64,000 nt of DNA from Candidatus Poribacteria bacterium (GTDB lineage Bacteria > Poribacteria > WGA-4E > B28-G17). Position 1 is the stretch's first letter; every line of letters begins with the position of its first letter. Shown one piece after another: positions 1-64,000 of the stretch. The stretch covers positions 9,985 to 73,984 of the forward strand of contig JAGGXZ010000036.1 in NCBI GenBank assembly GCA_021162805.1. The letters run 5' to 3'. The notes beneath the pieces are model-generated. The model was not told the origin of the DNA and made no database searches. It was given only the letters and a program-made list of their open reading frames with translations. The translations under genes were made by a program, and so were the position numbers.

Positions 1-1
1 C

Positions 2-166
2 AACTTCCTCGGCAGTCAATTGCTCGTTGCCGTTGATCCTTTCGTCAGCTCCATATTGAGCTCTGGGGATTATAGAAAGTTCTCGATCCTGATGGAGGAC
101 GATGAAAACGTGGAGAGACTGTTGCAGGCCATAGAACGGCTGAGCGGGAGGGGGAACAAGGATGGA
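2..166 (+). CDS. 3' end (C-terminal ~54 aa) of an upstream gene running off the window; unknown function
   Basis: Open frame from window edge to TGA at ~164-166 (…RKFSILMEDDENVERLLQAIERLSGRGNKDG*); overlaps ATG of next gene by 4 nt (ATGA-type coupling). Confidence 0.3.
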
Positions 167-1949
167 TGAAATGAGATCTATCCTCGCTACCGATTGCGGG
201 AGCACAACTACAAAGGCGATCCTGATAGAGAAGAGGGGTGATGAGTATCGGCTGATCGTACGAGGTGAAGCACCCACCACGGTCGAGGCGCCGGTGGAGG
301 ACGTCACCAAGGGCGTGATCAACGCCATCGGTGAGGTGGAGGAGCTTACGGGCAGAAAACTCCTGCGCGATGGCCGGCTGATTAAGCCTCAAACCGATGA
401 GAAGGGTATAGACATATACATCTCAACGAGCTCGGCTGGCGGCGGACTGCAGATGATGGTGGCGGGGGTCGTAAGAAACATGACGGCCGAAAGCGCCGAG
501 AGGGCCGCTTTAGGAGCTGGCGCCATCGTCATGGATGTGATCGCATCCAACGATGGAAGAAAACCGCATGAGAAGATAGATCGAATAAGGAGACTCAGGC
601 CGGATATGATCCTCCTTTCAGGAGGTGTTGATGGGGGAACCGTATCACATGTCGTGGAGCTTGCTGAAATAATCGCCGCAGCAAATCCCAGACCTCGTCT
701 CGGTATAGGATATCAGCTCCCCCTCATCTACGCGGGGAACAGGGATGCCCGCGATCAGATCAGAAAGACCCTCCACGGTAAGGTGGCCCTGGAGATCGTG
801 GACAACATTCGCCCGACCATGGAGCGTGAAAATCTCATGCCGGCAAGGCTTAAGATCCAGGAGCTTTTCCTCGAACACGTCATGGCTCATGCTCCGGGCT
901 ACGATAAACTCATCTCCTGGACGGACGCCCCCATTATGCCCACCCCGGCGGCCGTGGGATATATCATCCAGACAATAGCTCGTCGCCGTGGGATACAGGT
1001 TGTGGGGGTGGACATCGGAGGTGCAACCACAGATGTTTTCTCGGTTTTCCAGGGGACGTTTAACCGCACCGTCAGCGCGAACCTCGGTATGAGCTACAGC
1101 GTCTCCAACGTCCTCGCCGAGGCTGGCGTGGAGAACGTGATGCGATGGGTGCCTTTCCGGATGGATGAGGGAGATCTCCGAAACAGGATCAAGAACAAGA
1201 TGATCCGTCCCACCACCATACCTCAGACGTTGGAGGAGCTGATGGTGGAACATGCCCTCGCCCGTGAGGCGCTGAGGTTGGCCTTCGAGCAGCATAGGAA
1301 ACTCGCCGTCGGACTAAAGGGAGTTCACCAGGAGAGGACGATCTCCGACGCCTTCGCACAGACCGAGACGGGCCAGACGTTGGTGGATATGATGGGCCTG
1401 GACCTCATCGTGGGAAGCGGCGGTGTGCTCTCACATGCTCCCCGTAGGAGCCAGGCGGCGATGATGCTGATCGACGCATTTCAGCCGGAGGGCGTAACCC
1501 ATCTGGCCGTGGATAGCATCTTTATGATGCCCCAGCTCGGGGTTTTAGCGCAGGTGAATGAAGAGGCAGCTCTGCAGGTCTTCGAGAGAGAGTGTCTCAT
1601 ACACCTGGGGACCTGCATCGCCCCCGTCGGCCAGGGGGAGGAGGGCAGACCATGCCTGACCATAAAAGCATGGCTGCCGGAGGGTGAGATAGAGGAGGAG
1701 ATACCGTTCGGTCAGATCAGACTCCTACCTCTCGGCGTCGGCCAAAAGGCGCGGGTATACCTCAAGCCGCGGAGGAGGTTCGACGTCGGAGCGGGGAGGG
1801 GAAATGAGATGGAGATCGAGGTCGAAGGCGGAGTCGTCGGCCTTATACTGGATACCAGAGGACGCCCGCTCGATCTGAACATGAACACGCCGAACAGGGT
1901 GGACAGGATCACCGAATGGATGAAAGCCTTAAACGCATATCCGATGTAG
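162..1949 (+). CDS. MutL/GlmL-family (glutamate-mutase-accessory-like) ASKHA-fold ATPase with two actin-like ATPase lobes
   Basis: 595-aa ORF; N-terminal ATDCGSTTTKAIL and second VVGVDIGGATTDVFSV phosphate-binding motifs typical of actin/hexokinase-fold MutL (PF13941-like) / reactivase-like proteins; family assigned from memory. Confidence 0.55.
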   Translation: MDEMRSILATDCGSTTTKAILIEKRGDEYRLIVRGEAPTTVEAPVEDVTKGVINAIGEVEELTGRKLLRDGRLIKPQTDEKGIDIYISTSSAGGGLQMMVAGVVRNMTAESAERAALGAGAIVMDVIASNDGRKPHEKIDRIRRLRPDMILLSGGVDGGTVSHVVELAEIIAAANPRPRLGIGYQLPLIYAGNRDARDQIRKTLHGKVALEIVDNIRPTMERENLMPARLKIQELFLEHVMAHAPGYDKLISWTDAPIMPTPAAVGYIIQTIARRRGIQVVGVDIGGATTDVFSVFQGTFNRTVSANLGMSYSVSNVLAEAGVENVMRWVPFRMDEGDLRNRIKNKMIRPTTIPQTLEELMVEHALAREALRLAFEQHRKLAVGLKGVHQERTISDAFAQTETGQTLVDMMGLDLIVGSGGVLSHAPRRSQAAMMLIDAFQPEGVTHLAVDSIFMMPQLGVLAQVNEEAALQVFERECLIHLGTCIAPVGQGEEGRPCLTIKAWLPEGEIEEEIPFGQIRLLPLGVGQKARVYLKPRRRFDVGAGRGNEMEIEVEGGVVGLILDTRGRPLDLNMNTPNRVDRITEWMKALNAYPM

Positions 1950-1958
1950 GGGGATAAA

Positions 1959-3077
1959 ATGGCCCATGCCTATACGCCCGGGCTCAAGATAACCGATTCG
2001 ACGCTTATAAGGAAGATCCGCAGGTTGCCCCTTGAAGGGACGGTGTTGGTCGAGGCAGGGCAGAAGGTTAGGGCCGAGGACCCTGTTGCAAGGACTGAGC
2101 TGCCCGGCGATGTGGAGATGATCAACGTGGCAAATACACTCAGCATTCAGCCTGAGGACATCCGCAGATATATGCTCAAGTCGGAGGGTGATCCGGTCGA
2201 GGAGGGAGAGATCATAGCCCAGACGAAGGGCCTATTCGGGCTTTTTAAATCACAATGTAGATCCAAAGCCTTGGGAACCATAGAGAGCATCTCGGAAGTC
2301 ACCGGACAGGTTCTCATCCGCAAACCCTCGGTGCCGCTGGAGATAAAGGCATATGTAGACGGCGTGGTGAGCGAGGTCATGCCGAGGGAAGGCGCCGTCA
2401 TAGAGTGTAAGGGAGCATTGATACAGGGGATATTCGGCGTGGGCGGTGAAAGGATAGCACCTTTAAAGCTGCTCGTCGATTCCCCCTCTGAACCGCTCAC
2501 GGCTGAATCGATCGACCGAAGCTGTGCCGATAGGATAATCGTCGGAGGATCGATCGTCACCGCGGAGGCCATACGAAAGGCCGAGGAAATCGGTGTGATT
2601 GGAATAATCGTCGGAGGCATAAATGACGAGGATCTGCGCCGTTTCCTGGGATACGAGATCGGCGTGGCGATAACGGGATCGGAGGATATAGATCTGACGC
2701 TCATCATCACGGAGGGATTCGGGGAGATAGCCATGTCAGATAGAGCCTTCGGTCTCCTTAAAGAGCTCGATGGGATGAAGGCCTCCATAAACGGGGCAAC
2801 CCAGATCCGAGCAGGTGTGCTCAGGCCGGAGGTGATAGTGCCCCTGGAAAAGATAAGGGCGGAAGAAGGAGAACTTGAGCCGAGACTGGAGATCGGATCG
2901 AAGATCAGGGTGATAAGGGAACCCTATTTCGGCAGGATCGGCGTGGTGAGAGCACTTCCCCCGGAATTGAAAAGGATCGAAACGGAATCCGTAGTTCGAG
3001 TTTTAGAGCTTGAATTGGAGGACGGATCGAGGATCACCCTGCCAAGGGCGAACGTCGAGATAATCGAGGAGAGATGA
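1959..3077 (+). CDS. conserved hypothetical protein, co-operonic partner of the MutL-like ATPase
   Basis: 372-aa ORF 10 nt after preceding stop; Gly-rich IIVGG..GIIVGG segments; no recognisable catalytic motif. Confidence 0.4.
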   Translation: MAHAYTPGLKITDSTLIRKIRRLPLEGTVLVEAGQKVRAEDPVARTELPGDVEMINVANTLSIQPEDIRRYMLKSEGDPVEEGEIIAQTKGLFGLFKSQCRSKALGTIESISEVTGQVLIRKPSVPLEIKAYVDGVVSEVMPREGAVIECKGALIQGIFGVGGERIAPLKLLVDSPSEPLTAESIDRSCADRIIVGGSIVTAEAIRKAEEIGVIGIIVGGINDEDLRRFLGYEIGVAITGSEDIDLTLIITEGFGEIAMSDRAFGLLKELDGMKASINGATQIRAGVLRPEVIVPLEKIRAEEGELEPRLEIGSKIRVIREPYFGRIGVVRALPPELKRIETESVVRVLELELEDGSRITLPRANVEIIEER

Positions 3078-3105
3078 AAAAATAAGCTCTTTCGGAGGTG
3101 AAGCG

Positions 3106-5616
3106 ATGAAGGCAGTGATAATGGCAGGCGGTTTCGGCACGCGGATGAGACCTCTGACCTACAACATCCCCAAACCGATGGTCCCGATCGCTAACAGACC
3201 CATAATGGAGCATATCGTCACCCTGCTTAAAAAACACGGATTTGAGGAGATGCTCTCCATACTCTACTATCAGCCGGAGATCATAGAGAACTACTTCGGA
3301 GACGGATCGGATTTCGGCGTCAGGATGGGTTACATCCGTGCGGAGGAGGATCTGGGCACGGCGGGAAGCGTCCGTAACGCCCACATCCACCTGTCCGATT
3401 TCTTCGACGATACCTTCATCATCATAAGCGGAGATCTGCTGACCGATTTCGATCTCACCGGGATAGTTCAGTTCCACAAGGATAAGGGCGCTAAGGTCAC
3501 GCTGGCGCTGACCAGAGTGGATGACCCCAGGCCATACGGCGTGGTGATCACCGATGAGGAGGGCAAGATAACCCGCTTCCTGGAGAAGCCAACCTGGGGT
3601 GAGGTCTTCAGCGACACGATAAACACGGGCATATATGTTCTTGAGCCTGAGGTCATGGAGTACATTCCGCCGGAGACCGAGTTCGATTTCAGCAACGACC
3701 TCTTCCCGCTCCTCATGGAGAAGGGAGAGCCGCTATTCGGATTCGTGGCCGAAGGATACTGGAGGGATATCGGAGATTTGGAATCATACTTACAGGCACA
3801 TAAGGACGTGCTTTCGGGGAAGGTGGAGATCGAAATCTCCGGCGAGAGGCAGAAGACCATCGGCAGGGATATCTGGATAGGCGAGGGAACGAAGGTCAGC
3901 AGGAAGGCCGAGCTGGAAGGGGCAGTGGTGATAGGCCGTAACTGTAGGATCGACGATGGGGTTTATATCCGTAACTCCGTCATCGGCGATAATTGCATCG
4001 TCGAGGAGGACGCCAGAATCGTGGATTCCGTCATATGGGATAACGTCTACATCGGCTCCATGGCGGAACTCCGTGAGAACATAATCGGCAGCCGGACGAT
4101 CATCAAACATAAAGCCTTCATCGATCTGCGCGCCGTTATAAGCGATAACTGCGTCGTGGGGGCCGGAAGCCGGATAAGGGCCAACCTGAAGCTGTGGCCG
4201 CATAAGGTCGTTGAGGACGGCGCGACGCTCACGACAAGCCTGGTTTGGGGCGATAGGTGGGCGAAATCCCTCTTCGGCAGCTTCGGCGTGACAGGGGTGG
4301 CCGGGGCGGAGTTGACCCCTGAGATAGCGGCGAGGCTTGGGGCCTCATATGGCGCATCGCTGCGCAAGGGCTCATATGTCGTTGCGAGCCGTGATAACTG
4401 CAGGGCATCCCGCATGATCGGTCGTGCCATCATCGCCGGGCTGATGTCCACGGGAGTCAACATCTACGACCTGGAGGAGATCCCCGAGCCGGTGGCGAGG
4501 TTCGCAACCAACGCCTTGAAATCGTCAGGCGGTTTCCACGTCCGTCGATCCCCCTTCGATCCGGACGTGCTGGATATCAAGTTCTTCGAGGCCAACGGGA
4601 TGGACATCCGCGTCGCCCATGAGAAAACGGTCGAAAGGCTCTTCTTCAGGGAGGACTTCCGCAGGGTCCCCGTCGCTGAGACAGGCAATCTGGAGTTCCC
4701 ATCCAGGATCTACGAGTATTATCGCGAGGCCTTTCTCAATTACATCGATCAGGAGGTCTTCGGTGAGAGAAGCCCTAAGATCGTGATGGATTACGCCCAC
4801 AGCACGGCCGTCACCATTCTACCCTCCATCCTAGGGGAGCTGAACATAAACGCCGTCAGCCTCAACGCCTTCATGGATGAAAGCAAACTCACCAGATCTG
4901 AAACCGAGATAGGGGAGGCTTTAAAGCAGCTTTCAGATATCGTCGTCACGCTCAAATCCGACGTCGGGTTCATGCTCAATCCGGCCGCCGAGAGGCTCTT
5001 CCTCGTCGATGAAAGGGGGAGGATATTATCGGGCAATGAGGCTCTGGCGGCGGTCGTCATGCTGATATTGAAGACGGGCGCTAAAGGGAAGATCGCCGTC
5101 TCCGTGACAGCCTCTCGGGCGATAGATGTGATCGCCTCTCAGCACGGGGTCGAGGTGATCCGGACGAAGACTAACCCCCGCTCGCAGATGGAGATGGCGA
5201 TGTTGCCCGATATAGCCTTCGTCGGCTCCAGGCGTGGAAATTATATCTTCCCCGAATTCTATCCCGTCTTCGACGCCATGCTCGCCCTTGTGAAGATCCT
5301 GGAGATGATGTATAGGCTGGAGGTCAAGCTCGGCGATCTGGTCGATGAGATACCGAGGTTCCATATGATCAGGGAGAGGGTGCCCTGTCCGTGGGAGCTC
5401 AAGGGAACGATCATGCGCAATCTGATCGAGGAGACCAAAGGCGAGAACGTGGAGCTGATAGACGGCGTGAAGGTGAACTATGAGGACGGATGGATCGTGA
5501 TTATCCCCGATCCCGATAGGCCCATATTCCACATCACCGCCGAGTCGGAGGATAAAGGGAAAGCTGAGGAACTGGCGGCATCCTTCGCTGATAAGATAAG
5601 GGAATGGCAGAGGTGA
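3106..5616 (+). CDS. bifunctional sugar-1-phosphate nucleotidyltransferase (mannose-1-P guanylyltransferase-like, with left-handed beta-helix) fused to phosphomannomutase/phosphoglucomutase
   Basis: 836 aa; N-term MKAVIMAGGFGTRMRPLT (NTP_transferase G-x-G-T-R motif), hexapeptide repeats mid-protein, C-terminal PGM/PMM alpha/beta/alpha domains. Confidence 0.8.
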   Translation: MKAVIMAGGFGTRMRPLTYNIPKPMVPIANRPIMEHIVTLLKKHGFEEMLSILYYQPEIIENYFGDGSDFGVRMGYIRAEEDLGTAGSVRNAHIHLSDFFDDTFIIISGDLLTDFDLTGIVQFHKDKGAKVTLALTRVDDPRPYGVVITDEEGKITRFLEKPTWGEVFSDTINTGIYVLEPEVMEYIPPETEFDFSNDLFPLLMEKGEPLFGFVAEGYWRDIGDLESYLQAHKDVLSGKVEIEISGERQKTIGRDIWIGEGTKVSRKAELEGAVVIGRNCRIDDGVYIRNSVIGDNCIVEEDARIVDSVIWDNVYIGSMAELRENIIGSRTIIKHKAFIDLRAVISDNCVVGAGSRIRANLKLWPHKVVEDGATLTTSLVWGDRWAKSLFGSFGVTGVAGAELTPEIAARLGASYGASLRKGSYVVASRDNCRASRMIGRAIIAGLMSTGVNIYDLEEIPEPVARFATNALKSSGGFHVRRSPFDPDVLDIKFFEANGMDIRVAHEKTVERLFFREDFRRVPVAETGNLEFPSRIYEYYREAFLNYIDQEVFGERSPKIVMDYAHSTAVTILPSILGELNINAVSLNAFMDESKLTRSETEIGEALKQLSDIVVTLKSDVGFMLNPAAERLFLVDERGRILSGNEALAAVVMLILKTGAKGKIAVSVTASRAIDVIASQHGVEVIRTKTNPRSQMEMAMLPDIAFVGSRRGNYIFPEFYPVFDAMLALVKILEMMYRLEVKLGDLVDEIPRFHMIRERVPCPWELKGTIMRNLIEETKGENVELIDGVKVNYEDGWIVIIPDPDRPIFHITAESEDKGKAEELAASFADKIREWQR

Positions 5617-5629
5617 AGGGGGGAGGATA

Positions 5630-6025
5630 ATGGCGAGGATCATCAAGGAGATAGAGATCCAGGGACAACCGGCGTTAGCCCTGTTTGATACCGGAGCGAT
5701 CTACTCCTATGTCCGCTCGATCTTGGCCCGGGATGCCCCGGGGATAAAGGTCCCCTCCCCCCCGCGCGTGGTTCTGGGGGGAAGGGTTATTGAGATCAGG
5801 GAGCTCCGGTTGGTCAAGGGAAAGATCGAAGGACTGCCCTTCGTCGCCGAGGTGGTTCCTGTGGATGAACTGGGTCGGGCTGACGGTAAGGAACTGGATG
5901 CGATCATCGGAGCTAGAACGATGGAACAGTGGGAGATCAAGCTGGACCCTCGAACGGAATCGCTGGATCTAGAAGGGCTACGGCGCAGAGAGTTCACCGA
6001 GTTCCCTACATCACCACTGGTCTGA
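5630..6025 (+). CDS. retropepsin-like (clan AA) aspartic peptidase
   Basis: 131 aa with LFDTGAIYSYV (D-T-G-A catalytic signature) near N-terminus; size typical of bacterial/archaeal single-lobe retropepsin homologues. Confidence 0.55.
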   Translation: MARIIKEIEIQGQPALALFDTGAIYSYVRSILARDAPGIKVPSPPRVVLGGRVIEIRELRLVKGKIEGLPFVAEVVPVDELGRADGKELDAIIGARTMEQWEIKLDPRTESLDLEGLRRREFTEFPTSPLV

Positions 6026-7139
6026 TCTGCCCGCCGATGATGTTCTTGCCCAAAACCCTGAAGTTGATGACCTCCTTGGAGCCGGGGTCCATCTGAAGAA
6101 TGAACTTGATCGTGGAGGAATCCTCCTTCTCATACCTATGTGAGCACTCCTTCATCTCCCACTCGTCGTTCAACCCCACATATATCTCCAGTTTGATCTT
6201 CTCCTCACGATGGTTTTGAGCCGTGATCCTGAACTTCTCCTCGATGTCGCAGAGCGCTATTCTCCTCTGATCTGCCGTCCGCCTGATGTTCGTCCTTCGC
6301 CTATCTAGGAGCTCCTTTTTAACCTCGACCTCCTTCGTCCCGCCGAGTCTGATCCTCACCTCATCGCTGATAGGCGTCCTATGTAGGATGTCCTCGCTGA
6401 GGAACACAAATCCATCCCCCTCGGCTTTATAGACGTGAATCTGGCCGGAGGGGAGGATAGAACCGCCAAGGCCATGGGCCTCATCGTTCTTAAAGATATA
6501 GTAGACTGAAGTTGTGGCGGATTTCCTCGGATCGAAGACGTAAAGTTTCTCCACAGAGACATTCTCAACCTTAAACAGCTCCACGGATCTGGATTCCCTT
6601 CCTTTAATCGTGAGCTTGATGGGAGGTCTAAATGGGAATTCGACCTGGACGTTCTGAAACTCCTCAGGCGTCGTGTTCACCACCTTTGCCCTGCATATTA
6701 ACCTCCCCTTCTCATCGTTTTCATCGAGGATGAGGGTATAGCTAAACTCCGGTCTGATTCCTGAGGCAAGGTATGAGATGTAAACCGGCACCTCCATAGC
6801 CTCAGAGCTCATCACGTGCCAGATCAGGCTATTTGTCGATCCCGGCCGGATCGATATCGACTCGATCTCCACCCTCCCCTTTTGAGGCGTTGGGATGACA
6901 TGAACCGATTGGAGATCTATGTCGAGGTTGGCCCAACTGAACTCGACCAGGTTTTCGCCTTTCTCCAAGGTGATGTTTCTCTGCTCTTGAATCAAAGCTT
7001 TCGCCGACGTGATGGACATGAACCTGATCCTCACCCTTTCCCTGGGCGGGAGGGTTATAAGCTCTATCCTCGATAACCCCACCTCGGCGATGCATCCCAG
7101 CAGGAGAGCTGCCGCTATAAATCCGATCAAAGCCCTCAT
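6006..7139 (-). CDS. secreted DUF4139-like protein (TIGR02231 / MuiA-like family), paralog 1
   Basis: 377 aa, N-terminal signal peptide (MRALIGFIAAALLLGCIAEVG); shares VYVFDPRKS, YYIFKNDEAHGLG, KIRLGGTKEVEV blocks with the upstream paralog; family assigned from memory. Confidence 0.5.
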   Translation of the reverse strand: MRALIGFIAAALLLGCIAEVGLSRIELITLPPRERVRIRFMSITSAKALIQEQRNITLEKGENLVEFSWANLDIDLQSVHVIPTPQKGRVEIESISIRPGSTNSLIWHVMSSEAMEVPVYISYLASGIRPEFSYTLILDENDEKGRLICRAKVVNTTPEEFQNVQVEFPFRPPIKLTIKGRESRSVELFKVENVSVEKLYVFDPRKSATTSVYYIFKNDEAHGLGGSILPSGQIHVYKAEGDGFVFLSEDILHRTPISDEVRIRLGGTKEVEVKKELLDRRRTNIRRTADQRRIALCDIEEKFRITAQNHREEKIKLEIYVGLNDEWEMKECSHRYEKEDSSTIKFILQMDPGSKEVINFRVLGKNIIGGQIRPVVM

Positions 7140-8458
7140 CTTCTCACACCTCCCTCCGGCTTGATAACGACCGTGTATTTGATGATCTCCTCCGCTCCGG
7201 GCGGGAGGGTAAGCTTGAAAAGTATCGTCTGAGCGTCCTTTCGCTCATAATCGTGGCTTTTGGAGGTGATCTCCCACTCGCCCCTGAACCTCTCGTAAAC
7301 TTCAACCTTGGCGGGGATCTCCCTGTGATTACGCACCTTTATCTGATATTCCTCCTCAGTGTCATATCCCGCCACCCGGTTGTTCTTATCGAACCTGAAG
7401 TTGATCTTGGCGAAGTTCATCCGTTTTCTTTCGACCGTGATCTCGCCCTGGGAGTTGAGGGTGAGCTTCACATCGCCGCTGACCGGCGTGAAATCGATCC
7501 TCGATTCACCTATCGGTATGATCTGATCTTTCTCCCGCCCGTAAACTATCACCCTCCCCGGCGGGATGGGAGCGGAGCCGAGGTTGTGCTCTTTGTCGTT
7601 TTTGAATCTGTATTGTTTAACGACCGATTCGCCGTATTTCGAGGGATCGAAGACATATACCACATCTATCGGCACCTCTTCGGCGGAGAGCCACATCAAC
7701 CTTTTGCCCCACTCGTTTTTGAGATCAGTTCGTCTTTCGACCGAGAGCAGATAATGCTCTGAGACCATCCCGGCCTCACCGGCCTGTCTCATGTTAGCCA
7801 ACGCCTCCGTCGTCACGAATTTCCGAGCGGCCGCTTCGATTACAGGTACAGGTGCTCTCAACGCTCCTCTGCCCGCTTTCCTCATCTCCTTTCGCATCCT
7901 GTCCATCTCCTCCGCCTTCGCCGCGTATCTCTCCCTTACCACCCTGTTGATCTCACCCGCCACGAGCTTGAGCGACACCCCTTTGAAATCCTCGCCGCTC
8001 TTGTTGGAGATCTCGACATATCCCTCTAGTGAAAGCTTGGTCTCATCCTCCGACGAGATGACAGTGTAGTCCACATCCCAGTCCATTCCACCGATGAAGT
8101 ATGTGATCTTCAGCGGTTTTCTGCCCCCTTCCTCCGTTTTGATCTTCCAGACGATCATGTTCGGCTCCTCAAAGGAGGAGATAGCCGTCTGGATCGAGAC
8201 GTCCGGGATCTGGGGAAGCAGTCTTATGGAGGATGGATCGATCCTGGTGTCAGCCCATCCGAATTGAAGCCTGTTTTCGCCCTTCCTCAGCGTGATCAAC
8301 CTGCTCTCCTCGACATAGGCTATGTCTATCCCCTTATAGATCGTGACTTTCACGGACTTGCGTCCTGGGATTGTGGAGAGCTGGACCTCTCCCCACGCGT
8401 TGAAAGAAAGCGTTAAAAAGGCCCACATTCCCAGTGTGACCCAGATTAACCTCAACAT
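7136..8458 (-). CDS. secreted DUF4140/DUF4139-like protein (TIGR02231 / MuiA-like family), paralog 2
   Basis: ORF track extends to 8650 but the extension is translation of palindromic repeats; plausible start is internal Met (MLRLIWVTLGMWAFLTLSFNAWG signal peptide) at ~8458; stop overlaps next gene by 4 nt. Confidence 0.5.
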   Translation of the reverse strand: MLRLIWVTLGMWAFLTLSFNAWGEVQLSTIPGRKSVKVTIYKGIDIAYVEESRLITLRKGENRLQFGWADTRIDPSSIRLLPQIPDVSIQTAISSFEEPNMIVWKIKTEEGGRKPLKITYFIGGMDWDVDYTVISSEDETKLSLEGYVEISNKSGEDFKGVSLKLVAGEINRVVRERYAAKAEEMDRMRKEMRKAGRGALRAPVPVIEAAARKFVTTEALANMRQAGEAGMVSEHYLLSVERRTDLKNEWGKRLMWLSAEEVPIDVVYVFDPSKYGESVVKQYRFKNDKEHNLGSAPIPPGRVIVYGREKDQIIPIGESRIDFTPVSGDVKLTLNSQGEITVERKRMNFAKINFRFDKNNRVAGYDTEEEYQIKVRNHREIPAKVEVYERFRGEWEITSKSHDYERKDAQTILFKLTLPPGAEEIIKYTVVIKPEGGVRR

Positions 8459-8499
8459 ACATCCCCTCCGATACGCTGGATTCGCCCATATTATCGTTG

Positions 8500-8575
8500 A
8501 GTGTAACGGAAATCCGATCCGTTGCGTTGTAACGTTCGCTGCGTGATTGCGTTTACTGCGTTGTGCGTTACGCGA
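8500..8575. repeat. GTAACG/CGTTAC-rich degenerate palindromic repeat block in divergent intergenic region
   Basis: GTGTAACGGAAATCCGATCCGTTGCGTTGTAACGTTCGCTGCGTGATTGCGTTTACTGCGTTGTGCGTTACGCG; contains AACGGA..TCCGTT inverted repeat and reiterated TGCGTT(N)ACG units; related block at 20832-20863. Confidence 0.6.
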
Positions 8576-8593
8576 TGAACGTATCTCCTTGTT

Positions 8594-8630
8594 GGATCGA
8601 TAACCGCTACACTCAAGGGAAATTTGAGCG
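8594..8630. repeat. conserved ~35-nt intergenic palindromic element, copy A (GGATCGATAACCGCTACACTCAAGGGAAATTTGAGCG)
   Basis: Near-identical to copy at 20891-20924 (32/34 nt), partial copies at ~30442-30465 and ~31883-31903 (minus); inverted repeat GCT(ACA)CTCAA-N7-TTGAGCG. Confidence 0.7.
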
Positions 8631-8705
8631 TGTTGAACTACTCCGACCACCTAGGAGATTATACCATAATTTACCGGGTGATGTCGGCTTCTCACGTTAA
8701 TCCTC

Positions 8706-8730
8706 GAACATTTTCCGCCGAAATTTCGTC
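8706..8730 (+). promoter_or_regulatory. ECF-type promoter (GAAC-N17-CGTC) upstream of ECF sigma factor gene
   Basis: tcGAACattttccgccgaaatttCGTCtaa about 40 nt upstream of TTG start at 8772; matches the -35 GAAC / -10 CGTC architecture of autoregulated ECF sigma promoters. Confidence 0.5.
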
Positions 8731-8771
8731 TAAGAGATCGAAGGTGAGATTGAAACCTATAGAGGAAAATC

Positions 8772-9326
8772 TTGAGTGGCGAAGAAATCGTGTTGATTCA
8801 GAGGTTGAAACAGGGGGACGAGAAGGCATTCGAACAGATCTTCCGCAGATATCAGAAGAGGGTTTACAACGTCGCCTACAGAATGACCGGCAATCGCGAG
8901 ACGGCGGAGGATATGACACAGGAGGTATTCCTCCGCCTCTTCCAGAAGATCCATAAGTTCAAGGGCAAATCCTCCTTCTCCACGTGGTTGTATCGCCTAA
9001 CCGTCAATTTATGTCTGGATCACCTGCGAAAACGGAACGCACACCCGACTGAGAGTCTGGAGGATATCGACGAGAAAGCCCTTATATACGAAAAAACCCC
9101 TGAGGATGATGTCATTCTGAGGGAACGCAGAGAGGCCATACAGAGGATAATCGGCTCTCTCCCCGGTAAAATGAGGGCCATAATAATCCTTCGTGAGATA
9201 GAGGGGTTGTCCTATAAGGAGATCGCCGAGGCGATGAGCTGTTCAATGGGAAGGGTTAAATCGCTACTGCATGAGGCCAGGATGGAACTAAAACGCCGGA
9301 TGGAGAGGAATAAGGGGGAATTATGA
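8772..9326 (+). CDS. ECF (sigma-70 family, group 4) RNA polymerase sigma factor
   Basis: 184 aa; region 2 (…YRMTGNRETAEDMTQEVFLRLFQKIHKFKGKSSFSTWLYRLTVNLCLDHLRKR) and region 4 HTH (LSYKEIAEAMSCSMGRVKSLLHEARMELK); TTG start. Confidence 0.9.
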   Translation: MSGEEIVLIQRLKQGDEKAFEQIFRRYQKRVYNVAYRMTGNRETAEDMTQEVFLRLFQKIHKFKGKSSFSTWLYRLTVNLCLDHLRKRNAHPTESLEDIDEKALIYEKTPEDDVILRERREAIQRIIGSLPGKMRAIIILREIEGLSYKEIAEAMSCSMGRVKSLLHEARMELKRRMERNKGEL

Positions 9327-9889
9327 TGAGATGTCGCAATGTGCGCAGGAAACTCTCCGAGTTTTTAGACGGCGAATTGGATGAGAGAACGCGGGAGGAG
9401 ATCCGTAGACACCTCGCGATCTGTGAGGGGTGTTCCAAGGAGTATGATGAGATGGTCGAGGCCGTCTCGCTCGTCCGGGCTCTTCCGAGGCTCGAACCTC
9501 CTGGGGATATGTGGCCGGCCCTTAAAATGAAGCTCGAAAGCGCTGGAAGATCGAGATTTACATGGCGGGAGCGATTGAAGAGGTTGACGGTTCAACCCAT
9601 GGTTCAACACCCTGTTCTCGCCCCTCTGATCCTGTTTATCGTCGCCGGGGCACTTGCCACAATGGGATGGTGGATGTTCACGAGATCGGGTTCGGATATC
9701 CCGGAGATGCAATTGCTCAGCTTATATGTTCAGGAACATGCCCGATATTACTCGCGGCAGATACTGCCTTCCGATCCGTTTCTGGAATCGGAGGTCGTTC
9801 GAGAGTTGAAAGCTCCCGCCAAGGTGAGGAAAACCGGATCGAGTTATGAGCTCCAAACGTATATCAGCTTGTATTACGAAGGAGAGTGA
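9323..9889 (+). CDS. anti-sigma factor with N-terminal zinc-finger (zf-HC2) and one TM helix
   Basis: 188 aa; MMRCRNVRRKLSEFLDGELDERTREEIRRHLAICEGCSKEY (H-x3-C-x2-C motif) then TM segment PLILFIVAGALATMGWWMF; 4-nt overlap with sigma gene. Confidence 0.8.
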   Translation: MMRCRNVRRKLSEFLDGELDERTREEIRRHLAICEGCSKEYDEMVEAVSLVRALPRLEPPGDMWPALKMKLESAGRSRFTWRERLKRLTVQPMVQHPVLAPLILFIVAGALATMGWWMFTRSGSDIPEMQLLSLYVQEHARYYSRQILPSDPFLESEVVRELKAPAKVRKTGSSYELQTYISLYYEGE

Positions 9890-9893
9890 GGTC

Positions 9894-10958
9894 ATGAAGG
9901 TGATGTGGGTTTGTCTCACATTGATGCTGTTGATAACCCTCCAGCCCAGGGGGGGACGGGATTTACCCGATCCTCAAGATATACTGAGGCAGATGGTGGA
10001 GGCTGAGAGGAGAGCTGATTTCGTGGGGAGGCGCCTGGTGATAGGTTTCGGCGGACGATATAACATGGTTCGAGAGGAGAAAGTGATAAATAAATCACCG
10101 GATAAGCAACGCATCGAAGTGCTAGCCCCGCCTGAGATCGCGGGCTCCGGGTTGATCCGGCTGGGGAGACGGGAATGGCGTATACCTCCGAAGGCAAAGG
10201 GAAAACCGTTCGGACCTCCCCCATATCGTCCCGGTCCTCCACCTCCTAAATTCGGCCGCTCACAGAGGGAATTGGAACTGATGCTCCATAACTACTCGGT
10301 GGGGATAAGCCCGGGAGGGAGAATCGCCGGACGGAGGACCTATCTGCTGGAGATAAAGCCGAAACACAAAGGAAGACCGTCCAGGAGGATATGGGTGGAT
10401 GCCGAAAAGGGCCTGCCGCTTAGGGTGGAGAACTACAACTCCGAAGGCGAGCTCAGATTCCTCGTAGTGTATACCGAGATCTCCTTCCCATCAAAGATGG
10501 AAGATAAACTGTTTGTTCCCCCGAAGGAGGGCGTTGAGGGCGAAAGGAAATTTAGAGGACCATACGGCGGAGGAGAATTAAACCTTGAGGAGCTGAGACG
10601 GAAGATCTCATTCCGTATACTTATCCCGGAGTTCCTTCCCGACGGCTTTGAATTTCAAAGCGCCGGACTGATAAGATATCAAAGGCGGGAGATAGCCCAC
10701 CTGCGGTATACCGATGGACTGGTGCTGCTATCGCTGTTTGAAACGAGCGGTGGAAGGCCGGAAGGACGACATAGAGCCCGGGAGAGGGAGATGGAAAAGC
10801 CGATCCAGATACTGGGCCTGAGATGTGAGTTGTTCTATGACGGTCAGTTGCGCATATTGCGGTGGGAAAAGGGAGGTATTAACTTCACCTTGATAGGGGA
10901 TCTGAGTGAGGGGGATATGACCAAGGTCGCCGAATCCCTGATAGCACAATCACGGTGA
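9894..10958 (+). CDS. RseB/MucB- or LolA-like periplasmic protein completing the sigma/anti-sigma operon
   Basis: Signal peptide MKVMWVCLTLMLLITLQP starting 5 nt after anti-sigma stop (ORF track start 9846 is an upstream extension); Pro-rich linker; position typical of RseB. Confidence 0.5.
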   Translation: MKVMWVCLTLMLLITLQPRGGRDLPDPQDILRQMVEAERRADFVGRRLVIGFGGRYNMVREEKVINKSPDKQRIEVLAPPEIAGSGLIRLGRREWRIPPKAKGKPFGPPPYRPGPPPPKFGRSQRELELMLHNYSVGISPGGRIAGRRTYLLEIKPKHKGRPSRRIWVDAEKGLPLRVENYNSEGELRFLVVYTEISFPSKMEDKLFVPPKEGVEGERKFRGPYGGGELNLEELRRKISFRILIPEFLPDGFEFQSAGLIRYQRREIAHLRYTDGLVLLSLFETSGGRPEGRHRAREREMEKPIQILGLRCELFYDGQLRILRWEKGGINFTLIGDLSEGDMTKVAESLIAQSR

Positions 10959-11009
10959 AATCCATTTTTGAAGCGCAAATAAATCCATCGCGTGATAATA
11001 TGAGCGAGT

Positions 11010-12605
11010 TCAAAAGGCGGTGCCGAGACTGACATGGATCTTGCCGTTCAGGATGGAATCGCCGCGGGCCAGGCCATAGCAGAGATTTAGCCTCCCCGAT
11101 TGAGCCTCCAATCTCGCCCCGATGCCATAACTGATCTGGAGCTGAGGCGGATTCATCGTTCCTAAATCGACGAAGAGGAACAGATGAGATCCCAAACCGG
11201 TCAGAAACCTGTATTCCAGATTCGCATATGCCATCGATCCTCCTTGAAACCACCCCTCCGTGTATCCTCTCAGCGTGTTGGCTCCTCCTAAGCTGAAGAG
11301 CTCAAACGGCGGTATATCCCGCCCGAAAAGCCTGCCAAGGTGAGCTCCTAAAGCCAGCACCTGATTTCGCCGCGTGGATAGATAAATTTGCGCTCCAAAG
11401 GTAAGTCTCCCCAAACGGTAATCCCCCGCCGTTATCCCCAAATTAACGCTCTCAACATCCCCGGATGTTGGATTCAGCGCATAATCCCGCACATCACGCC
11501 TGAAACCAGCTTCAAATCTAACCGCCCTGTTCCTCATACCGTTCAGCTCGGCCGTCTCGTATGAGAACCCTCCCTTGATGAGATATCTGAAGTTCAATCT
11601 GCTGATAAGCGATATTCCATAGGATTTGAATCCCGCCTGACGTTCATACCTCAAACTTAGATCGATCGGTCTGCCCAAGATCCAGGGCTCAAGATATCGG
11701 AACTCGATCCGTTTCGACTCAGCCGAACGCCACTCGAAATGAAGCGCTCTTCCGCTGCCGAGTATGTTCGTCTCATCGATGAAGATCGTCCCTGTCAATT
11801 TCGCCCTACCTCCGGGAGTGATCGGTGGGGCGTATCCCAGCAGGCCCTCGATTCTCCCGCTGTGGGCCTCCGTCACGTGGGGATTGAATATGACCTCACC
11901 CGGCCTCTCACTTCTCTCGATCGCCTTCGGCTCCACATCATATATGTAGGGCATGTTCCTGAGCAGACGGATCGACTCATCGACAAGGCTCTGTCGATAC
12001 GGCATGCCCGCTCTGATGGGAAGCTGACGGAGTATCACCTTGGGCTTGGTCTTCTTAAGCCCCGTCACCCTGACGTCAGCTATCCTAACCGGATCTCCCT
12101 CATCGATCATTATATCAAAGTTGAGCTTCGATCGATCCTTGGAGAGCCGAAATTCAGTTAGGCTCATGCGTGCGAGCGGATATCCCTTTTCGGCGTAGAT
12201 CCTGAGAACCCGCTCGATCCCCTCATTGATTCTTCCAACGTCGAATTCCCCTCCCAGTTTCAACGCTCTCCTGATCTCCTTCTCGCTTAGGATCGAATTT
12301 CCAACGATCCGTATATCCCCGATCTTGACCCTTCTCCCCTCGTTCACCTTCAGGGTCAGCTTCATTCCCCCTTTGCCGCTCGGCTGAAACGAGTAATCGA
12401 TAGACGCAAAGAGATATCCGCGCCTGACATATTCCCTAAGTACCTTGGAGATCGCCGGTTCAATCTCCTCCTTTGAGACCTCCCCGCCTGGCGTGAGCTG
12501 GAGAGTTCGAAGCAGATCTGCCCTTGAGATGATCTTATTTCCGGTTATCTCGATCGAATCCACCTTCACAGCGGCGATGATGAACGTGAGGGTGATTATG
12601 ATCAT
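11010..12605 (-). CDS. Omp85-family outer-membrane protein (BamA/TamA-like) with POTRA domains and C-terminal D15/surface-antigen beta-barrel
   Basis: 531 aa; POTRA-like repeats (IRIVGNSILSEKEIRRALKL…), C-terminal barrel ending …KIHVSLGTAF (aromatic terminus). Confidence 0.85.
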   Translation of the reverse strand: MIIITLTFIIAAVKVDSIEITGNKIISRADLLRTLQLTPGGEVSKEEIEPAISKVLREYVRRGYLFASIDYSFQPSGKGGMKLTLKVNEGRRVKIGDIRIVGNSILSEKEIRRALKLGGEFDVGRINEGIERVLRIYAEKGYPLARMSLTEFRLSKDRSKLNFDIMIDEGDPVRIADVRVTGLKKTKPKVILRQLPIRAGMPYRQSLVDESIRLLRNMPYIYDVEPKAIERSERPGEVIFNPHVTEAHSGRIEGLLGYAPPITPGGRAKLTGTIFIDETNILGSGRALHFEWRSAESKRIEFRYLEPWILGRPIDLSLRYERQAGFKSYGISLISRLNFRYLIKGGFSYETAELNGMRNRAVRFEAGFRRDVRDYALNPTSGDVESVNLGITAGDYRLGRLTFGAQIYLSTRRNQVLALGAHLGRLFGRDIPPFELFSLGGANTLRGYTEGWFQGGSMAYANLEYRFLTGLGSHLFLFVDLGTMNPPQLQISYGIGARLEAQSGRLNLCYGLARGDSILNGKIHVSLGTAF

Positions 12606-12608
12606 GGG

Positions 12609-13355
12609 TCAGACCTCTGTCGGTTGATCCTCTTTTCTGCCTATGAAGTAAACGGCCGAGGCTATCAGGTGGGAGTTAGGTAGTCTGATGAGGATCGGGT
12701 CGAGAATGATAACCATTGGGAAGGTGATCCAGCCGAAGATGAGCGAGATCGCCTTACCGATCCAAAAATTACCGAAGGAAAGTGCGATCCCCACCAACTC
12801 GCGCATCACCCAATGTAGGGCGCTCGCTGGCCCCACACACGGCCCGGACTCGATCCTCCGGAAATCCGAGAGCAATTTCTCCAGGCCGGTCACCGTATAT
12901 CGCTGATAATCGTTCGGTGAGGCATGATACCCTTGTATGAAGGGCACCGCCACACAGATGTATCCTCCGGGTTTTAGAACTCTCCGGATCTCATAGATCA
13001 CAGCTTTCGGATCGGGCACGTGTTCCAGCACTGCCTCGCTTATGACGGCGTCGAACGATTCATCTTTGAACGGCAGCATCGCTCCGTCGCCTATCACGTC
13101 CACATTCGGAAATGGCTCGATATCCAGGTTAACCACACTTGACGCCCACCTTCGGTTACCGGAGCCCAGATCAAGGGCGATCCCCTCATCGCCTATCTCC
13201 CTGAGGATCCTCCTTACGGCTTTATCCCACCTAGGTGCCCTGTAGGGACATCCGGAGAGATTCCAGAGTATTCTGTTTCTGCGGAGGAAGGATTTCAGGC
13301 TCGACTCAACACCCTCCGATATACGTCGAGGTATCTCTCGGCTATCCTGGCCCAA
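12609..13355 (-). CDS. class I SAM-dependent methyltransferase (Methyltransf_11-like) with C-terminal TM segment
   Basis: LDLGSGNRRW (motif I), FDAVISEAVLEHV, VLKPGGYICVAVPF (motif post-II); 60-nt overlap with downstream GT4 ORF suggests the true start is uncertain. Confidence 0.7.
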   Translation of the reverse strand: MGQDSREIPRRISEGVESSLKSFLRRNRILWNLSGCPYRAPRWDKAVRRILREIGDEGIALDLGSGNRRWASSVVNLDIEPFPNVDVIGDGAMLPFKDESFDAVISEAVLEHVPDPKAVIYEIRRVLKPGGYICVAVPFIQGYHASPNDYQRYTVTGLEKLLSDFRRIESGPCVGPASALHWVMRELVGIALSFGNFWIGKAISLIFGWITFPMVIILDPILIRLPNSHLIASAVYFIGRKEDQPTEV

Positions 13356-14440
13356 TCGTATCTCTCGACCGATCTGATCGCCTCGGCGCCCATCCTGATT
13401 CTGGCCTGGCCGTCCTCTATCAGGAGCGAGATCCTATCGGCGAGCGCCTGAGAATCAGAGGGATCCTCGATCAGGTATCCGTTTACCCCGTCGTGAACCA
13501 GCTCCTCGATCCCCTGCACTTTAGTGGCGACGACGGGCAATCCCATAGCCATCGCCTCAAGCACGACCAGAGGCATTCCTTCGGCCGAGGAACAGAGCGT
13601 AAAAAGATCGGCTGATTCATACCTCTTATGAAGCCTTTCATACGGGATGGTCCCCGAAAAGACCACGAGATCATCGACCTTGAGCTTTTTTGCAAGCTCT
13701 TTCAGCTCATCCATCATGGGGCCATCCCCGACGATCTCCACTGTGAACTTTCTCCCCGTCATCCCCCTCAGGTGAGGCAGGGCGGATATCAGATGATGGA
13801 ACCCTTTGCGCGGGATGAGTCTTCCTATTGAGAGAACCCTGACCACGTCCGGCTCGGCCTCGCGTTTTGGCGCGTGGAATCGAGATAGATCTATGCCATC
13901 CGGTATGACCTCTATCCGTGTCTCCGGATCGGTCCGCAGAGCTAGCTTCCTCAATCCTTCGCTACATGCGATGACTGCCCCGGCCGAACGCCATATCGCC
14001 CTTATGGCCGGTTTGAGGATCGGATAGAGGTAACGATAGTAAGGAGGATCGGGGTTAGGTCTGGGCACATCCCTGCCGCCCAGGAACACGACGTACGGAT
14101 ATCCCGTCGTCTTACCTATCGCGTATGCCACGGGACCTGATGGGATGCCGAAGAAAACCTGAACGATATCCGGACGGATGACGGGGACATATCTGAACGA
14201 CCAGACAAGGGCACTCAGGATGTAGGTGAACATCTCATGCACTTTAGCTACGTTCGGGCTTCTCCGGATCACCGGAACCCGATAAACCTTAACCCCATCG
14301 ATGATCTCATGCCGTGGCAGTCGATCGAAATGGGACGTGACCAAGGTGACATCATGACCCCGCCTTGCGAACTCCCTCCCGAGATATCTGGTAACGATCC
14401 CGCCTCCACCACCTATGGGGGGGAATTCGTAATTGACCAT
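13295..14440 (-). CDS. GT4-family glycosyltransferase (GT-B fold)
   Basis: 381 aa; N-term MVNYEFPPIGGGGGIVTRYLGREFARRGHDV and C-term EGMPLVVLEAMAMGLPVVATKVQGIEELV (E-x7-E motif region). Confidence 0.85.
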   Translation of the reverse strand: MVNYEFPPIGGGGGIVTRYLGREFARRGHDVTLVTSHFDRLPRHEIIDGVKVYRVPVIRRSPNVAKVHEMFTYILSALVWSFRYVPVIRPDIVQVFFGIPSGPVAYAIGKTTGYPYVVFLGGRDVPRPNPDPPYYRYLYPILKPAIRAIWRSAGAVIACSEGLRKLALRTDPETRIEVIPDGIDLSRFHAPKREAEPDVVRVLSIGRLIPRKGFHHLISALPHLRGMTGRKFTVEIVGDGPMMDELKELAKKLKVDDLVVFSGTIPYERLHKRYESADLFTLCSSAEGMPLVVLEAMAMGLPVVATKVQGIEELVHDGVNGYLIEDPSDSQALADRISLLIEDGQARIRMGAEAIRSVERYDWARIAERYLDVYRRVLSRA

Positions 14441-14459
14441 CAGTATTCGCAGCTTCCTA

Positions 14460-15344
14460 TCATCGACTTTTATACCGCGATCTATCTACATTACCTCCAT
14501 ATCTGAGAACATAGAAGATGACGTTGGTCATGAATCTATATACGTCATTCGACCTTCGTCGGGCCAGCAGGGTTCGGCTTGGCACCTCAACCGTTTCCAT
14601 ACAGCACATGTAATCCTTTCGGTTATATATAACGGCCCATCTCCCCTTGATCTTGATCCCCCGTATGTAGGGGAAAAGCGATTGTGCCTTGATGTTCTCT
14701 GACCCCCAGAAGACATCCCCCCCGGTAGGAGGTCCGGGGAGCTTGTAGTAGATCTTGAAAATCCTGTCGGTCCGCCGTATGGGTTCTATCTGATACTCAG
14801 GTAGGGTCAATCTCAGTTCCTCCCTCACCCTACCAGCGAAAAGGCCCTTGAAACCACAGTCGTCGAAGAAGAGCGTGCCCTTCCTCTCGACGAGATACTT
14901 CCGAAGCATCCTTCTCTCCTGTGGGGTCAAAGATGTGACGAGCCTGAAGGGTGGGCCGTTCCTGCCATCCCTTTCGAGGTTATGCTGGAAGACCACCCCT
15001 TCATCGTGTCCCGTCATGATGATCAGCGGTGCATCTAGTATTCTGGGATCGGTCAGCTCGAGTGAGCCATCGCCTATCCGCATATCGGCTCTGATCCTGG
15101 TTCTGGTCTGAAGCCACTCGATCAAACCGGTAAGCGCCGTCGGATCCTGCCACCAGTCCGCCATCCTGTGTTTTAACCTCACCAACCTGATAAACCCATC
15201 GGCGTTTAAGCCTCTCCCTATCAACACGCCCCCAAGTTTACCCGGCGGAAGCGACGGACCGGACTCATCGGTCTCCCCAAAGGATGAAGAAGGCCCCATG
15301 AAAGCGATAGACAAACCGACCATGCATATGATGATCCCTTTCAT
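14460..15344 (-). CDS. DUF4159-like protein (GATase1-like fold family), secreted; paralog of 15831-17192
   Basis: 294 aa with signal peptide; shares long blocks (GFIRLVRLKHRMADWWQDPTAL, TGHDE, GTLFFDDCGF..LFAGRVREEL, GPPTGGD.FWGSEN, GRWAVIYNRKDY.CCMET) with the paralog; family assigned from memory. Confidence 0.5.
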   Translation of the reverse strand: MKGIIICMVGLSIAFMGPSSSFGETDESGPSLPPGKLGGVLIGRGLNADGFIRLVRLKHRMADWWQDPTALTGLIEWLQTRTRIRADMRIGDGSLELTDPRILDAPLIIMTGHDEGVVFQHNLERDGRNGPPFRLVTSLTPQERRMLRKYLVERKGTLFFDDCGFKGLFAGRVREELRLTLPEYQIEPIRRTDRIFKIYYKLPGPPTGGDVFWGSENIKAQSLFPYIRGIKIKGRWAVIYNRKDYMCCMETVEVPSRTLLARRRSNDVYRFMTNVIFYVLRYGGNVDRSRYKSR

Positions 15345-15354
15345 CTTTCCCGCT

Positions 15355-15591
15355 CTACTCAGCTTTCAGGGCAACAGGTACTCGGGCGATAAGGCGTATA
15401 TCGTCCTGAGGCACTTGCTGCCCTTCCTCCGATAACACTTCCAGATGTAAGGTGATAGCCTCCCTCACGTTCTGCAGTGCTTCTTCAATCGTCTCACCTT
15501 GTGAGAAACATCCCGGCAGCGCCGGTACCTCCACCCAATATCCTCCCTCTTCAGCATCGTGAATGATAACGGTATAATCCATTGACTCCAC
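15355..15591 (-). CDS. hicB: HicB-family antitoxin (UPF0150)
   Basis: 78 aa; YTVIIHDAEEGGYWVEVPALPGCFSQGETIEEALQNVREAI is the canonical HicB RNase-H-like N-domain; GTG/ATG start. Confidence 0.8.
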   Translation of the reverse strand: MESMDYTVIIHDAEEGGYWVEVPALPGCFSQGETIEEALQNVREAITLHLEVLSEEGQQVPQDDIRLIARVPVALKAE

Positions 15592-15592
15592 C

Positions 15593-15783
15593 TCATAGTA
15601 GATTGATGAATTCTTCCTCAGTTAATCCTGCTTTACGAATAGCTGCCTTGAGCAAACCAACTTTAATTTCCCCTGTAACAGGAATAGTGATCAATTGTCC
15701 ATTTGGCATTTTGATGTTAACATGACTGCCTTTCCCTTGCGAACTTCACCCCCCCGCTCGTTTAAAGGCTCTGACAGCTTCAT
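15593..15783 (-). pseudogene. hicA: hicA toxin gene with a -1 frameshift (GGG->GG) early in the ORF
   Basis: Minus-strand ATG AAG CTG TCA GAG CCT TTA AAC GAG CGG GGG GGT GAA GTT CGC AAG GGA AAG G|CA… gives MKLSEPLNERGGEVRKGK then stops after 29 codons; shifting one base restores GKGSHVNIKMPNGQLITIPVTGEIKVGLLKAAIRKAGLTEEEFINLL* (HicA GSH…ILKQAGL architecture), ending 1 nt before hicB start; 191 nt, not a multiple of 3. Confidence 0.65.
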
Positions 15784-15830
15784 ATCCTTTTATACCTCGT
15801 AATAAACGTCCCTGCATCTTTATCATTCAC

Positions 15831-17192
15831 TTACGGCTTATACTGAGATCTATCCACGTTACCTCCATACTTCATGGCGTAGAAGAGGAGGTTCGTCATG
15901 AACTTATGCACGTCGGTCGATCGACGCAGTCTCAGCAACGTTCTGCTCGGTATCTCCATCGTCTCCATGCAGCAGAGGTAATCCTTCCGGTTGTAGATAA
16001 CCGCCCATCTTCCGTTTATTTTAACCCCCCATTGATACGGGAACTGGGAGGCATGTGGATTGTTCTCCGAGCCCCAGAAGATATCCCCGCCCGTCGGTGG
16101 ACCGGGCAGGGTATAATAGACGCTGTAAAGCTCATCGTTTTTATCTATGATCTGGAGCGGATATTCGGGCAGTGCCCTCCTGAGCTCCTCTCTGACCCTT
16201 CCGGCGAACAGCCCGTGAAATCCACAGTCATCGAAGAAAAGGGTGCCTTTTCTGTCGATCAGATACTTCCGTAGGGCGGCCCTCTCCTCGGGGGTGAACT
16301 CCTGGGCGAGCTGGAACTTGGCGCCTTTCTGCCCGTCGCTGTTCATGTGATGGTTCAAAACCACATCCTCATCATGTCCCGTCATAATGACCAGCGGAGC
16401 GTCCAGTATCCTCGGATCGGTCAGTTCGAGCGCTCCTCCCTCGATGCGCATGTCGGCCTTTAGCCTTGTGTGCTCCTCAAGCCAGTCGATGAAGCTGGCC
16501 AACGCCGTCGGGTCCTGCCACCAGTCCGCCATCCTATGCTTCAGCCTTACGATTCTGATGAACCCCATCACGTCCTTCCCCTTCCCGACCAGAACGGCGC
16601 CGAGTTTCCCTTCGGGGATATAGTAGAGCTTCGCCATATCACCGCTCAGTTCCCCACCGAGATCCACCTCGCCGGAGGTATTAACCAGCGACAATCCGGG
16701 CTGTTTGTTTATGCCGAGAGCTCTGACCCTTCCCGTCTGGAATCCCTTTCCAATCTTCAATCCTTTAGGCGATCCACCTGAGGGCGACAGGGAGATATCC
16801 CCGATCTTGGCGGGGATTTTAGCGGTGGTGTCCAGCTTGTTGACCATCCCCAGCTCCTTATCGGCGTTGACGTCGAGGCTACGGGGGATGATGTTAGGCG
16901 CCTTGGCGACGACCTCGGAGATCACGTTATCGGACTGAACGGATAACTTCGGGACGTTTTTATCCTCGAGATCCCTTTCAATGTCGAACTTAGGCTTGAT
17001 CGTCTTGGTCAACGGCCTTCTCGGCGGCCTCACCCTGTAATTGGACATATCGACCAGTTCGATCCAGGCGCCTGATCCCTCATTATAGGTCGTCCTTATG
17101 GCTAAACCCAGGATTATTATCCCTATCAGGTGCGCGACCAAGGCTATGAGAAAGGCCGATGTGGTCGGCCTCCTTTTGAACATCTCTCTCAC
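15831..17192 (-). CDS. membrane-anchored DUF4159-like protein (N-terminal TM helix, ~200-aa linker, C-terminal DUF4159-like domain)
   Basis: 453 aa; TM SAFLIALVAHLIGIIILGLAI; C-terminal half collinear with 14460-15344 paralog. Confidence 0.5.
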   Translation of the reverse strand: MREMFKRRPTTSAFLIALVAHLIGIIILGLAIRTTYNEGSGAWIELVDMSNYRVRPPRRPLTKTIKPKFDIERDLEDKNVPKLSVQSDNVISEVVAKAPNIIPRSLDVNADKELGMVNKLDTTAKIPAKIGDISLSPSGGSPKGLKIGKGFQTGRVRALGINKQPGLSLVNTSGEVDLGGELSGDMAKLYYIPEGKLGAVLVGKGKDVMGFIRIVRLKHRMADWWQDPTALASFIDWLEEHTRLKADMRIEGGALELTDPRILDAPLVIMTGHDEDVVLNHHMNSDGQKGAKFQLAQEFTPEERAALRKYLIDRKGTLFFDDCGFHGLFAGRVREELRRALPEYPLQIIDKNDELYSVYYTLPGPPTGGDIFWGSENNPHASQFPYQWGVKINGRWAVIYNRKDYLCCMETMEIPSRTLLRLRRSTDVHKFMTNLLFYAMKYGGNVDRSQYKP

Positions 17193-18411
17193 CTTCTTTT
17201 ATATGTATCTTCAATCTGATTTTATCCCCTTTACCATCTTCTATGTCGGCTGAAAGCCTCTCCATATATCCCAGTGGGGTCAAACTTCCCAGCGATTCAT
17301 ACACCAGCTTGGATCTCCTATCCTTACTTGCAAGGGCGGCTAAGGAGAACATCAGAGAGAACTTCTTTATCTCACGGCTCAGATTCCGCAGGTCGACTTC
17401 GAGATGTCCAACCGGATCGATCTTCACGTTCCAATCGGCATCCCTCAAAAATAAGGCCACTCTTTCAACGGATTCCAGAGGTGTTCCGATGACAACCTTG
17501 CCCTTTAAACGGATATATCCTGCCGATATCGGGACGGGGATCGGGCCGGATATCCGAAGGGGTGAGATCTCAATCTCATCTCTTTTCACCTTGGGCATCT
17601 CCTTTATCGTCATTCCCTTCCTCAGCAGAAGGGATCTGAGCCATTCCAGTCCCTTATCATCCGTTACGACCGTTACGCTTGGTGACATTCCTCCCCCAGG
17701 TGAGAGAAACAGGGCGTCGATATGTCCGGTCCGGAGATAGAGGGTCAATAAGGCGTCAGGGGGTTGGGGCGGCAGGAAATCACCCTTTTCGGCCGATGGC
17801 AGTGGAATTCCGGATATTCGCAGTTCGTTCTCTGAGATTATCTCATCTCCGAGGTTTCGATTGACCGAGATCCACTCCCCTTCGGCGACCTTCAAGGTGT
17901 CTAAGTCGACGTAGAGGGAGAGATCTGATTTCACAAGCGATCGGGCGATCTCCGGCCTTCGCCTGGCGAAGCAATCGCCGCCATCCCGATAGAGATCTAT
18001 CGATCTCTTAAGCAAGCCCTTATCCGTGCTGAGAAGGCCGAGCTTCCCGATAAAGGTATAATGAAACCTACGTGGAAATCCGGAGTTGACCGTGGTGATG
18101 TTACATCCTCTATACCTCTCGTTCGTTATCCCATAGTAGTTCTTCGAGGCGGTTGCCTGTGAGGTGGTGATCTCAACCTTCCCCTGGGATGATACGAAGG
18201 ATGCCATAAAGAGCTCCGTCCTACCCTTACGGTAGAGGGCCAGGACGCTCCTGTCACCGGCCACCTTTCTAAGATCTTCGATTTTAAATGGGACTCCAAA
18301 CCCGAACTCCCACATCTTTAGCTGCCATTTCATCTCCCTCCACCATTCCCTCCCCTTGATGTATCTCGCTATGGGGGTTTCGGATATCTCTCTGGCGAAA
18401 TCCGACTTCAT
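17083..18411 (-). CDS. hypothetical protein (442 aa), first gene of the minus-strand array; start uncertain
   Basis: Long ORF with no recognisable motif; 3' end overlaps next gene by 110 nt in a different frame; in-frame upstream 60 codons encode a signal-anchor helix (KRKLFFIIPVLIISVAAAGYISF) after a perfect SD GGAGGTGATC but contain no ATG/GTG/TTG. Confidence 0.4.
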   Translation of the reverse strand: MKSDFAREISETPIARYIKGREWWREMKWQLKMWEFGFGVPFKIEDLRKVAGDRSVLALYRKGRTELFMASFVSSQGKVEITTSQATASKNYYGITNERYRGCNITTVNSGFPRRFHYTFIGKLGLLSTDKGLLKRSIDLYRDGGDCFARRRPEIARSLVKSDLSLYVDLDTLKVAEGEWISVNRNLGDEIISENELRISGIPLPSAEKGDFLPPQPPDALLTLYLRTGHIDALFLSPGGGMSPSVTVVTDDKGLEWLRSLLLRKGMTIKEMPKVKRDEIEISPLRISGPIPVPISAGYIRLKGKVVIGTPLESVERVALFLRDADWNVKIDPVGHLEVDLRNLSREIKKFSLMFSLAALASKDRRSKLVYESLGSLTPLGYMERLSADIEDGKGDKIRLKIHIKEGERDVQKEADHIGLSHSLGRAPDRDNNPGFSHKDDL

Positions 18412-18728
18412 GATTTCTTCGGCGATTTGAGCGAAGTTGGAGGATGTGAGGCAGAGAAAAGGGCTACCGGGAACGATATAGATCAGCTCGGCCCGTGGCT
18501 TATAAAAATATCTAAATGATATATATCCCGCTGCGGCGACCGATATTATGAGAACCGGTATGATGAAGAAAAGCTTCCTTTTGATCTTCGATCACCTCCG
18601 GATCGGCATCATAGTAAATCTTACCATAAGGGTGGGTTGAATCTCAACATCTTATGCACGGGCGGAGGTTTTATGCTATAATTTACACGAAGCATAACAG
18701 CCGCCGTTACTTTGGAGGAGAAGGGTAG

Positions 18729-20804
18729 ATGAAAGAATACAGGACGGAACAGATCAGAAATGTCGCTTTAATAGGCAATGCCGGTTCAGGTAAAACTTCA
18801 TTGATCGATGCCTTTCTATTCGACGCCGGAGCAGTTGACAGGCTCGGGCGGGTTGACGCCGGTAACTCCTTTGTGGATTACGATCCTGAGGAGATAAATC
18901 GAAAGACCACGCTGAGTCTGAAGATATGTATCGCCGAATGGGGAGAGTGCAAACTGAATATCCTCGATACGCCGGGTTATGAGGACTTCTACGGCGATTT
19001 GGCCAGTGCCTTGAGGGTTGTCGATTCCGCCTTGGTCGTGATCGATGCCGTTACAGGCGTCGGAGGCGGGACGGAGAAAAGTTGGATGATGGCTGATAAA
19101 TACGGACTGCCGAGGGCGATCGTCATAAACAAGCTCGATGCCGAACAGGCTGACTTTGACGGGGTAATCGATCAGATCCAACAGGAGCTGGGCGCCAGGC
19201 TTATGCCGCTACATATCCCGATAGGCAGGGGGAGCTCCTTCTCCGGCATAGTCGACATCATCTCGATGAAAGCCTATCAGTTCGAGGGAGAGGGCAGCGG
19301 GAAGTTTGAGGAGAAGGACATACCGGGGGAACTGTTCTCCAGGGCGGAGGAGCTCCGAGAATCCTTGATAGAAGCGGCAGCGGAGGGCGAGGATGAGCTG
19401 ACCGAGAAATACCTCGAGGGCGAGGAGCTCACGCCGGATGAGATAATGAGGGGATTGAAGGCCTCTATCCGCCAGGGAATCGTCGTTCCGGTGATGTGTG
19501 CATCGGCGTATCAGAACATCGCTGTGCCGTTCATCCTGGATTTCATCGTCAAATCGCTCCCCTCACCCGTCGAATCGAAACCGATAGAAAGCGTCGATGG
19601 CGAGGAAAACCGTGATCCCTCTCCCGATGCCCCGTTGGCGGCTTTGGTCTTCAAGACGACCTCCGACCCGTACGTCGGGAAAATCAGCTACATCAGGGTC
19701 TTTTCGGGAACCCTCAGCGCCGATTCACAGGTCTTCAACTCAAGTAGAGGAGCAGGTGAAAGGGTTACGAAGCTCTACCACCTCAACGGGAAAAACCAGA
19801 TCGAAACCCCCAAGATCATAGCCGGTGATCTCGGAATAGCTGTCAAGCTTCAATCTGCTTCCACTGGCGATACCCTCTGCGCGCCGGACGCCAAGATAAC
19901 CCTGCCGGGGATCGAGTTCCCCAAACCCGTTCTCTCGCTCGCCATATCAGCCAAAAGCCAGAGTGACGACGATAAACTGAGCACTATCCTCACCTCAATA
20001 GCTGAAGAGGATCCGACCTTCCAGGTTCAACGCGATCAGGAGATGAGACAGGTGATCGTCTCCGGATTGGGCGACGTGCATCTGAACGTCACCCTGGAGA
20101 GGATCAAACGCAGATACAACATCGAGGCGACCACAGCGACACCTAAGGTTCCTTATCGCGAGACGATACGCAAATCGGTTGAGGGGATACACGCCCGCTA
20201 TAAGAAACAGACTGGCGGAAGAGGGCAGTTCGCCGATGTGGTCATAAAGATGGAACCGCTTCCACGGGGAGAGTATTTCGAGTTCGTGGATGAGATCTTC
20301 GGCGGGGCGATCCCGCGCAACTTCATCCCGGCGGTCGAGAAGGGGATCAGGAACTCGATGCAGAGCGGAGTGCTGGCCGGTTTTCCCGTCGTCGACATCA
20401 AGGTAACCCTCTATGACGGCAAGTTCCATCCGGTCGACTCCTCCGATCTGGCTTTCCAGATAGCCGCCTCCATGGCCTTTAAAGAGGCGATGCAAAAGGC
20501 CGATCCGGTGCTGCTCGAGCCGATAATGAATGTTGAGGTCACCGTGCCGGAGGAGCATATGGGCGATGTGTTGGCTGACCTCAACAGCCGCCGCGGCAGA
20601 GTGCTTGGCGTCGATCAACAGGGTAAATATCAGGTGATCAAGGCTCAAGTGCCTATGGCAGAGATGTTTAGATATGCTCTTGATCTGCGATCGATGACCA
20701 GCGCGAGGGGATGGTTCACGATGGAGTTCTCGCACTACGAGGAGGTGCCATACGACATCGCCCAGAAGATCATCGCCGCCGCTCAGGCCGAAAAGGAGGA
20801 TTGA
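18729..20804 (+). CDS. elongation factor G-family translational GTPase (EF-G paralog with atypical P-loop)
   Basis: 691 aa; G domain (NVALIGNAGSGKTSLIDA, DTPGYEDF, NKLD), domains II-V collinear with EF-G; G1 is GNAGSGKTS rather than AHIDAGKTT of canonical FusA. Confidence 0.8.
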   Translation: MKEYRTEQIRNVALIGNAGSGKTSLIDAFLFDAGAVDRLGRVDAGNSFVDYDPEEINRKTTLSLKICIAEWGECKLNILDTPGYEDFYGDLASALRVVDSALVVIDAVTGVGGGTEKSWMMADKYGLPRAIVINKLDAEQADFDGVIDQIQQELGARLMPLHIPIGRGSSFSGIVDIISMKAYQFEGEGSGKFEEKDIPGELFSRAEELRESLIEAAAEGEDELTEKYLEGEELTPDEIMRGLKASIRQGIVVPVMCASAYQNIAVPFILDFIVKSLPSPVESKPIESVDGEENRDPSPDAPLAALVFKTTSDPYVGKISYIRVFSGTLSADSQVFNSSRGAGERVTKLYHLNGKNQIETPKIIAGDLGIAVKLQSASTGDTLCAPDAKITLPGIEFPKPVLSLAISAKSQSDDDKLSTILTSIAEEDPTFQVQRDQEMRQVIVSGLGDVHLNVTLERIKRRYNIEATTATPKVPYRETIRKSVEGIHARYKKQTGGRGQFADVVIKMEPLPRGEYFEFVDEIFGGAIPRNFIPAVEKGIRNSMQSGVLAGFPVVDIKVTLYDGKFHPVDSSDLAFQIAASMAFKEAMQKADPVLLEPIMNVEVTVPEEHMGDVLADLNSRRGRVLGVDQQGKYQVIKAQVPMAEMFRYALDLRSMTSARGWFTMEFSHYEEVPYDIAQKIIAAAQAEKED

Positions 20805-20807
20805 GAA

Positions 20808-20884
20808 GGAACGAGGAACTAGGAGCGGAAAACGTTACAACGTTAAACGTTGAACGTGTAACGGATTTCCCTTCTCCTCGTTCC
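20808..20884. repeat. inverted-repeat-flanked palindromic element (GGAACGAGGA … TCCTCGTTCC) enclosing CGTTACA-AACGTT-AAACGTT-TGTAACG core
   Basis: 10-bp terminal inverted repeat at ~20808-20817 / 20875-20884; core 20833-20863 has 7-bp IR CGTTACA/TGTAACG around two self-complementary AACGTT hexamers; shares GTGTAACGGAWWTCC with 8500-8515. Confidence 0.6.
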
Positions 20885-20890
20885 TCCTCA

Positions 20891-20924
20891 TGGATAACTG
20901 CTACACTCAAGGGGAATTTGAGCG
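20891..20924. repeat. conserved intergenic palindromic element, copy B (TGGATAACTGCTACACTCAAGGGGAATTTGAGCG), 3 nt before ATG at 20928
   Basis: 32/34 identity with copy A at 8594-8630. Confidence 0.7.
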
Positions 20925-20927
20925 AAT

Positions 20928-21683
20928 ATGATTTTCGCCCTTTTCTTTCTCTGCCAAATGGGGTGGGGGGCTTTTGAGCCCTCGCCGCTTGAAGATCCCA
21001 TGTCATTCGAAGGAACAGGTTCACCCCGTCTCGTGATAGGTTATGAGGATCTAAACGAGATGGTGGGGTATACATATCTCGATTTGGTCAGTGGACCCCA
21101 CGGGATATCCGTTCGATCGTCCGGCGATCGTGAGGGATTATACAGGGAGTTCTCCATCCGGTATACCGAATATCTCACCTTAAACGGCTTGGAACTGATC
21201 CTCTCTCCCTCCTATCTATCCTGCTCGGCCAAGGGAGATCTCGGGGAGGTGGGGGCCGGGAAGGGGTTCTCATTCGATATCGGCGTCGGACGAAATCTAC
21301 GATCCGTTCGCGCTGAGGCTGTAGCTATCGGCCTTATAGGCGGAGTCAGATATAACCGACACGCCCTTAAAAGGGCGAAGGCGAAATCTTACTGGGAGAG
21401 ACCCAGCGAGAACATAATCCTCGAATTGACCATCCCGGTCGAGCAGATATCGGGACAGGTAAAGGTGGGAATATGGAACCGTAATTCCTTTCTCCGTCTC
21501 CAGGTAAAACCCACTCGAAACGCCCTCATGGAAGCGGGATGGATCTCAGGTAAAGGTGTAAGGGGAGGGTTCAGGTTTGGACTTATGGCTGATCTCGGAG
21601 ATTTCTCCCTGAGATACCGCCATTTGATCGGGAGATCGGGCATTCAGTCCATCGCCTTTGACATCACGGTGGAAGTGAGATAA
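20928..21683 (+). CDS. hypothetical secreted protein
   Basis: 251 aa, hydrophobic N-terminus MIFALFFLCQMGWGAF; no recognisable motif. Confidence 0.4.
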   Translation: MIFALFFLCQMGWGAFEPSPLEDPMSFEGTGSPRLVIGYEDLNEMVGYTYLDLVSGPHGISVRSSGDREGLYREFSIRYTEYLTLNGLELILSPSYLSCSAKGDLGEVGAGKGFSFDIGVGRNLRSVRAEAVAIGLIGGVRYNRHALKRAKAKSYWERPSENIILELTIPVEQISGQVKVGIWNRNSFLRLQVKPTRNALMEAGWISGKGVRGGFRFGLMADLGDFSLRYRHLIGRSGIQSIAFDITVEVR

Positions 21684-22720
21684 TGATCCGTTTGAGCTGT
21701 TGGATGATCCCCGTTTTGATCTATCTGATCTTCGTCTCTGGAGCAGATGGATTCAGAAGTATCACGATCCCACTCGATCCTTCCTTGCTCTCCGAGCAGG
21801 ATGGGAGGGAGGTGGGTTTTCACCTCTCGATGTCGGATCTGGAGTTCAAAAAGACCGAGAAGGAGGATACCCTTCTTTCAACCTTCCAATCGCTCAGCGT
21901 GAGTCCGGATATCCTCTTGATGTGGGGGGAAGGAGGCAAGGGATTCATGGTGGGATACCGGTTCAACATCAAAAGTGAGGTGAACGCAGACCTGTTGAAG
22001 ACGACCTCCGATTATATGGTCAACGAGCGGAGATTCACATCGCGGACGGATCTTAACCTCCATTATCGTATGATCAGGGAGGATGATATCTTCATCGGGG
22101 TTGGGAAAAGAATCGGAGGGGCGGAGATCGGATGTCGCCTCTCTCTTTATCGTCAGACCCTTAAAAAGGGAGAGATCATATCCGAGATGAGGCTCACAGC
22201 GACGCATGGAGAAGACGTTAATCCCAACGATCCCCGTCAGCTTATACCGGCGATCGTCAATGGACTCAAATATGACCTGGAGAAGGTAGATCGGCCGGAG
22301 AGGGATGAGGGCAAATCGGTGTTGAACGCCGATATCGCCGTTGGGATGAGACCGGGGGGGATCAATGGGCTCAGGATGTCTCTGGTTTTCAGAAACCTCT
22401 TATTCCCCCAAGTCCTTCTGCCGATGCGAGCAGGTTTTGTTCTTCACGGCATCTGGGAACCCAGAGAATGGTTCGAGTTCCATTTCAGCACCGAGAAGCT
22501 ACTCGGGGTGAGACCATTATCGCTCGTCCGGGTTTACCTAACCGGTCCGCGGAGCGGAATCGGTGGAACGATCTCGGCAGGGATGAATTTGGGCGGAGAT
22601 GCAGGGCGGATGGTTAACCTCGGCTTTGAGATGATCCTAGGTAAAAGCAGATTTGGGTTTTCGATGACGATGAAAGATGATCTATCAGGGGTGATAATCT
22701 ATCAGGAACATCGATTCTAA
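21683..22720 (+). CDS. putative outer-membrane beta-barrel protein (hypothetical)
   Basis: 345 aa, signal peptide MIRLSCWMIPVLIYLIFVSGADG, alternating amphipathic strands, C-terminal …IIYQEHRF (aromatic terminal residue typical of OMP beta-barrels); start overlaps previous stop (TAATG). Confidence 0.4.
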   Translation: MIRLSCWMIPVLIYLIFVSGADGFRSITIPLDPSLLSEQDGREVGFHLSMSDLEFKKTEKEDTLLSTFQSLSVSPDILLMWGEGGKGFMVGYRFNIKSEVNADLLKTTSDYMVNERRFTSRTDLNLHYRMIREDDIFIGVGKRIGGAEIGCRLSLYRQTLKKGEIISEMRLTATHGEDVNPNDPRQLIPAIVNGLKYDLEKVDRPERDEGKSVLNADIAVGMRPGGINGLRMSLVFRNLLFPQVLLPMRAGFVLHGIWEPREWFEFHFSTEKLLGVRPLSLVRVYLTGPRSGIGGTISAGMNLGGDAGRMVNLGFEMILGKSRFGFSMTMKDDLSGVIIYQEHRF

Positions 22721-22728
22721 AAAAATAA

Positions 22729-22755
22729 CCCCAACCCGTCTTCTGGGATGGGGTG
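22729..22755. terminator. bidirectional intrinsic-terminator-like hairpin (ACCCCAACCC-gtcttct-GGGATGGGGT) preceded by A6 (T-run on minus strand)
   Basis: GC-rich 10-bp stem immediately after stop of 21683-22720 (+); on the minus strand the hairpin is followed by TTATTTTTTT, serving the convergent 22953-24269 gene. Confidence 0.5.
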
Positions 22756-22952
22756 AGAGAATTGTGGGAATTGCTCGCTCGTTGGAGCTTTCACCGCAAA
22801 CCACCTATCGCTGCAATGGTGGTGCAAAATCCGTGCCTTAGTTTCCACCCTCTCAAATGCGTTTCCCCTTCTATGGGATATGAAATAAATTTCACATTTT
22901 GTGCAAATCGGATCACTGTGCAAAAATTTACACACCCGGCGATAACCTTGTT

Positions 22953-24269
22953 CTAAAACTGGGTCCCGCTCGAGAAGTTAAAATCGTTCACCTTCATCGC
23001 CGGAACGACGACACCTCTGGAGTAAACCGGCTCGGACATGGCCTCCACCGAGCTCAGCACGTCGAAGAGGCTCACGTTGAACCTGAAATTTTTGATGGGG
23101 AACTTTATCTCGCCGTCTTCGATCCAGAACGTCCCATCGCGGGTCATTCCGGTGACGATCAGGTTCATCGGATCGACCATGTTCTCATAGTGGAAACGGG
23201 TCACCAGGATTCCCCTATCGGTCGATCTTATCATCTCCTCGAGGGTGCTCTCTCCGCCCTCCATGACGAGTGCCCTTGGATAGGCTCCCTGGGTGTTTCT
23301 CAGATCGAGTCCATGTCCGGTCGGCTCGACCCCATGTTTCTGGGCGGTAAGCCTATCGTATACGAGGTTCGTTGCCACTCCCTTCTCTATAAGCTGAACC
23401 CTCTTGGTGGGCACGCCCTCCGGGTCAAACGGCGCGCCCCTATGGAGCGGATGATACACATCGCTGGCGAGGTTTACGTTCTCCCCGAAGACTTTAAGGC
23501 CGACTTTCCCTTTCAGTGGGCTCCTTCCCTCATCCACCGCCATGGCATTGAAGCTAAAGGAGAGGAAGCGTATCAAGCTGTCCACCGCCGCTGGCTCCAG
23601 AATCACGGTATATCTGCCCGGAGATATCTCCCGCGGCGAACAGCTCATCTCAGCCTTGCGTATGGCTATCTCGCCGATTTCTTCCGGATCGATATCTTTG
23701 ATCGTCCTTGAGCTACGCTCACACCATCCCGCTCCATCTCTCTCAGCCATAACTGAAAGGCTGAAGGTAACCGATGTGCTCTTATGAAAGGCGGATAGCC
23801 CTTTTGAGTTGACGATGGCCAGGAACCCCCTGGAATTGCTGAAGATCCCCGCGGCAGTCAACCTTCTCCTCCGACACATATCGATGACCCGTTTCACCCC
23901 TTCTGCTCTGTCCATCGGGGTTATCTCCTCATCGTAAAAAGCATTTATCTCCTCGTATTCCTGAGGTCCTAGAAGGGGAAGTAGATTTGGATCTTCGGGT
24001 GAGATCCTCGCCAGTTCGACGGCGTTTTGGGCCACCTTCCTAAGCGATTCGTCGTCCAACCTGTTTGTGGATGCTTCGCCCATCCTCCCATCTATGATGG
24101 CGCTGACGGATATTGAGAGGTCGCTAACACCCGTATTTTGATGGATATGGTTTTCGGCATATCTGGTTAGATAGCTTTCGCCACCGTATATGAACACCTG
24201 GACTTCATCTGCCCGGCATAGATCGATGATATTATGGGCTATATCTTCTACCTCTTCCCTCTCAAGCAT
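22953..24269 (-). CDS. TldD/PmbA-family metalloprotease
   Basis: 438 aa; collinear with PmbA/TldD (…GGESTLEEMIRSTDRGILVTRFHYENMVDPMNLIVTGMTRDGTFWIEDGEI…). Confidence 0.85.
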   Translation of the reverse strand: MLEREEVEDIAHNIIDLCRADEVQVFIYGGESYLTRYAENHIHQNTGVSDLSISVSAIIDGRMGEASTNRLDDESLRKVAQNAVELARISPEDPNLLPLLGPQEYEEINAFYDEEITPMDRAEGVKRVIDMCRRRRLTAAGIFSNSRGFLAIVNSKGLSAFHKSTSVTFSLSVMAERDGAGWCERSSRTIKDIDPEEIGEIAIRKAEMSCSPREISPGRYTVILEPAAVDSLIRFLSFSFNAMAVDEGRSPLKGKVGLKVFGENVNLASDVYHPLHRGAPFDPEGVPTKRVQLIEKGVATNLVYDRLTAQKHGVEPTGHGLDLRNTQGAYPRALVMEGGESTLEEMIRSTDRGILVTRFHYENMVDPMNLIVTGMTRDGTFWIEDGEIKFPIKNFRFNVSLFDVLSSVEAMSEPVYSRGVVVPAMKVNDFNFSSGTQF

Positions 24270-24465
24270 CTTACTCCTCCGTGGATAGGCTCTCCTCGCT
24301 GGTTGTGATTATAACATGAGTCATGGGATGAATCAACGTTGTCCCGTGGGGCAGCGGGGTGTTATAATGATCCATTGGAGCACGGCGATTTCCCCTTAAC
24401 CATCAATGGGGATCTTCCGATAATAAATAATGGGATACAATACGAAAGCGACGTGATAGGTTGAT

Positions 24466-25665
24466 ATGATGGAACCTGAAAGGCTGCAGAGGTTACTCGA
24501 GATATCCAGGTCGCTCAATTCTGAGGTCGACTTGGAGAAACTCATGTGGAAGATCGTCCCTCTTGTGAGGGAGATGCTAGGGGCGGATAGAGGATCGGTG
24601 TTCCTGCTGGATAAGGATAGGGGGGAACTGTGGTCTCTGGTCGCGGAGGGAGATGAGGTCAAAGAGATAAGGTTCAGCGTTGATAAGGGCATTGCCGGAT
24701 ATGTCGCTAGAACCGGCCGAACGGTTAATATCCCTGATGCCTATTCCGACCCGCGGTTTAATAGGGAGGTCGATAGACGCACCGGCTACAGGACGAAATC
24801 GATCCTCTGCTCTCCCATGAAAAATCTCCAAGGGGAGGTCATCGGCGTAGTTCAGATACTCAATAAGTTGGAGGGGGATACATTCACGAAGGATGACGAG
24901 ATCGCTCTTGAGGCCTTCGCCGCTCAGGCCGCCATCGCCATTGAAAACGCCCTCCTTTATGCCAAGATAGAGGGGACATACGAGCAGACCCTCCAAGCTC
25001 TTGTGGCGCTGCTCGATCGAAGGGACGTCGAGACTGAAAATCACTCCCTCAGGGTGGTTGAATATACCCTCCTCATCGCCAGAAAGCTGGGCTTTCACGG
25101 CAAGAGTCTCAGACCGATAAAATGGGGAGCCCTATTGCACGACATAGGTAAGATCGGGATCGAGGAAAGGATCCTGTATAAGCCTGAAAAGCTCACCCCC
25201 GAGGAGTGGGAGATAATGAAAAAGCACCCTGTCATAGGATATGAGGCGTTAAAACACATCGAGTTTTTGGCCGATGCTCTGCCGATCGTGCGCCACCATC
25301 ATGAAAGATATGATGGGAAAGGATATCCGGATGGGTTGAAAGGGGATGAGATACCGATAGGCGCCAGGATCTTCGCTATAGCCGATGCCTTCGACGCCAT
25401 GACCTCCGATAGACCGTACAGAAAAGCCATGCCGGTCGAAAAGGCCCTGTGGGAGATCGCCGCCTGCTCCGGAACCCAGTTCGACCCTGATATCGTGGGG
25501 ATCTTTCTTCAGATTCCCATTGAAAAATGGGTGTCGATCAGGGAGAAGATCTCAAGCCGAGGGGGCAGATATGGTAGTTCAGACTACGGTGGAATTGACC
25601 TTAAACTCCCGATGCTCGTCGGGAAGGGGACATTGGGGGGTATTCGACGAGTCAAAACAGCTTGA
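24466..25665 (+). CDS. GAF-domain HD-GYP phosphodiesterase (c-di-GMP hydrolase family)
   Basis: N-terminal GAF (…DRGSVFLLDKDRGELWSL…), C-terminal HD-GYP (LLHDIGKIGI…HHERYDGKGYPDGL); last ~50 codons overlap next ORF, so true stop/start partition uncertain. Confidence 0.85.
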   Translation: MMEPERLQRLLEISRSLNSEVDLEKLMWKIVPLVREMLGADRGSVFLLDKDRGELWSLVAEGDEVKEIRFSVDKGIAGYVARTGRTVNIPDAYSDPRFNREVDRRTGYRTKSILCSPMKNLQGEVIGVVQILNKLEGDTFTKDDEIALEAFAAQAAIAIENALLYAKIEGTYEQTLQALVALLDRRDVETENHSLRVVEYTLLIARKLGFHGKSLRPIKWGALLHDIGKIGIEERILYKPEKLTPEEWEIMKKHPVIGYEALKHIEFLADALPIVRHHHERYDGKGYPDGLKGDEIPIGARIFAIADAFDAMTSDRPYRKAMPVEKALWEIAACSGTQFDPDIVGIFLQIPIEKWVSIREKISSRGGRYGSSDYGGIDLKLPMLVGKGTLGGIRRVKTA

Positions 25666-26530
25666 TTCCCATCAGATCGATCTTGTTAAAAAGGCCACTC
25701 AGATACCTAGATTCACGAACAGGAGGTTATTCCTGGATTTCTCCTCCGATCCGATCCTGATAGCAGTTGAGCCAGGGGTAACGGGTATCGAGGAGGATTG
25801 GCTGCACGTTGAAAGCGGTATGCAACAACAGGCCATCTATCTCGCCTGTGCCGCTTTGGGGATAGGAACGTGTATCCACAACGTTGGTATAGATGGCGCT
25901 CTCATCGGCAACATGCATGCGACCGCCCGTATGGTGATTAAGCCGATCCATCCTCCTTATTCCGGATCATATTGGACGAGCTCAAGGCCGAGGCCGTGGC
26001 TTGGGGGAAACCTCTCCGATCCGGACCTGCGCGGGAAGATGCCGTTTTTTGAGGCGATAGAGAGGGCTAGCACCGTTTCGGAAGGCATCAAGTCAGGTCT
26101 GAGGGAGATCTCACAGCTCCTCTGGGCTGCCCGTGGCCGGACCCCTCACGAATACAGGGGCAGGAAATGGGGCATGACCATTCCTACATGGGCCGGCGGC
26201 CAAAACTATACCTCCGTCCATCTCCTTTCGGGAAACGGCCTATACGAATATATCAACTGGAGAGGCAATGCCCCTGTTCACCGCATCGAGAGGCTGAGGA
26301 ACGTCGATATCCAATCGATCTCCCCGGGATGCACAAACTGCATTATCCTTTCAACCAACGAGCGGACCAAACGGGCGCTTTGGGAGATCGGATATATGCT
26401 GGAGAACATAATCCTCCAGGCCACGGCACTTGGGGTAAAATATGAAGTGAAAATGCTGGGACACGAGGAGAAGAGAAGGCTGATCCCGCTGGGGTTGAGC
26501 TCGGCGGTGATGGCGGTAAGGTTGTTCTGA
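25520..26530 (+). CDS. nitroreductase-superfamily (SagB/ThcOx-like dehydrogenase) protein
   Basis: 336 aa; two nitroreductase-like halves (…QQAIYLACAALGIGTC…; …LENIILQATALGVKYEV); true start probably internal Met (MVVQTT…, ~25568) given ~100-146-nt overlap with upstream gene. Confidence 0.45.
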   Translation: MKNGCRSGRRSQAEGADMVVQTTVELTLNSRCSSGRGHWGVFDESKQLDSHQIDLVKKATQIPRFTNRRLFLDFSSDPILIAVEPGVTGIEEDWLHVESGMQQQAIYLACAALGIGTCIHNVGIDGALIGNMHATARMVIKPIHPPYSGSYWTSSRPRPWLGGNLSDPDLRGKMPFFEAIERASTVSEGIKSGLREISQLLWAARGRTPHEYRGRKWGMTIPTWAGGQNYTSVHLLSGNGLYEYINWRGNAPVHRIERLRNVDIQSISPGCTNCIILSTNERTKRALWEIGYMLENIILQATALGVKYEVKMLGHEEKRRLIPLGLSSAVMAVRLF

Positions 26531-26998
26531 TCCCTCCGAGGTATCCGCAGTCATAAGGGCGAGGTGTTCTCGGCTCAAACGCCTCGCCTCTCTAGAAATT
26601 AATCGTAGACACCCTCTTCCATTGAAGATTCCCCATATCTTAACGCAGGATAGCCTCAAAGCTGCCGTGGAAGGGAAACTGACAAGCAACGTAAGGAGAT
26701 TAAGTAGACTGCTTGATAACAGCAGGATAAGGGTGACCTTGGCAGTTGCTCTGCTATATGTATGGCTGATAAGTGAAGAGAGGATGTTAGCACTGGGGGA
26801 GAGGCTCAAAATCCGCTTGATCCCTTACTTCCCTTAAAAGTGTCAGGTAGCTAGATTTGTTCTTTATATAGCATAACAAGGAGGTGTTTTTATTTCCAAT
26901 CCCTCTTTGTCCGATCTCCTGTCCAGAGCTCAGAAAAATAACCTGATCTGCCCTCAGCTTGAGAATGAAGCGGGAAATAGATAAACGGTAGGAGGAGG

Positions 26999-27045
26999 TT
27001 GACACACCAGCGATCAGGTGATAAAATTCAAACGTAATCACCTGA
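26999..27045 (+). promoter_or_regulatory. consensus sigma70-type promoter (TTGACA-17-TAAAAT) overlapped by perfect 9-bp inverted repeat TCAGGTGAT-N14-ATCACCTGA (candidate operator) upstream of hsp20
   Basis: TTGACAcaccagcgatcaggtgaTAAAATtcaaacgtaATCACCTGA; -35 and -10 perfect/near-perfect with 17-nt spacer; left arm of the IR lies in the spacer/-10, right arm at about +10. Confidence 0.55.
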
Positions 27046-27068
27046 GGCGAAAGGATAGGTGATGAGAT

Positions 27069-27632
27069 ATGATCATGAGGCATTGGAGGCTCTTCGACGA
27101 ACTTCAACAGTTCCAGGCCGAGACGAACAGGTTTTTCAGCGACCTCTATAGAAGGCTGGCCCTTTTGGAGCTGGCTATGAGCAATTGGTACTCTTTGGAT
27201 GAGCTGGTTCCACCACAATACAGGGGCTATCAAAGTCTTCAACGGACATCCACGACAGTAAACGTCCCGATTAATCCGCCGGGGTATGAGGCGGAATATG
27301 AGGAGTTGGAAGGTTCCTATGAAACTCAGGTGGAACTTCCGCGGCGTGAGGAAAGACCCGCACTTCCATCTCAAAGCACACCGGCCGTGGATATATATGA
27401 AAGGGACAGAGACGTCGTAGCGAGGGTCGAACTTCCGGGACTCAGGCAGGGGGATATAGAGGTGTTCACCTCAGGGAGATATCTGATCATCAGAGGCAAG
27501 ATATCACAGAACATCCCCCTGCCAGATGGCGTTAACCCCGATAGAGTTCGAGCGATCTATAGAAACGGCGTTCTCGAGATCGTCGTGCCCAAAGATGCCC
27601 CGGCTAGAAAAGTGGAGGTGGAATTCGAGTAG
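27069..27632 (+). CDS. Hsp20/alpha-crystallin-family small heat-shock protein with ~90-aa N-terminal extension
   Basis: C-terminal ACD: VDIYERDRDVVARVELPGLRQGDIEVFTSGRYLIIRGK…AIYRNGVLEIVVPK. Confidence 0.75.
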   Translation: MIMRHWRLFDELQQFQAETNRFFSDLYRRLALLELAMSNWYSLDELVPPQYRGYQSLQRTSTTVNVPINPPGYEAEYEELEGSYETQVELPRREERPALPSQSTPAVDIYERDRDVVARVELPGLRQGDIEVFTSGRYLIIRGKISQNIPLPDGVNPDRVRAIYRNGVLEIVVPKDAPARKVEVEFE

Positions 27633-27766
27633 GATCCAGGGACAAACCTCCTAGAAGATACGTGGAGAGTTTTCACCTGATATCTTTCGGATCTCCTTCA
27701 CAGGGGGTTCCTTTTCGAGCGATCCTCGATTTCTTCCGCCGGGTTAGGTAAACCGTCGGAAATTTC

Positions 27767-27805
27767 CCCTCGGGGATTAACCGTGGAGGGGTAGTTCTTT
27801 TTTTA
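27767..27805 (+). terminator. rho-independent terminator-like hairpin + T7 run after hsp20
   Basis: CCCCTCGGGGattaaccgtgGAGGGG stem-loop followed by tagttcTTTTTTTat. Confidence 0.5.
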
Positions 27806-27851
27806 TATGTTCCGATTTTCCTTCCGTGGATTAAGGACGTCAGGAAATCGA

Positions 27852-27880
27852 TTGACGTTCCCTCCTAGGGGGTATATAAT
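27852..27880 (+). promoter_or_regulatory. consensus sigma70-type promoter (TTGACG-17-TATAAT) for the 821-aa secreted protein gene
   Basis: aTTGACGttccctcctagggggtaTATAATcc about 110 nt upstream of ATG 27992 (preceded by AAAGGAGGTG SD). Confidence 0.5.
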
Positions 27881-27991
27881 CCGATCGGGAAACCAATACA
27901 GACGGAATCGACAGGGAGGATATCACATCCGCCGTTGAGCATGTCGGCTTTGGCTCCACATAGGACGGATGTCCACCAAAGGAGGTGCTTG

Positions 27992-30400
27992 ATGAAACCT
28001 TTAAACCTATTGCTGTTATTGCTGATCTCTTCATGGATGTTTGGAGCGTTATCATCAGCTTCAGGAATGCCCGGTGAGAACATCGCTAAGGGTAAGAGAT
28101 ATATGCTTTTCCCAAGGCCAAATTATCGGTATTGTACCGATCCAGGCGATAAGATCCAACTCACCGACGGAATCTATACAAAGGGGTATTTCTGGACACA
28201 AAGGAGCACGGTAGGTTGGGAGAAAGCCCATCCGGTTATCATCGTTATCGATCTCGATTCGATTCAGCCTATTAGCGGCGTTTCCTACAGCACCGCGGCG
28301 GGAACGGCAGGGGTGAATTGGCCGTCGATACTTATCCTCGTCAGCGATGATGGAAGAACCTACACCTATGTGGGTGATCTCATTGAGCTTTCGGCTGAGC
28401 ACGGAATGCCTGGGGTCAAAGGATATGCACGTCATCGCTTTTGGACGGATAAGCTTAGGACCCATGGCCGATACGTCGCTTTCATCGTAAACGGTAATGG
28501 ACCCTATGTGTTTGTCGACGAGATCGAGGTCTATCGCGGGCCGGATTCATTTTTGGAAGAGCCGTTGGTAGGGAAGAAAACGGATGACCTGAAACGATTT
28601 TTTCATGAACAGGAGATGATGCAGCTTGTGAAAAGAAGGCTACGGCTCGATCTCGCCGCCGTTCGTTCATCCCTCAAAGGCCTTCCAGAAAAGGGAAAAC
28701 TGGCCCGCGAGCTCGATGAGATCGGGAAGGAGATCAAAACGATGAGGGAAATCTCCGCGGAGGGGTTCAAAGCTGTCCTGCCTTTCAACGATCTACACCG
28801 TCGGATTTTCTCCGTGCAGGCGGCAATTTGGAGGGAGATGGGATTTCGCTCCATCGTCATCTGGAAGAAGAACCGATGGGATATGCTGAGTCCGACAGAA
28901 CCGCCCCGAGAGGGCGGGGCCGAAATTGAAGTGGCGATGATGAGGAACGAATACCGCGGGGCAGCTTTCAATATCAGCAACGCGGGTCCAGGTGAGGCGA
29001 AGCTTCGCCTTTCAATTATGGGCCTGCCTGGTGGCGTAAATCCGGATTATATCACCGTCCACGAGGTGCCGTTCACCGATACGAAATCCGGCATACCGGT
29101 TGCGGCGGCGTTGCCCCTGGCAAGGAAAAAGGGTCGATACTTCTATGTGGAGATACCTGAGGGTATGACACGACAGATCTGGCTTACCTTTCATCCTTCT
29201 AAGGATATGCCTTCAGGCGAATACACAGGTAAGATCGCGATTGAACCGACGGGAAACTCCGTGCCCATCCGATTGAAGGTGTATCCGTTTACGTTCCCCG
29301 ATCAGCCCACGCTGCATCTGGGAGGGTGGGACTACACGGATCGGGATCGCTCCTATGAAGTGACGCCGAAGAATCGAAAGGCCTTTATCAAACATCTCCA
29401 AAACCACTTCGTGGATACCCCTTGGGCGACAAGCAGTGTGATGCCGCGGGGGAAATACGATAAAAAGGGCGATATGATAGAGGAACCCTCGACCGAGAAC
29501 TTCCGGAGATGGATCGAACGATGGCCGAACGCCCGAAACTACTATGTGTTCCTCTCCGTTAGGAGGCGTTTTTCCGGGTTTGAAATGGGGACACCGGAGT
29601 TTGAAAACGCCGTATCTCAGTGGATAAGGTGGTGGGTGAAAACTCTGAGGGAATGGAATATCAAGCCAAAGCAGTTAGGTCTGCTGCTGGTAGATGAACC
29701 GAGCTCGCCTGAAAAAGATAGGATCATCATCGAATATGCCGGTGTTATCCAGAGGACAGAACCTGAGGTGGTCATCTGGGAGGATCCCACATGGAGGGAT
29801 CCATGGAAGGGGACGAGGGAGATGTTTGAGCTATGCGATGTGCTCTGCCCGAATATGGTGATGTGGATAAACGGCGGTGAAAGATTCGCCGATTTCTACA
29901 TAAAACAGCGGAAAGCGGGTAAGGAGCTGTGGTTCTATGCTTGCAGCGGCCCCGGCAAGCTGCTGGACCCCTACAGCTATCACCGAATGGAACCCTGGTT
30001 CTGCTGGAGATACGGCGCTAAAGGGGCAGGTTATTGGGCCTTCGGCGATTCCAACGGTGCCTCCTCATGGAACGAATACCTTTCCAGAATCGGCGCCTAC
30101 ACCCCTCTGTTCCTGGACGAAGACTCGGTCACGGCTGGCAAACATATGGAAGCTATCCGTGAGGGAATTGAAGATTACGAGTATCTCAGGATATTACGAG
30201 ATAGAATCGCTGAGCTGAAAGGAAAAGGGGTGAAGGTTAAAAGCCTCAACTCAGCCGAGAAGCTTCTGGAAACGGCCGCCAGACGTGTCACCGCATGTAT
30301 GACAAAGTCGAGCATGATCTACTGGAAGGAGCCGAAGGACCGTTCCGTCGCCGATAAGGTTCGAGTCGAAATACTTGAAGTGCTTCTTCTGCTCAGATAA
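27992..30400 (+). CDS. secreted hypothetical protein, glycoside-hydrolase-like (DUF4091-like C-terminal region)
   Basis: Signal peptide MKPLNLLLLLLISSWMFGALSSASG (ORF track start 27935 is an upstream extension); C-terminal …LWFYACSGPG…YWAFGD…KHMEAIREGIEDYEYL resembles GH-like DUF4091 proteins (from memory). Confidence 0.4.
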   Translation: MKPLNLLLLLLISSWMFGALSSASGMPGENIAKGKRYMLFPRPNYRYCTDPGDKIQLTDGIYTKGYFWTQRSTVGWEKAHPVIIVIDLDSIQPISGVSYSTAAGTAGVNWPSILILVSDDGRTYTYVGDLIELSAEHGMPGVKGYARHRFWTDKLRTHGRYVAFIVNGNGPYVFVDEIEVYRGPDSFLEEPLVGKKTDDLKRFFHEQEMMQLVKRRLRLDLAAVRSSLKGLPEKGKLARELDEIGKEIKTMREISAEGFKAVLPFNDLHRRIFSVQAAIWREMGFRSIVIWKKNRWDMLSPTEPPREGGAEIEVAMMRNEYRGAAFNISNAGPGEAKLRLSIMGLPGGVNPDYITVHEVPFTDTKSGIPVAAALPLARKKGRYFYVEIPEGMTRQIWLTFHPSKDMPSGEYTGKIAIEPTGNSVPIRLKVYPFTFPDQPTLHLGGWDYTDRDRSYEVTPKNRKAFIKHLQNHFVDTPWATSSVMPRGKYDKKGDMIEEPSTENFRRWIERWPNARNYYVFLSVRRRFSGFEMGTPEFENAVSQWIRWWVKTLREWNIKPKQLGLLLVDEPSSPEKDRIIIEYAGVIQRTEPEVVIWEDPTWRDPWKGTREMFELCDVLCPNMVMWINGGERFADFYIKQRKAGKELWFYACSGPGKLLDPYSYHRMEPWFCWRYGAKGAGYWAFGDSNGASSWNEYLSRIGAYTPLFLDEDSVTAGKHMEAIREGIEDYEYLRILRDRIAELKGKGVKVKSLNSAEKLLETAARRVTACMTKSSMIYWKEPKDRSVADKVRVEILEVLLLLR

Positions 30401-30441
30401 ACGCTCACATTATTAACGTTGGGATGTTTTCCCATCAATTA

Positions 30442-30465
30442 CTACGCTCAAGGGAATTCCGAGCG
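30442..30465. repeat. partial copy C of the conserved intergenic palindromic element (CTACGCTCAAGGGAATTCCGAGCG)
   Basis: Shares CTAC-CTCAAGGGAAT and terminal GAGCG with copies A/B; forms CGCTC-N11-GAGCG inverted repeat; sits between 821-aa gene stop and a truncated CocE/NonD remnant. Confidence 0.5.
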
Positions 30466-30500
30466 TGGATGAAAGGAAGGGAAGATGAGGAGGGCCGAAT

Positions 30501-31013
30501 TTGCTTATCCCTGCCGGTCCGATGGATCAAAGTGAGCTTGAAAAGAAGCCGGACGTTCTCGTATTCCAGACGGAATCCTTAGAGGAACCCGTTCAGGTGA
30601 TAGGAAGGATCACGGTTAAACTTTGGGCCAGCTCATCATGTGTGGATACCGACTTCGTGGCGAAGCTGATGGACGTCTACCCTGACGGGCGATCGATGCT
30701 CATAGCAGACGGCATCATAAGAGGTCGATTCAGAAGATCGTTGAGCAGAGAGGAGTTGCTTGAACCCGGGGCCATATATGAGTTCGACATAGATCTCTGG
30801 TCGACAGCGATAATCTTCAACAAAGGTCATCGGATCAAACTCCATATCACCAGTAGCAATTACCCGCGCTTCGATATCAATCCGAACACCGGTCAGGATT
30901 ATCATGAGGGATACGAGATGAAGGTGGCCGAAAACACCATCTATCACGACAAAAATCACCCATCACATATCCTGTTGCCGATTGTACCTCTGGAGAGGAA
31001 GGATGGAAGATGA
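30501..31013 (+). pseudogene. remnant of a CocE/NonD-family hydrolase: only the C-terminal beta-sandwich (X-Pro dipeptidyl-peptidase C-terminal) domain is present
   Basis: 170 aa starting at TTG; …ITVKLWASSSCVDTDFVAKLMDVYPDGRSMLIADGIIRGRFR… and HITSSNYPRFDINPNTGQ are hallmarks of the CocE/NonD C-terminal domain; the ~350-aa alpha/beta-hydrolase catalytic domain is absent. Confidence 0.6.
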
Positions 31014-31046
31014 GCTAAGAGCCCGAAATCGGGCTCTTGGTTACAC

Positions 31047-31871
31047 TTATATCATGTTAAACGCCTCTATCGCCTTATGATACTCCCCCTTAGCCAGGGC
31101 CAATACGCCTTTCCAGTAGTTTTCATCGGCCATCGCTCCACGTTTATGGGTTTCCAATGTTCTAAGATGTGCGGCGCAGGCTGTGATGAACCGTGATCTC
31201 TCCCTCGGACTGAGCTCCAACAGGGTTTTAGCCGCTGAGGAAAGCCTCTCGATGATGAGATCGCATACCTTCTCGCCCAATTCCCTTGAAGCGTGAACCC
31301 TTGGATCCTCACCACCGACGCCGTCCATCGGTGTCCCCGGCGGCTCAGCCTCCTTCATCTCCACCAGATCCGGAATGAGATACATCATGATCGATGTCTC
31401 CCATTTCGCGGCGTGATCTCCCCTATAGCCTATGTCACAGGCGGCCTCATACTCAGGCATGGCATAGATACACATCCCACTTCGATACATCACCTCCAGC
31501 GCAGCCCTTTTGATCTGGTAAACCTGCTCAAATCCGTAATGTCCTGTAACGGCTATGATTACCCTGAAGCCGACATGCCCCATTTGTTCGAAGATCGATA
31601 CTGCCAGATCGTGTATCAGATCTTCCGACATTCTCACTGTCCAAGGATGAGGCATACCGCCTATGGGCCAGAAGGTGGCCGGCGTTACCACCCCTCCGCC
31701 CTTTTGAGCTGCCCTGATGCAGAGCTCCCAGGCTTTAACCGCATCCAGGCCCAGAGGATTATGATATCCGTGCCATTCCAGACTGCCAAAGGGTGTATAC
31801 ACCACTGGGAATTCCTTGAACCTTGCTTCGATCTCCCTTGGTCTCAGCCTTTCCCAACGCACTTCCTCCAT
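31047..31871 (-). CDS. creatininase-family (creatinine amidohydrolase-like) protein
   Basis: 274 aa; VVYTPFGSLEWHGYHNPLGLDAVKA matches the creatininase metal-binding region (S-x-E-x-H-G-x-H-x-P-L-G-x-D). Confidence 0.55.
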   Translation of the reverse strand: MEEVRWERLRPREIEARFKEFPVVYTPFGSLEWHGYHNPLGLDAVKAWELCIRAAQKGGGVVTPATFWPIGGMPHPWTVRMSEDLIHDLAVSIFEQMGHVGFRVIIAVTGHYGFEQVYQIKRAALEVMYRSGMCIYAMPEYEAACDIGYRGDHAAKWETSIMMYLIPDLVEMKEAEPPGTPMDGVGGEDPRVHASRELGEKVCDLIIERLSSAAKTLLELSPRERSRFITACAAHLRTLETHKRGAMADENYWKGVLALAKGEYHKAIEAFNMI

Positions 31872-32053
31872 CTGAAAGACCTCCTTTTCCCTTGAGTGAG
31901 ATCACTTAGCAGCATATTTATACCATAGATTAACGGACAAGTCGATACAAATTTCTCATACACCCCGATGTCTCTTAGCTCTTGATATATCTCCCGATGT
32001 TAGGTTATAATCAAGTTGAGCGAAAGAGGAGATAAAAGTCCACATTTTAAGGC

Positions 32054-32806
32054 ATGAGGCCAAGGATGAAACTGGATGTGATCTTTTGTCCATCTGAGGT
32101 GGAAGCGATCAAGTTAAGGGGCAAGGTGGCAGTTGTGGTGGATGTGCTTAGGGCCACCAGCACCATCGTCACGGCGGTAGCCAACGGCGCGCGGTGTGTT
32201 ATCCCTTTCCTTTCGCCCGAAGAAGCCCTCAAGGCCAAGAGATCCGATCCGAGGGGGATTCTGGCATGCGGCGAGAGGGAGGGGAAAGCGGTCGAGGGGT
32301 TCGATCTGGGAAATTCGCCGCTCGAATACAAACCCGAAAGAATACGGGGGAAGATCGTGGCGCTCACCACAACCAACGGAACCAGAACCTTGAAACTGTG
32401 TGCTTCAAAGGGGGCTTCCAGGATATTTGCCGGTTCGTTCCTCAACCTCTCGGCGTTGTGTCAAAGGGCGATCAGGCTCGGCGATGAGATCGTCATGCTC
32501 TGCTCCGGCAAGGAGGGCAGATTCGGCCTTGAGGATGCCGTGTTCGCCGGGTTTTGCGTCTTTAAGCTCGAGGGACTCTCACGAGGCGTGGAGATATCCG
32601 ATTCAGCCCTCGCTGCCAGAGGTTTGGCCGAGGAGTTCAGCGATATCGTCGGGATGTTCCTCAGATCGGAACATGGGCGATACTTGGCGAGGATAGGATT
32701 TGAGGAGGATCTGCGCTTTTGCGCTAAAATCGATCTCTTTGACGTCGTTCCGGAATACATGGTAGAAGAAAACTGTCTGAGGGAAAACGATGAAGGTAAG
32801 CGTTGA
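32054..32806 (+). CDS. comB: 2-phosphosulfolactate phosphatase (ComB) family protein
   Basis: 250 aa; [15 protein letters not shown]… and GEREG… blocks of ComB family. Confidence 0.7.
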
Positions 32807-34013
32807 CCAACAGATCGAAATCATAAAACGTGGTGCGGTGGAGATAATATCGGAGGAAGAACTCCGGATGAAACTTGAAAGGGCGCAGAAGGAGGGACGT
32901 CCGCTCAGGGTGAAGTTGGGGCTCGATCCCACAGCGCCCGATATCCACCTCGGTTCGGCGGTCGTGTTGAGGAAGTTGAGACAATTCCAGGATCTGGGCC
33001 ATGAGGCGATCATCGTCATCGGCGATTTCACCGCCATGATAGGCGACCCCAGCGGTCGATCCAAGACCAGACCCCAGCTCTCCGAGGAAGAGGTCAAGAG
33101 GAACGCCAGGACATACGAGGAGCAGTATTGTAAGATCCTCGATCCCGAAAAGACCAAGGTGGTCTTCAACAGCCAATGGTTGGGAAAGATGAACTTCGCC
33201 GACGTGATCAGGTTGGCCGCTAAAACCACGGTCGCCAGAGTTCTAGAAAGGGACGATTTTCAAAGCAGATTTGAGAACGAGCTGCCGATAGGGCTACACG
33301 AGATACTCTACCCACTGTGCCAGGCCTACGATTCGGTTGTGCTGGAGGCGGACGTGGAGATGGGGGGAACCGATCAGAAGTTCAACAACCTGATGGGAAG
33401 GGATCTACAGAGGGCTTTCGGCCAGGAACCGCAGGTCGTGCTCCTGATGCCCCTTCTCGTCGGCCTGGACGGCAGGGAGAAGATGAGCAAATCGCTTGGG
33501 AACTATGTCGGCATAGAGGAGCCGCCGTTTGAGATGTACGGCAAGATCATGTCCATACCGGATGAGCTGATGATCGATTACTTCGTGTTGACGACTGACG
33601 TGCCGATGCAGGAGATCCGTCGGATAGAGGAGGGACTGAAGGAGGGAACGATACATCCCAAAGAGGCCAAGAAGAGGCTGGCGAGGGAGATCGTAACGAT
33701 GTATCATTCAGCCGAGGCTGCCCGGAAGGCGGAGGAGGAGTTCGAGAGGGTTTTCGCCCAAAAGGAAATGCCCAGCGAGATGCCTGAACTCAAGATATCC
33801 TCCTCTGAGCTCAAGGAAGGTAAGATCTGGTCCGTCAAGCTGCTCGTTATGGCCGGTATAGCTAAAAGCAACCGAGAGGCCAGAAACTTGATACTTCAGG
33901 GGGCGATGCGGTTGGATGGCAAGAGAATCAGCTCCCCGGACGATGTGCCGATCAGGGACGGTTCGATTTTGAAGGTAGGTAGAAAGTTCGCAAGGATTAA
34001 AATAGCAGATTAG
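32790..34013 (+). CDS. tyrS: tyrosine--tRNA ligase
   Basis: 407 aa; HIGH-region variant ([11 protein letters not shown]), KMSKS, C-terminal S4-like domain; 17-nt overlap with comB. Confidence 0.9.
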
Positions 34014-34080
34014 CTTTTTAGCAAGTGGCTCGGGACTATAAATGACTATTCGCTTAAAATCGGCTGAAATCCGATAGGAG

Positions 34081-34881
34081 GTGTGTAGGATGCAGATCTT
34101 CAAGCCCGTTGGAGAGAAAGAGGTTACCAGGGCCATAGTGGATTCCTTCATGAGACAGTTCCACGAATATGCCGAAAGCGACGTGATAATCGTCGGGGCA
34201 GGCCCCAGCGGCCTGATGACGGGTAAGGAACTGGCCGCCGCGGGGGTTAAGGTCTTGATCGTCGAGAGGAACAACTACCTCGGCGGAGGTTTCTGGATCG
34301 GCGGATACCTGATGAACAAGGTTACCGTCAGAGAGCCCGCTAACGAGATATTGGATGAGCTGGGTGTGCCGTACGAGAGGTTCTCCCCCGGCCTCTATGT
34401 AGCCGATGGCCCACATGCCTGTTCCAAGCTCATAGCGGCAGCCTGTGACGCCGGGGTGAAGTTCGCCAACATGACCAAGGTGGATGATGTGGTTCTGAGG
34501 GAAAACGGAAGGGTCGCCGGAGTCGTCATCAACTGGACCCCTATCTCCGCTTTGCCCCGTGAGATCACATGCGTCGATCCCGTGGCGATAGAGTCGAAGC
34601 TTGTCGTGGACGCCACGGGTCACGACGCGGAGGTGGTCTCAAAGCTGGAGGAGCGCGGGCTGATCAAGAAGGCCGGCACAGGAGCCATGTGGGTGGAACA
34701 GTCCGAGGATCTGCTGGTGGAACACACAGGCGAGGCGCATCCCGGGTTGATCGTGACCGGTATGTCAGTGGTGGCGCTTTATGGGCTGCCGAGGATGGGG
34801 CCAACCTTCGGGGCGATGCTGGTGTCGGGCAAACGGGCGGCCGAGATCTGCCTTGAAAAACTCAGGGAGATGAAAGGGTGA
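34081..34881 (+). CDS. thi4: thiamine thiazole synthase, Thi4 (archaeal/eukaryotic type)
   Basis: [11 protein letters not shown] dinucleotide-binding motif; overall collinear with Thi4; start probably MQIFKP (~34090). Confidence 0.8.
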
Positions 34882-35729
34882 GGAGAATCCTCCTCTATGA
34901 CGATCCGGCCACCACGAATTTGAACTTATCCGAGATAGCTCTGTATCTCCGCGGGAAACTCCCGGGATTTGAGATCGAACGCAGGGGAAATTTCTTCGAA
35001 TACCACCTCGAGAGGCTGGATCGGTCGGAGAGGGAAGGGAAGATCGATCAGCTCGCCCGAGGGATCGCCTCGTGCAGAATCAGAAACCTGATGAGGCCGA
35101 ACGACCAGATCGGTTTCGAGCCGCTCTACGGCGAGATGCAGTTCGAGAGGAGGGGTATCCTGCACCCCTCCCGAAAACCTTTCGGGATACTCTATGACGG
35201 TTACGATCTCGCTAAAATTCTATACGGATTGATTCCCTCCGATGAGAGGGAATTCGACAACTTCCACCTGATATTCACCAATCAGCTTCTCGGGACGTGG
35301 TCCACGGAGGATGGAAGGTATCACGCCAGGGTGATAATCCTTTCCGTTCCCTGTCTGATCTCCACGACGGGTGTGGTGGAGGCGCCCGCCAAGCCGAGGG
35401 AGTTTTACAGGCTTAAACACGCCCTTCAATCCCTCTCAGGGGGTCAGGTGGATTATCCGCTTTATCTGGAGCTGAAGGGGAAGTTCGCCGATAGGTTCAT
35501 AGATCACGGCGATGAGAGGCTGACGGAGGTGTTGAAGGGATATGCGATGCAGGCCGTTTTCTATCACTTCTTCGGCGAGCCGTTCTGCGACGATCCGGAT
35601 TGCAAACTGTTCAACGCACACTGGCAGGAGGAGATGATAAGGGCGCAGCTCAGATCGGAGAAGGAGCTCTGTCGGAGGCACGAGAGGATATTGATCTCCT
35701 TAAAGGCCTTTAAACTGCGGAGCTCATAG
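34878..35729 (+). CDS. hypothetical protein with C-terminal archaemetzincin-like Cys/His zinc-ribbon motif (H-x2-G-x3-C-x4-C-x-L … C-x2-H) but no HExxH
   Basis: …[47 protein letters not shown]…; 4-nt overlap with thi4. Confidence 0.45.
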
Positions 35730-35769
35730 CAGCAGATTGAGCTCTGACCTCCTTTCCCTCAAAGATCTT

Positions 35770-36324
35770 TCACACCGTGAAAAGCATCTTGAACCCCAAA
35801 CCGATCAGCACCATTCCTCCCAGCACCTCCATTCTCCTGCCAAAGAGGGAGGAGAGATGATGTCCTATTCTCACGCCCGCCATGCTCATCGTCGCCGCCA
35901 CCAGACCGATGATGGCACACGGGACAAGCAGGTTTGTCCCGAGTATCCCCATCCCCACCCCCGCGCCCAGCGCGTCCACGCTGGTGGCTATCGAAAGGAG
36001 TATCAACGTCCAGCCCTTCGTCCTATCGCGTGTCGGTTTTTCCTCGTCTTCAGTTTTAAACGCCTCGTAGATCATCTTGGCGCCGATTCCCCCGAGCAGC
36101 AGGAAGACGACCCAGTGATCGTATCTCTGTATCACGCCGACCAGGTTTTTGCCCACCAGCCATCCGATTATAGGCATCGTGAACTGGAAGAGTCCGAAGT
36201 GAAAGCTCAGCCTTATTGAGCCGCGCAAGCTGGTTCCCGATGATCCTATCCCCAAGGCCACCGAGAAGGCATCCATCCCCAGGGCGACGGCGAGGGCCAG
36301 CGTCTCCCAGATCCTCATCTTCAC
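35770..36324 (-). CDS. mntP: manganese efflux pump MntP (DUF204)
   Basis: 184 aa, two DUF204 repeats (LGMDAFSVALGIG… / SVDALGAGVGMG…), about 6 TM helices. Confidence 0.8.
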   Translation of the reverse strand: MKMRIWETLALAVALGMDAFSVALGIGSSGTSLRGSIRLSFHFGLFQFTMPIIGWLVGKNLVGVIQRYDHWVVFLLLGGIGAKMIYEAFKTEDEEKPTRDRTKGWTLILLSIATSVDALGAGVGMGILGTNLLVPCAIIGLVAATMSMAGVRIGHHLSSLFGRRMEVLGGMVLIGLGFKMLFTV

Positions 36325-37295
36325 CAGGAGAAGTAAGTCGGTACCGGTCTGTTCTCTTTCGCCGATCTGTTCGCTGCCAAAGTGACGTCCAGGGTCTTGA
36401 GGGCGTCTATGTAGGGGGATTTAATGCCCGATGGATCGCCCCTCCTGACGGCGTCTATGAAGGCCTCGTCTATGGACGGCTCCTCTCTGGGGGTAAAGGT
36501 CACCCCGGCATCCTCGGGATAAACCCGCGGCTCCCTGCCCCTTACCTCGATCCTCATGCCCTCAATGTAGATATCATAGCCGCCTCTGCCGGGGATGTTG
36601 GTGCAGCTTGAGGCGATGTAACCTAAAGCGCCGTTGGCGAATTGGAGGGTTAAGATCTGAAGGTCGGGTATCGTCACCTCAGGCGTGTGTTTGTGAACCT
36701 GAAGGGCGTATCTGGCATAGACCTCCCTGACATCCCCGACCCAATATCTCAGCAGATCCACCTGATGGGTGGTCTGCTCGACCAACTGGCCGCCCGAGCG
36801 TTCCATCATATGCCACCACCTTTTAGGGATTATCATGCTCCCCCATCTTTCGGCGACCGCCATGGCGATGTTCTTATCCTGGAGGAACTCCCTGATGGCC
36901 TCGACATAGGGGCCGTATCTGAGCTGATATCCCACACAGCTTATCACACCGTTCCTCTCGATCGCCTCCCATATCTGTATCCCCTTCTCCAAGGTCAAAG
37001 CGACGGGCTTTTCGACGAAGAGGTGGATCTTCTTCTCGGCGGCTCTGATCTCGGCGTCATAATGTGCGAACGGAGGCACGCTGACATATACGGCGTCCAT
37101 CTCGACCTCATCTATCATCCTGCGGTAGTCGGTATAGGCTTTGGCGCCGTATCTCCCGGCGGCCTCAGCGGCACGGGACTCGTTCAGGTCGCATATGGCG
37201 ACTATCTGCGTGCCTTCGATCTGGCTCACCCTGTTCATGTGACCGCTGGCGTTTCCCCCAGCGCCTATAAATCCCACCTTGACGACATCGAGCAT
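36321..37295 (-). CDS. Gfo/Idh/MocA-family NAD(P)-dependent oxidoreductase
   Basis: Rossmann start MLDVVKVGFIGAGG…(ORF track extends to 37367); EKP motif (FVEKPVAL); 4-nt overlap with mntP. Confidence 0.85.
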   Translation of the reverse strand: MLDVVKVGFIGAGGNASGHMNRVSQIEGTQIVAICDLNESRAAEAAGRYGAKAYTDYRRMIDEVEMDAVYVSVPPFAHYDAEIRAAEKKIHLFVEKPVALTLEKGIQIWEAIERNGVISCVGYQLRYGPYVEAIREFLQDKNIAMAVAERWGSMIIPKRWWHMMERSGGQLVEQTTHQVDLLRYWVGDVREVYARYALQVHKHTPEVTIPDLQILTLQFANGALGYIASSCTNIPGRGGYDIYIEGMRIEVRGREPRVYPEDAGVTFTPREEPSIDEAFIDAVRRGDPSGIKSPYIDALKTLDVTLAANRSAKENRPVPTYFSW

Positions 37296-37363
37296 CTCAA
37301 ATCCCTCCTTGAAAGCCGGATTGAACAGCAATAGTATACATCCCACTCCGACTTGAGTCAACT

Positions 37364-37770
37364 TCAATATCCCACGGCACAGCCATCTCTCCTATGATCG
37401 GAACCGCCGTGCAGCGATCCCGTCTCGGGATCTATGAAGATCGCTTGGCCTCCGCCGAAGAAGGTGTTGGGGGGAAGAAGTTTATGTCCGCGCCTTTCAA
37501 GCTCACGGGCGACCTCCTCGGTTATGCCCTCCTCCAATGCGATCGACCCGCCTCCCATGTATCTGAACCTCGGCGCGTCTATGGCGTCCTGGACGTTCAT
37601 ATCGAAGTCGACCAGGTTGCATACCACCTGTAGATGGCCCTGAGGCTACATGTCGCCGTCCATCAACACCTTTAACCCCACAAGCGCCGCCACCGGTTGG
37701 CTCGTCGCCACCATCCCGTTTCGGCATATGACGGCGGATCGGGTTTTGAAGCTCTCAAACCTCTTGAACA

Positions 37771-37771
<1 letters not shown>
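37364..37771 (-). pseudogene. ggt: gamma-glutamyltransferase (GGT) remnant: N-terminal ~41 codons and C-terminal ~90 codons joined in frame by a ~440-codon internal deletion, with a TAG at the junction
   Basis: MFKRFESFKTRSAVICRNGMVATSQPVAALVGLKVLMDGDM*PQGHLQVVCNLVDFDMNVQDAIDAPRFRYM…GGSDHRRDGCAVGY*; N-part matches GGT residues ~30-60 (GMVAS…GVDILKEGGNAVD), C-part matches the GGT C-terminus (…IDYGLNVAEATNAPRFHHQ…SDPRSVDDLTAGY); ATG overlaps stop of upstream regulator (TGATG). Confidence 0.65.
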
Positions 37772-39150
<1,379 letters not shown>

Positions 39151-39188
39151 TTTCGCCCACCCCGTGAAAAGTAGTCATTTGTTGTCAT

Positions 39189-40241
39189 TTATGTCTGAAG
39201 GGGAATTCGAACCGTGACGGTCGTTCCCTGTCCCACCTCGCTATCTATTCGGATGCTTCCTCCATACCTCTCCACGATTCCCCTGCAGATTGAAAGTCCT
39301 AACCCCGTTCCCTCCCCGACCTCCTTGGTGGTGAAGAAGGGCAGGAATATGTTCTGCAATATCTCCGGAGGTATACCGACGCCCGTGTCGATCACCTGAA
39401 AGATGATGGAGCGATCATCTTTGTCGAACCTCGTCCTTACGGTCAATACCCCTCCCTCAGGCATGGCCTGAATGGCGTTTTTGATCAGGTTCACCAGCAC
39501 GTGTTCTATGTCCTGGTGGAGTATCCTGGGCATTTCCTCGTCCAGCTCCTCGACGACCTCTATCCCTCTCCTTCGGATTTGGTCCTCGAAAAAGGATATG
39601 GTCTGGCGAACCATCTCGTTGAGATCTGCCGGTTTAAGCGTTTGAGTTTTCCCCCTGGCGAAGTAAAGGAGGCCCTTAATCGTTCTGTCCATTCTCTCCA
39701 GGGCGTCCTTGATCCGCGAGACATATTTTCGCCTGGGATCGTCCTCATACATGTCCTCAAGCAGGAACCTCACATATCTCATCGCCCCGTCCAGCGGACT
39801 GTTGAGCTCGTGGGCCAGATTGGCCGCGAGCCTTCCGATGGTGGCCATCTTCTCGGCCTGTATGGCCCTTCTCTCCGCCCGAACGGCCTCGGTGATGTCC
39901 TCCAGCAGGAGGATGATGTTATCCGGATCGGGTTTCACCAGCTTGATCTTCGCCTGTCTGGGAGTCGTCTCCTTCCCCGCCGGTTTGAAGAAGACCTCAT
40001 CATCGATCTGTCCTTCGCCTCCTTTAACCCTCTCTATAGCCTCCTCGAGCCACTTATCCCCCTCGATCTTTTTGAATATGGATATCAGGTTCTCGATCCG
40101 TTCGCCCTGTTGAACCTCGGTGCGTCCTATCATCTCGGGGAAAGTCCTGTTGAAAGATGTTATCCTGAGGTCGAGGTCCAGGATGACGATCCCGATCCCC
40201 ACCAGATCGCATATCTTGCAAGGTTGTATTCTTTCCTTCAC
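39189..40241 (-). CDS. PAS-domain sensor histidine kinase (HisKA + HATPase_c)
   Basis: H-box MATIGRLAANLAHELNSPL, N/G boxes; ORF track start (40328) overlaps dedA by 90 nt; an SD (AAGAGG) + GTG at ~40241 gives a start abutting the dedA stop. Confidence 0.85.
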   Translation of the reverse strand: MKERIQPCKICDLVGIGIVILDLDLRITSFNRTFPEMIGRTEVQQGERIENLISIFKKIEGDKWLEEAIERVKGGEGQIDDEVFFKPAGKETTPRQAKIKLVKPDPDNIILLLEDITEAVRAERRAIQAEKMATIGRLAANLAHELNSPLDGAMRYVRFLLEDMYEDDPRRKYVSRIKDALERMDRTIKGLLYFARGKTQTLKPADLNEMVRQTISFFEDQIRRRGIEVVEELDEEMPRILHQDIEHVLVNLIKNAIQAMPEGGVLTVRTRFDKDDRSIIFQVIDTGVGIPPEILQNIFLPFFTTKEVGEGTGLGLSICRGIVERYGGSIRIDSEVGQGTTVTVRIPLQT

Positions 40242-40846
40242 GGTGACCTCTTTTTGAGAAGTTTGCGGTGTATGAGTATAATAATCACCGCCAACCCCAG
40301 AGCTATAAATCCAGTCCGACCGACCCATCTTTCAACCCTTTCCCATCCTTCCTCGAAGAAGAAACCGGCGGATGCGAAGAATCCGGCCCAGCAAACAGCG
40401 CCCAACATGTCATAAAACAGAAATTTGGCGACCTTCATCTTTATCATCCCGGCCACGAAAGGGGCAAAGGCCCTCAGGAACGATGTGAACCGGCCGAAGA
40501 AGATGGTTTTGCCGCCGTGTCGTTGAAAGTACCATTTTACCTTCTCGATCTCCCTTTCGCGCAGGAAGATGAACTTACCGAACCTGAGCGCAAGCTTTAT
40601 CCCACCGTATCTGCCGATGAGATAGCCCGTGACATCCCCCATGAAAGCCCCCAGGCTGCCCCACCAGATGACATCCGGCAACCTCAGTATACCGCTTGCG
40701 GCGAAGAAACCTGCCAATATCACCGTCGTTTCGCCCGGAACGACCAGCCCGACGAAGATGGATGTCTCGAGGAACGTCATCAAAAAGATGAAACAATAGC
40801 CCCAATGTGAAAGATGGGGCGAGATCCACCCCACAAATCCATCCAT
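40238..40846 (-). CDS. DedA-family (VTT/SNARE-associated) membrane protein
   Basis: 202 aa; …FLETSIFVGLVVPGETTVILAGFFAASG… DedA signature with several TM helices. Confidence 0.8.
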   Translation of the reverse strand: MDGFVGWISPHLSHWGYCFIFLMTFLETSIFVGLVVPGETTVILAGFFAASGILRLPDVIWWGSLGAFMGDVTGYLIGRYGGIKLALRFGKFIFLREREIEKVKWYFQRHGGKTIFFGRFTSFLRAFAPFVAGMIKMKVAKFLFYDMLGAVCWAGFFASAGFFFEEGWERVERWVGRTGFIALGLAVIIILIHRKLLKKRSP

Positions 40847-40854
40847 TCGTTCAA

Positions 40855-41889
40855 TTAGATCTCCACCATGACCTTCACGGTCGAATCCGGTCTTTCGATC
40901 GGTTCCCTTAACGCCTCCTCCACCCTATCAAGTGGATATCTGGATGTGATCATCGATCTAACGTCCACATCGCCCGATGAGATCAGCTCAAGGGCACGGG
41001 GATAGATGTTAGCGTATCTATGAACGCCCTGGAGCTTCAGCTCTTTGAAGATGATCTTGACGATATTTGTCGGCACGGCCTCCTGTGATCCGAGACCGAT
41101 ATGCACGATCGTTCCACCTCTTCTGGCAATCTCGACCGCCTGTTGTGAGGTGATCCCGGCGCCCGCCGTCTCGAAGACCACATCCACGCCGCGGCCGTTC
41201 GTAAGCTCCATGATCGCCTCAACCGTGTCCTTTTCCCCCGCGTTTATCGTCTCACAAGCGCCGAGCCTTCGAGCCAAATCCAGCCTGAAAGGATAAAGGT
41301 CCACGCAGATCACCTTTCCGGCGCCCATCGCCCTCGCGGACTGAAGCGCCATCAGGCCTATAGGTCCCGAGCCCAGAATGGCGATCTCATCGCCCGGCCT
41401 CACGCCTCCCAGGATCGCCCCGTGGAGCCCCACCGATAGGGGTTCGAGCATCGCTCCCTCCTCCAATGAGACGTTATCGGGCAACTTATAGCAGAAATCG
41501 GCTGGATGGACGACATACTCCGCGAAAACCCCATCGACCGGCGGGGCGGCGAAAAAGCGAACGTCGGGACAGAGGTTGTATCTTCCGGATTTGCAGAACT
41601 CACACTTTCTACAAGGAATGCCGGGCTCAAGCGCGACTTTATCGCCGGGTTTGAGGTTTTTAACGCCTTTACCGACCTCCTCTACCACGCCCGCGCTCTC
41701 ATGTCCCAGGATCAGCGGCCTTTCGACGACGAAATCGCCTATCCTGCCGTGGGTGTAGAAATGCACATCCGAGCCGCATACCCCGACTGCTTTAATCCTG
41801 ACCAGGACGTCGTCCTCCCTCTCTATCTTCGGATCGGGAAGCTCCTCTATCCTCAGGTCCCTTATGCCGTGAAGAACGGCGGCCTTCAT
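40855..41889 (-). CDS. zinc-dependent alcohol dehydrogenase (MDR superfamily; sorbitol/threonine dehydrogenase-like)
   Basis: GVCGSDVH, GHESAG, structural-Zn Cys cluster (CRKCEFCKSGRYNLC), GSGPIGL Rossmann motif. Confidence 0.9.
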   Translation of the reverse strand: MKAAVLHGIRDLRIEELPDPKIEREDDVLVRIKAVGVCGSDVHFYTHGRIGDFVVERPLILGHESAGVVEEVGKGVKNLKPGDKVALEPGIPCRKCEFCKSGRYNLCPDVRFFAAPPVDGVFAEYVVHPADFCYKLPDNVSLEEGAMLEPLSVGLHGAILGGVRPGDEIAILGSGPIGLMALQSARAMGAGKVICVDLYPFRLDLARRLGACETINAGEKDTVEAIMELTNGRGVDVVFETAGAGITSQQAVEIARRGGTIVHIGLGSQEAVPTNIVKIIFKELKLQGVHRYANIYPRALELISSGDVDVRSMITSRYPLDRVEEALREPIERPDSTVKVMVEI

Positions 41890-42079
41890 CGAAAAACCTC
41901 CTTATCGAAGATCAACGAGGTAACACGGGGCATACACATAGTATAAAACGGCTTTGGAAATATGTCAATTGGAAGTCCCGCTAAATCCCTGAGAAGCTCT
42001 GTTGACATCCCCGATCAATTGTCGTATCATGAGCATTGAGGCAGCCTATGGCACCTTTGTTCCTTAGAGAGGTGATAGT

Positions 42080-43519
42080 GTGAAACCGAACATATTGTGG
42101 ATTTGCAGTGATCAACAACGGTTCGATACGCTAGGGTGTTACGGCAACCCGTTCGTGCATACGCCGAACCTGGACCGTCTGGCGAAGAGAGGTGTCCTTT
42201 TTGAGTTCTGTTTCAGCCAAAGCCCCGTGTGTACGCCGAGCCGGGCCAGTTTCCTGACGGGACGTTATCCGCGCACGACACGGGCCCGCCAGAACGGTCA
42301 GGCCATCCCGGAAGACGAGGTGCTCATCACGCGCCTTTTAGCCGAGGCAGGCTACAACTGTGGCCTATCGGGCAAACTACATCTCTCTCCATGTAATCCT
42401 CGAGCCTGTCCGGCGATGGAACGCCGCATTAACGACGGCTATGCCGAGTTCCACTGGTCACATCATCCTCCTCCCGACTGGCCGACCAACGAATATATCC
42501 ATTGGATTCGCGAGAGGGGCGTGCGTTACGAGACCCCGCCGTTTCAAGGGTCGAGGTATGTTCGCGTCGGGATGCCGGCCGAACATCATCAGACGACATG
42601 GTGTGCCCAGAAGGCGATCAACTTCATCGAAGCACATGCCTCGGTGAAACGACCATGGCTGTTTTCCATTAACTTCTTCGACCCTCACAACGCCTTCGAT
42701 CCGCCGATGGAATATCTGGAGCGATATCTGGAGCGGCTCAAGGAGGTACCGCTGCCGAACTACGTTCCGGGCGAGACGGAGAACAAACCCCGTTTTCAAC
42801 ATCGTGAGCATTGGCGGGCCTACTCCCAGGGCTGGCCCCGACCCTACGAGGAGATGACCGAGGAAGACCATAAGCTGATCCGCGCCGCATATTGGGCGAT
42901 GGTAGATCTGATCGATGTCCAGGTCGGACGCATGCTGGAGGCCCTGGAACGTACGGGGCAGTTGGAGAACACCATCGTCATCTTTACGTCCGATCACGGG
43001 GAGATGCTGGGCGATCACGGTATCTACCTCAAGGGGCCGTATTTCTATGAGCCCGCCGTTCGCGTGCCGCTGATCGTCTCATGGCCAGGCGTCATCGATG
43101 AGGGACGCCGCAGCGAAGCGCTGGTGGAGCTGATGGACCTAGCGCCGACGTTATTGGAGGCAGTAGGGTTGGAAATACCCCCTGGCATGCAGGCGAAATC
43201 GTTATGGCCCCTGGTGACCGGAAAATCGGATCTAAGCCATCACAGGGAGGATGTATACTGCGAATACTACAACGCTATGATCAGTCGTGAGGACCCGCCG
43301 GCCTACGCCACGATGGTGCGTACGCGGCGTTATAAGCTGGTGGTCGTGCACGGCTCGAATGAGGGTGAGCTTTATGACCTGGGGAAAGACCCAAACGAAA
43401 CGCATAACCGTTGGGATGATCCGGACTATCAGCCGGTGAAGATAGATATGCTAAAACGGCTATGCGATCGGATGGCCTGGACGATGGACCCCCTACCTGA
43501 ACGACAGGCAGAATGGTAA
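42080..43519 (+). CDS. formylglycine-dependent sulfatase (arylsulfatase family), apparently cytoplasmic (no signal peptide)
   Basis: CTPSRASFLTGRYP sulfatase signature (C-x-P-S-R); 479 aa. Confidence 0.9.
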   Translation: MKPNILWICSDQQRFDTLGCYGNPFVHTPNLDRLAKRGVLFEFCFSQSPVCTPSRASFLTGRYPRTTRARQNGQAIPEDEVLITRLLAEAGYNCGLSGKLHLSPCNPRACPAMERRINDGYAEFHWSHHPPPDWPTNEYIHWIRERGVRYETPPFQGSRYVRVGMPAEHHQTTWCAQKAINFIEAHASVKRPWLFSINFFDPHNAFDPPMEYLERYLERLKEVPLPNYVPGETENKPRFQHREHWRAYSQGWPRPYEEMTEEDHKLIRAAYWAMVDLIDVQVGRMLEALERTGQLENTIVIFTSDHGEMLGDHGIYLKGPYFYEPAVRVPLIVSWPGVIDEGRRSEALVELMDLAPTLLEAVGLEIPPGMQAKSLWPLVTGKSDLSHHREDVYCEYYNAMISREDPPAYATMVRTRRYKLVVVHGSNEGELYDLGKDPNETHNRWDDPDYQPVKIDMLKRLCDRMAWTMDPLPERQAEW

Positions 43520-43562
43520 TGAGCGATACTTACTGAAAATATAGCCCGCCGGCACCTGGTAG

Positions 43563-43607
43563 TAGTAGGGGTGAGACATTCGAGGAGAATGCCTCGCCCC
43601 TACTACT
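43563..43607 (+). terminator. long terminator-like hairpin after sulfatase gene
   Basis: GTAGTAGGGGTGAGACATTC-gagga-GAATGCCTCGCCCCTACTAC: 20-bp stem (1 mismatch, 1 G-U), followed by ttatccccctttacttt (weak T tract). Confidence 0.45.
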
Positions 43608-43676
43608 TATCCCCCTTTACTTTCGCCTCGAAAAGGTTTATAATAAATAACGCTCAGCGGAATATCCCCTAGAGAG

Positions 43677-44273
43677 ATGATCTATTCTAGTACGGTTAAT
43701 CAGATCTACAGGATCGAGGGTAGGAAGGGGTATACCAAGGGTGAAGTGGACGAGGCGATCGAACTTTTAGATTTAAGGGGGTATATCAAAAGGGATAGCG
43801 GGATGATCCTCGAGAAGGTGCAGAAGTTAGATGTTGAAACCCTAAGGCTTAAGCTTTACGGTATCCGTGAAGGTCTAACGAGTTTATGTAACTTATTTCC
43901 GAACGAAAACGGCTTAAACGATCTACAGGTCATGCTTCAGGAGGCTGAAGCTTATATCGAAAAAGGAGATGAGGAATCCCTAGATTCCGCCGATAGACGA
44001 TTGGATAATTGTCTCAGTTCGATTAATACCTTCGTGAAGATCAAATCTGAGGACTTGATGAGAGATTTAGGAGAGATAAGGCGTAATTTGGAGAGGTTAA
44101 CCCGCGATGAGCTCTCACGCGATCTGAAGGAAATCAGCGGCAATGTCCAGTTCGCCACTAGAATAGACGATTACCGTCAGAAACTCATCAAACATCGTGA
44201 TCTCCTGAGAGGTAACGCTCAATCATTGATAGGTGAGGTGGACGCCCTGATCAGCAAATTCGGCTTTGTCTAA
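43677..44273 (+). CDS. orphan alpha-helical/coiled-coil hypothetical protein in an AT-richer island
   Basis: 198 aa; noticeably lower GC and different codon usage than flanks; in-frame TAA followed by 58 further sense codons that continue an internal repeat. Confidence 0.5.
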   Translation: MIYSSTVNQIYRIEGRKGYTKGEVDEAIELLDLRGYIKRDSGMILEKVQKLDVETLRLKLYGIREGLTSLCNLFPNENGLNDLQVMLQEAEAYIEKGDEESLDSADRRLDNCLSSINTFVKIKSEDLMRDLGEIRRNLERLTRDELSRDLKEISGNVQFATRIDDYRQKLIKHRDLLRGNAQSLIGEVDALISKFGFV

Positions 44274-44516
44274 CCAAATGTTGAAACCTTGGTAAGATTT
44301 CAGGAGGAGTTCGCAGGGTTAAATCGCGAGTTCGGTGATCTCAAGAAAGAAATAAGCTCCTGGACCGATCAGGCATCGCATGATGAAAAGGAAACGGTGG
44401 GTATAGTCCAGGTCCGTCCCCGCCGTAGCAAGCATGGCGGGGCTGAGGTATAGAATACCTTCTATTGAGCGTACAGTGCTGGAGTCAACCCGCGGACGGT
44501 CGATCGGGAGGATGAG

Positions 44517-45041
44517 ATGAAGAGGTTCTATCGGACGTTTGAGACGGATTGGGGATGGTGCGGCGTGGTTGGAACCTGCAGAGGATTATACGCCTTTCTG
44601 TTGCCGGTTTTCTCCCCCGAGGAGGCCGAGTCGAACCTGATAAGGTTCATCCACCGGGGGGATGAGAGAGTTCAAAGTGGATTCGATGATGTGGTGGATT
44701 CCGTGTGTCGCTATTTTCGCGGGGAGAGAATCGATTTCAACTTCCCGCTTGATATGAGCTTTGGAACGCCTTTTATGCAAAGGGTATGGGAAACGACGAG
44801 GCTGATCCCCTATGGCGAGACGAGGTCATACGCCTGGGTGGCCCGGATGGCGGGCTCTCCCAGGGCGTTCAGGGCTGTGGGGATGGCGCTGGCGAGAAAC
44901 CCTTTACCCCTTTTCGTGCCGTGCCACAGGGTGATCGGTTCAGACGGATCGTTGAAGGGATTCTCAGCCCCTGGTGGGGTGAAGCTTAAGATGAAACTGC
45001 TTGAGCATGAGGGGATCAGACGGCCGAAGCCGACCGTCTGA
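44517..45041 (+). CDS. ogt: methylated-DNA--protein-cysteine methyltransferase (Ogt/MGMT)
   Basis: 174 aa; PCHRVIGSDGSL active-site motif. Confidence 0.85.
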   Translation: MKRFYRTFETDWGWCGVVGTCRGLYAFLLPVFSPEEAESNLIRFIHRGDERVQSGFDDVVDSVCRYFRGERIDFNFPLDMSFGTPFMQRVWETTRLIPYGETRSYAWVARMAGSPRAFRAVGMALARNPLPLFVPCHRVIGSDGSLKGFSAPGGVKLKMKLLEHEGIRRPKPTV

Positions 45042-45055
45042 TCCCCGAAACGGCG

Positions 45056-45802
45056 TTATTTGCCCATCTTTTTCAGGTTCTCCAGACAGCGTCTGACGCT
45101 TTCGAGCGGCGGTTGACCGGGCGTCTCATACTCGACGATATACCACTCCGTTTTACCCGTGCTCTCGCAGATCTGGAAGATCTTATCCCATTTGACATCG
45201 CCTTCCCCGATCGCAGGGGCGGTGAAGGGATACTCCTTGAGATGGATGGTGGCGGCTCGATCGGCGTATTTCCTGAGGAACTGAATAGGATCTGCTCCGC
45301 CGTGCATGGCGTTGCCTATATCGAGCTGCATGACCACATCCTTATTGGCCGCACCGAAGAATATATCCCAGGGTATCTCCCCCTCTATCGGCTGAAACTC
45401 CACGGCATGGTTGTGATATCCGACCCGCATCCCATGGGGTTTTACCTTCTCGGATATCTCATTCATTATCTCCGCCGTTCTGAGCCAGGCCGCCTTAGAA
45501 TTCCTGTACTCCTCGGGAAGGCCCGGGACGATGAGGAACTTATTGCCCAGGATAGAGTTGAACTCCACGGTCTTCTGGAGCTCATCGCCAAGCAGGGTGT
45601 TGATCCCTATGTGTGTTCCGGCCACCTTCAAGCCGAAATCGTCCAGGATCTTCCTCAGCTCCTTTGCATCCCTGCCATAGTAGCCGGCAAACTCAACTCC
45701 CTCATATCCCATCTCGGCGACGGCTTTGATCGTGCCGACTAGATCTTTGGCACACTCCTCCCTGACGGAGTAAAGCTGTAGAGCTATCGGTATCCTTGCC
45801 AT
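45056..45802 (-). CDS. sugar phosphate isomerase/epimerase (xylose-isomerase-like TIM barrel)
   Basis: Start likely MARIPIALQLYSV (ORF track extends to 45844); conserved …GYEGVEF…, HNHAVEF, …HLKEYP blocks. Confidence 0.8.
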   Translation of the reverse strand: MARIPIALQLYSVREECAKDLVGTIKAVAEMGYEGVEFAGYYGRDAKELRKILDDFGLKVAGTHIGINTLLGDELQKTVEFNSILGNKFLIVPGLPEEYRNSKAAWLRTAEIMNEISEKVKPHGMRVGYHNHAVEFQPIEGEIPWDIFFGAANKDVVMQLDIGNAMHGGADPIQFLRKYADRAATIHLKEYPFTAPAIGEGDVKWDKIFQICESTGKTEWYIVEYETPGQPPLESVRRCLENLKKMGK

Positions 45803-45822
45803 CTCAAACCTCCTTGAACGAC

Positions 45823-46566
45823 TTACCCCTTTATCCTGGCCCATATGCTGGCCAATTTCCCCCGCGGATCGACAGGGGTTTTGAAGGGACTGGTATTGTC
45901 CCTGAAGTAATCGAACTGGATCAGCAATTTGCCGTTACCCCTATCAACGCCTCCAAACAGTCCTATCTCCATCGGAAGCGAATCGAAACAGGTGGTGGTG
46001 CCTATCTTCGTCCAGTCATCGCCCTCCTTTTCCTTGAAATATCCGGTGACTTTATCCCCTTCCCTTTTGAGCCTCAAAAAGAGGTCGGCCTTTCCGCCAG
46101 AAGGGGCGTATCCCGCCACCTTGCCGGTAAGCCCATCTCCGTTTTCGGTGCATTTCTTCTGAAACTGGAGCTGAGCCGTTTTGTTCCCATGCATCCACAA
46201 CTTCAGCATTATCCAATTGTCTTCCGACGGGAATTTGACCACCAGTCCAGCTATATCCGAATCATTGTTGCCCCACTCACAGTAAAGTCTGGTTTCCACG
46301 TCGAAATCCTCCTTCTCCTCGACCGTCTGATAGAGCCTCGTAGTCTGGTCTGAGCACCAGAGGTTGGAATTGAACTCGCCGATCCAGGTAAGCCAACCCG
46401 CCTTGGTTTTATTGACGTCCCACGTCTTGGGCTCCTTGGCCCACTGCCAATGGGGGTTAATGCTGGCCCCATTGAAATCATCCGGATAGAGTTTCGCCCC
46501 CCAGGCAAACGAAGCCGCCAGTATCAGGATCGAGGCGGCCACGATCGGGTATCTCATTCCGATCAC
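45823..46566 (-). CDS. secreted concanavalin-A-like lectin/glucanase-fold protein (DUF1349-like)
   Basis: 247 aa with signal peptide MIGMRYPIVAASILILAASFAWG; Trp-rich beta-sandwich-like sequence; family guess only. Confidence 0.4.
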   Translation of the reverse strand: MIGMRYPIVAASILILAASFAWGAKLYPDDFNGASINPHWQWAKEPKTWDVNKTKAGWLTWIGEFNSNLWCSDQTTRLYQTVEEKEDFDVETRLYCEWGNNDSDIAGLVVKFPSEDNWIMLKLWMHGNKTAQLQFQKKCTENGDGLTGKVAGYAPSGGKADLFLRLKREGDKVTGYFKEKEGDDWTKIGTTTCFDSLPMEIGLFGGVDRGNGKLLIQFDYFRDNTSPFKTPVDPRGKLASIWARIKG

Positions 46567-46672
46567 CTCCGTTTAATCGATTTCGAGGTCCGCCATATAA
46601 TTTATCCGATGTCCAAACCGATGTCAAGCATTGCTCTGAGGATAAAAGGGGGGAATAAAATCTAAAGCGCTT

Positions 46673-49600
46673 TCAGCGTTGTATTATCATGCGTCTGATA
46701 GCGCTGTATTGCGGCGTGACCAACTGATAGAAGTAGATCCCGCTGGCCACCCTCTCACCCAGTTCATTCCTGCCATCCCATCGTATCTGATGTCTACCGG
46801 AGGTGAGAGGACCTAAGTTTAGCCTTCTGATCAACTTGCCTGTAACGTCATATATTCTGATTTCCGCCCGGCAATCTTCGGCGAGATGAAACGGTATCCA
46901 TGTCTCGGGGTTAAACGGATTGGGGGAATTCTGATAGAGTTCCCACCTTTTAGTCCTTGTCATATCCTTTGGCGCTCCCATCGGCTGATGTTCTCCTTCC
47001 GTCCCGATCTGTTTGGCCAGAATTACCAGATCCAATACGTTTATTTCACCATCTCCGTTCAGATCGTAATCCAGGTTTTCCCCTTTCTCGCCGAAATGCT
47101 TCGCCAATACCACCACATCGAATACGTTCACCTCTCCATCTCCGTTCAGATCTGCATTCACAACGGTTTCCTTGACGGTTAGATTCAAGAAGGCATGGGC
47201 TTTGGCCTCTTTCGAATCGATTGCCGTAAAGGTGATCGTGTAGAGGCCAACCTGATCCTCAGTTGGAGTCCATTTGAAGATATGATCCTTGCCGAATGAA
47301 GCTCCTTTGGGAAGCGGATGTACCTTTACCCTTACCTCATCTCCATCCGGATCGCTCACATCCACCGTCAGGTTGATTTCCTCTCCTACCTTCACCTCCA
47401 TCTTCTCCGGCATATCGCCGAACTGAGGGGGGCAGTTAACATCAGCCACGGAGATATTGATTTTTCTCTGAGAGGAATTTCCCTCAGAGTCGGTGGCTAC
47501 AAATGTGACAGTATACTCTCCGGACTGGTTATAAGAAGGCGTCCAGTCGAAAATCCCGTCGGTGAAAGTCGCCCCCTGAGGCAATCCCACTGCTGAAAGC
47601 GATACATCCTCGCCGTCAGGTTCGGTTGCGCCTATCTGAAGCTGTATCCGCTCGCCCTCCGAGATAAGCAAAGTCGCTCCATCGGGCTGGCTCATCTGGA
47701 TGACCGGAGGGCGATCTACGTTTTCGACTACGATCCTCACCTCGGCCTCATCCTTCTCCTTGCCGTCGGATGCTATGAATTTCACCTTATATTCCCCCGC
47801 CTGATCGTAATCAGGCGTCCAGATCATCGTGTTACCCTGAAATTCCGCCCCTTTCGGCAGGTTTTCAGCCTTATATGAGATTGGATCGCCATCGGGATCG
47901 GAGGCTTCAACAGCGAGGCTGAGAGTCTGGCCTTCCTTCACGGATTGATCCGGGATCGCCTTGATCTTCGGCGGATGATTGACATCGGCCACAACCACCT
48001 TGAAGTTCGTCTCCGCCGAGCCACCTTTGGAATCGGTGACGGTAACCGTTAGATCGTAAGTGCCTGAATCGTGAGGCCCTGGCGTCCAAGTGATCTCATT
48101 TTTCTGTCGATCGATCTGCATTCCTTCGAGCTGTGGCTGGATTGATATCTTCAGCGGATCTCCGTCCGGATCGGATGCTTTCAGATCCACCTTGAGCTCC
48201 TCGCCCTCTTTTATCTGAATGTCTTGTATCTTGCCTATCTGAGGTGGTCGATTCACGTCCTGCACGGTGAGATCAAGTTTCGTTCGGGATTTATTTCCCA
48301 TAGAGTCGGATGCCGTAAGGATCACAGTGTAGTGACCCGCCTGAGCATATGAAGGTCTCCATCTGAAAAGCGCCGGTTTAGTCGGGTTGGCCCCGGCGGA
48401 GAAATCGGCTCCGTCGGGGAGCTCTGATGCCGAATAGTGAACAGGATCTCCGTCTGGGTCGGAAGCTTTGATCTCCACCTGGATGAGCTCACCTTCTTTC
48501 AGTGAGATCGGCTGGATAGGATCGAAGACGGGGGGAGCGTTGATATATTCATTGAACTTCACCCTCACACCTGGAATATCCGGTGACGAGGCGGTCACAA
48601 CGAGATCAGTCATCCCGTTTTCGATCTCACCGAGCTTCAGATTGACCGCCGCCTTTCCATCGCTATCCGTCAACACATCGGCTAACTTCACCCCGACCAT
48701 ATCGCCGGAACTCAGTTCGAGCAGCAACTCACCGTTTCCTTTTTCGATGGAGAAGGTCACGATTCTATCTGGAACAGGGTTGTTATAGGCATCGAGAAGA
48801 AGCACGGTAAGGGGCTCGATAAGGATCGATCCTGAGACCCCTTTCTGTTCATCACCTTTCAGCTTATAGATATATTTGGGTTTATCCGCCTCAGCGCTGA
48901 AACGGAAGTTGACCGGGGATGCGTCATAACCGATAGCTGTAGCTGAGACCACATAGTTGTCCTCGCCCGATGTGGTTCCAAGTTTCAACGAGGCTGAGGT
49001 ATATCCTGACGGATCAGTTATAGCAGTGAATCCCTTTCGGCCGTTTTCAAACGACGCGTTACCTTTCTCGACCTTGAAATTGATCTCGGCTTGCGGGATC
49101 GGGTTTCCCATCTTGTCCGTCAATCTAACCGTGATCGGCCTGGCTAGAGGCTGACCGACTGTTCCGATCTGCATATCACCTGAGATCTTGATAAGCTTTG
49201 CCTCTCCGGCAGGCAGCCCGTTGGCGGTGAACTCAACCGATTCGCCAGGGTTATCCGTTAATTTAGCGATAACCTTATGTTTGCCTTCCCCTGCCTCGGG
49301 GCCGAGGATGAAGACAACGGAAGCGATACCTCTATCATCTGTCTTAACGGTTAAGCTCTTACGTGGTGAATCGCTCGAGCCTACCTCCTTTACCCCTCCG
49401 TTTCCCTCCGTCACTTCAAATGTAACCTGGGCTTCAGGAACGGGGTTTGAGAACTGATCATATATTCTCACCGATAGGGGGATATCCAACTCCTCGCCGA
49501 CCACTCCGCTCTGGCCGTTACCGTCCAACATCTCGATTCTCTTCGGATCGCCTGGTTGGCCAGAGATCTTGAAGTAGACCGGCGGGGCACTGAAGTCGAC

Positions 49601-52600
49601 AGGTGAGACCAAGATGACGTTTATATCTTTGCCGGCTTTGGTTCCGAGCTTCAGATATGCCTTCGCCTCGCCGGAGCTATTTGATCTGACCACGACCGAG
49701 CTTGTAAGTCCTCCCCCCGGCATCTTCGTCAGTGCGCCGTTGCCCTGGAAGATGGAGAACCTCACCGTCGCGCCCGGCGTGGGATTTCCGTGTTCATCCT
49801 TAACGATTACCTTCAACGGCGTGGAGGATATCTTGCCCACAACTCCTGATTCCGGCCCGCTTTCGAGCTTAATCAGGCTCGGCTGTGAAGATGTGGAGGT
49901 CGCCTTGAATGAGACGTTCCCATCTACATCCTGTCCCGTCACCGTCACCTCATTCAAAACCCCTGCCTCATCACCAAGTATCAATCTGGCCGAAGCCTCA
50001 CCGTTTTCATCTGTCTCCACTGTCAGCTTTTCCACCGGAGGCGATAGATCATCCGGTATGAGCTTACCTCCTCCGGATGAGACGGTAAAGGTCACAGGCA
50101 GACCCGCTATCGGGTTTCCATATCTATCCAGAACCCTTACGACCAAAGGCGAACTGAGAGCATACCCCGCCTCTCCTATCTGCCCATCCCCGGAGACGAT
50201 CTCCAATTTTGAGGGTGCGTCGGGCAGGATATGCGCTTTGAAGGTAACGGATTGATCTTGGAGAGATAGGGCCGTAGCTGTGACCGATATCTCATGTGAC
50301 GCGTTCTTCCCCAATTTCAGATAGGCGGCTGCTCTGCCGTTCGAATCTGTAGGCAATTTCAACCTGTCGGTTCCCTCGCCTTCGATCAGGGGATTGGTGA
50401 GCAGTCCAGCGTCTCCTGATGTGACCTTGAAGAATATGGCCTCATCCGGAACAGGGTTGCCGTAGCCGTCCACCAACATCGCCACCAATGGTTTTGGGAG
50501 AACTCTGTCGGGCAATCCGCTCTGATTATCGCCTGAGACGATCGCTATTGCCTCGACATCACCTGGGATCGCTGAGGCGGTGAACGTCACGGCGCTATCC
50601 GGAATGCCGCTAATCCAGGCCTTCACGACGTTATTGTTCGATCCTGTGACGAGCCCTAATTTGAAGGTAACCGAGGCTTTGCCCTGATCGTCCGCTTTCA
50701 CCTCGATTCTTTTGTTTGTCCCGTTTAACCAGCCGCCTCCTGTGATCACCTCGAAAGTGACCGGTGTCCCAGGGGCTATGTTGCCGTAGAGGTCTCTGGT
50801 GGACACCACGAGCGGCTGAGGCAGCTGAGATCCCACCTTTCCCGTTTGTCCATCCCCTGAGATCTTGACCAATTTGGCGCCACCGGTGGATCTTGCAGAT
50901 TCAGCGAATACGACCTTCTGATTTGTCCCCGTGATCGTTGCCTCGACCATATTTTTACCTTCACCTGTTCCGGGTCCAAGCGTCAGGATCGCCTTGGCCT
51001 GACCGTTTTCATCTGTCGAGATATCCACCGAATCGGACGATGAGATTGTTCCGCCGACATCGCTCAAGCTTCCCCCTCCTGATATCACCTTGAAGGTAAC
51101 GGGAACATCCTTCACAGGGTTTCCGTATCGATCGGTGACGAGAACGACCAGGGGTTGAGGCAACGGCGTGTTGATGAATCCGGTCTGCTCATCCCCTGAA
51201 AGTATCTTCAGCTTCTCAGGGTCTCCGGGCGTGGCGGAGGCGGTGAATTCCACGCTGACATCATTCCTGCTTTGAATCCTAGCTCTGATTCTCTCAACGT
51301 CTTTACCCGCCTTAGTCCCGAGCTGATAATATGTGGAGGCTTTGCCCTCCCCATTTGTGATAGCTTCTGATGTCTCCGGTCTGCCCGTTCCCTGAACGGT
51401 CGAGAATATCACCGTGACGTTGGGCACGGGATTACCATATTGATCTGAGACCTTCACTACCAGCGGCAGCGGCAGTCTGGCTGTGACGGTCCCACTTTGC
51501 CCGTCACCAGACACGATCTCAATCTTCATCGGTGAATCGGAGGTGACCGTGGCCTTGAAGGTCACGCTTATGCTTGAGTCGGCGTTGGCGGATGCCTCGA
51601 CGATTTCTATCCCTTTACCAGTTTGATTTCCAAGCGTGAAGACGGTTCCGGCCTTTCCAGTGTCGTCAGTTTCCTTCACGTTAACTATCTCCCCATCAGG
51701 GAAGTGACCGCCTGAAAGAGCGGTGAACCGTATCTCCGCATTTGGGATCGGATTGTCGAACTCATCGAGCAATTGAACCACAAGCGGCTGTGGCAGAGTC
51801 GTTCCAACCTTGCCTTTTTGATTATCTCCGGAGACGATCTCGATCTTAGAGGGTTGAGCTGGATGCGCCGAGGCGGTGAAGGTAACTGAATCGCCGTTGA
51901 TCAGCGATGCGCGAACCCTGTTGTTGTTCTCCCCCGCTTTCTTGCCCAAGGTTAAGGTCACAGATGCCTCACCCGATTCATCGGTCATGATAGAGACAGA
52001 GCTCTTGCCGTCTATCGATCCGCCACCTGATATGACCTGAAACTTCACAGCGGCATTAGGGGTCGGGTTACCATATCTGTCATATGCGACTACCACAAAT
52101 GGTTCCGAAAGAGGTTGATCTACCGTTCCCACCTGTCCGTTGCCGCTCTTTATAGATATAGAACGGGCTGAGCCGGCCGAAGCCGAGGCCGTGAATGTTA
52201 TCGGCGATCCTGCTAGGCCTGATCCCTCCGCCGTCACGATGTTGTTGTCCACACCGACCGTGCTACCGAGTATCAAGGTGATCTTTGCCTGCCCACTGGA
52301 ATCGGTGTTGACCGTCACGGAGGTGCCGTTTGAAAACCTTCCATCGCCGGTTGTGACGGTGAAATGGATAGGAAAGCCGGGGACAGGGTTACCGTATGAG
52401 TCCTTAACGGCAACCACAAAGGGCTCGGGCAGGGGCTCCCCGGCTCGTCCTATCTGGCCATCTCCTGAAACCATCTCCATGCTTTGCGCCTGTCCCGGGA
52501 TCGCCGTCGCCGTAAAGTTAACCGGAGTGACCGAACCATTCGTGAGTTTAGCCTCTATAACTACCTTCCCGGCCTGAGTTCCCATGGTCGGAGTGACGCT

Positions 52601-54202
52601 CGCTCTTCCGCTGGCGTCCGTTATGACATCTGTCCAGCTATTACCGCCATCGAAACTAGCTTGGCCTGATTTAACCTCAAACCTGATCGATACATTAGCG
52701 GCGGGGTTTCCAGATAAATCCCTCGCCGCCACCACCAACGGTTTCGGGAAGCTCTCACCTACCGGCACCTTCTGTCCGTTACCCGATACGATCACCAGCT
52801 TTTCCGCTTTTGCTGAGACGATCACCGTTGCGTCGAACGTAGTAAGGGTGAGGGAACCGGAGGGATTTTTCACCGTCGTCACCCTACCTGAGGAGGAATC
52901 CATCTCGAAAGAGACATGCGTTTCAGAGGTAGGTTTGAGCGCTGTAAAGCTCATCGTAGCTATCACTCCGTTGCCGGAGCGCGTTCCGCCTGCCCGTCTC
53001 TCAATATACACAAGGTGATTATCATCCTGGAGCACGTTGGTGTTGACAAATCCGCCCAGAAAAGCCCCCTTCTGAAAAGGCTGAACGTCCGGCAGGGTTG
53101 GAAATTGATCCTGCACCGTTAGATACCTCGGATCATAGGTCAGATAGAGTTTCACCTCGCTCACGCCCTCTCCGGCCGTATCCACCCGTATCTGGAGCGA
53201 GAACGGCTCGCCAACCCTCACCCGTGCCGTCGGCTCGCCGGTATTCGGATCGACGATGGATAAGGTGAGCTGAGAGGGGGCCGATTGTGCTGAGGCATAG
53301 AAGGTTACAGGCGGGACATCGGGGTAATCCGGAAGGCTCGCCCGGACGGAATTATTCAGGCTGCCAGATGTAGGGCCGAGTGTCAGGATGACCTGAGCCT
53401 TGCCCGATGAATCGGTCGAGACGACCTTATATGATGATCCGCCGATGTTACCTCCGCCTGAAAGCACGTCAAACCTGACCTGGACATCTGAGACGGGGTT
53501 CCCCTCTGCGTCGAGAACCTGAACGACGAATGGATTTTGCAGAGCTTTGCCGACCGTCCCACTCTGATTATCACCTGAGATCTTAACCAACTGCTCCGGC
53601 GTCGAACCTCCACCATTACCTCCCCCACCTATTGTTATCGAGAGGTTGGTCACCTGAGGAGCGATCACACCATTATCGACCACACTTACGCCCGTTTCCC
53701 TGTGCGATGATGAATCGAAATCGAACGTGATCTGGGCCGATCCTGAAGAGGCTAAAGCCTTAAGGGTAAACCTTGCTATCTCACCCGATCCCGATTTGGG
53801 GGAGAGAGAGATCTCTGAATAATCCATATGATTGTCCACGAGGCGATTGATAACCGGCTGCGATCCTAGAAAACCGGATGACTCAAAGGGTTGTATTCCA
53901 GGCGTTCCAGGGCCTTTATCCTGAACCTCAAAGATCGAGCTGTCGAATGTCAGGAATATCTGATACCCGTTGACCGAAGCGCCATGGGTATCGATTACGA
54001 GTGAGATATCGAAGCTCTGACCCTTGCTTACCTGTATGGACGATTGAGAAGTGGTAGGGTCAATTAGTTTAAGCTCAACCTCGCCCCATGCCCAAGTAAC
54101 GGTGATGAGCAGCCATATGATCGATACCGTTAAGAAAAACTTCCCTTTCATCTTCCTCGCCCCTGCCCTCGTGAATTTCAACCACTGAGACATGGCGTTC
54201 AT
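46673..54202 (-). CDS. giant (2509 aa) cell-surface adhesin-like protein: signal peptide, ~20 Big_1/invasin-type Ig repeats, ~6 cadherin-like (PIG) domains, dockerin-type double Ca-binding repeat, T9SS-type C-terminal sorting domain
   Basis: Repeats of the form …SGD[GN]Q.G.VG..LP.PLVV.V.D..GNPV…V.F.V..GGG…; PIG domains (…DPDGDP..YSA..LP.GA.F…); DLNGDGEVNVFDVVVLAKHFGE…DLNGDGEINVLDLVILAKQIG; C-terminus …NSPNPFNPETWIPFHLAEDCRAEIRIYDVTGKLIRRLNLG…RWDGRNELGERVASGIYFYQL. Confidence 0.85.
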   Translation of the reverse strand: MNAMSQWLKFTRAGARKMKGKFFLTVSIIWLLITVTWAWGEVELKLIDPTTSQSSIQVSKGQSFDISLVIDTHGASVNGYQIFLTFDSSIFEVQDKGPGTPGIQPFESSGFLGSQPVINRLVDNHMDYSEISLSPKSGSGEIARFTLKALASSGSAQITFDFDSSSHRETGVSVVDNGVIAPQVTNLSITIGGGGNGGGSTPEQLVKISGDNQSGTVGKALQNPFVVQVLDAEGNPVSDVQVRFDVLSGGGNIGGSSYKVVSTDSSGKAQVILTLGPTSGSLNNSVRASLPDYPDVPPVTFYASAQSAPSQLTLSIVDPNTGEPTARVRVGEPFSLQIRVDTAGEGVSEVKLYLTYDPRYLTVQDQFPTLPDVQPFQKGAFLGGFVNTNVLQDDNHLVYIERRAGGTRSGNGVIATMSFTALKPTSETHVSFEMDSSSGRVTTVKNPSGSLTLTTFDATVIVSAKAEKLVIVSGNGQKVPVGESFPKPLVVAARDLSGNPAANVSIRFEVKSGQASFDGGNSWTDVITDASGRASVTPTMGTQAGKVVIEAKLTNGSVTPVNFTATAIPGQAQSMEMVSGDGQIGRAGEPLPEPFVVAVKDSYGNPVPGFPIHFTVTTGDGRFSNGTSVTVNTDSSGQAKITLILGSTVGVDNNIVTAEGSGLAGSPITFTASASAGSARSISIKSGNGQVGTVDQPLSEPFVVVAYDRYGNPTPNAAVKFQVISGGGSIDGKSSVSIMTDESGEASVTLTLGKKAGENNNRVRASLINGDSVTFTASAHPAQPSKIEIVSGDNQKGKVGTTLPQPLVVQLLDEFDNPIPNAEIRFTALSGGHFPDGEIVNVKETDDTGKAGTVFTLGNQTGKGIEIVEASANADSSISVTFKATVTSDSPMKIEIVSGDGQSGTVTARLPLPLVVKVSDQYGNPVPNVTVIFSTVQGTGRPETSEAITNGEGKASTYYQLGTKAGKDVERIRARIQSRNDVSVEFTASATPGDPEKLKILSGDEQTGFINTPLPQPLVVLVTDRYGNPVKDVPVTFKVISGGGSLSDVGGTISSSDSVDISTDENGQAKAILTLGPGTGEGKNMVEATITGTNQKVVFAESARSTGGAKLVKISGDGQTGKVGSQLPQPLVVSTRDLYGNIAPGTPVTFEVITGGGWLNGTNKRIEVKADDQGKASVTFKLGLVTGSNNNVVKAWISGIPDSAVTFTASAIPGDVEAIAIVSGDNQSGLPDRVLPKPLVAMLVDGYGNPVPDEAIFFKVTSGDAGLLTNPLIEGEGTDRLKLPTDSNGRAAAYLKLGKNASHEISVTATALSLQDQSVTFKAHILPDAPSKLEIVSGDGQIGEAGYALSSPLVVRVLDRYGNPIAGLPVTFTVSSGGGKLIPDDLSPPVEKLTVETDENGEASARLILGDEAGVLNEVTVTGQDVDGNVSFKATSTSSQPSLIKLESGPESGVVGKISSTPLKVIVKDEHGNPTPGATVRFSIFQGNGALTKMPGGGLTSSVVVRSNSSGEAKAYLKLGTKAGKDINVILVSPVDFSAPPVYFKISGQPGDPKRIEMLDGNGQSGVVGEELDIPLSVRIYDQFSNPVPEAQVTFEVTEGNGGVKEVGSSDSPRKSLTVKTDDRGIASVVFILGPEAGEGKHKVIAKLTDNPGESVEFTANGLPAGEAKLIKISGDMQIGTVGQPLARPITVRLTDKMGNPIPQAEINFKVEKGNASFENGRKGFTAITDPSGYTSASLKLGTTSGEDNYVVSATAIGYDASPVNFRFSAEADKPKYIYKLKGDEQKGVSGSILIEPLTVLLLDAYNNPVPDRIVTFSIEKGNGELLLELSSGDMVGVKLADVLTDSDGKAAVNLKLGEIENGMTDLVVTASSPDIPGVRVKFNEYINAPPVFDPIQPISLKEGELIQVEIKASDPDGDPVHYSASELPDGADFSAGANPTKPALFRWRPSYAQAGHYTVILTASDSMGNKSRTKLDLTVQDVNRPPQIGKIQDIQIKEGEELKVDLKASDPDGDPLKISIQPQLEGMQIDRQKNEITWTPGPHDSGTYDLTVTVTDSKGGSAETNFKVVVADVNHPPKIKAIPDQSVKEGQTLSLAVEASDPDGDPISYKAENLPKGAEFQGNTMIWTPDYDQAGEYKVKFIASDGKEKDEAEVRIVVENVDRPPVIQMSQPDGATLLISEGERIQLQIGATEPDGEDVSLSAVGLPQGATFTDGIFDWTPSYNQSGEYTVTFVATDSEGNSSQRKINISVADVNCPPQFGDMPEKMEVKVGEEINLTVDVSDPDGDEVRVKVHPLPKGASFGKDHIFKWTPTEDQVGLYTITFTAIDSKEAKAHAFLNLTVKETVVNADLNGDGEVNVFDVVVLAKHFGEKGENLDYDLNGDGEINVLDLVILAKQIGTEGEHQPMGAPKDMTRTKRWELYQNSPNPFNPETWIPFHLAEDCRAEIRIYDVTGKLIRRLNLGPLTSGRHQIRWDGRNELGERVASGIYFYQLVTPQYSAIRRMIIQR

Positions 54203-54314
54203 GAGACATGCAATTCCCGTTCCACATGGTTAAAGGCACAAATAATAAGGATCAGGGGAAATTCGGGAAGAAGTTGATTGCAGATATGATGAAATCGAAT
54301 TCACATTTCCTTGT

Positions 54315-56111
54315 CTAAACCTCCAATCCCCACCTCTCCCTTATGGTGTTTTTGTACCAGTCCATGCTTCTACCCTCGCTTATATTGGTTATCCCGTTCT
54401 CCTCCGCTATTCTGAAGAACTCCCTGGTGATTCTCTCCAGCTGAGGTGTAAGTTTCTCTGCAGTCTCCATTCGCACATACCATATCGGAAGCCTTGCCAG
54501 CTTCACCCTCATGAGCGTATCCCCATCGGAAACCGCCCCTTCGGCCTCATCGAACAGCCTTTCGGCCTCGGCGATCACCTCATCTGAGAGATCTAGCTTC
54601 GACGGCGGGTCGAATATATGGAAGTGAATCCCCCTGCCCGGAACCTCCCTGTGTATGAGCTCTATGTAATCCCTTATAAAAGGAGCCGCCTTGCCATAGT
54701 ATCCCTCAAGGAACTCCTGCATCACCTCTCTATCGTCACAATCGGGATTCCAGAGGATCTTGGCCAGCATGTACGCCCTCAAGGCGGCGAACTCCCCGTT
54801 TCCTCCCCTGGAGTAGTTTCCCTCCTCGAAGATCCCCTTGACGCTGTGCTCGACGAAGAACTCGACGTTGGGCTTCAGCGAGAAGAGGTTTGGGAAGGGC
54901 ATGATATAATGTGCGAAGTTGGTGACATAATCCCAGACGTAGAGCCTGTCCGTGATCTTCGACCACCCCCTGATATCGTCCACGAAGGATCTGTCCTCAG
55001 GGCACTCATCCAGCGGATGAGAGAAACAGCACTCTATGCTGCACAGTCTGACGATGACGTTCTTGCGCGGTTTGACATGTTTAGGCGGTTTGCGCGTGTA
55101 TTGATAGGCGAGGGTATCTATGAATTTATCCGGATGCTCCTTCTCTATCGCTTCAGCCACCTTGTTGACGAATCGGATAACAGTTCCGCTGTGGCTTCCC
55201 TCCTCTTCATCCACCTTGCGACATTCAGGACACTGGCACCATCCACCCCAGTCGTTCTGCGAGACGGAGAATATCATCGCATCGGGGCTCTCCTCGATCC
55301 ATCTCTTCACCGTCTCGATGGTGATCCTCAACACGTCCGGATTGGTCAGGCAGAACTGAGCCCGGTCGGCCGTTCTCTTACCGTCTATCTCGGAGAAGTA
55401 TTCGGGATGCTCCTTGAAGTATCTGTCGGGGGGTATGATCGAGTAGAAGGTGTGGACGAAATGAGAGTATTTGATTTTTCCTCCTCTGGCCTCGTCCAGC
55501 CTCTGCGCCGATCCGTTCGCCTTGTTCCTCGCTGCCCAATCGCCGTCAAATGCCTCGGTATAATAGGGCTCACGATACTCCAAAACTGGAATCTGTTCTT
55601 CGTTCATCGGCGATACCGATAGCCTCTCCAGCTTTGGTATACGGCTCACCCCAGGAGCGAACCACCTGCATCCCAGACTCTCCAGGAAGGTGTAGACCCC
55701 GTACATCGTTCCCCTGAGCCTCCCGCCCGCTATGACGAGATGGGGAGGGACCGTGCAGATCCTGAATCCCTCATCTCCCAGTTTTCCCCAATCGATCTGC
55801 AGGTTGAGCCCGTCCAGATGTCTGTTTCGGCCTAGGATTATCTCCTTTCCGTTCATCCCGACCTCGTCCGTCAATATGGGCAGATCCGCGCCCGTCATCT
55901 CTTTGAGGAAGCCCCTGAGTTCCTCAGCGGCGTGTCTCTCAGAGGGCGAAGCTTCCCTTGAAACGACGATCTTGTAATCGCTTCGCCCGTTTTCGGCTAT
56001 CGTGATTTTCTCCCTCACGGCCATCCTCCTTATCATCGGCCTCACCCCGCATCCAAGGTTTAGCGCAAGAGGCGAGGCCAGGGCTATTTTAATAAACTTC
56101 CTCCTATCCAT
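54315..56111 (-). CDS. TAT-exported DUF4838-like (glycoside-hydrolase-like) protein
   Basis: Twin-arginine motif MDRRKFIKIALASPLALNLG at internal Met (ORF track extends to 56342); body resembles DUF4838 GH-like proteins (from memory); start 5 nt after upstream stop. Confidence 0.5.
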   Translation of the reverse strand: MDRRKFIKIALASPLALNLGCGVRPMIRRMAVREKITIAENGRSDYKIVVSREASPSERHAAEELRGFLKEMTGADLPILTDEVGMNGKEIILGRNRHLDGLNLQIDWGKLGDEGFRICTVPPHLVIAGGRLRGTMYGVYTFLESLGCRWFAPGVSRIPKLERLSVSPMNEEQIPVLEYREPYYTEAFDGDWAARNKANGSAQRLDEARGGKIKYSHFVHTFYSIIPPDRYFKEHPEYFSEIDGKRTADRAQFCLTNPDVLRITIETVKRWIEESPDAMIFSVSQNDWGGWCQCPECRKVDEEEGSHSGTVIRFVNKVAEAIEKEHPDKFIDTLAYQYTRKPPKHVKPRKNVIVRLCSIECCFSHPLDECPEDRSFVDDIRGWSKITDRLYVWDYVTNFAHYIMPFPNLFSLKPNVEFFVEHSVKGIFEEGNYSRGGNGEFAALRAYMLAKILWNPDCDDREVMQEFLEGYYGKAAPFIRDYIELIHREVPGRGIHFHIFDPPSKLDLSDEVIAEAERLFDEAEGAVSDGDTLMRVKLARLPIWYVRMETAEKLTPQLERITREFFRIAEENGITNISEGRSMDWYKNTIRERWGLEV

Positions 56112-56115
56112 GGCG

Positions 56116-57171
56116 CTATCCCTTAAGCTCGGCTGAGAACCTCTTGGATAGCTCGACCAATCTGATGAAGTTCTCCGCCGCCCTTTCGGTATATGTCCCT
56201 GAGGCCGTGCCGCCCAATATATATCCGTCCGGTCCTGCCGCCTGGAGGCACTGCCATGCGAGCTCGCTGATGTAGTCAAAATCCTTTGTCTCCAGAACCT
56301 CCATGTCATCCAGCGGTCCGACCAGGCAGTATTTATCGCCAACCCTCCTCTTGGCGTCCGCCAGATCTACATCACCGTACGGTGGTATCTCCAGGGGATC
56401 AAGTGCGTCTATTCCGAGCTCGGCGAAATCCTCCAGGAATCTGTTCACATCCCCGTGATTGTGGTAATATGCTATCCCGCCGTAGCGATGGATTATCCGA
56501 CAGAGATCCCTGTCGAAGGGTTTCACCAGGGCGTTGAACCCTTTGGGCCCGAGCTGTTCTGTGGCGTATTCCCCGCCGATTATCCTGAAGGCATCGACCC
56601 CCAGCTTACAGGCCTTCTCCACAAACTCGTTCACCCTCTCGGCCGCCGTCTCGACCATCTTCAGCATCAGCTTCGGCTCGTCCATCCACAAGAGACACAT
56701 GTCCTGTGGCGAGAGATAGGAGGCTGGGAAACAGATCGCATCTGGCAGCCCAGCCAATACTAACCCCTCCTGACCGATCATCTCCTTCCACCTGAAGAAT
56801 CCCTCCGGATTGGGCTCGACGGGTTTGAAAGGGATGGAGAGGAGCTTCTCGACATCCTCGCCATCTTTACATGGAAACTCCACCGTATATCCCGTCACCT
56901 CCGTCCGCCTGTATCGGCTGATCAGATCGCCTTTAGGGGTGTGGATGACGGTGACGGTATCGTTCCCCTCTCTGTGGAATTCGGTTTGAACGAGCTGTCC
57001 CAGGAAGACGTTGCCGCCGATGCCGATATCTATCAGTGGGTCTGTCTCACGGATAAGCCTTTTCGCCATCTCGCCCTCAGGGTTGAGTCTGCCCAGGGTA
57101 AAGGGCGAGACCGGCACCCTATCAGGCGTTTTAAGCTCCATCGCACATAGTATCCTTTCACGCGAGGTCAT
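56116..57171 (-). CDS. uroporphyrinogen decarboxylase (URO-D/MtaA-like) family protein
   Basis: 351 aa; overall URO-D family TIM-barrel pattern; assignment from global similarity. Confidence 0.55.
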   Translation of the reverse strand: MTSRERILCAMELKTPDRVPVSPFTLGRLNPEGEMAKRLIRETDPLIDIGIGGNVFLGQLVQTEFHREGNDTVTVIHTPKGDLISRYRRTEVTGYTVEFPCKDGEDVEKLLSIPFKPVEPNPEGFFRWKEMIGQEGLVLAGLPDAICFPASYLSPQDMCLLWMDEPKLMLKMVETAAERVNEFVEKACKLGVDAFRIIGGEYATEQLGPKGFNALVKPFDRDLCRIIHRYGGIAYYHNHGDVNRFLEDFAELGIDALDPLEIPPYGDVDLADAKRRVGDKYCLVGPLDDMEVLETKDFDYISELAWQCLQAAGPDGYILGGTASGTYTERAAENFIRLVELSKRFSAELKG

Positions 57172-57407
57172 TAATTGTTACCTCCGCCGATTTCGGATCC
57201 GCGAGGCATTATACAATTTCCTCAGGGGGAAATCAACAGGCTATATCCCCGTTATCACCTGGAGCGGGAAGCTCCGAGGAAGAGATGGGGTGAAGAACGC
57301 CGATCCTTTTATCCTCGAGAGGGGTATAATCATCCTTGAAAGCTATTGGGGGATGATGATAATATTATACCCTAAATATCCAGTAAGGATGCAGGAGGAG
57401 AGGGAAG

Positions 57408-60152
57408 ATGAAAAACCTTGCCGTAACCTTGGCCCTTTTGGCGATCGCTTGTGGGTCTGGGATAGCGCTAGAGATAATCAAAGGACCGTATCTGCAAAAC
57501 GTGACTCAGACTGGAATTACCGTCATGTGGGAGACCGATAAACCTTCGACCTCCCTGGTGCGGTATGGAGATATGGGGCTTTCCGGATACAAGGGTGATG
57601 AGAGGAAGGTTAAGATCCATGAGATCAGAATCGGGGGATTGAAGCCGGAAACCCGATATAGATATAAGGTTATCTCGCGCTCCGGAGATGAAAAAATTCA
57701 AAGCGAAATATACACCTTCAGGACGGCACCTCGACGTGACACCCCATTCAGGTTCGCGGTATGGGGTGATAACCGGACCGACGTCAAGATGTGTAAACGG
57801 GTGGCGGAACTCATAGCCTCCCAAAACCCCGACATCGTCATAAACGTCGGCGATGTGGTCAGTAACGGAAACGTCTATGAGCAATGGGGAAGGGAGTATT
57901 TTGGGCCGATGAGCTGCTTCGCCCATTCGGTACCCACATATGTGGCTATAGGCAATCACGAGAGAAACGCCCACTGGTTTGACGATTTCGTCTCACAGCC
58001 GGGAAACGAGCATTGGTTCGCCTTCTCCTACGGCAATTCGCGTTTCATCATACTTGATACCAACCGTCCATACGATCCGAATAGCGATCAGTACAAATGG
58101 CTGTTGAAGGAGCTCAGATCGGAGGAGTTCAGAAAGGCCGCCTTCAGGTTCGTCTTCTTCCACCATCCGCCATATTCCGAGCAGTGGGATAGCCCCGGAT
58201 ATACGGGAGAGGAACCCGTGAGGAGGTATCTGGTTCCGATTCTGGAGAGATACGGGGTGGATATCGTGTTTTCCGGTCATACACACGATTACGAACGCGG
58301 CAGGAAATTGCTCAAGGATGACCGTGAGATCTTCTACATAATAACCGGCGGTGGAGGTTCGGCGCTGGATAAGGTTGAGAACAAGGACTGGGACGTCATC
58401 CAGCTTCATAAATCCGTCTATCACTGCGTCGTGGTCGATGTGAAGGGCGGCGTCCTCAGCTTCAAGGCGATAGGGTTAAACGGAGATGTGGTGGATTCCT
58501 TCCGGAAGGTGAGCCTCGATGAGATGGCGAGGCTGGCCGGGGCTGAGAAGCCTTTCCTCGAAAAGCAGATTCAAGCGGTCAAGGATGAGGACCTAATGGA
58601 GGATAAATTCACCTTCGCCGTCGCGGGGGATACGAGAAGCTGGCTGACAATATATCAGCCTGAGACGTGGTATAGGATAATCAAGGAGCTCAACGGAATC
58701 CGACCGGATTTCGTGATGGACGTCGGAGATATAATCTCACATGGCTATACAAATGATCCTGAGCTGCTGATGAAGGAGTGGCGTGAATACTTCAAAGCCG
58801 TCTCCACCTCCGATATACCTGTCCTGCCCGTGGCGGGGAACCATGATATCTGGAGCGAGATGAGCCAGATGTTTTGGAGGAGGATGATCGGCGATCTCTG
58901 GTATTCGTTCGATTACGGCAATTCCCACTTTATAACTCTCTGCTCCGATCAAGCCCGGCCGAACTACATAAGCAGGATAAGCCCGCAACAGCTTGAGTGG
59001 CTCGAGAAAGATCTGGAGCTACATGCCGACGCACAGCACGTTTTCGTCTTTCTCCATAAACCTCTCTGGAGGGATAAAAAATGGGATAAGGTGCATGAAC
59101 TGCTGAAACTTTATAACACCGAAGCCGTGATAGCCGGACATGTCCATCTCTATGAGCGCTATGAGGATCGGGACGGGATAAAGTATATAATCTCAGGCGG
59201 TGGAGGAGCGGAGATGGGAGATTTCAGGGAGGCCGGCAACATCCTACACTACATGCTCATAACCGTTGACGGAGATAAGGTTTATTACTCCGTCGTCGAG
59301 CCCGGATCAATTCACGACATGAACGTGGTGACCACCTCTTCCGCCTCAATCGCCTCCCGCATCTCCAGAGCCGTCTCGCTTTCGGGAAACGTATCCGGAT
59401 CGGACTCCGAGTTGAAGCTCAGCGTATCCAATCCGTTCGATAAAAGGGTTGAGGTCGCCGCCCTTTGGGATCTTCCATCCGGCTTCAGGATATATCCACC
59501 TGCAGTCAGACTATCAATCGAGCCAGGAGATAAGATCCAAGCTGATTTCCACCTGCATCTGGATGACATACAAACCACCCTGGGACAGATCCCCAGGTTA
59601 ACCGTGATATATCCAACCGATGAGAGAGAGGTGAGGTTGTATCGTTATCCGAATCTGACCGGCAATTACAATCCGAAGATAGTTTTGGCCTCTCACTTCG
59701 ACGGCCGCCGCAGAGAAGGCCTTCCACATATCGTCCTGATCGGCAAAGACCCAACCGATTTCTCACTTCGAATGGGTTTCGCCTGGGATAAGGATGTGCT
59801 TTACCTGAGCGGCGGCATTAGGGATGATAAACCAAGCGAGGGCGATTCTCTGTCCGTAGGACTTCTCGTCGGGGGAAACAGGATCGGATTCGATATCGAC
59901 AAAGGCAAGGCAACTCTATCGATCAACGATAGAAAGCTCTCCGAGCCGGGGGTTCTCATGTTCTCCAGACGGGGTGGAAACACCTCCTTCTCAGTTTTCG
60001 TCCCGTGGAATGCCCTCAAGTTAAGCCCGAAACCGGGCGATCTGATAAGGGCCAAACTCACGGCCGAAGATGTCGATGACGGAGCGGCGGAGAAAATCGG
60101 ATGGGATGGTGAGATCTTAGTGGCTCCGCCGATGTTTAGAGGCGTGCGGTGA
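57408..60152 (+). CDS. secreted/lipoprotein tandem metallophosphoesterase (two purple-acid-phosphatase-like calcineurin domains, N-terminal FN3-like PAP domain)
   Basis: Signal peptide with Cys (LLAIACGSG); domain 1: FAVWGDNR…NVGDVV…GNHE…GHTHDYER; domain 2: FAVAGDTRS…DVGDII…GNHD…GHVHLYER. Confidence 0.8.
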   Translation: MKNLAVTLALLAIACGSGIALEIIKGPYLQNVTQTGITVMWETDKPSTSLVRYGDMGLSGYKGDERKVKIHEIRIGGLKPETRYRYKVISRSGDEKIQSEIYTFRTAPRRDTPFRFAVWGDNRTDVKMCKRVAELIASQNPDIVINVGDVVSNGNVYEQWGREYFGPMSCFAHSVPTYVAIGNHERNAHWFDDFVSQPGNEHWFAFSYGNSRFIILDTNRPYDPNSDQYKWLLKELRSEEFRKAAFRFVFFHHPPYSEQWDSPGYTGEEPVRRYLVPILERYGVDIVFSGHTHDYERGRKLLKDDREIFYIITGGGGSALDKVENKDWDVIQLHKSVYHCVVVDVKGGVLSFKAIGLNGDVVDSFRKVSLDEMARLAGAEKPFLEKQIQAVKDEDLMEDKFTFAVAGDTRSWLTIYQPETWYRIIKELNGIRPDFVMDVGDIISHGYTNDPELLMKEWREYFKAVSTSDIPVLPVAGNHDIWSEMSQMFWRRMIGDLWYSFDYGNSHFITLCSDQARPNYISRISPQQLEWLEKDLELHADAQHVFVFLHKPLWRDKKWDKVHELLKLYNTEAVIAGHVHLYERYEDRDGIKYIISGGGGAEMGDFREAGNILHYMLITVDGDKVYYSVVEPGSIHDMNVVTTSSASIASRISRAVSLSGNVSGSDSELKLSVSNPFDKRVEVAALWDLPSGFRIYPPAVRLSIEPGDKIQADFHLHLDDIQTTLGQIPRLTVIYPTDEREVRLYRYPNLTGNYNPKIVLASHFDGRRREGLPHIVLIGKDPTDFSLRMGFAWDKDVLYLSGGIRDDKPSEGDSLSVGLLVGGNRIGFDIDKGKATLSINDRKLSEPGVLMFSRRGGNTSFSVFVPWNALKLSPKPGDLIRAKLTAEDVDDGAAEKIGWDGEILVAPPMFRGVR

Positions 60153-61062
60153 GGATGTATCTCGTCATGGAATGCTTCGGAGCAGGTAGGGATTCAATCA
60201 TGCGATATCCCACCTCCCGAAGCATTCCGGATATATCGCGGGCGACGGCGATGATCGAGATAGGGGCGAGATTAACGAAGTTCCTCAGGAGCTCCCGATA
60301 TAGATCATCGGTTGCCTCCATGTTCATCCCATATGGAAGATCCGTCACCAGGAGATCGAATTCCCCATCGATCTCCCTCGCATCAGCCTGGATAACCCTT
60401 CCCGAAAGGCCAAAATAGGCGAGGTTTTTAAGCGAAGCCTGAATCATCTTATAATTCAAATCGTATCCCGTGACCTCATATCCCATCTCTGCCCCCTCCA
60501 GTAGGATTGTCCCTGCCCCACAGCACGGATCGACTAATCTGGCGGGGGGGCTGACACCTGAAAGGTTTATCATCGCCCGCGCCAGCCGATGCGGTATCGA
60601 GCTGGAGGTGGTATGGGGTTTACAAGAGAGCTTGACCCAGGCCCGGCTGATCTCCGAGAATACCCTGCCGAACAGAACCTGATTTTCCTCCATGACCAAT
60701 AGGAATTTCACCTTCGGCCTCGAAAGGTTCGGCCTGCCGGATATGAGATCGGCGATCATAGCCGCCATCTGGGGCGATTTCACCTCGATATGAGCTCCGA
60801 GCCTCTTAACCCTTATGGCGAATCCATCAGCTGAAATCCTGATGGCGGAGAGGTATCTCCTGAGCTCCTCCAGATCTCCGCCTCTGAAGATCATCTCAGC
60901 GCCGAGGTTTATGAAGGCCGACCTGGATATATCCGCCCTCTGCCGGGATATCCCCAATCCGAACCGATCGGGCTTAACCCCGGCGAAAGTCATAAGCTCA
61001 GCCTCTATCAGGGGACGATCGAGCTCGGAACGGGATGTGAGATAGAAAAAACCTTCGTTCAT
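60136..61062 (-). CDS. THUMP-domain RNA methyltransferase (UPF0020 / N2-guanine or N6-adenine family, DPPY-type)
   Basis: LVDPCCGAGTILLEGA (SAM motif I) and DLPYG (motif IV). Confidence 0.6.
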   Translation of the reverse strand: MNEGFFYLTSRSELDRPLIEAELMTFAGVKPDRFGLGISRQRADISRSAFINLGAEMIFRGGDLEELRRYLSAIRISADGFAIRVKRLGAHIEVKSPQMAAMIADLISGRPNLSRPKVKFLLVMEENQVLFGRVFSEISRAWVKLSCKPHTTSSSIPHRLARAMINLSGVSPPARLVDPCCGAGTILLEGAEMGYEVTGYDLNYKMIQASLKNLAYFGLSGRVIQADAREIDGEFDLLVTDLPYGMNMEATDDLYRELLRNFVNLAPISIIAVARDISGMLREVGYRMIESLPAPKHSMTRYILTARL

Positions 61063-63074
61063 CTCAAGGCCACGACCACCGATTTCGATCTCTCTTCGCT
61101 GAGGTTCTCAAGCAGAGAGCTGAAACCCCGTGATCTCAAATCGGCCATATGACAGGCGATCAGGATCCCATCAGCTAATGCCCTGATCCTATCTATCTGA
61201 TCGGGTAACGCCGAGGTGCAATCCAGTATAACCGATTTATACCATCCTCTCAGATCCGAGAGCACCTTCTCCAGGTTCTCCATATTGATCCTCCGATCGG
61301 TGCCGTATGGCAGCAGGCTTAGGTAGTCAATCCCATGGGCGCTTGCCAGTGTTTCCACCTCGATTACGCCGAACAGCATATCGGTGGCCGTTCGGAGGAC
61401 TTGAGGCAGAAGGTTGGGATCATGGCTTATGTCGGTCAGTCCTGGAATTTCCTCTACACCGAAGAGACGTGATAACCTTTCATCTTGAGGGGCAAATCCC
61501 ACTAGAACTGTCCTAACTCCTTTGCGGGCACGGTATATGGCTAGGTTAAACCCAAGGCTAGTCCTTCGGCCGTCGGGTGAATAGCCTAAAATCAGATCCA
61601 CACCTTCAGGCAGCAGGGAGTTAACAGCCCGCATAGCTTCAGGATCATCGGCGTATGAAACCATAAGCTCATCCCATTCCAGACCCGGCACGATGAGGAT
61701 GGGAATTTGGATTTCATCGATTCTCCCATCAAGTGGCGATATCTCTTTTCTCGAAGCCCGTCTGGGACGGATCGTCGTCAGGGCAATCCCTATCAGCAAA
61801 CCGATTAATCCGCCTATCGTCATGCTCCTATAGCGTTTGATCCCCCTAGAAGAGGGTAACACCCGAGCCGGTTCTACGATGACGGCGATATCGGGCTTCT
61901 CAAGCATCTTAAGCCTGTACTCCTCAAGTTTCCCCCTCAGCATCGAGCAGAGCTCCGAAAGCGACCGAGCCTTAGACTCAATCAGAGCGTATTCACCCTG
62001 AAGTCTGGAGAGGCGGGAGATCTGCTTCCTGGCGGTGTCGATCTTCCTTTGAACCATATCCCTCCTTTTCTCCAGATCGGAGATCTCCCCCGATATCCTA
62101 TCCATATCGGCCTGTAGCTTCGTTTTGATCTCCTCAGCCAACCTGGAACTGACCTTTTCGATTCGCGCCTGATTCTCCTTAACCTTGGGATGGATCTCGG
62201 TATAGTGACGGAGCAGCTTCGCTCGCTTGGATTGAAGCCTTCTCATCTCCTCGATCAGCGCTGATATGATGGGATCGGAGATAAGCCTCATTGAGAAGGA
62301 ACTGATCCGAGCGATATACTGAGGGGTTATTTTGGTTGGCTCAATCAGGGATTTAACGACCTGTAACTCCCGCCTGCAGCTGTTTATATCCACGTTGATC
62401 TCTTCGAGATCGCGGCTATACTTCGCGATGAGGCTCGATATGGATCGGACGTTGGATGAGGGGATGAAGTCAGGGTGTTGTCTCAGGTAATCCGATATCT
62501 CCTTTTTAGCCTCCTCCAACTCCTTCTCCCTAGTCTTCAGCTCCGAGAGGATGTATCTGACCTCCTCCTCCAGGTTTTCCCTCTCCAAGAATGTTCTCTC
62601 CTCGATATACTGCTGGGCGGCGATCCGAGCGAGCTTAACGGCTTCCGCTCCGGTTTCCGCGACGGCGGTGAACAGTAATAGATTTGTCATGCGCGGATTT
62701 TCCACCTCGATTCTACTCCGTATCGATTCGACTATTCTCCTCACCCGTTCGGTCGGCCTTCGGTTGGAGAGATTTTCGCCTTTCGATTTACCATAAAATC
62801 CGGATTCGTGCTTCAGGGATAGCTCATTTATCTTAATGAGCCCCATCTTGTAAGCGATCCTCTCCATGACAGCGTAGCTTTTGGCCAACTCCATCTCATT
62901 TTTCATGAAAATATCCATGGCTTTAGGATCGGAAGGGGCTCTTATTCTTACCTCAGTCCTCGCTCGATGTGATCCACCAACTTTGATTCTCCAGAATGTA
63001 GGGATCAAAAGACCAAGGATGAAAAAAAGGGATATTATGAGGAAACGTCTATTTTTCCTCAAATCCTCTCTCAC
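61059..63074 (-). CDS. polysaccharide chain-length determinant / Wzc-GumC-like protein with degenerate (Walker-A-less) C-terminal kinase-like domain
   Basis: N-terminal TM, Wzz-like region, long coiled-coil, second TM (MTIGGLIGLLIGIALTTI), C-terminal ~230 aa resembling BY-kinase/ParA fold but lacking GxxGxGKS/T. Confidence 0.5.
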   Translation of the reverse strand: MREDLRKNRRFLIISLFFILGLLIPTFWRIKVGGSHRARTEVRIRAPSDPKAMDIFMKNEMELAKSYAVMERIAYKMGLIKINELSLKHESGFYGKSKGENLSNRRPTERVRRIVESIRSRIEVENPRMTNLLLFTAVAETGAEAVKLARIAAQQYIEERTFLERENLEEEVRYILSELKTREKELEEAKKEISDYLRQHPDFIPSSNVRSISSLIAKYSRDLEEINVDINSCRRELQVVKSLIEPTKITPQYIARISSFSMRLISDPIISALIEEMRRLQSKRAKLLRHYTEIHPKVKENQARIEKVSSRLAEEIKTKLQADMDRISGEISDLEKRRDMVQRKIDTARKQISRLSRLQGEYALIESKARSLSELCSMLRGKLEEYRLKMLEKPDIAVIVEPARVLPSSRGIKRYRSMTIGGLIGLLIGIALTTIRPRRASRKEISPLDGRIDEIQIPILIVPGLEWDELMVSYADDPEAMRAVNSLLPEGVDLILGYSPDGRRTSLGFNLAIYRARKGVRTVLVGFAPQDERLSRLFGVEEIPGLTDISHDPNLLPQVLRTATDMLFGVIEVETLASAHGIDYLSLLPYGTDRRINMENLEKVLSDLRGWYKSVILDCTSALPDQIDRIRALADGILIACHMADLRSRGFSSLLENLSEERSKSVVVALR

Positions 63075-63075
63075 C

Positions 63076-63996
63076 TCACCTGGATTTCAACCTACACTTA
63101 AGAGCAAGCCACATCTCCTCTTCGATGGTATCCAACACCTCGTATCCCTCCATCTGACAGGCGTCTCTCATCATATCGCCCTCGCCTATCAGGACTCCGG
63201 AGAACAGAGCGATCCCACCCGGTTTGAGCCTTTCTCTCAGATCCGGTAGGAGCAGCGTATTAACTCTGGTGAGTATGTTGCAGACGACGAGATCGTATTT
63301 CGGTTCGGGCGGTACCTCTGAGATGTCGCCCGCTATAAAGGTTACTCCCCCCCCAACATCATTCAACGAGGCGTTCTTCCGAGCGGCGGGGATAACGCCC
63401 GGCTCTATATCTATCGCTGTGACCCGCCTGGCGCCGAGTTTAACGGCCGCTATCGAGAGGATGCCCGATCCCGTCCCGACGTCGAGAACCTCTGCCCCTT
63501 CGAAGATGCTCTCCTCCATCAAGGTCAGGGTAAGCCTCGTAGTGGGATGTTGTCCGGTGCCGAAGGCCATACCCGGATCGAGCCATATCACGATATCACC
63601 CTTCCTAAGTTCAGGCTGACACCAGGTGGGCGAGACCACGATGTGTCGGCCGACCCTGATGGGGTTAAAGACGGACTTCCAATTTTCAATCCAGTTCTCG
63701 TCCTCGATCTCATCGAACTCTATCTTGGCCGGTGAGGGGTCCAGGCCACATTCCCTCAGCTTCTTGAAAAAAGCTCTTATCTTAAGAAGCCTCTCACCAA
63801 CTAGATCATCCGGCGGATAGAAGGCGATAAGCGTTGAAGATGAACCCACCTCTTTGACCTCAACGCCTCCGGCGCCGAGCTCGAAGAGGAGGTTTGAGAT
63901 CGCATCGCTCGCTTCAGGGGAGGTCTTGACGCTGATCTTAATCCAGGAGCCGGTTTCAGTGCCTGAAGACACGGTTGAAAAAGCCTTTCTCCTCAT
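63076..63996 (-). CDS. prmA: ribosomal protein L11 methyltransferase PrmA
   Basis: …LDPGMAFGTGQHPTTRLTLTLME…VLDVGTGSGILSIAAVKLGA…; start near window edge. Confidence 0.85.
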   Translation of the reverse strand: MRRKAFSTVSSGTETGSWIKISVKTSPEASDAISNLLFELGAGGVEVKEVGSSSTLIAFYPPDDLVGERLLKIRAFFKKLRECGLDPSPAKIEFDEIEDENWIENWKSVFNPIRVGRHIVVSPTWCQPELRKGDIVIWLDPGMAFGTGQHPTTRLTLTLMEESIFEGAEVLDVGTGSGILSIAAVKLGARRVTAIDIEPGVIPAARKNASLNDVGGGVTFIAGDISEVPPEPKYDLVVCNILTRVNTLLLPDLRERLKPGGIALFSGVLIGEGDMMRDACQMEGYEVLDTIEEEMWLALKCRLKSR

Positions 63997-64000
63997 CGAG

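Follow-up and report, generated by a model that had tools for sequence, protein, structure and literature searches.

Two coupled genes near the start of the 64,000-nt (64-kb) stretch of DNA analysed here (the window) encode a putative actin-fold (ASKHA) ATPase of 595 aa and a 372-aa partner, and the genomic context of this pair points to a membrane complex rather than to a reactivase or a cytoskeletal/assembly ATPase. We see about an even chance that the pair, together with the product of the gene directly upstream (up129), forms the soluble module that hydrolyses ATP in an undescribed but widespread membrane-linked multi-subunit system, for which a mechanism is proposed below. From the families, conservation, gene fusion, operon structure and predicted topologies and folds established in this study, we infer ATPase activity, docking onto membrane proteins and any transport.

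Organisation of the locus

The reading frames, coordinates and tight coupling of the two genes agree with the original prediction (Table 1). The ATPase gene ends with TAG at 1947-1949, its last base being overlapped by a Shine-Dalgarno-like GGGGGA that ends four bases ahead of the partner ATG, and the spacer between the two genes is only 9 nt. The up129 frame runs from base 2 to its stop codon, TGA at 167-169, and its end overlaps the start of the ATPase gene (ATG at 162) by 8 nt.

Table 1. Features at the start of the window, with the basis on which each was assigned
Feature	Position	Strand	Basis
up129, 3' end (last 55 codons); soluble 129-aa protein	2..169	+	translation
ATPase, 595 aa	162..1949	+	reading frame
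ASKHA ATPase core, residues 1-478	162..1595	+	PF13941 match
ATPase C-terminal extension, residues ~479-595	1596..1949	+	conservation, beyond GlmL model end
Shine-Dalgarno-like GGGGGA	1949..1954	+	direct sequence reading
Partner, 372 aa, three predicted domains	1959..3077	+	ORF, conservation, predicted fold
Fused sugar-1-phosphate nucleotidyltransferase and phosphomannomutase-type mutase	3106..5616		

The pair had also been described as lying upstream of GDP-sugar synthesis. The fused gene that comes next after the partner makes this plausible but does not prove it, as the best NCBIfam match of its product, mannose-1-phosphate guanylyltransferase, is under the cut-off. A functional tie to GDP-sugar synthesis was discarded, the adjacency being seen only in the near-identical contigs L001-L005.

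The ATPase has a conserved extension beyond the MutL/GlmL core

In a Pfam scan the 595-aa protein matched PF13941 (MutL) with 435.5 bits, far over the gathering threshold of 27 bits and along the full model (residues 7-478, model positions 1-450 of 450), whereas no DDR or EutA family matched at E<=0.01. This confirms the earlier assignment to the MutL/GlmL type. The two motifs that had been quoted for it, DCGSTTTK (phosphate-1, residues 11-18) and GVDIGGATTD (phosphate-2, residues 282-291), are both present and are invariant or near-invariant in 32 homologues. The core also carries a GSGGVLSHAP motif. Invariant among the 32 homologues are D11, G13, S14, T15, T16 and K18 in phosphate-1, G286, G287, A288, T289 and T290 in phosphate-2, and G418, G420, G421, H425, A426 and P427 in the adenosine motif. 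D284 and D291 were changed only in the Bathyarchaeota copies, in which phosphate-2 reads GVGLGGATTN; hydrolysis in these copies may differ, the phosphate-2 Asp being lost.

Despite this membership of PF13941, the protein scored below the curated cut-offs of GlmL (NF040745; 239 bits vs an equivalog cut-off of 475), Or-4 (NF040744; 219.4 bits vs 600) and the TIGR01319 subfamily (179.2 bits vs 204.05), and is a member of none of them. It is also longer than GlmL, as had been claimed: positions 2-456 of the 459 in the GlmL model align to residues 8-477, and 118 conserved residues lie beyond. This extension of about 115 aa, which is missing from GlmL and gave no Pfam match, comprises a beta-rich domain and then a terminal helix. 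It bears an invariant GG..G...D.RGRP motif, and G517, P536, G543, G547, G556, G557, G560, D564, R566, G567, R568, P569, W586 and Y593 are invariant in the 32 homologues. The equivalent region in the predicted structure of a natural ATPase-partner fusion (see below) forms seven strands and a helix at pLDDT 84-95, the ATPase part of that model being of only moderate quality.

No PDB sequence relative of the ATPase was found, profile search included. Its best Foldseek matches were subunits of acetophenone carboxylase, acetone carboxylase, caprolactamase and N-methylhydantoinase (5l9w_B, 5m45_B, 6yra_A and 9h03_A; E about 1e-6 to 3e-5), with low TM-scores of 0.2-0.3; Hsp70, FtsA and PilM were also among the nearest solved folds, all of them distant. 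Local Pfam matches were obtained to Hydant_A_N and to Hydantoinase_A (PF01968; 23.4 bits), the latter covering residues 262-308 only and thus falling short of full length. The sequence comparisons indicate that the protein is an actin-fold, presumably catalytic ATPase of a distinct, longer MutL/GlmL-like subfamily. Databases call its homologues 'glutamate mutase L' or 'methylaspartate mutase', routinely a misnomer.

The upstream genes and the search for a B12 mutase

The original prediction allowed for an ordinary glutamate-mutase-like operon if the truncated upstream gene encoded a B12-binding subunit and a mutase E gene lay just outside the window. The upstream gene proved to be up129 (9619-10008 in contig L001), which has no Pfam or NCBIfam family (search at E<=10, none above cut-off) and no predicted TM segment. 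Directly before it is the gene of a 2-TM protein (9200-9622 in L001), preceded in the full contig by secG-tpiA-pgk-gap, and a B12 mutase in the upstream flank was rejected on these grounds. Neither a B12-binding nor a mutase E gene was found in the precomputed Pfam annotation of ~10 kb upstream and ~1-52 kb of the window. Likewise, the six longest ORFs of 54-64 kb included no mutase gene (the ORFs scanned in 52-64 kb being those of at least 250 aa), and the contig annotation contained no ornithine aminomutase genes. Within these annotation and ORF scans, the claim that no mutase is nearby is upheld for the window and the 10 kb upstream. Among neighbours at other loci, the only B12-binding domains were those of D9, a family of MetH-like methionine synthases present at four loci.

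Homologues of up129 were found directly 5' of the ATPase in L049, L057 and L086, near it in L044, L063, L075, L078, L067, L076 and L082, and also in 9 metagenome loci. L057 and L078 share the order 2-TM protein/up129 5' of the ATPase, as do metagenome loci such as L087 and L089.

The partner is predicted to consist of three known folds

The partner had been regarded as a protein of unknown fold, which turned out to be incorrect. Its structure, predicted at pLDDT 86, comprises a barrel-sandwich hybrid (~residues 10-170), a swivelling beta/beta/alpha domain (~180-295) with the invariant motifs TEGFG and NGATQIRAGV.RPE, and a KOW/SH3-like domain (~310-370); the N-terminal peptide MAHAYTPGL is invariant as well. 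In structure comparison the barrel resembles biotin carboxyl carrier domains. The partner is nevertheless not a member of the biotinyl/lipoyl carriers, as its PF00364 score of 22.0 bits (cut-off 22.1; residues 127-150 only) is sub-cut-off and the conserved Lys is absent. We take the modifiable Lys of that model to lie in the hairpin just before model position 43; just upstream of the match, at least 90% of the homologues have R-E-P-P. The swivel fold matches 5hv1, 2wqd and 5woy, but it is not a phosphohistidine swivel, the sole invariant His of the partner (H3) being outside this domain.

The two proteins are fused in two lineages and conserved across phyla

The ATPase and the partner occur as a single chain in two lineages, one represented by P0271 (995 aa), whose cluster has 12 members drawn from several assemblies, and a second, divergent one by P0355 (1003 aa). 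As separate genes they are adjacent in 20 of the 80 partner-seeded genome loci, in Planctomycetota, Latescibacteria, Zixibacteria, Armatimonadota and Bathyarchaeota. Because of the natural fusions and the gene adjacency, the two proteins are most probably physical partners, with the 372-aa protein as an obligate binding partner of the ATPase. In Poribacteria-like and WOR-3 genomes the genes are unlinked and yet both retained, and in one circular 5.44-Mb genome both are present 2.1 Mb apart. The partner stands alone among unrelated genes in most WOR-3, Poribacteria and Hydrothermota loci, and the ATPase does so in Poribacteria-like loci. The ~277-aa proteins beside split genes are unrelated proteins of secreted/outer-membrane type and not members of the cassette described below. 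A gene for an AP_endonuc_2 TIM-barrel protein precedes the partner gene in WOR-3 and the ATPase gene in Poribacteria; it was rejected as a recurrent neighbour, the proteins of the two groups not being orthologous.

Across bacterial phyla and Bathyarchaeota, identity was 58-77% for the ATPase and 53-63% for the partner. Both proteins are under strong purifying selection, since identity is high across phyla and domains and the nucleotide-binding motifs are invariant. The ATPase, the partner and the membrane protein DUF6754 (see below) each comprise thousands of sequence clusters, distributed over bacterial phyla and one or more archaeal lineages, and they are about as conserved as core housekeeping enzymes. 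The homologues found were all metagenome-derived 'hypothetical proteins', none of them from a named or cultured organism. Literature searches on this ATPase subfamily, PF13941, TIGR01319, DUF6754 and GlmL included, returned nothing, and for none of the components was there a characterised homologue, a solved structure (profile search) or a publication in the library searched.

The pair recurs in an operon with a membrane cassette

In many lineages the genes are arranged in the order 2-TM protein, up129, ATPase, partner, DUF6754 protein and three more membrane proteins. The DUF6754 protein is predicted to have a TM segment, a domain of about 200 aa and a second TM segment, the domain being placed in the cytoplasm by the positive-inside rule. 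It is followed by a ~six-TM protein, a second TM-domain-TM protein and a second ~six-TM protein, as judged from predicted topologies. This four-gene cassette adjoins the pair in L030, L063, L067, L075, L076, L079 and L082 (part of it in L057), and in L167 and L168 it comes immediately after the fusion gene. A reciprocal test was seeded with DUF6754: of the 37 metagenome loci whose sequence extends 3.5 kb or more upstream of this gene, 10 had the partner 100-315 nt upstream, preceded on the same strand by the ATPase; among cassette loci with sufficient flanking sequence, about 73% had no pair nearby. The cassette is an operon in its own right, its neighbouring genes being present in 72, 65 and 57 of 80 loci. 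There are two or three copies of it per locus beside at most one ATPase, a pattern typical of a shared energising module. The suggestion that the partner defines a new ATPase-driven system is thus strengthened by cross-phylum conservation, fusion in two lineages and an operon that recurs, with up129, the 2-TM protein and the membrane cassette, in many lineages.

In the contig of the window, the two genes are adjacent and preceded by those of the 2-TM protein and up129, but DUF6754 and the three other membrane genes do not follow. Neither tblastn nor profile HMMs detected a cassette homologue in the 64 kb or the 10 kb upstream, and the cassette is therefore elsewhere in the genome or absent.

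The four membrane families showed no homology to each other (hhalign), no weak Pfam signal was found in membrane family C10, and a census of 148 flanking ORFs revealed no enriched neighbour indicative of function. L109, L146 and L158 have Wza-like Poly_export/SLBB genes on the upstream side of the cassette, and L126 and L164 have Wzi genes on its downstream side; a link to polysaccharide export was unsupported, SLBB being present in only 3 of the 148 flanking ORFs and no family being enriched. None of the eight components had a PADLOC match to anti-phage defence, and no riboswitch or other RNA indicating a substrate was detected in 14 loci at Rfam gathering thresholds.

Proposed mechanism and alternative explanations

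In the mechanism we propose, the two ATPase lobes would close and open as ATP is bound and hydrolysed. Through the partner, this motion would reach the DUF6754 cytoplasmic domain and, from there, the membrane subunits. The work done would most plausibly be transport, or possibly assembly, across the membrane, and several paralogous cassettes may share a single engine. A more far-reaching version, which we regard as tentative and rather doubtful, is that these proteins constitute a new class of primary-active transporter/translocase in which an ASKHA engine, instead of a P-loop, P-type or rotary ATPase, serves several interchangeable four-subunit cassettes of DUF6754 and three uncharacterised families in many uncultured bacterial phyla and Bathyarchaeota. 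We know of no ASKHA ATPase that energises a transporter; should the pair energise the cassette, an actin-fold ATPase would for the first time be seen to power a membrane machine, and several large 'hypothetical' membrane protein families would gain a function. Even if the engine reading fails, the fusions and the operon structure delineate a specific, testable complex of eight proteins.

It is unlikely that the pair works, in the way of MutL/GlmL, DdrAB or EutA, as a chaperone or reactivase of a soluble enzyme other than a B12 mutase that is encoded elsewhere, with the occasional cassette adjacency being non-mechanistic. The swivelling beta/beta/alpha domain of the partner would fit, a fold that is also found in the large subunit of the diol dehydratase reactivase (DdrA), and so would the many genomes in which pair and cassette are unlinked. 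Membership of PF13941 likewise agrees with such a role, glutamate mutase reactivation being the only one assigned to that family (PMC4682846). However, no candidate client enzyme recurs beside the pair in about 170 loci, the sole recurrent neighbours being the membrane cassette, up129 and the 2-TM protein; the cassette directly follows the fusion gene, and DDR and EutA matches are lacking.

We consider it improbable that the two proteins make up an ATP-dependent enzyme like the hydantoinases, oxoprolinases or acetone carboxylases, in which the ASKHA subunit phosphorylates a small substrate and the partner carries or processes the activated intermediate, perhaps with a coupling to membrane subunits such as decarboxylase ion pumps have. 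The Foldseek matches to carboxylase, caprolactamase and N-methylhydantoinase subunits, the local Hydantoinase_A and Hydant_A_N matches and the carrier-like barrel of the partner speak for it, but the TM-scores are low, the Pfam matches are confined to the phosphate-2 region, no conserved Lys is present in the barrel where the cofactor would sit, and no invariant His in the swivel. Moreover, the L001 annotation has no Hydantoinase_B (PF02538) subunit in the surrounding 22 kb, and no metabolic gene is consistently near.

A polymer-forming actin-like scaffold in the manner of MreB, FtsA or PilM, anchored by the partner and bitopic membrane proteins, is very unlikely: the ATPase is no more like FtsA or PilM than like kinases and activases, several cassette copies per engine fit poorly, and we know of no polymerising member of the MutL family. 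A review of the actin superfamily places glutamate mutase with enzymes, not polymers (PMC5597319).

Lastly, that the pair is an ordinary GlmL/MutL accessory, with glutamate mutase or ornithine/lysine aminomutase genes elsewhere in the genome, is hardly credible and already contradicted by the evidence: it agrees with the PF13941 membership and the names that some sources give to homologues, but the pair is not a B12-mutase accessory because of the sub-cut-off scores, the extra conserved domain and the lack of a mutase gene in the contig scans. B12-binding domains among neighbours are limited to D9, and the family, which has its own conserved partner, is far too conserved and widespread for a fermentation accessory.

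Comparison with known systems

The ATPase shares PF13941, the two-lobe ASKHA core and the phosphate motifs (residues 7-478) with MutL/GlmL, but has half the GlmL equivalog cut-off score, is also below the subfamily cut-off, and is 595 aa long with a conserved C-terminal domain compared to about 460 aa for GlmL. The canonical context of GlmL is alongside the mutase genes glmS (mutS, B12-binding) and glmE (mutE) (PMC4682846). The ATPase is not flanked by these genes and, unlike GlmL, has a dedicated 372-aa partner and linkage to membrane proteins. Hydantoinase A, oxoprolinase, acetone and acetophenone carboxylase and caprolactamase provide the nearest solved folds and are also large ASKHA proteins with a second subunit, but they differ in the TM-scores of 0.2-0.3, in the absence of Hydantoinase_B from the contig annotation and in giving no PDB sequence match here. 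DdrA/DdrB (PduG/PduH) and EutA likewise combine an ASKHA ATPase and a partner with a swivelling fold in the system; here, however, the swivel domain is in the partner and not inserted in the ATPase as in the diol dehydratase reactivase, and no dehydratase or ammonia-lyase genes were found near the pair.

Docking of ASKHA proteins on bitopic membrane proteins is seen in PilM-PilN-PilO, GspL and FtsA-FtsN, systems in which the ASKHA protein is a scaffold with a weak or no ATPase role. In contrast, the nucleotide motifs are invariant in the bacterial copies studied here, and the membrane partners belong to unrelated families. The genetic logic agrees with that of ECF transporters and of ABC importers with a common ATPase, where one conserved cytoplasmic ATPase module serves several divergent membrane cassettes and, as for the pair, the engine is encoded either with a cassette or alone. 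Those engines are P-loop proteins with no relation to the pair in sequence or fold, whereas the pair would bring an actin-fold ATPase to a putative transport function.

The gene pair and its upstream flank

The ORF listing and a reading of the sequence confirmed the gene pair made up of the ATPase, a MutL/GlmL-type ASKHA protein, and its partner (see table). Both ORFs of the original prediction were recovered at 595 and 372 aa, as were the two ATPase motifs (residues 11–18 and 282–291) and the coupling to the upstream gene. The frame of up129, a 129-aa protein cut by the window start, overlaps the ATPase from its ATG at 162 by 8 nt, and the ATPase stop codon (TAG, 1947–1949) shares its last base with GGGGGA, four bases ahead of the partner ATG, indicating that the genes are tightly coupled.

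Features of the window discussed in the text
Feature	Coordinates	Strand	Description
up129, 3' end	2..169	+	Open frame from base 2 to TGA at 167–169; sequence reading
ATPase	162..1949	+	595 aa; ORF listing
Partner	1959..3077	+	372 aa; ORF listing
836-aa fusion	3106..5616	+	NTP_transferase with left-handed beta-helix, complete phosphoglucomutase/phosphomannomutase (domains I–III)
131-aa protein	5630..6025	+	Same direction as the operon
Adjacent gene pair	6006..8650	-	377 aa and 504 aa (the latter called 440 aa in locus L001)
HicA toxin/HicB antitoxin	~15355..15784	-	Between two DUF4159 genes (L171, 3672–4101)
Repeat protein	46673..54202	-	2509 aa; Big_1, He_PIG and Big_9 immunoglobulin-like repeats

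An identical ATPase protein was found on a 76-kb JGI contig, which thereby supplied the flank missing from the window. The order on that contig is gap, pgk, tpiA, secG, a 140-aa TM-hairpin protein (the 2-TM protein), the 129-aa protein and then the ATPase; neither the 140-aa nor the 129-aa protein matched a Pfam or NCBIfam family. The original interpretation was to be refuted if the upstream gene encoded a B12-binding mutase subunit and a mutase E gene lay just outside the window. On the full contig the upstream gene proved to be the family-less 129-aa protein, and no B12-binding domain or mutase E subunit was found in the upstream 10 kb and window ~1–52 kb (precomputed Pfam annotation) or in the six longest ORFs of 54–64 kb (scanned directly). 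A glutamate-mutase operon was therefore rejected for the regions scanned. Canonical MutL/GlmL is described as a glutamate-mutase chaperone whose gene lies with glmS and glmE (PMC4682846), whereas the window ATPase has no mutase genes in its scanned flank.

The 836-aa product of the downstream gene joins a sugar-1-phosphate nucleotidyltransferase to a phosphomannomutase-type mutase, and two consecutive steps of sugar-nucleotide synthesis would thus reside in one protein; among NCBIfam models it comes closest to mannose-1-P guanylyltransferase and to archaeal GlmM, without reaching the cut-off of either. The 131-aa protein that follows has a sub-threshold match to the retropepsin-like aspartyl protease family Asp_protease_2 (23.4 bits, cut-off 24.3). 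PF13598 (DUF4139) is annotated on the longer gene of the adjacent pair and no family on the other; several blocks that look similar by eye suggest that the two are paralogous. The giant repeat protein is probably a surface adhesin.

Relationship of the ATPase to GlmL

The PF13941 (MutL) model covers the ATPase end to end (435.5 bits, residues 7–478). Its scores were lower than every curated NCBIfam cut-off compared: 239 bits against 475 for the GlmL equivalog, 219 against 600 for Or-4 and 179 against 204 for the TIGR01319 subfamily. The proposed HMM assignment thus places it in the broad PF13941 family; membership of GlmL, Or-4, the GlmL subfamily, DDR/EutA and hydantoinase was tested as well, and it failed each time. 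The protein is also longer than GlmL, as had been anticipated, since the GlmL model stops at residue 477 and ~118 residues remain. This C-terminal remainder is without a Pfam match and is conserved, with an invariant GG..G...D.RGRP motif, W586 and Y593.

The Bathyarchaeota copies (L067, 8125–9957; L076, 8094–9962) have VGLGGATTN in place of the phosphate-2 motif VDIGGATTD; both Asp residues are lost, and ATP hydrolysis may be altered there. The copy in a 'Thermococci' genome bin (L030) keeps the first Asp (TDPGGATTD).

Predicted fold of the partner

The partner matched no Pfam or NCBIfam family except for a sub-threshold Biotin_lipoyl match over 24 residues. Originally described as being of unknown fold, it is assigned three known folds by an AlphaFold model (42 homologues as input, pLDDT 86): a barrel-sandwich hybrid resembling the NqrA and RnfC N-domains and BCCP, a swivelling beta/beta/alpha domain resembling RraA, PEP-utiliser mobile domains and the small subunit of aconitase X, and a KOW/SH3-like domain resembling Spt5, NusG, eL14, eL27, PsaE and NdhS. 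Unlike carrier domains the partner has no cofactor Lys, and unlike PEP-utiliser domains it has no phospho-His. Invariant motifs are the N-terminal MAHAYTPGL, TEGFG and NGATQIRAGV.RPE. The monomer model gives the first of these a low pLDDT, and we suspect that this peptide forms part of an interface. A subfamily of ~435–475 aa (P0298, P0311, P0325, P0337, P0364, P0377, P0379, P0383 and P0388) extends the N-terminus by about 75–80 residues, and its members align in two or three stretches.

Linkage, distribution and conservation

Of 80 genome loci seeded with the partner, 20 have the two genes side by side, and these are spread over five bacterial phyla and Bathyarchaeota. Two divergent natural fusions were also found, one of 995 aa (P0271; 62% identity over the ATPase, 46% over the partner) and one of 1003 aa (P0355; 56% and 41%, respectively). 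Several independent assemblies contributed the 12 members of the P0271 cluster, which is thus not an assembly artefact. Unlinked genes are both still retained, as in a circular 5.44-Mb genome where they lie at 1.02 Mb (ATPase) and 3.12 Mb (partner).

Some loci (L072, L074, L075, L078, L083 and L131) carry one or two extra ORFs (114–544 aa) between the two genes. In L013 and about 15–25 other loci, mostly WOR-3, the stand-alone partner gene has conserved neighbours, in the order topA, AP_endonuc_2 TIM-barrel gene, partner, gene for a 277-aa protein with the look of an outer-membrane beta-barrel, accA and DUF4388.

At least 8000 matches were obtained for each protein; clustering at 50% left the partner with 2682 representatives, of which 572 are below 1e-30. 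Among the matches listed, the only names were 'hypothetical', 'glutamate mutase L' or 'methylaspartate mutase', the sole sources were metagenome-assembled genomes, and no cultured organism or characterised named protein was found. Genome matches came from Poribacteria, WOR-3, Hydrothermota, Stahlbacteria, Zixibacteria, Latescibacteria, Planctomycetota, Armatimonadota and the archaeal Bathyarchaeota. Identity to the window proteins was 53–63% for the partner, and for the ATPase 67–77% in other bacterial phyla and 58–61% in archaea. Triose-phosphate isomerase from the same loci shows 55% identity to WOR-3, and the pair is thus at least as conserved.

A recurrent membrane cassette

When the ORFs from all retrieved loci were clustered, four membrane-protein families were found to recur beside the pair: DUF6754 (PF20539), in which two TM segments bracket a ~200-aa domain; a ~215-aa protein with about six TM segments; a ~280-aa protein in which a domain likewise lies between two TM segments; and a second protein of about six TM segments, 215–245 aa long. 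The DUF6754 domain is predicted to be cytoplasmic by the positive-inside rule, and some bacterial versions have an extra signal peptide and an Fn3-like ecto-domain. The module order (2-TM protein, a small membrane protein; up129; ATPase; partner; DUF6754; the three other cassette genes) is present in Latescibacteria, Planctomycetota, Bathyarchaeota and the 'Thermococci' bin. One ATPase/partner pair lies between two flanking cassettes in Bathyarchaeota, and a marine lineage has the cassette directly 3' of the fusion gene.

In the reciprocal test, a metagenome scan seeded with DUF6754, the cassette appeared as a near-invariant operon, the genes beside DUF6754 being found in 72, 65 and 57 of 80 loci. 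Upstream sequence of at least 3.5 kb was available for 37 loci, and ten of these had the partner 100–315 nt upstream, preceded by the ATPase on the same strand. No other family recurred comparably in the locus neighbour census. Two loci (L125, 10–13128; L153, 6299–16450) carry three tandem cassettes, and neither the ATPase nor the partner lies within 10 kb of them.

Pairwise comparison revealed no mutual relation among the four families, and none matched solved structures, NCBIfam models or PADLOC models. The cassette is absent from the 64-kb window as judged by tblastn and profile HMMs. Neither locus neighbours nor an RNA search of 14 loci at Rfam gathering thresholds gave a clue to the substrate. 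Class-III and class-I/II aminotransferase genes and a DUF483 protein adjoin the module in Bathyarchaeota (L067, L082 and L076), and a class-III aminotransferase and an aldehyde dehydrogenase lie downstream of the cassette in L167 and L168; these neighbours, which are not general across loci, are a possible hint at amino-acid metabolism.

Interpretation and comparison with known systems

The original interpretation is supported and extended, in that the locus is not a GlmL operon, natural fusions join the pair, and in other lineages a recurrent operon links it to membrane proteins. On the reading with the best support, the ATPase would be a soluble engine, the partner its adaptor and up129 a small accessory that goes with the 2-TM protein encoded just beyond the window start, and together these would belong to a multi-subunit membrane system. 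We give this reading of the pair an even chance. The most likely of four rivals is that the pair reactivates a soluble enzyme. An enzyme akin to hydantoinases or carboxylases comes second and an actin-like scaffold third. A true GlmL is the least likely.

No characterised relative was found for the seven components other than the ATPase, and in the library searched no paper came up on PF13941, TIGR01319 or DUF6754. The parts are already in databases as 'hypothetical' protein entries, and we rate the predicted membrane system as outside every described kind. A single highly conserved putative engine is encoded jointly with, or separately from, several divergent membrane cassettes. The same pattern is seen in shared-engine transporters, which leads us to prefer transport (or translocation or assembly) as the task that the system would perform.

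Follow-up and report, generated by a model that had tools for sequence, protein, structure and literature searches.

A probable family of composite palindromic repeats in intergenic regions of a Poribacteria-like bacterium

We consider it moderately probable that the GTAACG and AACGTT palindrome blocks found in the window (the whole stretch of 64,000 nucleotides analysed) form the variable interior of composite palindromic repeats, which this uncultured Poribacteria-like bacterium would carry between genes as a low-copy, lineage-restricted family. The family is closest in kind to REP dimers, BIMEs and REPINs, and to MITEs. Comparison of close strains shows that the interiors turn over quickly, through slippage of repeats and through deletion or insertion of hairpins. 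Since the blocks are dispensable and variable between close strains, they look like an ordinary genomic repeat rather than an array of regulator-binding sites.

A 32-nt unit in inverted pairs

An earlier note had described palindrome blocks at two loci sharing the motif GTGTAACGGAWWTCC. Both blocks exist, with correct coordinates, and the motif occurs exactly twice in the 64 kb, at 8501 and 20856. The note had missed that GTGTAACGG, read as its reverse complement, is the core of the adjoining 32-nt "conserved element", so that each locus is an inverted pair of a repeated unit of about 32 nt, GATAACYGCTACACTCAAGGGRAATTTGAGCG. The paired units have their GATAAC ends inward and their TTTGAGCG ends outward. 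The spacer between them is different at each locus and is itself palindromic, and the entire element can thus be folded as one long nested hairpin. Three such elements were identified in the window: A (8483-8630), B (20802-20925) and C (30401-30466). GTAACG is enriched in the window (29 matches for 11.2 +/- 3.3 expected), and 5 of the 8 AACGTT occurrences fall inside the three elements. The unit carries a 5-7-5 dyad, CTCAA-N7-TTGAG, its own stem being AT-rich and 5 bp long; a GTAG/CTAC tetranucleotide adjoins the palindromic part, and the complementary strand of the unit reads …GTGTAGCGG. The dyad and a TG are missing from the left-hand copies and from element C.

Element A, an imperfect palindrome of 148 nt, combines an inverted unit pair with an inner block and sits within the 313-nt gap between a DUF4139-family gene (7136-8458, minus strand) and an ECF sigma gene (plus strand). 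Its sequence is the same in six assemblies of one strain. The A-left unit (8483-8514, minus strand) is an inverted, diverged copy, GATTTCCGTTACACTCAACGATAATATGGGCG, matching the unit at 24/32 positions (nhmmer E = 3e-7); read on the plus strand it includes the GTGTAACGGAAATCC already recorded. The A-right unit (8599-8630, plus strand; GATAACCGCTACACTCAAGGGAAATTTGAGCG), also found with nhmmer, is the "conserved element" itself. The two arms agree at 24 of 32 positions, the maximum among 2000 shuffles being 20. Between them, the inner block (8515-8598) contains TGCGTT four times (at 8523, 8548, 8557 and 8564), GTAACG at 8529 (plus) and 8566 (minus), AACGTT at 8531 and an inner inverted repeat (8532-8544/8570-8582). 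The gene calls of the six assemblies place the DUF4139 start at 8458, giving a 440-aa protein whose N-terminus resembles a signal peptide. The 64-codon N-terminal extension was thus rightly called spurious: an open reading frame reaches 8650 only because the block has no stop codons.

At locus B, the EF-G stop codon marks the start of a long nested hairpin (20802-20890, plus strand). The 10-nt inverted repeat GGAACGAGGA/TCCTCGTTCC (20808-20817 and 20875-20884) is real, though enclosed in a larger repeat of 16 nt, 94% complementary, which starts from the same stop codon (20802-20817/20875-20890). It had been proposed as the terminal repeat of the family; GGAACGAGGA is however confined to locus B, and the repeat that defines the family is the 32-nt unit. 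The 7-nt repeat CGTTACA…TGTAACG is also present. Where two AACGTT hexamers had been counted there are three, at 20831, 20839 and 20846, forming a tandem array of AAACGTT x 3.9 (20830-20857, plus strand). B-left (20849-20870, minus strand) is a degenerate inverted unit core, GGAAATCCGTTACACGTTCAAC, which includes GTGTAACGGATTTCC on the plus strand and is weak by nhmmer alone (E = 8). The B-right unit (20891-20925, plus strand), supported by nhmmer, ends 2 nt 5' of the ORF251 ATG (20928), with a junction, GAGCG/AATATG, also found in relative L022.

Element C (plus strand, nhmmer E = 4e-7) is a compact copy of 66 nt, in which a short middle separates the left tail CGCTCACATTATTAACGTT from a right unit matching at 22/32 positions (30434-30466). 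Its neighbours are, on one side, the stop codon of a gene coding for 821 aa and, on the other, a truncated gene of CocE/NonD type which keeps only positions 73-216 of the PepX_C profile.

Short segments bounded by inverted repeats upstream of secreted-protein genes (A, B and a pair in relative L004) recall invertons, whose recombination sites the inverted unit pairs would then be, flipping of the segment toggling the adjacent surface or secreted-protein genes. The ACGTTCG-like words of block A also resemble the inverted-repeat consensus of Bacteroides Mpi-controlled switches, which serves as a lead towards invertons only. Such a switch is very improbable. One orientation was found throughout, in six independent assemblies at locus A and three at locus B; inversion would have to act on very short spacers (22-84 nt), and the arms at A are just 75% complementary. 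Moreover, no transposase or recombinase was detected among the 37 window ORFs scanned, nor in the Pfam columns of the gene tables of L007 and L023, which cover 1-20,800. A by-product of gene duplication was also considered as the origin of the unit family, and ruled out.

Recurrence and turnover among relatives

The earlier note had suggested looking for presence/absence differences among relatives, and such differences were found at both loci (in L026 at A, in L018/L019 at B). L026, of the same species (~96-97% nucleotide identity), lacks exactly 8499-8617, a 119-nt segment comprising the entire GTAACG/GCGTT block and both unit cores, while its flanks are 96-100% identical. The end points are nearly symmetric, with 1-nt microhomology, and the difference is better explained by deletion of the hairpin than by insertion. 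The best presence/absence case being a deletion, transposition is not directly seen. The A-left tail CGATAATATGGRCGAATCC is kept in L026 and in L027. In the latter (82% orthologue), this tail, GTGTAACGG and ACGTT words are all retained upstream of DUF4139 in a rearranged form, a retention which indicates that the element at locus A is old.

In L024/L025 (98-99% identical in the flanking genes), the AAACGTT array is one 7-nt repeat shorter, a 28-nt hairpin is inserted, splitting the B-right unit, and 2-3 substitutions are clustered in the unit downstream of the insertion. The complementary strand of the L024 insertion reads GTAG-GGGCGAAAG…CGCCC-GTAC. This inserted hairpin is perfect, and its arms resemble the nearby 5' end of ORF251 (GATTTTCGCCC). 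The more distant L018/L019, with the same EF-G-to-ORF251 order, exhibit an unrelated 13-bp hairpin at the B position and no unit. In L004/L003, an inverted unit pair occurs in another gene context, flanked by the genes of an ABC ATPase and of a secreted hydrolase. L022 carries units at both ends of the ORF251-ORF345 module; its 3' copy directly follows the ORF345 stop codon, a position at which the window and L018 have none, and this copy alone looks like a gain. Finally, an exact-pattern scan retrieved only one locus in a related MAG and one in the metagenome of that MAG. The copy number appears low: the 64 kb of the window hold about three loci, and the related MAG gave one exact hit.

Quasipalindrome or hairpin-associated mutagenesis, as in palindrome instability in E. 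coli, proceeds at inverted repeats by slipped mispairing and by template switching. The strain differences are exactly of that type: loss of a 7-nt repeat, deletion of a hairpin, insertion of a perfect hairpin. This is a mutational process and not an element family; it accounts for the change of the inner blocks and leaves the recurrence of the 32-nt unit at unrelated loci and lineages unaccounted for.

Promoters, operators and RNA folds

A consensus scan detected a sigma-70-type promoter-like site with an extended -10 (8658-8687, minus strand; CCGACA-18-TGGTATAAT) directed at the DUF4139 gene, and a similar site, TGATATAAT, lies upstream of the L027 orthologue. If this putative promoter is functional, element A would fall in the 5' leader of the DUF4139 operon. 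On the other strand, the sigma operon has an ECF-type promoter outside element A (8706-8733, plus strand; GAACATTTTCCGCCGAAATTTCGTCTAA). This promoter of the sigma factor itself, GAACATTTT…CGTCTAA, is the only close match within the window and is kept upstream of four sigma orthologues (L012, L013, L014 and L015, down to 61% identity), which carry no palindrome block. The element as sigma promoter was consequently rejected. The same observation runs counter to the array of dimeric-regulator sites in a divergent promoter envisaged in the earlier note, as do the absence of the entire block in a same-species strain and the position of block B at the EF-G 3' end, where there is no divergent promoter.

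The 32-nt unit might also be a cis-regulatory site (protein operator or alternative-sigma promoter) of a small set of secreted-protein operons, namely those of the DUF4139 pair, of ORF251-ORF345 and of the L004 hydrolase, with the palindromic blocks as incidental spacers. We regard this as unlikely. Several units do face a start codon (B-right and its L022 counterpart 2 nt upstream, A-left ~25 nt) or, for L004-left, lie ~20 nt upstream of a ribosome-binding site, and the downstream products have signal-peptide-like N-termini; but L004-right and the L022 3' copy face away from genes or into gene 3' ends, and the true promoter stands between A-right and sigma, which are 140 nt apart with A-right upstream. 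Also in favour are the dyad and the resemblance of TGCTACACT, found in B-right and L004-right, to the extended -10 (TGnTATAAT) of candidate promoters in the window, yet dyad and TG are lost in the left-hand copies and C. A low copy number would be compatible with a regulon, whereas same-species L026 lost both unit cores of locus A and L018 has none at B. Between lineages, right-hand units share 90-97% identity where the proteins share 81-88%. They are nevertheless conserved almost throughout, would-be spacer included, which suggests copying rather than selection on contact positions, and at locus B the excess of unit over coding identity (26/29 vs 84%) is not significant.

Secondary-structure prediction, another check proposed beforehand, showed that loci A and B fold far better than shuffled sequence (z = -3.9 as RNA and -3.2 as DNA for A, -4.8 and -6.2 for B). 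Across copies, z ranges from -3.2 to -6.4, the short element C giving -1.8, and the interiors are palindromic everywhere though unrelated in sequence. Selected structured RNAs (leaders, attenuators, intercistronic processing or terminator hairpins) would fold as strongly; the likeness between loci would then be a shared RNA motif, and the sequences would differ because only the fold matters. Every locus is in a plausibly transcribed region, L018 keeps a hairpin of unrelated sequence right after the EF-G stop codon, B-left can pair with the upstream CGTTACA or with B-right to form alternative stems, and just 5' of the ORF251 start the unit hairpin has a purine-rich, ribosome-binding-site-like loop. 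We still hold this account to be quite doubtful. Palindromic DNA repeats yield such folds for free, and in the L022 3' copy, C, L024 and A-left, changes in the CTCAA/TTGAG stem break pairs with no compensation. A same-species strain with unchanged flanks has lost the structure at A by deletion, no U-tract follows the hairpins, and Rfam gave no match above noise for the elements, so that a known RNA family is not indicated.

Relation to known repeats and possible effects

In published descriptions, REP dimers pair two oppositely oriented units that fold together into larger structures; they carry a GTAG tag, lie mostly 3' of genes and are plausibly transcribed (Di Nocera et al. 2013, PMC3733652; Bertels & Rainey 2011, PMC3337134). 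Like REPs, BIMEs and REPINs, the present family has a short unit, inverted pairs with variable linkers that fold into a larger hairpin, and GTAG/CTAC beside the palindromic part. It is intergenic, mostly 3' of or between co-directional genes and plausibly co-transcribed, as well as dispensable and strain-variable, and the 28-nt L024 insertion is REP-like in form. It differs by its apparently low copy number, by the AT-rich 5-bp stem of its unit (typical REPs have a GC-rich stem of at least 8 bp) and by the position of GTAG, which lies across the small stem, on the other side from classical REPs, with GTAA in the left-hand copies.

With bacterial MITEs (Correia/NEMIS, ERIC, Nezha) the elements share their size (66-180 bp), imperfect terminal inverted repeats and non-coding nature. 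Element C moreover abuts a truncated gene, as at rearrangement junctions. The MITE-like reading put forward earlier holds insofar as this is a repeated palindromic element bounded by inverted repeats, located at intergenic, non-orthologous sites and present or absent among relatives. It does not extend to the interiors, which are unrelated from copy to copy, nor to target-site duplications, none being visible at the elements; no transposase was detected among the 37 window ORFs scanned, no insertion sequence was found whose matching ends would make it the parent, and the clearest indel, that of L026, is better taken as a palindrome deletion than as an insertion. Lacking both a target-site duplication and a shared interior, the family is not a classical MITE.

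By analogy, the repeats would most likely spread through a hairpin-recognising single-strand transposase (RAYT or IS200/IS605-like) or by recombination. The strong conservation of right-hand units across lineages could instead mean a sequence-specific function. The elements lie in probably transcribed intergenic stretches: the putative DUF4139 5' leader, the EF-G-to-ORF251 spacer and the spacer 3' of the 821-aa gene. At locus A the element may form a structured leader; at locus B the hairpin may act as a 3' stem-loop of the EF-G message, as terminator or stabiliser, and the unit would supply a purine-rich stretch just 5' of the ORF251 start codon. For this bacterium, the elements would be essentially selfish or neutral DNA, with incidental effects exerted via RNA or DNA hairpins.

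Inverted pairs of a 32-nt unit

The 32-nt unit GATAACYGCTACACTCAAGGGRAATTTGAGCG was found at positions 8599-8630 and 20893-20924, and an inverted, diverged copy lies at 8483-8514, matching the unit at 24 of 32 positions where the best of 2000 shuffles reached 20. The copies at 8483-8514 and 8599-8630 form the 32-nt arms of element A (8483-8630; 24/32 matching), within which the core TTGAGTGTARCGG matches at 12 of 13 positions. At locus B (20802-20925), a degenerate unit core is present in inverted orientation at 20849-20870, and inverted cores also occur in a metagenome locus from a relative (L004). Since inverted copies are found at both loci, each locus corresponds to one unit arranged as an inverted pair. 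The palindrome blocks and the adjacent conserved element, treated as distinct in the earlier note, are not separate things; read on the other strand, the motif GTGTAACGG highlighted there is the unit core CCGYTACAC. Within the pairs, the GATAAC ends point inward and the TTTGAGCG ends are outermost. The enclosed spacer differs from locus to locus and is palindromic in its own right.

Element C (30401-30466), a third copy, has a left tail similar to the left arm of A and a right unit at 30434-30466. It is flanked on one side by the stop of an 821-aa gene and on the other by a CocE/NonD-type hydrolase remnant (30489-31013, plus strand), in which positions 73-216 of the 217 of the PepX_C profile are kept and the N-terminal catalytic part is gone. 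The truncation point of the hydrolase is about 25 nt or less from the outer end of element C, so that this repeat marks a deletion or rearrangement junction.

The sequence features reported by the earlier note at 8500-8575 and 20808-20884 are indeed present. The motif common to both blocks, GTGTAACGGAWWTCC, occurs only at 8501 and 20856 in the 64-kb window, and the word GTAACG is over-represented (29 matches in the window, for 11.2 +/- 3.3 expected). Block B contains three AACGTT hexamers instead of the two counted previously; they belong to a 7-nt array, AAACGTT x 3.9, delineated at 20830-20857 by Tandem Repeats Finder. The 10-nt inverted repeat GGAACGAGGA/TCCTCGTTCC (20808-20817 and 20875-20884) could not be retained as a terminal repeat of the family, being found only at locus B and in its strain orthologues. 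It is contained in a 16-nt repeat, 94% complementary (20802-20817/20875-20890), which begins at the EF-G stop codon.

Copies in relatives and turnover between close strains

Large collections that do not include the source genome were scanned by exact pattern, a procedure blind to diverged copies. One real relative was recovered per collection: a single locus in a related MAG (L003) and a single locus in its metagenome (L004). There, an inverted unit pair encloses a 30-bp GA/CT-rich hairpin and is flanked by the genes of an ABC ATPase and a secreted hydrolase, a context other than those of the window. The source-given names of the closest homologues point to Candidatus Poribacteria. Four other loci from the collection scans (L001, L002, L005 and L006) were discarded as chance matches, two of them lying inside unrelated coding or AT-rich sequence. 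A viral origin was likewise discarded: one scan yielded nothing, and the other a pair of small IMG/VR viral contigs of about 2.5 kb, homologous to each other. Both carry TTGAGTGTAGCGGAAATCCGA, a 21-nt match to the left arm of A (L028 734-752 and L029 169-187), and chance would account for this many hits in a collection of that size.

A 1853-bp Logan contig (L022) encodes an ORF251 81% identical to that of the window. It carries one unit directly 5' of the ORF251 ATG, with the same junction as in the window (GAGCG|AATATG), and a second, inverted unit directly after the ORF345 stop codon. The window and a 76% relative (L018) exhibit a different terminator-like hairpin after this stop and no unit, a presence/absence difference between relatives. 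Each end of L022 breaks off exactly 30 nt inside a unit. If Logan assemblies are built with k = 31, the assembly behaviour indicates that the 30-mer of each unit would have more than one context in that sample. The repeats may also contribute to contig breaks in the assemblies of this lineage, L003 ending in an element and L022 both beginning and ending in one. In a 62% relative (L020/L021), the ORF251-ORF345 module (window 20928-22720) directly follows nadA and not EF-G. This module, bracketed by inverted units in L022, may be movable as a block.

Closer comparisons at locus B revealed further changes. In L018/L019 (76% identical), the EF-G to ORF251 order is kept and the 57-nt gap holds an unrelated 13-bp hairpin without the unit, similarity resuming at AAATATG. 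In L024/L025, where the flanking genes share 98-99% nucleotide identity with the window, there is one AAACGTT repeat fewer, 2-3 substitutions are clustered in the unit, and a perfect 28-nt hairpin, GTACGGGCGAAAAATCTTTCGCCCCTAC, is inserted between GATAACT and CTACAC. The insertion (1081-1108, equivalent to window 20900/20901) has arms that resemble the 5' end of ORF251 (GATTTTCGCCC), one in inverted and one in direct orientation. This suggests, from the sequences compared, an origin by template switching; alternatively, it would be a REP-like GTAG-tagged hairpin. No further copy of it was found in the window or the compared loci. A hairpin with a 21-bp stem, AGTAGTAGGGGTGAGACATTC…GAATGCCTCGCCCCTACTACT, follows a sulfatase gene at 43559-43609 and, like the L024 insertion, contains CGCCCCTAC. 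This hairpin could be a terminator, or else a further type of GTAG/CTAC-tagged palindrome in this genome.

At locus A, exactly 8499-8617 is missing in L026, from the same species (about 96-97% identity), CGCCCATATTATCGTT being joined to GGAAATTTGAGCG. This second case of presence/absence is better read as a deletion. An intact unit spans the right-hand junction, and the unit is whole at B, in L004 and in L022; therefore the short form results from a hairpin deletion and is not an empty insertion site. On the same grounds, and since no tail palindrome was detected on its own, we rejected the insertion of 8499-8617 into a small palindrome already in place. In an 82% DUF4139 orthologue (L027), GTGTAACGG, ACGTT words and the left tail of A are still present, though rearranged, 5' of the gene, and the element is therefore old at locus A. 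In kind, the strain differences match what slippage and hairpin-stimulated deletion or insertion would produce, and they illustrate these routes of change in nested palindromes.

Two other observations were made in the window. At about 15590-15790 (L007 16820-17012, L023 16822-17013), the hicA toxin gene beside hicB is called as intact (63 aa) on a 76-kb JGI contig (L023); only a 30-aa fragment is called on the window-identical assemblies and L023 is 1 nt longer at hicA, which suggests a frameshift in the strain of the window. A 2509-aa ORF on the minus strand (46673-54202) comprises a dockerin domain besides 11 Big_1, He_PIG, PKD and cadherin-like domains, and matches Por_Secre_tail weakly; judging by these domains, its product resembles a giant adhesin of the cell surface.

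Neighbouring promoters and candidate functions

Locus A occupies part of the 313-nt gap between a DUF4139 gene pair (minus strand) and an operon encoding an ECF sigma factor, a zf-HC2 anti-sigma factor and a MucB/RseB protein (plus strand). The DUF4139 ORF at 7136-8650 is over-extended: gene calls from independent assemblies give 440 aa starting at 8458, preceded by a GGAGGGG ribosome-binding site, confirming that the 64-codon N-terminal extension was spurious. For annotation, the blocks account for this false extension. A candidate sigma-70-type site with an extended -10 (TGGTATAAT) was noticed on the minus strand at 8687-8658. By this consensus match only, the DUF4139 operon would include element A within its 5' leader; the element might then act as a structured leader. 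Candidate promoters with a canonical extended -10 were listed at 8656-8666, 18672-18682, 31917-31927 and 43636-43646 (TGGTATAAT, TGCTATAAT, TGGTATAAAT and GTTTATAAT, respectively) and should be useful for transcription-unit annotation in this uncultured lineage.

The ECF sigma promoter lies elsewhere. In all four sigma orthologues examined (L012, L013, L014 and L015, with 88%, 83%, 73% and 61% identity), GAACATTTT-N-CGTCTAA is found directly upstream of the gene and corresponds to an ECF-type promoter at window 8706-8733. No unit was detected upstream of these orthologues, a short stretch, CCGATCCGTTACGGAACGTT, being kept in L013 only. The earlier note had proposed an array of dimeric-regulator sites in the divergent promoter; the orthologues lacking the unit while conserving the 8706-8733 motif remove such sites as an explanation of the blocks. 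TGTAAC-N16/17-CGTT does occur within the blocks. An autoregulated ECF promoter is expected to combine -35 (G)AAC and -10 CGT(C) at a fixed spacing conserved among orthologues, which is not the case of the blocks. This candidate was rejected, the sigma orthologues having no blocks and conserving GAACATTTT…CGTCTAA. In the 73% orthologue (L014, 1-90), another word-palindrome block made of GTCATT/AATGAC repeats (GGTCATTTGTAGTCATTGAGTCATT…AATGACTATAAATGACC) is located 5' of the conserved ECF promoter. The contig begins inside this block, analogous to the GTAACG/CGTTAC one with a different word.

Locus B separates EF-G from ORF251 and ORF345, two unknown genes whose products have signal-peptide-like N-termini. 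Neither gene is paralogous to the DUF4139 pair, and a gene duplication was discarded as the source of the common upstream element. A small peptide encoded by the unit was also discarded: at B, a 13-codon upstream ORF has its ATGA end overlapping the ORF251 start, and the frame has no start in L004 and is not preserved elsewhere. Nor was extra purifying selection on the unit at B significant (26/29 positions, for 84% coding identity). At this locus, the hairpin could serve the EF-G message as a 3' stem-loop, while the unit could supply the purine-rich stretch 5' of the ORF251 start.

Several units lie just upstream of secreted-protein genes and the right-hand units are very well conserved, as a cis-regulatory site would be. 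However, other units point away from genes, nearly every position is conserved in a manner resembling copying, and units are lost in close strains; we consider a cis-regulatory role rather unlikely. Both loci are predicted to fold much better than shuffled controls, the z-scores being -3.9 (RNA) and -3.2 (DNA) at A and -4.8 and -6.2 at B. An RNA structure maintained by selection is nonetheless quite unlikely, less likely than cis regulation, as changes in the small stem break pairs without compensation and Rfam gives no match. Rfam covariance models detected no known RNA family over the whole window, and local E-value searches returned nothing at A and, at B, only generic hairpin matches scoring well short of the gathering threshold. 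An informal comparison by eye with the consensuses of sigma-54, sigma-E (TCAAA), sigma-B/F-like and Bacteroidetes-type promoters, attC and IHF sites gave no consistent fit across copies. Any function of the repeats is probably incidental.

Resemblance to MITE and REP elements

The MITE-like character proposed earlier holds in part. The elements have inverted-repeat ends, occur at non-orthologous sites (three window loci, L004 and the L022 3' copy) and vary in presence between relatives. However, no direct repeat indicative of target-site duplication flanks the outer ends of A, B, C, L004 or the two L022 copies, several copies being available at one end only, and A, B, C and L004 have no interior sequence in common. 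No transposase or recombinase was detected among the 37 window ORFs scanned nor among the Pfam entries tabulated for the genes of L007 and L023 (covering 1-20,800), and no RAYT transposase was found in the window. An invertible switch, requiring a recombinase to flip the segment between the repeats, is most improbable, none being found in these ORFs and tables and the segment having a single orientation in all assemblies.

REPs of the GTAG super-family are palindromic units of 20-40 bp, one end of which bears GTAG (or CGTC) as an unpaired tag (PMC3733652), and REP dimers associate GTAG-tagged units of opposite orientation into larger folds, mostly downstream of genes and plausibly transcribed (PMC3733652, PMC3337134). 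The present repeats match REP dimers in outline, opposite-orientation pairs forming larger folds in A, B and L004. The complementary strand of the unit reads CGC-TCAAATTTCCCTTGA-GT-GTAG-CGG (also given as …GTGTAGCGG), with GTAG in right-hand copies and GTAA in left-hand copies. The stem of the unit is only 5 bp long and AT-rich, and classical REPs have the tag on the other side. Three loci occur in 64 kb, but the exact-pattern scans, blind to diverged copies, gave one locus each in L003 and L004, and the copy number seems low. Considering this seemingly low copy number, the short AT-rich stem, the lack of target-site duplication and common interior, and the absence of a transposase from the ORFs and tables scanned, we assigned the repeats to neither MITEs nor GTAG-REPs, only to the same kind of element. 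The data fit a family of composite palindromic repeats, low in copy number and restricted to one lineage, that is akin to REP dimers, BIMEs and REPINs or to MITEs; its inner GTAACG/AACGTT blocks are the fast-changing spacers.

A more specific reading, which we regard as unlikely, sees in the unit pairs an active and so far undescribed mobile element of Poribacteria, similar to REPINs. It would be moved by a dedicated single-strand transposase that recognises hairpins and has its gene elsewhere in the genome, and it would insert preferentially at or into other hairpins. Such insertion would yield nested palindromes, and the 28-nt GTAG…GTAC hairpin next to CTAC in L024 and the L022 copy after ORF345 would be recent transpositions.

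To our knowledge, such palindromic elements have not been described in this uncultured phylum, and our literature search found no earlier description of them there. The family should not surprise specialists of bacterial repeats and would be more interesting only with an associated transposase or a sequence-specific function. The composite repeat family delineated here documents small palindromic repeats in an uncultured phylum.

Follow-up and report, generated by a model that had tools for sequence, protein, structure and literature searches.

A short motif that recurs between genes in the analysed DNA (a stretch of 64 000 nucleotides, here called the window) probably represents the best-conserved end of REPIN-like repeated extragenic palindromes, a family specific to the lineage of the uncultured Candidatus Poribacteria-like bacterium in which they occur. 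What recurs is the right arm and outer tail of a longer imperfect palindrome, which is built as tail, arm, variable centre, arm and tail (Table 1). At least three genomes have elements of this architecture at intergenic sites unrelated to one another, in both orientations relative to genes. The family is restricted to a narrow clade and its structure turns over rapidly, to the point that a 119-nucleotide central segment is present in one strain and absent from another. The REPIN-like anatomy, the dispersal and the gain or loss between strains therefore identify an ordinary genomic repeat of the REP/MITE type rather than a dedicated regulatory site. The initial annotation had left three readings side by side, namely a genome-wide regulator-binding motif, a 5'-UTR RNA hairpin and the end of a small mobile or REP-like element. 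It is the last of these that fits a palindrome end found at non-orthologous loci, in both orientations to genes and polymorphic between strains.

Table 1 Positions of the repeat elements, their parts and the promoter-like strings in the window
Feature	Position	Strand	Description
Element A	8483–8630		Complete 148-nt imperfect palindrome: tail, left arm, centre, right arm, tail
A left arm	8497–8520	+	TTGAGTGTAACGGAAATCCGATCC; pairs with 8594–8616; fits the arm pattern
A centre	8521–8593		CGTT/GCGTT-rich spacer with its own inner hairpin
A right arm and tail	8594–8630	+	Arm 8594–8616, GGATCGATAACCGCTACACTCAA; tail 8617–8630, GGGAAATTTGAGCG; copy A as first annotated
Tandem ECF-promoter-like strings	8503–8553	+	GTAAC-N17-CGTT and GTAAC-N16-CGTT, within A
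Segment missing from L025	8500–8618		119 nt, central part of A; L025 is a 96%-identical strain
Element B cluster	20805–20927		Whole spacer from the fusA stop (20802–20804) to ATG 20928
B outer purine/pyrimidine hairpin region	20805–20889		About 20802–20826 paired with 20870–20890
Third ECF-promoter-like string	20858–20882	+	Within B
B right arm and tail	20892–20924	+	Arm 20892–20910, GGATAACTGCTACACTCAA; tail 20911–20924, GGGGAATTTGAGCG; copy B as first annotated
Copy C	30431–30465	+	Degenerate solo right arm and tail, CTACGCTCAA GGGAATTCCGAGCG

Copies of the motif in the window

The two copies reported as almost identical, A and B, are indeed so. Their 25-nucleotide core (GCTACACTCAAGGGRAATTTGAGCG, at 8606–8630 and 20900–20924) is the same save for one purine and had no match in 100 shuffles, and the 35-nucleotide blocks that contain it (8596–8630 and 20890–20924; repeat family D12) are 91% identical. 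The right arm and tail score 39.8 bits (A) and 40.9 bits (B) against the profile of the motif. Copy C, which had been described as partial, is degenerate (66% identity to A) yet significant: a profile made without C gives it 13.9 bits (E = 0.0022), compared with 9.7 bits for the best of 60 shuffled windows. An inverted-repeat search detected no left arm and no inverted partner for C, which is placed between the stop of an F5/8-type-C protein gene (30400) and the C-terminal remnant of a CocE/NonD gene. The claim that C sits exactly where the rest of this gene is missing is roughly right, the homology to longer relatives beginning at about 30489 (GGPNLLIPAG), 24 nucleotides past C. A CocE/NonD homologue of 65% identity is a full-length frameshifted gene at a non-syntenic locus and is therefore uninformative on C.

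The fourth proposed copy, D on the minus strand at 31883–31903, does not rise above chance. It scores 8.1 bits (E = 0.16), under the shuffle maximum, and shares with the motif just 13 nucleotides (CACTCAAGGGAAA) that overlap the AAGGAGG ribosome-binding site of a creatininase gene; we rejected it from the family on both counts.

Every accepted copy is extragenic, lying between open reading frames that have a Pfam-supported identity or clear homologues. The distance from the motif to the gene start is 141 nucleotides in A (to the ECF sigma TTG at 8772), three in B (to ATG 20928) and 35 in C (to TTG 30501). A position 5' of gene starts, stated for all copies, thus applies within the window but not to the family, two members of which are described below as facing gene 3' ends. 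A and B both have the small inverted repeat that was said to be kept in each copy, CTCAA-N7-TTGAG. In C it has changed (ACGCTC...GAGCGT), and in the second copy of the related contig L017 a change of TTGAG to AAGAG weakens it. In all, two full and one or two partial copies were found in 84 kb of genome, and about five independent loci are known overall.

Architecture of the repeat

A full element consists of two inverted arms of about 20–24 nucleotides (TTGAGTGTARCGG... and ...CYGCTACACTCAA) around a non-conserved centre. Outside the arm lies a tail of about 14 nucleotides (GGGRAATTTGAGCG), which together with the arm end forms the small CTCAA-N7-TTGAG hairpin. The arm-to-arm length ranges from about 61 nucleotides in B through 120 in A to 154 in the element at the related metagenome locus L003. 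In spite of their unrelated centres, which contain slippage-prone heptamer arrays, all three fold into long hairpins (z = −4.8, −4.3 and −6.15, respectively). The strand opposite the motif reads CGCTCAAATTTCCCTTGAG-T-GTAG-CGGTTATC: the short palindrome is upstream of GTAG, and the sequence downstream of GTAG pairs solely with the partner arm, at a distance. In the left arms of A and B the tetranucleotide is GTAA.

Element A occupies a 313-nucleotide spacer between the divergent DUF4139 gene (minus strand, ATG 8458) and ECF sigma operon, and its RNA fold is a single long hairpin. Its arms, counted with their tails (8483–8514 and 8599–8630), are 32 nucleotides each, 75% complementary and 84 nucleotides apart. 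The left half is recognized by the profile as an inverted copy (8513–8480; 13.9 bits), and the right arms fit the same arm pattern as the left arm of A, but on the opposite strand. Within the centre, 8532–8544 forms an inner inverted repeat with 8570–8582, and the sequence here is unrelated to that of the centres of B and L003. The GTAACG/AACGTT blocks that had been noted beside the motif are present at A, where they are not merely adjacent to it: they are the left arm and centre of the palindrome.

Element B precedes a gene for a secreted protein of unknown function. Its fold has a minimum free energy of −45.8 kcal/mol across 123 nucleotides and is composed of nested inverted repeats. Inside the outer hairpin are an inverted arm copy (GGAAAACGTTACA, 20827–20839), a left arm (TTGAACGTGTAACGGATTTCC, 20850–20870) and an AAACGTT heptamer array (20830–20857; period 7 and 3.9 copies by TRF), and B as a whole holds four arm-like units of alternating orientation. 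A mini-ORF overlapping the ATG of this gene (MDNCYTQGEFERI) was considered as a leader peptide and rejected, as A has a 4-nucleotide indel and an in-frame stop and the related contig L016 has a 29-nucleotide insertion.

Dispersal and variation among relatives

The motif was sought in collections of genome, metagenome and viral contigs, among which the source contig is not included. The genome contigs gave one locus (L001) and the metagenome contigs nine, only L003 of which is related; the viral contigs gave none. The loci L002/4/5/7/10, L006 and L008/9 share the pattern without the flanks, in about the number estimated for the pattern by chance, and were set aside. With blastn there was no match for A against plasmids and none for B against phages. 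The sequence of element A is also present in six other assemblies, and the contigs found through the sigma protein, all of the same strain, have a filled A site in every case.

The near-identical 27-nucleotide arm-plus-tail recurs in related Candidatus Poribacteria-like metagenome contigs and occurs at unrelated loci of different genomes, and the centres at these loci share nothing. At the non-orthologous locus L001/L003 it is flanked by the start of one gene and, on the other side, by the stop of a convergent gene for an ABC ATPase. The contig L017 has two inverted copies, one at each end; the extra copy lies beyond the stop of the second gene, a position at which the window lacks one. Both this copy and that of L003 face the 3' ends of convergent genes, so that the motif is not always promoter-proximal and is found in both orientations relative to genes.

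At orthologous loci the repeat follows a narrow range of relatedness. The B arm and tail are kept in place in L015/L016 (98% protein identity) and L017 (81%), and neither arm nor tail is present at the orthologous loci of the 76%, 67% and 62% relatives. Where the window has B after fusA, a plain hairpin is found in the relative L011. Even at 98% identity the structure differs, L015/L016 having a 29-nucleotide hairpin inserted in the B arm, which in L016 parts GGATAAC from CTACAC, and one heptamer fewer.

The most direct view of this turnover is provided by L025. At its ECF sigma/DUF4139 locus the arms are missing and the sigma operon and its 5' region are kept; the flanks are identical save for one SNP. 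The junction reads ATTATCGTTG|GAAATTTGAGCG, with an ambiguity of one nucleotide, and the leftover CGCCCATATTATCGTTG|GAAATTTGAGCG is a short imperfect palindrome. Excision or deletion could account for the difference, as could insertion at a site where the tail was already present. In the outgroup L026 the A site has been rearranged.

Regulatory and non-mobile interpretations

The retention of the sigma operon in L025 without the arms and the lack of any trace of the repeat at the orthologous loci of 62–76% relatives both argue against a genome-wide regulator-binding motif. The same locus bears on a more specific reading, in which the neighbouring ECF sigma factor would recognize strings of the type TGTAAC-N16/17-CGTT, in the left arm and centre, as promoters, regulating its own operon at A and a member of its regulon at B, with the conserved motif as their shared transcribed leader. 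ECF promoters have the general signature AAC (−35) and CGT (−10) with 16–17 nucleotides between them. The window holds four matches to GTAAC-N15-18-CGTT, compared with 0.49 expected; three belong to A and B and share the strand of the genes downstream of them, and A is directly upstream of an operon of ECF sigma, zf-HC2 anti-sigma and RseB-like genes. However, the local richness in AACGTT/CGTT heptamers raises the number of chance matches, and all three element-borne strings sit in the segment or arms that are missing from L025 and L003. The missing 119 nucleotides include the strings, which the L025 operon therefore lacks, and the L003 element has GTGTAGC with no CGT at the right spacing. Further, the putative −10 of A and that of B are not equally far from the motif, the distances differing by about 55 nucleotides, and two copies of the family have no downstream gene. 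We regard this reading as quite unlikely. Promoters of the sigma-70, sigma-54 and Bacteroidetes types were rejected on the grounds that no spacing is consistent across copies and that the L016 insertion splits GGATAAC/CTACAC; the sole find of a promoter consensus scan was an extended −10 on the minus strand, outside the element.

It is very unlikely that the motif is primarily a cis-regulatory 5'-UTR module, in which the hairpin CTCAA-GGGRAAT-TTGAG would show or hide a purine-rich, Shine–Dalgarno-like loop and so control translation. A start codon does follow the motif by four nucleotides in B and C, a TTG follows it by three in A, and the B copy is kept before the orthologous gene in relatives of 81–98% identity. 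Against this, the real gene start in A is 141 nucleotides away, and the open reading frames that begin after A and C are not genes (in A an out-of-frame overlap with the sigma gene, in C a 38-codon filler before the remnant). The small stem is lost rather than compensated (TTGAG to AAGAG in L017, T to G in L015), and the L003 copy and the second L017 copy point towards the 3' ends of genes. At gathering thresholds the window has no Rfam match, and at E ≤ 1 only generic hairpins far under threshold appear; a tRNA search found none. A further possibility is that nothing here is mobile and that the elements are locally evolving intergenic hairpins (terminators or mRNA stabilizers) shaped by template switching and slippage, their likeness reflecting the shared ancestry of a few duplicated spacers. 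The one-unit difference in heptamer arrays between strains, the plain hairpin of L011 after fusA and the loss of the palindrome centre in L025, as in replication-associated palindrome deletion, are all consistent with this, but local processes do not explain how the same arm-plus-tail reached unrelated loci around unlike centres, and the L025 deletion junction has only one nucleotide of microhomology. We therefore consider local evolution on its own unlikely. DNA uptake sequences of the USS/DUS type occur about once per kilobase, also inside genes, and often as inverted pairs that act as terminators; this identity was rejected for the arm cores, which at two or three intergenic elements in 64 kb are far too sparse.

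Relationship to known repeat families

REP and REPIN sequences reach tens to hundreds of copies per genome and have a cognate single-copy RAYT (Y1_Tnp) gene that is flanked by repeats. The present family resembles REPINs and BIMEs in its extragenic sites, in its two short conserved inverted units around a spacer that is not conserved but always folds, in the GTAG within the unit and in its clade-restricted distribution; the alternating arm-like units of B are reminiscent of E. coli BIME clusters. The arms differ from REPs in not being individually palindromic, and the centres in carrying tandem heptamer arrays, of which we know of no description in REPINs. REPINs are inverted REP doublets with non-conserved hairpin-forming spacers, and their central excision leaves a palindromic singlet (PMC3337134). 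The palindromic leftover of L025 would correspond to such a singlet if the difference there arose by excision. The strict REP signature is a 5' GT(A/G)G followed downstream by a short palindrome (PMC3686654); here CTCAA-N7-TTGAG is on the other side of GTAG, so that the order of the signature differs.

The likeness to MITEs such as Neisseria Correia elements, ERIC and RUP lies in the size (60–150 nucleotides), the terminal inverted repeats, the intergenic position near gene starts and the potential to donate promoter or ribosome-binding sequences and to form RNA hairpins. The copies described here, however, share neither internal sequence nor length, and no parent IS is known. The only readable junction, that of L025, shows no target-site duplication, the TIR-like arms notwithstanding; the family therefore departs from the classical TIR-plus-TSD MITE, and REP/REPIN-like is the better label, with the departure from the strict REP order noted above. 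In PATEs, which derive from IS200/IS605 elements, the left end differs from the right and is not complementary to it, and the hairpins are subterminal. Insertion and excision without target-site duplication, hairpin ends, a plausible dependence on single-stranded DNA and conserved sequence abutting one end (the arm here ends in TCAA) are putative points of likeness to PATEs; in contrast, the ends of the present elements are inverted copies of each other and no TnpA or TnpB is nearby.

By analogy with REPINs, the element would behave as non-autonomous, single-stranded hairpin DNA, and an enzyme encoded by the host would excise and reinsert it in trans; a RAYT or an IS200/IS605-type Y1 nuclease is the most obvious candidate for this enzyme. 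No Y1_Tnp or other transposase domain was found among the window genes or in the Pfam lists of the relatives' loci that were examined. Errors of replication can also remove palindromes, with no transposase involved. Any influence of an element on neighbouring genes would follow incidentally from its position: B may supply the 5' leader and ribosome-binding region of the gene at 20928, and A may lengthen the leaders in the divergent promoter region. This suggests that the leaders of the secreted-protein, DUF4139 and ECF sigma genes have been remodelled by the repeat.

The string CGTTG^GRAATTTGAGCG is conserved beside every copy and stands alone in the empty site of L025. On a distinctly improbable view, the 119-nucleotide hairpin would be a mobile module that targets this sequence and enters, with no duplication, the apex of a short palindrome already in place there. 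It would import ECF-type promoters (TGTAAC-N16/17-CGTT) and so spread an envelope-stress regulon through a thermophilic Poribacteria-like lineage, by means of an enzyme not yet linked to such elements. Only if the targeted-insertion or promoter-carrying reading were true would a new mechanism be opened. If the family is instead of the REPIN type, as we favour, its presence in an uncultured Poribacteria-like lineage widens the known range of such repeats, the study of which has to our knowledge been almost confined to Proteobacteria. It would also flag intergenic regions where annotation pipelines may take repeats for regulatory motifs or small ORFs. Both the presence or absence of elements and the heptamer counts differ between strains of 96–98% identity, which would make the repeat a handy strain marker.

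Copies of the motif and the palindrome to which they belong

The initial annotation had placed three to four intergenic copies (A to D) of a conserved motif in the window. Two of them, A and B, are confirmed: GCTACACTCAAGGGRAATTTGAGCG, the 25-nt core, is present without mismatch at both 8606-8630 and 20900-20924, with zero matches in shuffled windows, and both copies score highly with a profile based on the right arms and tails of A and B plus those of four copies from elsewhere, with C omitted (see the table). A single repeat-finder family (D12) spans 8596-8630, 20890-20924 (91% identical) and 30431-30465 (66%). Copy C is a member of the family but a degenerate one, as its score exceeds the best of 60 block-shuffled windows (9.7 bits), and no partner arm for it was detectable in an inverted-repeat search. 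Copy D falls below this shuffled best and is not retained; it is a 13-nt match only, overlapping the AAGGAGG ribosome-binding site of a creatininase gene.

A larger imperfect palindrome contains the motif as its right half. In element A, two 32-nt arms (8483-8514 and 8599-8630) show 75% complementarity across a gap of 84 nt. The symmetry involves the arm (TTGAGTGTAACGG... / ...CCGCTACACTCAA) and extends into the tail (GGGAAATTTGAGCG), the left counterpart of which is degenerate (CGCCCATATTATCG). The arm pattern GTGTAACGGAWWTCC is found on the plus strand in the left arms of A and B and on the minus strand in both copies of the motif. Element B takes up all 123 nt between the fusA stop (20802-20804) and the ATG at 20928 and is built of nested, alternating arm-like units. 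Both elements fold much better than their shuffles (z=-4.3 for A and z=-4.8 for B).

Profile matches in the window and component parts of element B
Feature	Position	Remark	Profile score (bits)	E
Copy A	8594-8630		39.8	1.4e-11
Copy B	20892-20924		40.9	5.9e-12
Copy C	30431-30465		13.9	0.0022
Left half of A	8513-8480	Opposite strand	13.9	0.0022
Proposed copy D	31907-31886	Minus strand	8.1	0.16
B, outer purine/pyrimidine stem	20802-20817	Pairs with 20875-20890, 94% complementary		
B, inverted arm copy	20827-20839			
B, AAACGTT heptamer array	20830-20857	3.9 copies		
B, left arm	20850-20870			
B, right arm	20892-20910			
B, tail	20911-20924			

Genomic context

The spacer that holds element A is 313 nt long, with a DUF4139 gene (minus strand, ATG at 8458) on one side and, on the other, an operon with genes for an ECF sigma factor, a zf-HC2 anti-sigma factor and an RseB-like protein. 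Element B separates fusA from a secreted-protein gene without a Pfam match. Copy C has on one side a gene whose product contains an F5/8-type-C domain and on the other the C-terminal remnant of a CocE/NonD gene. This remnant (30489-31013; NCBI label CocE/NonD family hydrolase) is cut down to the 170-residue PepX_C domain; an 80% relative has at least 73 additional N-terminal residues, and in-frame homology to longer relatives starts at ~30489, directly after a TGA at 30486-30488.

Comparison with related loci

Candidatus Poribacteria is the source name given for the homologues, and the JGI contig Ga0186713_153827 includes the window. At locus B, the contigs L015/L016 (downstream protein 98% identical) retain the element with one heptamer fewer; an inserted 29-nt hairpin (AGTACGGGCGAAAAATCTTTCGCCCCTAC), not present in the window, separates their GGATAACT from CTACAC. 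L017, an 81% relative, has ACCGCTACACTCAAAGGAAATTTGAGCGAATATG ahead of the same gene and a second, inverted copy at the opposite contig end, directly past the stop of the next gene; the matching position in the window has no element. The two ends of this 1853-nt Logan contig share the same 14 nt of arm (ACCGCTACACTCAA; 1-14 and 1853-1840, inverted), the pattern expected of an assembly-graph break at repeated or palindromic sequence, which hints at several copies in that genome. A plain hairpin, AACGTCCGCTGTC-GGAA-GACAGCGGACGTT, stands where B would be in a 76% relative (L011/L012), and a 62% relative (L013/L014), in which the gene is not adjacent to fusA, has no copy.

A complete element was also found at an unrelated locus in a different MAG and a metagenome (L001/L003), between a minus-strand gene start and the stop of a convergent ABC ATPase gene. 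Its left arm is TTAAGTGTAGCGGAGATCC, its centre consists of AGGAAAC and TCCTGTC heptamer arrays, and its right arm and tail equal those of A over 25 nt (GCTACACTCAAGGGAAATTTGAGCG); the whole forms a single long hairpin (z=-6.15).

Locus A differs between close strains. In L025, where the DUF4139 protein is 96% identical and the flanks of A match the window except for one SNP, the junction reads ...ATTATCGTTG|GAAATTTGAGCGTG..., so that window positions 8500-8618 (119 nt) are absent. The remnant is a short imperfect palindrome, and the junction shows no target duplication, only 1 nt of ambiguity. The filled site was independently assembled in six other assemblies and is therefore not an assembly artefact. 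The difference could reflect insertion into a pre-existing site already bearing the tail; we favour a central excision or deletion in L025, because no independent locus has the arm without the tail, and A also carries a mirrored tail on its left side. An 82% relative (L026) is rearranged here, with the arm-like GGATCTGATCCGTTACACGTTTAACG on the opposite side of the GAGCGTGGTGA tail, and a 67% relative (L027) has nothing of the element at this locus.

Nature of the element

Judged from sequence comparison, the element appears to belong to the REP/REPIN/BIME class of repeated extragenic palindromes, as a family supported by only about five independent loci, the scanned collections not including the source genome. 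This assignment draws on its dispersal to unrelated intergenic sites in both orientations relative to genes, its conserved ends around unrelated yet always hairpin-forming centres, its restriction to a narrow clade and the clean indels between near-identical strains. REPINs (inverted REP doublets) combine the same features, among them loss of the centre by excision, after which a long palindromic singlet remains (PMC3337134). Mobilization would then depend on a REP-associated Y1 transposase (RAYT) or an IS200-like Y1 enzyme; no window gene has a transposase domain in Pfam. The element differs from a strict REP in one defining feature, as GTAG is present but the short palindrome is on the wrong side (PMC3686654), and from a classical MITE in lacking both a target duplication and internal sequence common to its copies.

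Three rival readings were weighed. Strings of the form GTAAC-N16/17-CGTT, three of them inside A and B and four in the window against 0.49 expected, adjoin the ECF sigma operon and are suggestive of an ECF promoter; however, the same operon in L025 is without them, they are missing from L003, and with this heptamer composition chance matches become more likely. A translational hairpin tied to start codons would agree with the fixed 3-4 nt to the start codon in B and C, but not with the 141 nt in A, the non-genic ORFs after A and C, or the decay of the stems without compensation. Local palindrome turnover alone would leave the identical ends at unrelated loci unexplained.

A second hairpin looks like a canonical REP, with GTAG directly followed by a G+C-rich palindrome, and was found twice: at 43558-43608 in the window (GTAGTAGTAGGGGTGAGACATTC...GAATGCCTCGCCCCTACTAC) and at 1081-1109 in L016. 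The latter is the 29-nt hairpin of L015/L016, which reads GTAGGGGCGAAAGATTTTTCGCCCGTAC on the opposite strand, directly after the GTAG of the arm itself. These hairpins may represent a mobile REP family of this lineage in its own right.

Possible effects on neighbouring genes

Element B begins one base past the fusA stop and ends three bases ahead of the next ATG. It may terminate or stabilize the fusA transcript, given that it takes the same position as the simple post-fusA hairpin of L011, and it would form the entire leader of the next gene. Near A, a near-consensus extended -10 promoter-like site (CCGACA-18-TGgTATAAT, 10/12 matches; 8687 to 8658, minus strand) lies within the leader of the sigma gene and is directed at DUF4139. 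If this predicted promoter is used, the DUF4139 transcript would cross element A and its leader would carry ~119 nt of hairpin more than that of L025.

Other features of the window and its relatives

A hicAB toxin-antitoxin pair (15345-15830, minus strand) lies between two DUF4159 paralogues (14460-15344 and 15831-17192; ~71% DNA identity, D1-D3). HicB is at 15355-15591 (PF15919, E=1e-16), and the HicA-like frame (PF07927, E=2.5e-11) has an apparent +1 frameshift at a seven-G run (seven C on the plus strand) near ~15750. A further strain-level insertion or deletion involves a PemK-toxin gene and its 81-aa partner, which in L025 (12670-13246) separate a MutL-like (PF13941) gene from the next gene; the same two flanking genes are 9 nt apart in the window (1949-1959), without the pair. 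L034 (1578-2652), an assembly of the window's strain, has the RseB-like gene downstream of the sigma and anti-sigma pair called as two ORFs (121 and 187 aa), against a single gene of 354 aa in other assemblies; a frameshift, variation between strains or faulty assembly might each explain the split. Most repeat families of the window (D4-D8, D11, D13 and D15) are internal DNA repeats of a giant 2509-aa protein (46673-54202, minus strand) with many Big_1, He_PIG and Big_9 repeats.

What the first reader, a model, noticed from the sequence alone, without database searches (positions are those of the whole stretch)
11010..18411. 7.4-kb co-directional array: unknown 442-aa protein - TM-anchored DUF4159-like - hicAB - DUF4159-like - GT4 - methyltransferase - Omp85/BamA-like; candidate undescribed surface-biogenesis/export module
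Seven to eight minus-strand genes run with very short gaps (0-40 nt) from 18411 to 11010. Two are paralogous DUF4159-like proteins (one membrane-anchored with a ~200-aa linker, one secreted). They are followed by a GT4 glycosyltransferase, a SAM methyltransferase with a C-terminal membrane segment, and an Omp85-family POTRA/beta-barrel protein that is distinct from a housekeeping BamA context (no skp/lpxD/fabZ neighbours). The DUF4159 family has no assigned function. Its pairing here with a glycosyl- and methyl-transferase and a dedicated Omp85 transporter suggests a system that modifies and exports a surface glycoconjugate or protein.
Basis: inference. Interest (0 to 1): 0.55.

Follow-up and report, generated by a model that had tools for sequence, protein, structure and literature searches.

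The report
Mosaic envelope-gene operon in Poribacteria
The eight tightly packed genes are real, but they are a patchwork of separately evolving units, not a dedicated export machine. The units are two membrane-anchored proteins of unknown function, a sugar-transferase/methyltransferase pair, a decaying toxin-antitoxin insert, and what is most likely the phylum's general outer-membrane-protein assembly gene.

Summary
The window comes from a Candidatus Poribacteria genome, not an FCB genome.

Corrections:
- The "442-aa unknown" is really about 500 aa. It is membrane-anchored, appears to start at a conserved ATC codon, is a divergent DUF3352-family protein, and has a TP0453-like fold.
- hicA is disrupted in the window.

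Comparison with more than 130 related loci shows a mosaic:
- geneA-DUF4159-GT4-MTase stays together only in a small Poribacterial clade (five lineages).
- About 78 other Poribacterial DUF4159 loci lack these partners. They sit next to an ABC exporter plus DUF1854, next to a DUF4252-Omp85 fusion, or alone.
- The GT4-MTase pair recurs elsewhere without DUF4159, including inside O-antigen-like glycan clusters.
- The Omp85 gene is the ortholog of a Poribacteria-wide BamA-type protein. It follows the MTase only in this species and lies elsewhere in the next relatives.
- hicAB is a strain-level insertion.

A dedicated Omp85 export module is therefore not supported. A looser envelope theme is plausible. 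The functions of DUF4159 and DUF3352 remain unknown. Interest is modest.

The parts
18618..18647 (-). Sigma-70-like promoter candidate (TTGAGA-18-TAAGAT with TG) upstream of geneA
   Evidence: Consensus scan. It is well placed but not statistically enriched: 4 sites were found against 6.9 expected from shuffles.
17083..18585 (-). geneA: about 500-aa inner-membrane-anchored periplasmic protein, a divergent DUF3352-family member with a TP0453-like alpha/beta/alpha fold. The annotated ORF 17083-18411 is N-terminally truncated. The probable start is ATC at 18585-18583, after the Shine-Dalgarno sequence GGAGGTGA.
15831..17192 (-). TM-anchored DUF4159 protein. It has an N-terminal TM helix with an invariant His, an unmodelled low-conservation region of about 170 residues, and a C-terminal DUF4159 domain. 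It overlaps the end of geneA by about 101 nt.
   Evidence: PF13709, 96 bits; His invariant in 35 of 35 full-length homologs; TM helix; overlap.
15593..15826 (-). hicA toxin gene, disrupted. A +1 G (G7 versus G6) and a -1 A put 7 codons out of frame, including a TGA at 15748-15746.
   Evidence: comparison with the intact hicA in L005.
15355..15591 (-). hicB antitoxin gene, intact
   Evidence: HicB_lk_antitox, 61.5 bits. (100% identical copy in L005; absent from all other loci).
14460..15344 (-). Secreted DUF4159 paralog (signal peptide plus domain only), a tandem duplicate of the domain of the upstream gene
13295..14440 (-). GT4 glycosyltransferase
   Evidence: It is paired with the MTase in many unrelated loci.
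12609..13355 (-). Class I SAM methyltransferase with a C-terminal hydrophobic segment
   Evidence: Homologs and their contexts.
11010..12605 (-). BamA-type Omp85 protein with three POTRA domains and a beta-barrel carrying an LRGY motif
   Evidence: POTRA x3, Omp85. (TIGR03303 174.7 bits, cutoff 297; TamA 37.6 bits). (orthologs and their contexts).

Best explanation
The array is probably one transcription unit, but it is an evolutionary mosaic of four independent pieces that share only a general cell-envelope theme.

(1) Clade-specific core. geneA and the TM-anchored DUF4159 gene overlap by about 101 nt and are likely translationally coupled. Both products are anchored in the inner membrane by one N-terminal helix and face the periplasm.
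- geneA carries a TP0453 / Mog1-PsbP-like alpha/beta/alpha fold. That fold class includes lipid- and glycolipid-binding envelope proteins.
- DUF4159 is a class-I glutamine-amidotransferase-like (ThuA/GIFT-like) domain. It is most likely non-catalytic, on a region of about 170 residues inferred to be a flexible tether.
- My inference is that the two act as a periplasmic binding/adaptor pair serving envelope export or assembly. A secreted duplicate of the DUF4159 domain adds a soluble copy.

(2) GT4 plus MTase. This is a widely distributed two-gene unit of surface-glycan biosynthesis. In this clade it has become fixed next to the core.

(3) Omp85. It is the Poribacterial BamA-type ortholog, which I infer does general outer-membrane-protein assembly. 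It landed at the 3' end of the array only in this species.

(4) hicAB. This is a selfish insertion whose toxin gene is already broken.

Shown: gene content, homology, folds and the synteny patterns. Inferred: co-transcription, periplasmic topology, the ligand-binding/adaptor role, and the housekeeping role of Omp85.
For: Gene content and spacing.

Core block:
- It is conserved in the window, L005, L003/L004, L002 and L006 while the flanks differ. The window and L003 have EF-G upstream; L002 has T2SS pseudopilin and GH9 upstream. Omp85 lies downstream only in the window; L002 has CxxCxxCC and radical SAM there, and L006 has a convergent ORF.
- The geneA/DUF4159 overlap is also seen in L003, L005 and L006.

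Mosaicism:
- None of the other roughly 78 Poribacterial DUF4159 loci has geneA, GT4, MTase or this Omp85.
- They fall into other synteny groups: ABC exporter-DUF1854-DUF4159 in 19 loci, mostly with an 8-nt gap; DUF4252-DUF4252-(DUF4252+Omp85)-DUF4159 in 5; flanked by opposite-strand genes in 16.
- MTase homologs from metagenomes sit beside a GT4 in many loci, and none of these loci has DUF4159, geneA or Omp85.
- In L098 and L099 the pair lies in a DegT-GT4-MTase-LPG_synthase_TM-FemAB/GNAT-PMT_2-Wzy_C cluster.

Omp85:
- About 60 Poribacterial orthologs of 600-640 aa at 34-40% identity.
- Their best family match is BamA TIGR03303, at 175-260 bits.
- Their contexts differ.

hicAB: present only in the window and L005. 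hicA is intact in L005 and broken in the window. A near-identical strain has vapBC-like fragments upstream of GT4 instead.

Folds:
- The subfamily's invariant Cys aligns to Ala in 4i66, which argues against a family-wide nucleophile.
- DUF1854 has been proposed as a subunit of an ABC exporter (bioRxiv 10.1101/072470).
Against: - No experimental or expression data are available, so co-transcription is inferred from spacing alone. The promoter-like site is not statistically enriched.
- The four-gene core might be retained simply because the five lineages are close relatives. DUF4159 identity across them is 71-97%.
- The TP0453 resemblance is structural only; there is no sequence signal. TP0453's own function is a proposal, not a demonstration.
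- Whether Poribacteria have another, canonical BamA could not be tested.
- DUF4159 lies near an Omp85-family gene in two independent synteny groups. My rough estimate puts that at about 0.5% by chance, and it hints at a real DUF4159-Omp85 link that this explanation treats as coincidence.
Confidence: 0.55

Rival explanations
1. The whole array is one dedicated system in which GT4 and MTase modify a glycoconjugate or protein, and a specialised Omp85 exports it across the outer membrane with help from the DUF4159 proteins.
For: Tight co-directional packing. All products are envelope-related. GT4-MTase-Omp85 adjacency is kept in L087/L088.
Against: L087/L088 are the same species, 96-97% identical in nucleotide sequence. 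Omp85 is absent after the MTase in L002 and L006, and its 67% ortholog lies elsewhere. The Omp85 is the phylum-wide BamA-type ortholog. No cargo-type gene (TpsA or TamB) is present. GT4-MTase pairs occur without Omp85 or DUF4159.
Confidence: 0.08
2. IM-anchored DUF4159 proteins are periplasm-spanning partners of outer-membrane Omp85-family barrels and of inner-membrane exporters. This would be a Poribacteria-specific trans-envelope coupling, loosely analogous to TamB-TamA or TonB-receptor pairs. The window would show one instance of it.
Against: The Omp85 adjacency in the window is species-specific. The two Omp85 proteins belong to different subfamilies. No ExbB/ExbD-like ORF is found in any of the 84 loci or in the window, though this was a weak test that used E. 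coli sequences recalled from memory. Sixteen loci are flanked by opposite-strand genes and 33 more fall in other, mostly unshared contexts. The chance estimate was made after seeing the pattern.
Confidence: 0.12
3. There is no functional relationship at all. The array is a run of unrelated genes compacted together, and even the geneA-DUF4159 pairing is a lineage accident.
For: geneA is found next to DUF4159 only in this small clade. Distant geneA homologs have other neighbours. DUF4159 has many different contexts.
Against: The 101-nt overlap between geneA and DUF4159 is kept in several lineages even though geneA has diverged to 29% identity in L006. The four-gene block survives rearrangement of its flanks.
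Confidence: 0.2

Closest known systems
DUF4159 (Pfam PF13709); solved member Hoch_4089 of Haliangium ochraceum (PDB 4i66)
   Different: This is a Poribacteria-specific subfamily with the motifs DWWQDP(T/S)A and LFFDDCGF. It has a TM anchor carrying an invariant His and a linker of about 170 residues. Its two invariant Cys residues are not shared with 4i66, where the first aligns to Ala. No function is known for any member; the only paper that mentions the family is the Pfam database paper.
TP0453 of Treponema pallidum (PDB 3k8g), an outer-membrane-associated lipoprotein proposed to carry lipids or glycolipids
   Different: No sequence similarity is detectable. geneA is anchored by an N-terminal TM helix in the inner membrane, not lipid-anchored to the outer membrane. 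It is twice as long. By sequence it belongs to the DUF3352 family.
BamA (TIGR03303), the outer-membrane-protein assembly factor
   Same: POTRA domains plus an Omp85 barrel with an LRGY motif. BamA is the best family match for the window protein and for its Poribacterial orthologs. About one ortholog was recovered per large contig.
   Different: It scores below the curated cutoff (175-260 bits against 297). It has three POTRA domains instead of five. It has no skp/lpxD/fabZ context; its neighbours vary between lineages.
GldG / IFT52 GIFT-domain proteins and ThuA-like proteins (non-catalytic GATase1-like domains; GldG is an auxiliary component of an ABC transporter)
   Different: The similarity is at fold level only. 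The role of GldG is recalled from memory and was not tested here. The window's own DUF4159 genes are not next to an ABC transporter.
O-antigen / exopolysaccharide biosynthesis clusters containing a GT4-methyltransferase pair
   Same: The closest metagenomic GT4-MTase pairs (54-61% identity) lie in DegT-GT4-MTase-LPG_synthase_TM-FemAB/GNAT-PMT_2-Wzy_C clusters.
   Different: The window has only the two enzymes. No flippase, polymerase or ligase gene is nearby.
HicAB type II toxin-antitoxin module
   Same: There is a HicB-like antitoxin (61.5 bits), and an adjacent hicA whose intact form is present in L005.
   Different: hicA in the window is disrupted by a +1/-1 indel pair. The module is an insertion inside the array.

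Membership tests
DUF4159 (PF13709) | Pfam HMM score above the gathering threshold | tested here: met
   96.2 and 97.5 bits against a cutoff of 25.9.
DUF4159 (PF13709) | Fold of the solved family member 4i66 | tested here: met
Catalytic class-I glutamine amidotransferase | Cys-His-Glu triad with a Cys nucleophile conserved across the family | tested here: not met
DUF3352 (PF11832) | Pfam HMM score above the gathering threshold (26.8 bits) | tested here: inconclusive
   geneA and its close homologs give no Pfam hit. Distant relatives found with a geneA profile do pass: P0134 at 55.5 bits, P0136 at 53.8, P0127 at 41.8.
TP0453-like outer-membrane lipoprotein | Alpha/beta/alpha fold similarity | tested here: met
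TP0453-like outer-membrane lipoprotein | Sequence homology and a lipoprotein signal (lipobox) | tested here: not met
   The profile search of PDB sequences gives no hit. The N-terminus is a TM helix without a lipobox.
BamA (TIGR03303 equivalog) | Score above the curated cutoff of 297 bits | tested here: not met
   174.7 bits for the window protein and 170-260 bits for Poribacterial orthologs. BamA is still the best-matching family.
BamA (TIGR03303 equivalog) | POTRA domains plus an Omp85 barrel with the loop-6 (V/I/L)RG(F/Y) motif | tested here: met
   Three POTRA stretches plus Omp85. LRGY can be read directly in the translation. The canonical five POTRA domains are not present.
BamA (TIGR03303 equivalog) | Single essential copy per genome | not testable with these tools
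   No whole-genome scan was possible. About one ortholog per large contig was recovered. A distant DUF4252-Omp85 paralog exists in some Poribacteria.
TamA/TamB translocation and assembly module | TamA model score, and an adjacent tamB (DUF490) gene | tested here: not met
   NF047950 scores 37.6 bits against a cutoff of 625. No TamB-like gene is in the array. The only very large ORF in the window is an Ig-repeat protein.
TpsB two-partner secretion transporter | ShlB-type barrel and an adjacent TpsA cargo gene | tested here: not met
   There is a POTRA_2 hit (48.9 bits) but no ShlB domain hit, and no TpsA-like neighbour.
HicAB toxin-antitoxin | Intact HicA toxin ORF next to HicB | tested here: not met
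   HicB is intact. hicA carries a +1/-1 indel pair with an internal TGA; the L005 copy is intact.
TonB/TolA-type energy-transducing anchor | SxxxH motif in the TM helix, plus an ExbBD/TolQR partner | tested here: inconclusive
   The His is invariant in 35 of 35 full-length homologs within an (S/A)xxxH pattern; the window protein has Ala at the Ser position. No ExbB/ExbD-like ORF was found in the 84 loci or the window with a low-sensitivity phmmer test. The motif definition is recalled from memory.

The most novel reading that the evidence does not exclude
Poribacteria have expanded a subfamily of inner-membrane-tethered DUF4159 proteins, often with two copies per genome. These proteins would act as periplasm-spanning adaptors that couple inner-membrane exporters (ABC plus DUF1854) and outer-membrane Omp85 barrels. 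In the window's clade one such adaptor would work with a TP0453-fold lipid-binding protein and a GT4/MTase pair to deliver a methylated glycolipid to the outer membrane. That would give DUF4159 and DUF3352 their first functions.
Probability: 0.1. Interest if true: 0.6.

Novelty: new member of a known kind. Interest (0 to 1): 0.3.

Why it matters
If the mosaic reading is right, the locus is an ordinary operon-like run of envelope genes in an uncultured phylum, and the proposed new export system does not exist as such.

Three things of lasting use come out of the work:
- It assigns the "unknown 442-aa" gene to the DUF3352 family, with a corrected N-terminus and a TP0453-like fold.
- It shows that Poribacterial DUF4159 proteins are tethered periplasmic domains.
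- It shows that their recurrent neighbours (an ABC exporter with DUF1854, a DUF4252-Omp85 fusion, GT4/MTase) are all envelope-related.

The third point gives a testable lead for two families that have no functional literature in the library searched here.

Tried and rejected
1. TGA recoding. In-frame TGAs upstream of geneA and inside hicA first suggested TGA read as Trp. I rejected this for three reasons. TGA ends 16 of 31 ordinary genes. The geneA TGA is part of the Shine-Dalgarno sequence GGAGGTGA that precedes a conserved ATC. The hicA TGA results from a +1/-1 indel pair, not from a TGG-to-TGA change.

2. DUF4159 as a thiol enzyme. The invariant Cys follows a beta-strand, as a nucleophile elbow would, but it aligns to Ala in 4i66. 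It is more likely half of a periplasmic disulfide with the second invariant Cys; this could not be checked because no model coordinates were available.

3. TonB-like motor coupling. No ExbB/ExbD-like ORF lies near any DUF4159 gene (weak test).

4. Anti-phage defence system. PADLOC gives only a generic MTase-domain hit.

5. Exact-sequence look-ups of the window's own DUF4159 protein found no record.

6. The afdb50 fold library was unavailable.

7. Literature searches. DUF3352 gave no papers. DUF4159 gave only the Pfam database paper. Poribacteria plus BamA gave nothing relevant.

8. The distant geneA homolog P0126 is not followed by a DUF4159 gene.

Full report
**Observation**

The minus strand between 11010 and 18585 carries a tightly packed run of genes. 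Pfam and NCBIfam identify them as follows:
- an ORF without any family hit (17083-18411);
- a DUF4159 protein with an N-terminal TM helix (15831-17192; PF13709, 96 bits);
- a HicB-like antitoxin (15355-15591);
- a second DUF4159 protein with a signal-like N-terminus (14460-15344; 97.5 bits);
- a GT4 glycosyltransferase (13295-14440);
- a Methyltransf_11 enzyme with a C-terminal hydrophobic segment (12609-13355);
- a protein with three POTRA domains and an Omp85 barrel (11010-12605).

Inter-gene distances are -101, 4, 10, 10, 19, -61 and 3 nt. Kyte-Doolittle hydropathy supports the anchors and signals.

The organism is Candidatus Poribacteria, a candidate phylum of its own and not an FCB member.

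**Three corrections to the gene models**

*1. The "442-aa" gene is N-terminally truncated.*
- The reading frame stays open upstream and encodes a TM helix. This stretch aligns with the N-terminus of the L002 homolog and of P0122.
- An ATC at 18585-18583 sits six nt after a perfect Shine-Dalgarno sequence, GGAGGTGA. It is conserved in the window, L003 and L005, and it aligns with the ATG start codon of L002.
- The protein is thus about 500 aa, with one N-terminal TM helix and a large periplasm-facing body.

*2. hicA is broken.* Compared with the intact copy in L005, the window has one extra G in a G-run and one A fewer 20 nt downstream. Seven codons are out of frame and include a TGA. This could be real decay or homopolymer sequencing errors.

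*3. The genetic code is standard.* TGA ends 16 of 31 genes.

**What the two unknown proteins are**

*geneA.* A word-based search found only four homologs. An exhaustive profile search of 1.84 billion representative proteins found 30. The distant ones, about 540-560 aa with the same N-terminal anchor, pass the Pfam threshold for DUF3352. geneA is therefore a divergent, shortened DUF3352-family member.

The Poribacterial subfamily has two invariant cysteines. The first aligns to Ala in 4i66. A family-wide catalytic nucleophile is therefore unlikely, and a periplasmic disulfide is the simpler reading (inference).

All 35 full-length homologs have an invariant His in the TM helix within an (S/A)xxxH pattern. 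This resembles TonB/TolA anchors; that motif definition comes from memory and is a lead only. No ExbB/ExbD-like gene lies nearby (low sensitivity).

In the library searched here, no paper mentions DUF3352, and DUF4159 appears only in the Pfam database paper.

**Neighbourhood conservation, the decisive test**

*DUF4159 loci.* A scan of 185,579 species genomes with a DUF4159 alignment found 264 relatives. The best 80 are all Poribacteria, and many genomes carry two copies. I compared the window's proteins with these loci and with four loci obtained earlier by exact-protein look-ups (84 loci in total).
- geneA, GT4 and MTase lie next to DUF4159 only in a small clade: L005 (96% identity), L003/L004 (88%), L002 (83%) and L006 (71%).
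- In that clade the four-gene block is kept while the flanks differ. geneA still overlaps DUF4159 even where it has diverged to 29% identity (L006).
- The secreted DUF4159 duplicate is present in the window, L005 and L002, but not in L003/L004 or L006.
- hicAB is present only in the window and L005.
- A strain 96-97% identical to the window (L087/L088) has vapBC-like fragments directly upstream of GT4, where its contig ends.

*The other loci.* The remaining roughly 78 loci fall into unrelated synteny groups:
- an ABC exporter plus DUF1854 followed by DUF4159, mostly after 8 nt (19 loci);
- DUF4159 alone between opposite-strand genes (16 loci);
- DUF4252, DUF4252 and a DUF4252-Omp85 fusion followed by DUF4159 (5 loci; Pfam);
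- several smaller groups beside housekeeping genes.

DUF1854 has been proposed, from fitness data, to be a subunit of an ABC exporter (bioRxiv 10.1101/072470).

*GT4 and MTase.* These form their own unit. A metagenome scan with the MTase returned 48 loci. Many have a GT4 directly beside the MTase homolog, and none has DUF4159, geneA or Omp85. In the two long contigs with the closest pairs (L098 and L099), the pair lies in a co-directional DegT-GT4-MTase-LPG_synthase_TM-FemAB/GNAT-PMT_2-Wzy_C cluster. That is a surface-glycan biosynthesis locus.

*Omp85.* It has about 60 Poribacterial orthologs of 600-640 aa at 34-40% identity, annotated "BamA/TamA family".
- The best family match for the window protein and its orthologs is BamA TIGR03303, at 175-260 bits. 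This is under the 297-bit cutoff. TamA scores far lower.
- Its neighbours change from lineage to lineage. L087/L088, the same species, have GT4-MTase-Omp85 followed by a convergent RseB / anti-sigma / ECF sigma operon. The 67% ortholog in L089 stands alone between opposite-strand genes; L089 comes from the same metagenome as L002, where the MTase is followed by other genes. In a closed genome the ortholog is overlapped by a GT9 heptosyltransferase gene.
- No Omp85 of this type occurs in any of the 84 DUF4159 loci, and the window holds only one Omp85 gene.
- The absence of skp/lpxD/fabZ neighbours is therefore not evidence of specialisation, because the Poribacterial orthologs have no conserved neighbourhood at all.

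**Interpretation**

The array is a mosaic of four pieces:
- a clade-specific core of two inner-membrane-tethered periplasmic proteins, with a secreted duplicate of one of them;
- a widely distributed glycan GT4-MTase pair that is fixed next to the core in this clade;
- the phylum's BamA-type gene, placed at the 3' end only in this species;
- a decaying hicAB insertion.

The tight spacing makes co-transcription likely. A promoter-like site lies at 18618-18647 and no convincing internal terminator was found, but these consensus matches are not significant.

My mechanistic commitment carries low confidence, about 0.25, for the functional part:
- geneA binds a hydrophobic or amphipathic envelope molecule through its TP0453-like domains.
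- DUF4159 is a non-catalytic adaptor on a flexible tether that works with envelope export or assembly machines.
- GT4 and MTase build a methylated glycan at the cytoplasmic face.
- The Omp85 assembles outer-membrane proteins generally.

**What remains open**

DUF4159 lies within three genes of an Omp85-family gene in two independent contexts. A rough calculation made after seeing the pattern assumes about three Omp85 genes among 5,000, six neighbouring positions and about 30 independent contexts. It gives roughly a 0.5% chance of two or more such cases. This is the basis of the novel case, but the two Omp85 proteins belong to different subfamilies and the adjacency in the window is species-specific.

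Whether Poribacteria also encode a canonical five-POTRA BamA could not be tested, because no whole-genome scan was available.

**Verdict**

The parts belong to known families, so I rate novelty as a new member of a known kind, with modest interest.

Noticed in passing
window 18583-18600 (minus strand): geneA appears to start at a non-canonical ATC codon, six nt after a perfect Shine-Dalgarno sequence (GGAGGTGA). The ATC is conserved in the window, L003 and L005, and aligns with the ATG start of L002. Public annotation starts the gene 58 codons too late and so misses the TM anchor.
   Followed up: partly
window 15728-15760 (minus strand), compared with L005 2998-3231: hicA carries a compensating +1 G / -1 A indel pair in two homopolymer runs 20 nt apart, which creates an internal TGA. 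The nearest relative has an intact hicA. This is either real toxin decay or homopolymer sequencing errors.
   Followed up: yes
L087 1-570 and L087 12966-13615, compared with window 14457 and 1942-1948: A strain 96-97% identical to the window has vapBC-like fragments directly upstream of GT4, where its contig ends, and an extra PemK-type toxin-antitoxin pair that the window lacks. Toxin-antitoxin content varies at strain level around this locus.
   Followed up: partly
window 8772-10958 (plus strand): An ECF sigma factor, a zf-HC2 anti-sigma factor and a MucB/RseB-like protein form an operon that resembles an envelope-stress system. It converges on the 3' end of the Omp85 gene, and the arrangement is kept in L087/L088.
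   Followed up: no
L028, L032, L038, L042, L052 (about 6400-9815 in each): Some Poribacteria encode a 690-aa fusion of a DUF4252 domain, a POTRA-like region and an Omp85 barrel. It is preceded by two stand-alone DUF4252 genes and followed, after 176 nt, by a TM-anchored DUF4159 gene.
   Followed up: partly
L001, L033, L056 and 16 further loci (about 6300-10000 in each): An ABC exporter with an N-terminal zinc-ribbon extension and a DUF1854 protein sit directly upstream of a TM-anchored DUF4159 gene, typically with an 8-nt gap. This is the most common tight context of this subfamily.
   Followed up: partly
window 18729-20804 (plus strand); L025, L030, L048 at 11698-14750: The EF-G gene divergent from geneA is only 42% identical to the EF-G of the S12-S7-EF-G operon in other Poribacteria, so it is probably an EF-G paralog. 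In those three loci a DUF4159 gene lies just upstream of rpsL-rpsG-fusA.
   Followed up: no
window 46673-54202 (minus strand): A 2,509-aa protein made of Big_1, He_PIG, PKD and cadherin-like Ig repeats, with a dockerin domain and a C-terminal FlgD_ig domain. It is probably a giant surface adhesin.
   Followed up: no
window 6006-8650 (minus strand): Two adjacent genes with weak DUF4139 / MuiA-like matches lie next to the ECF sigma operon. The pair is conserved in L087/L088.
   Followed up: no
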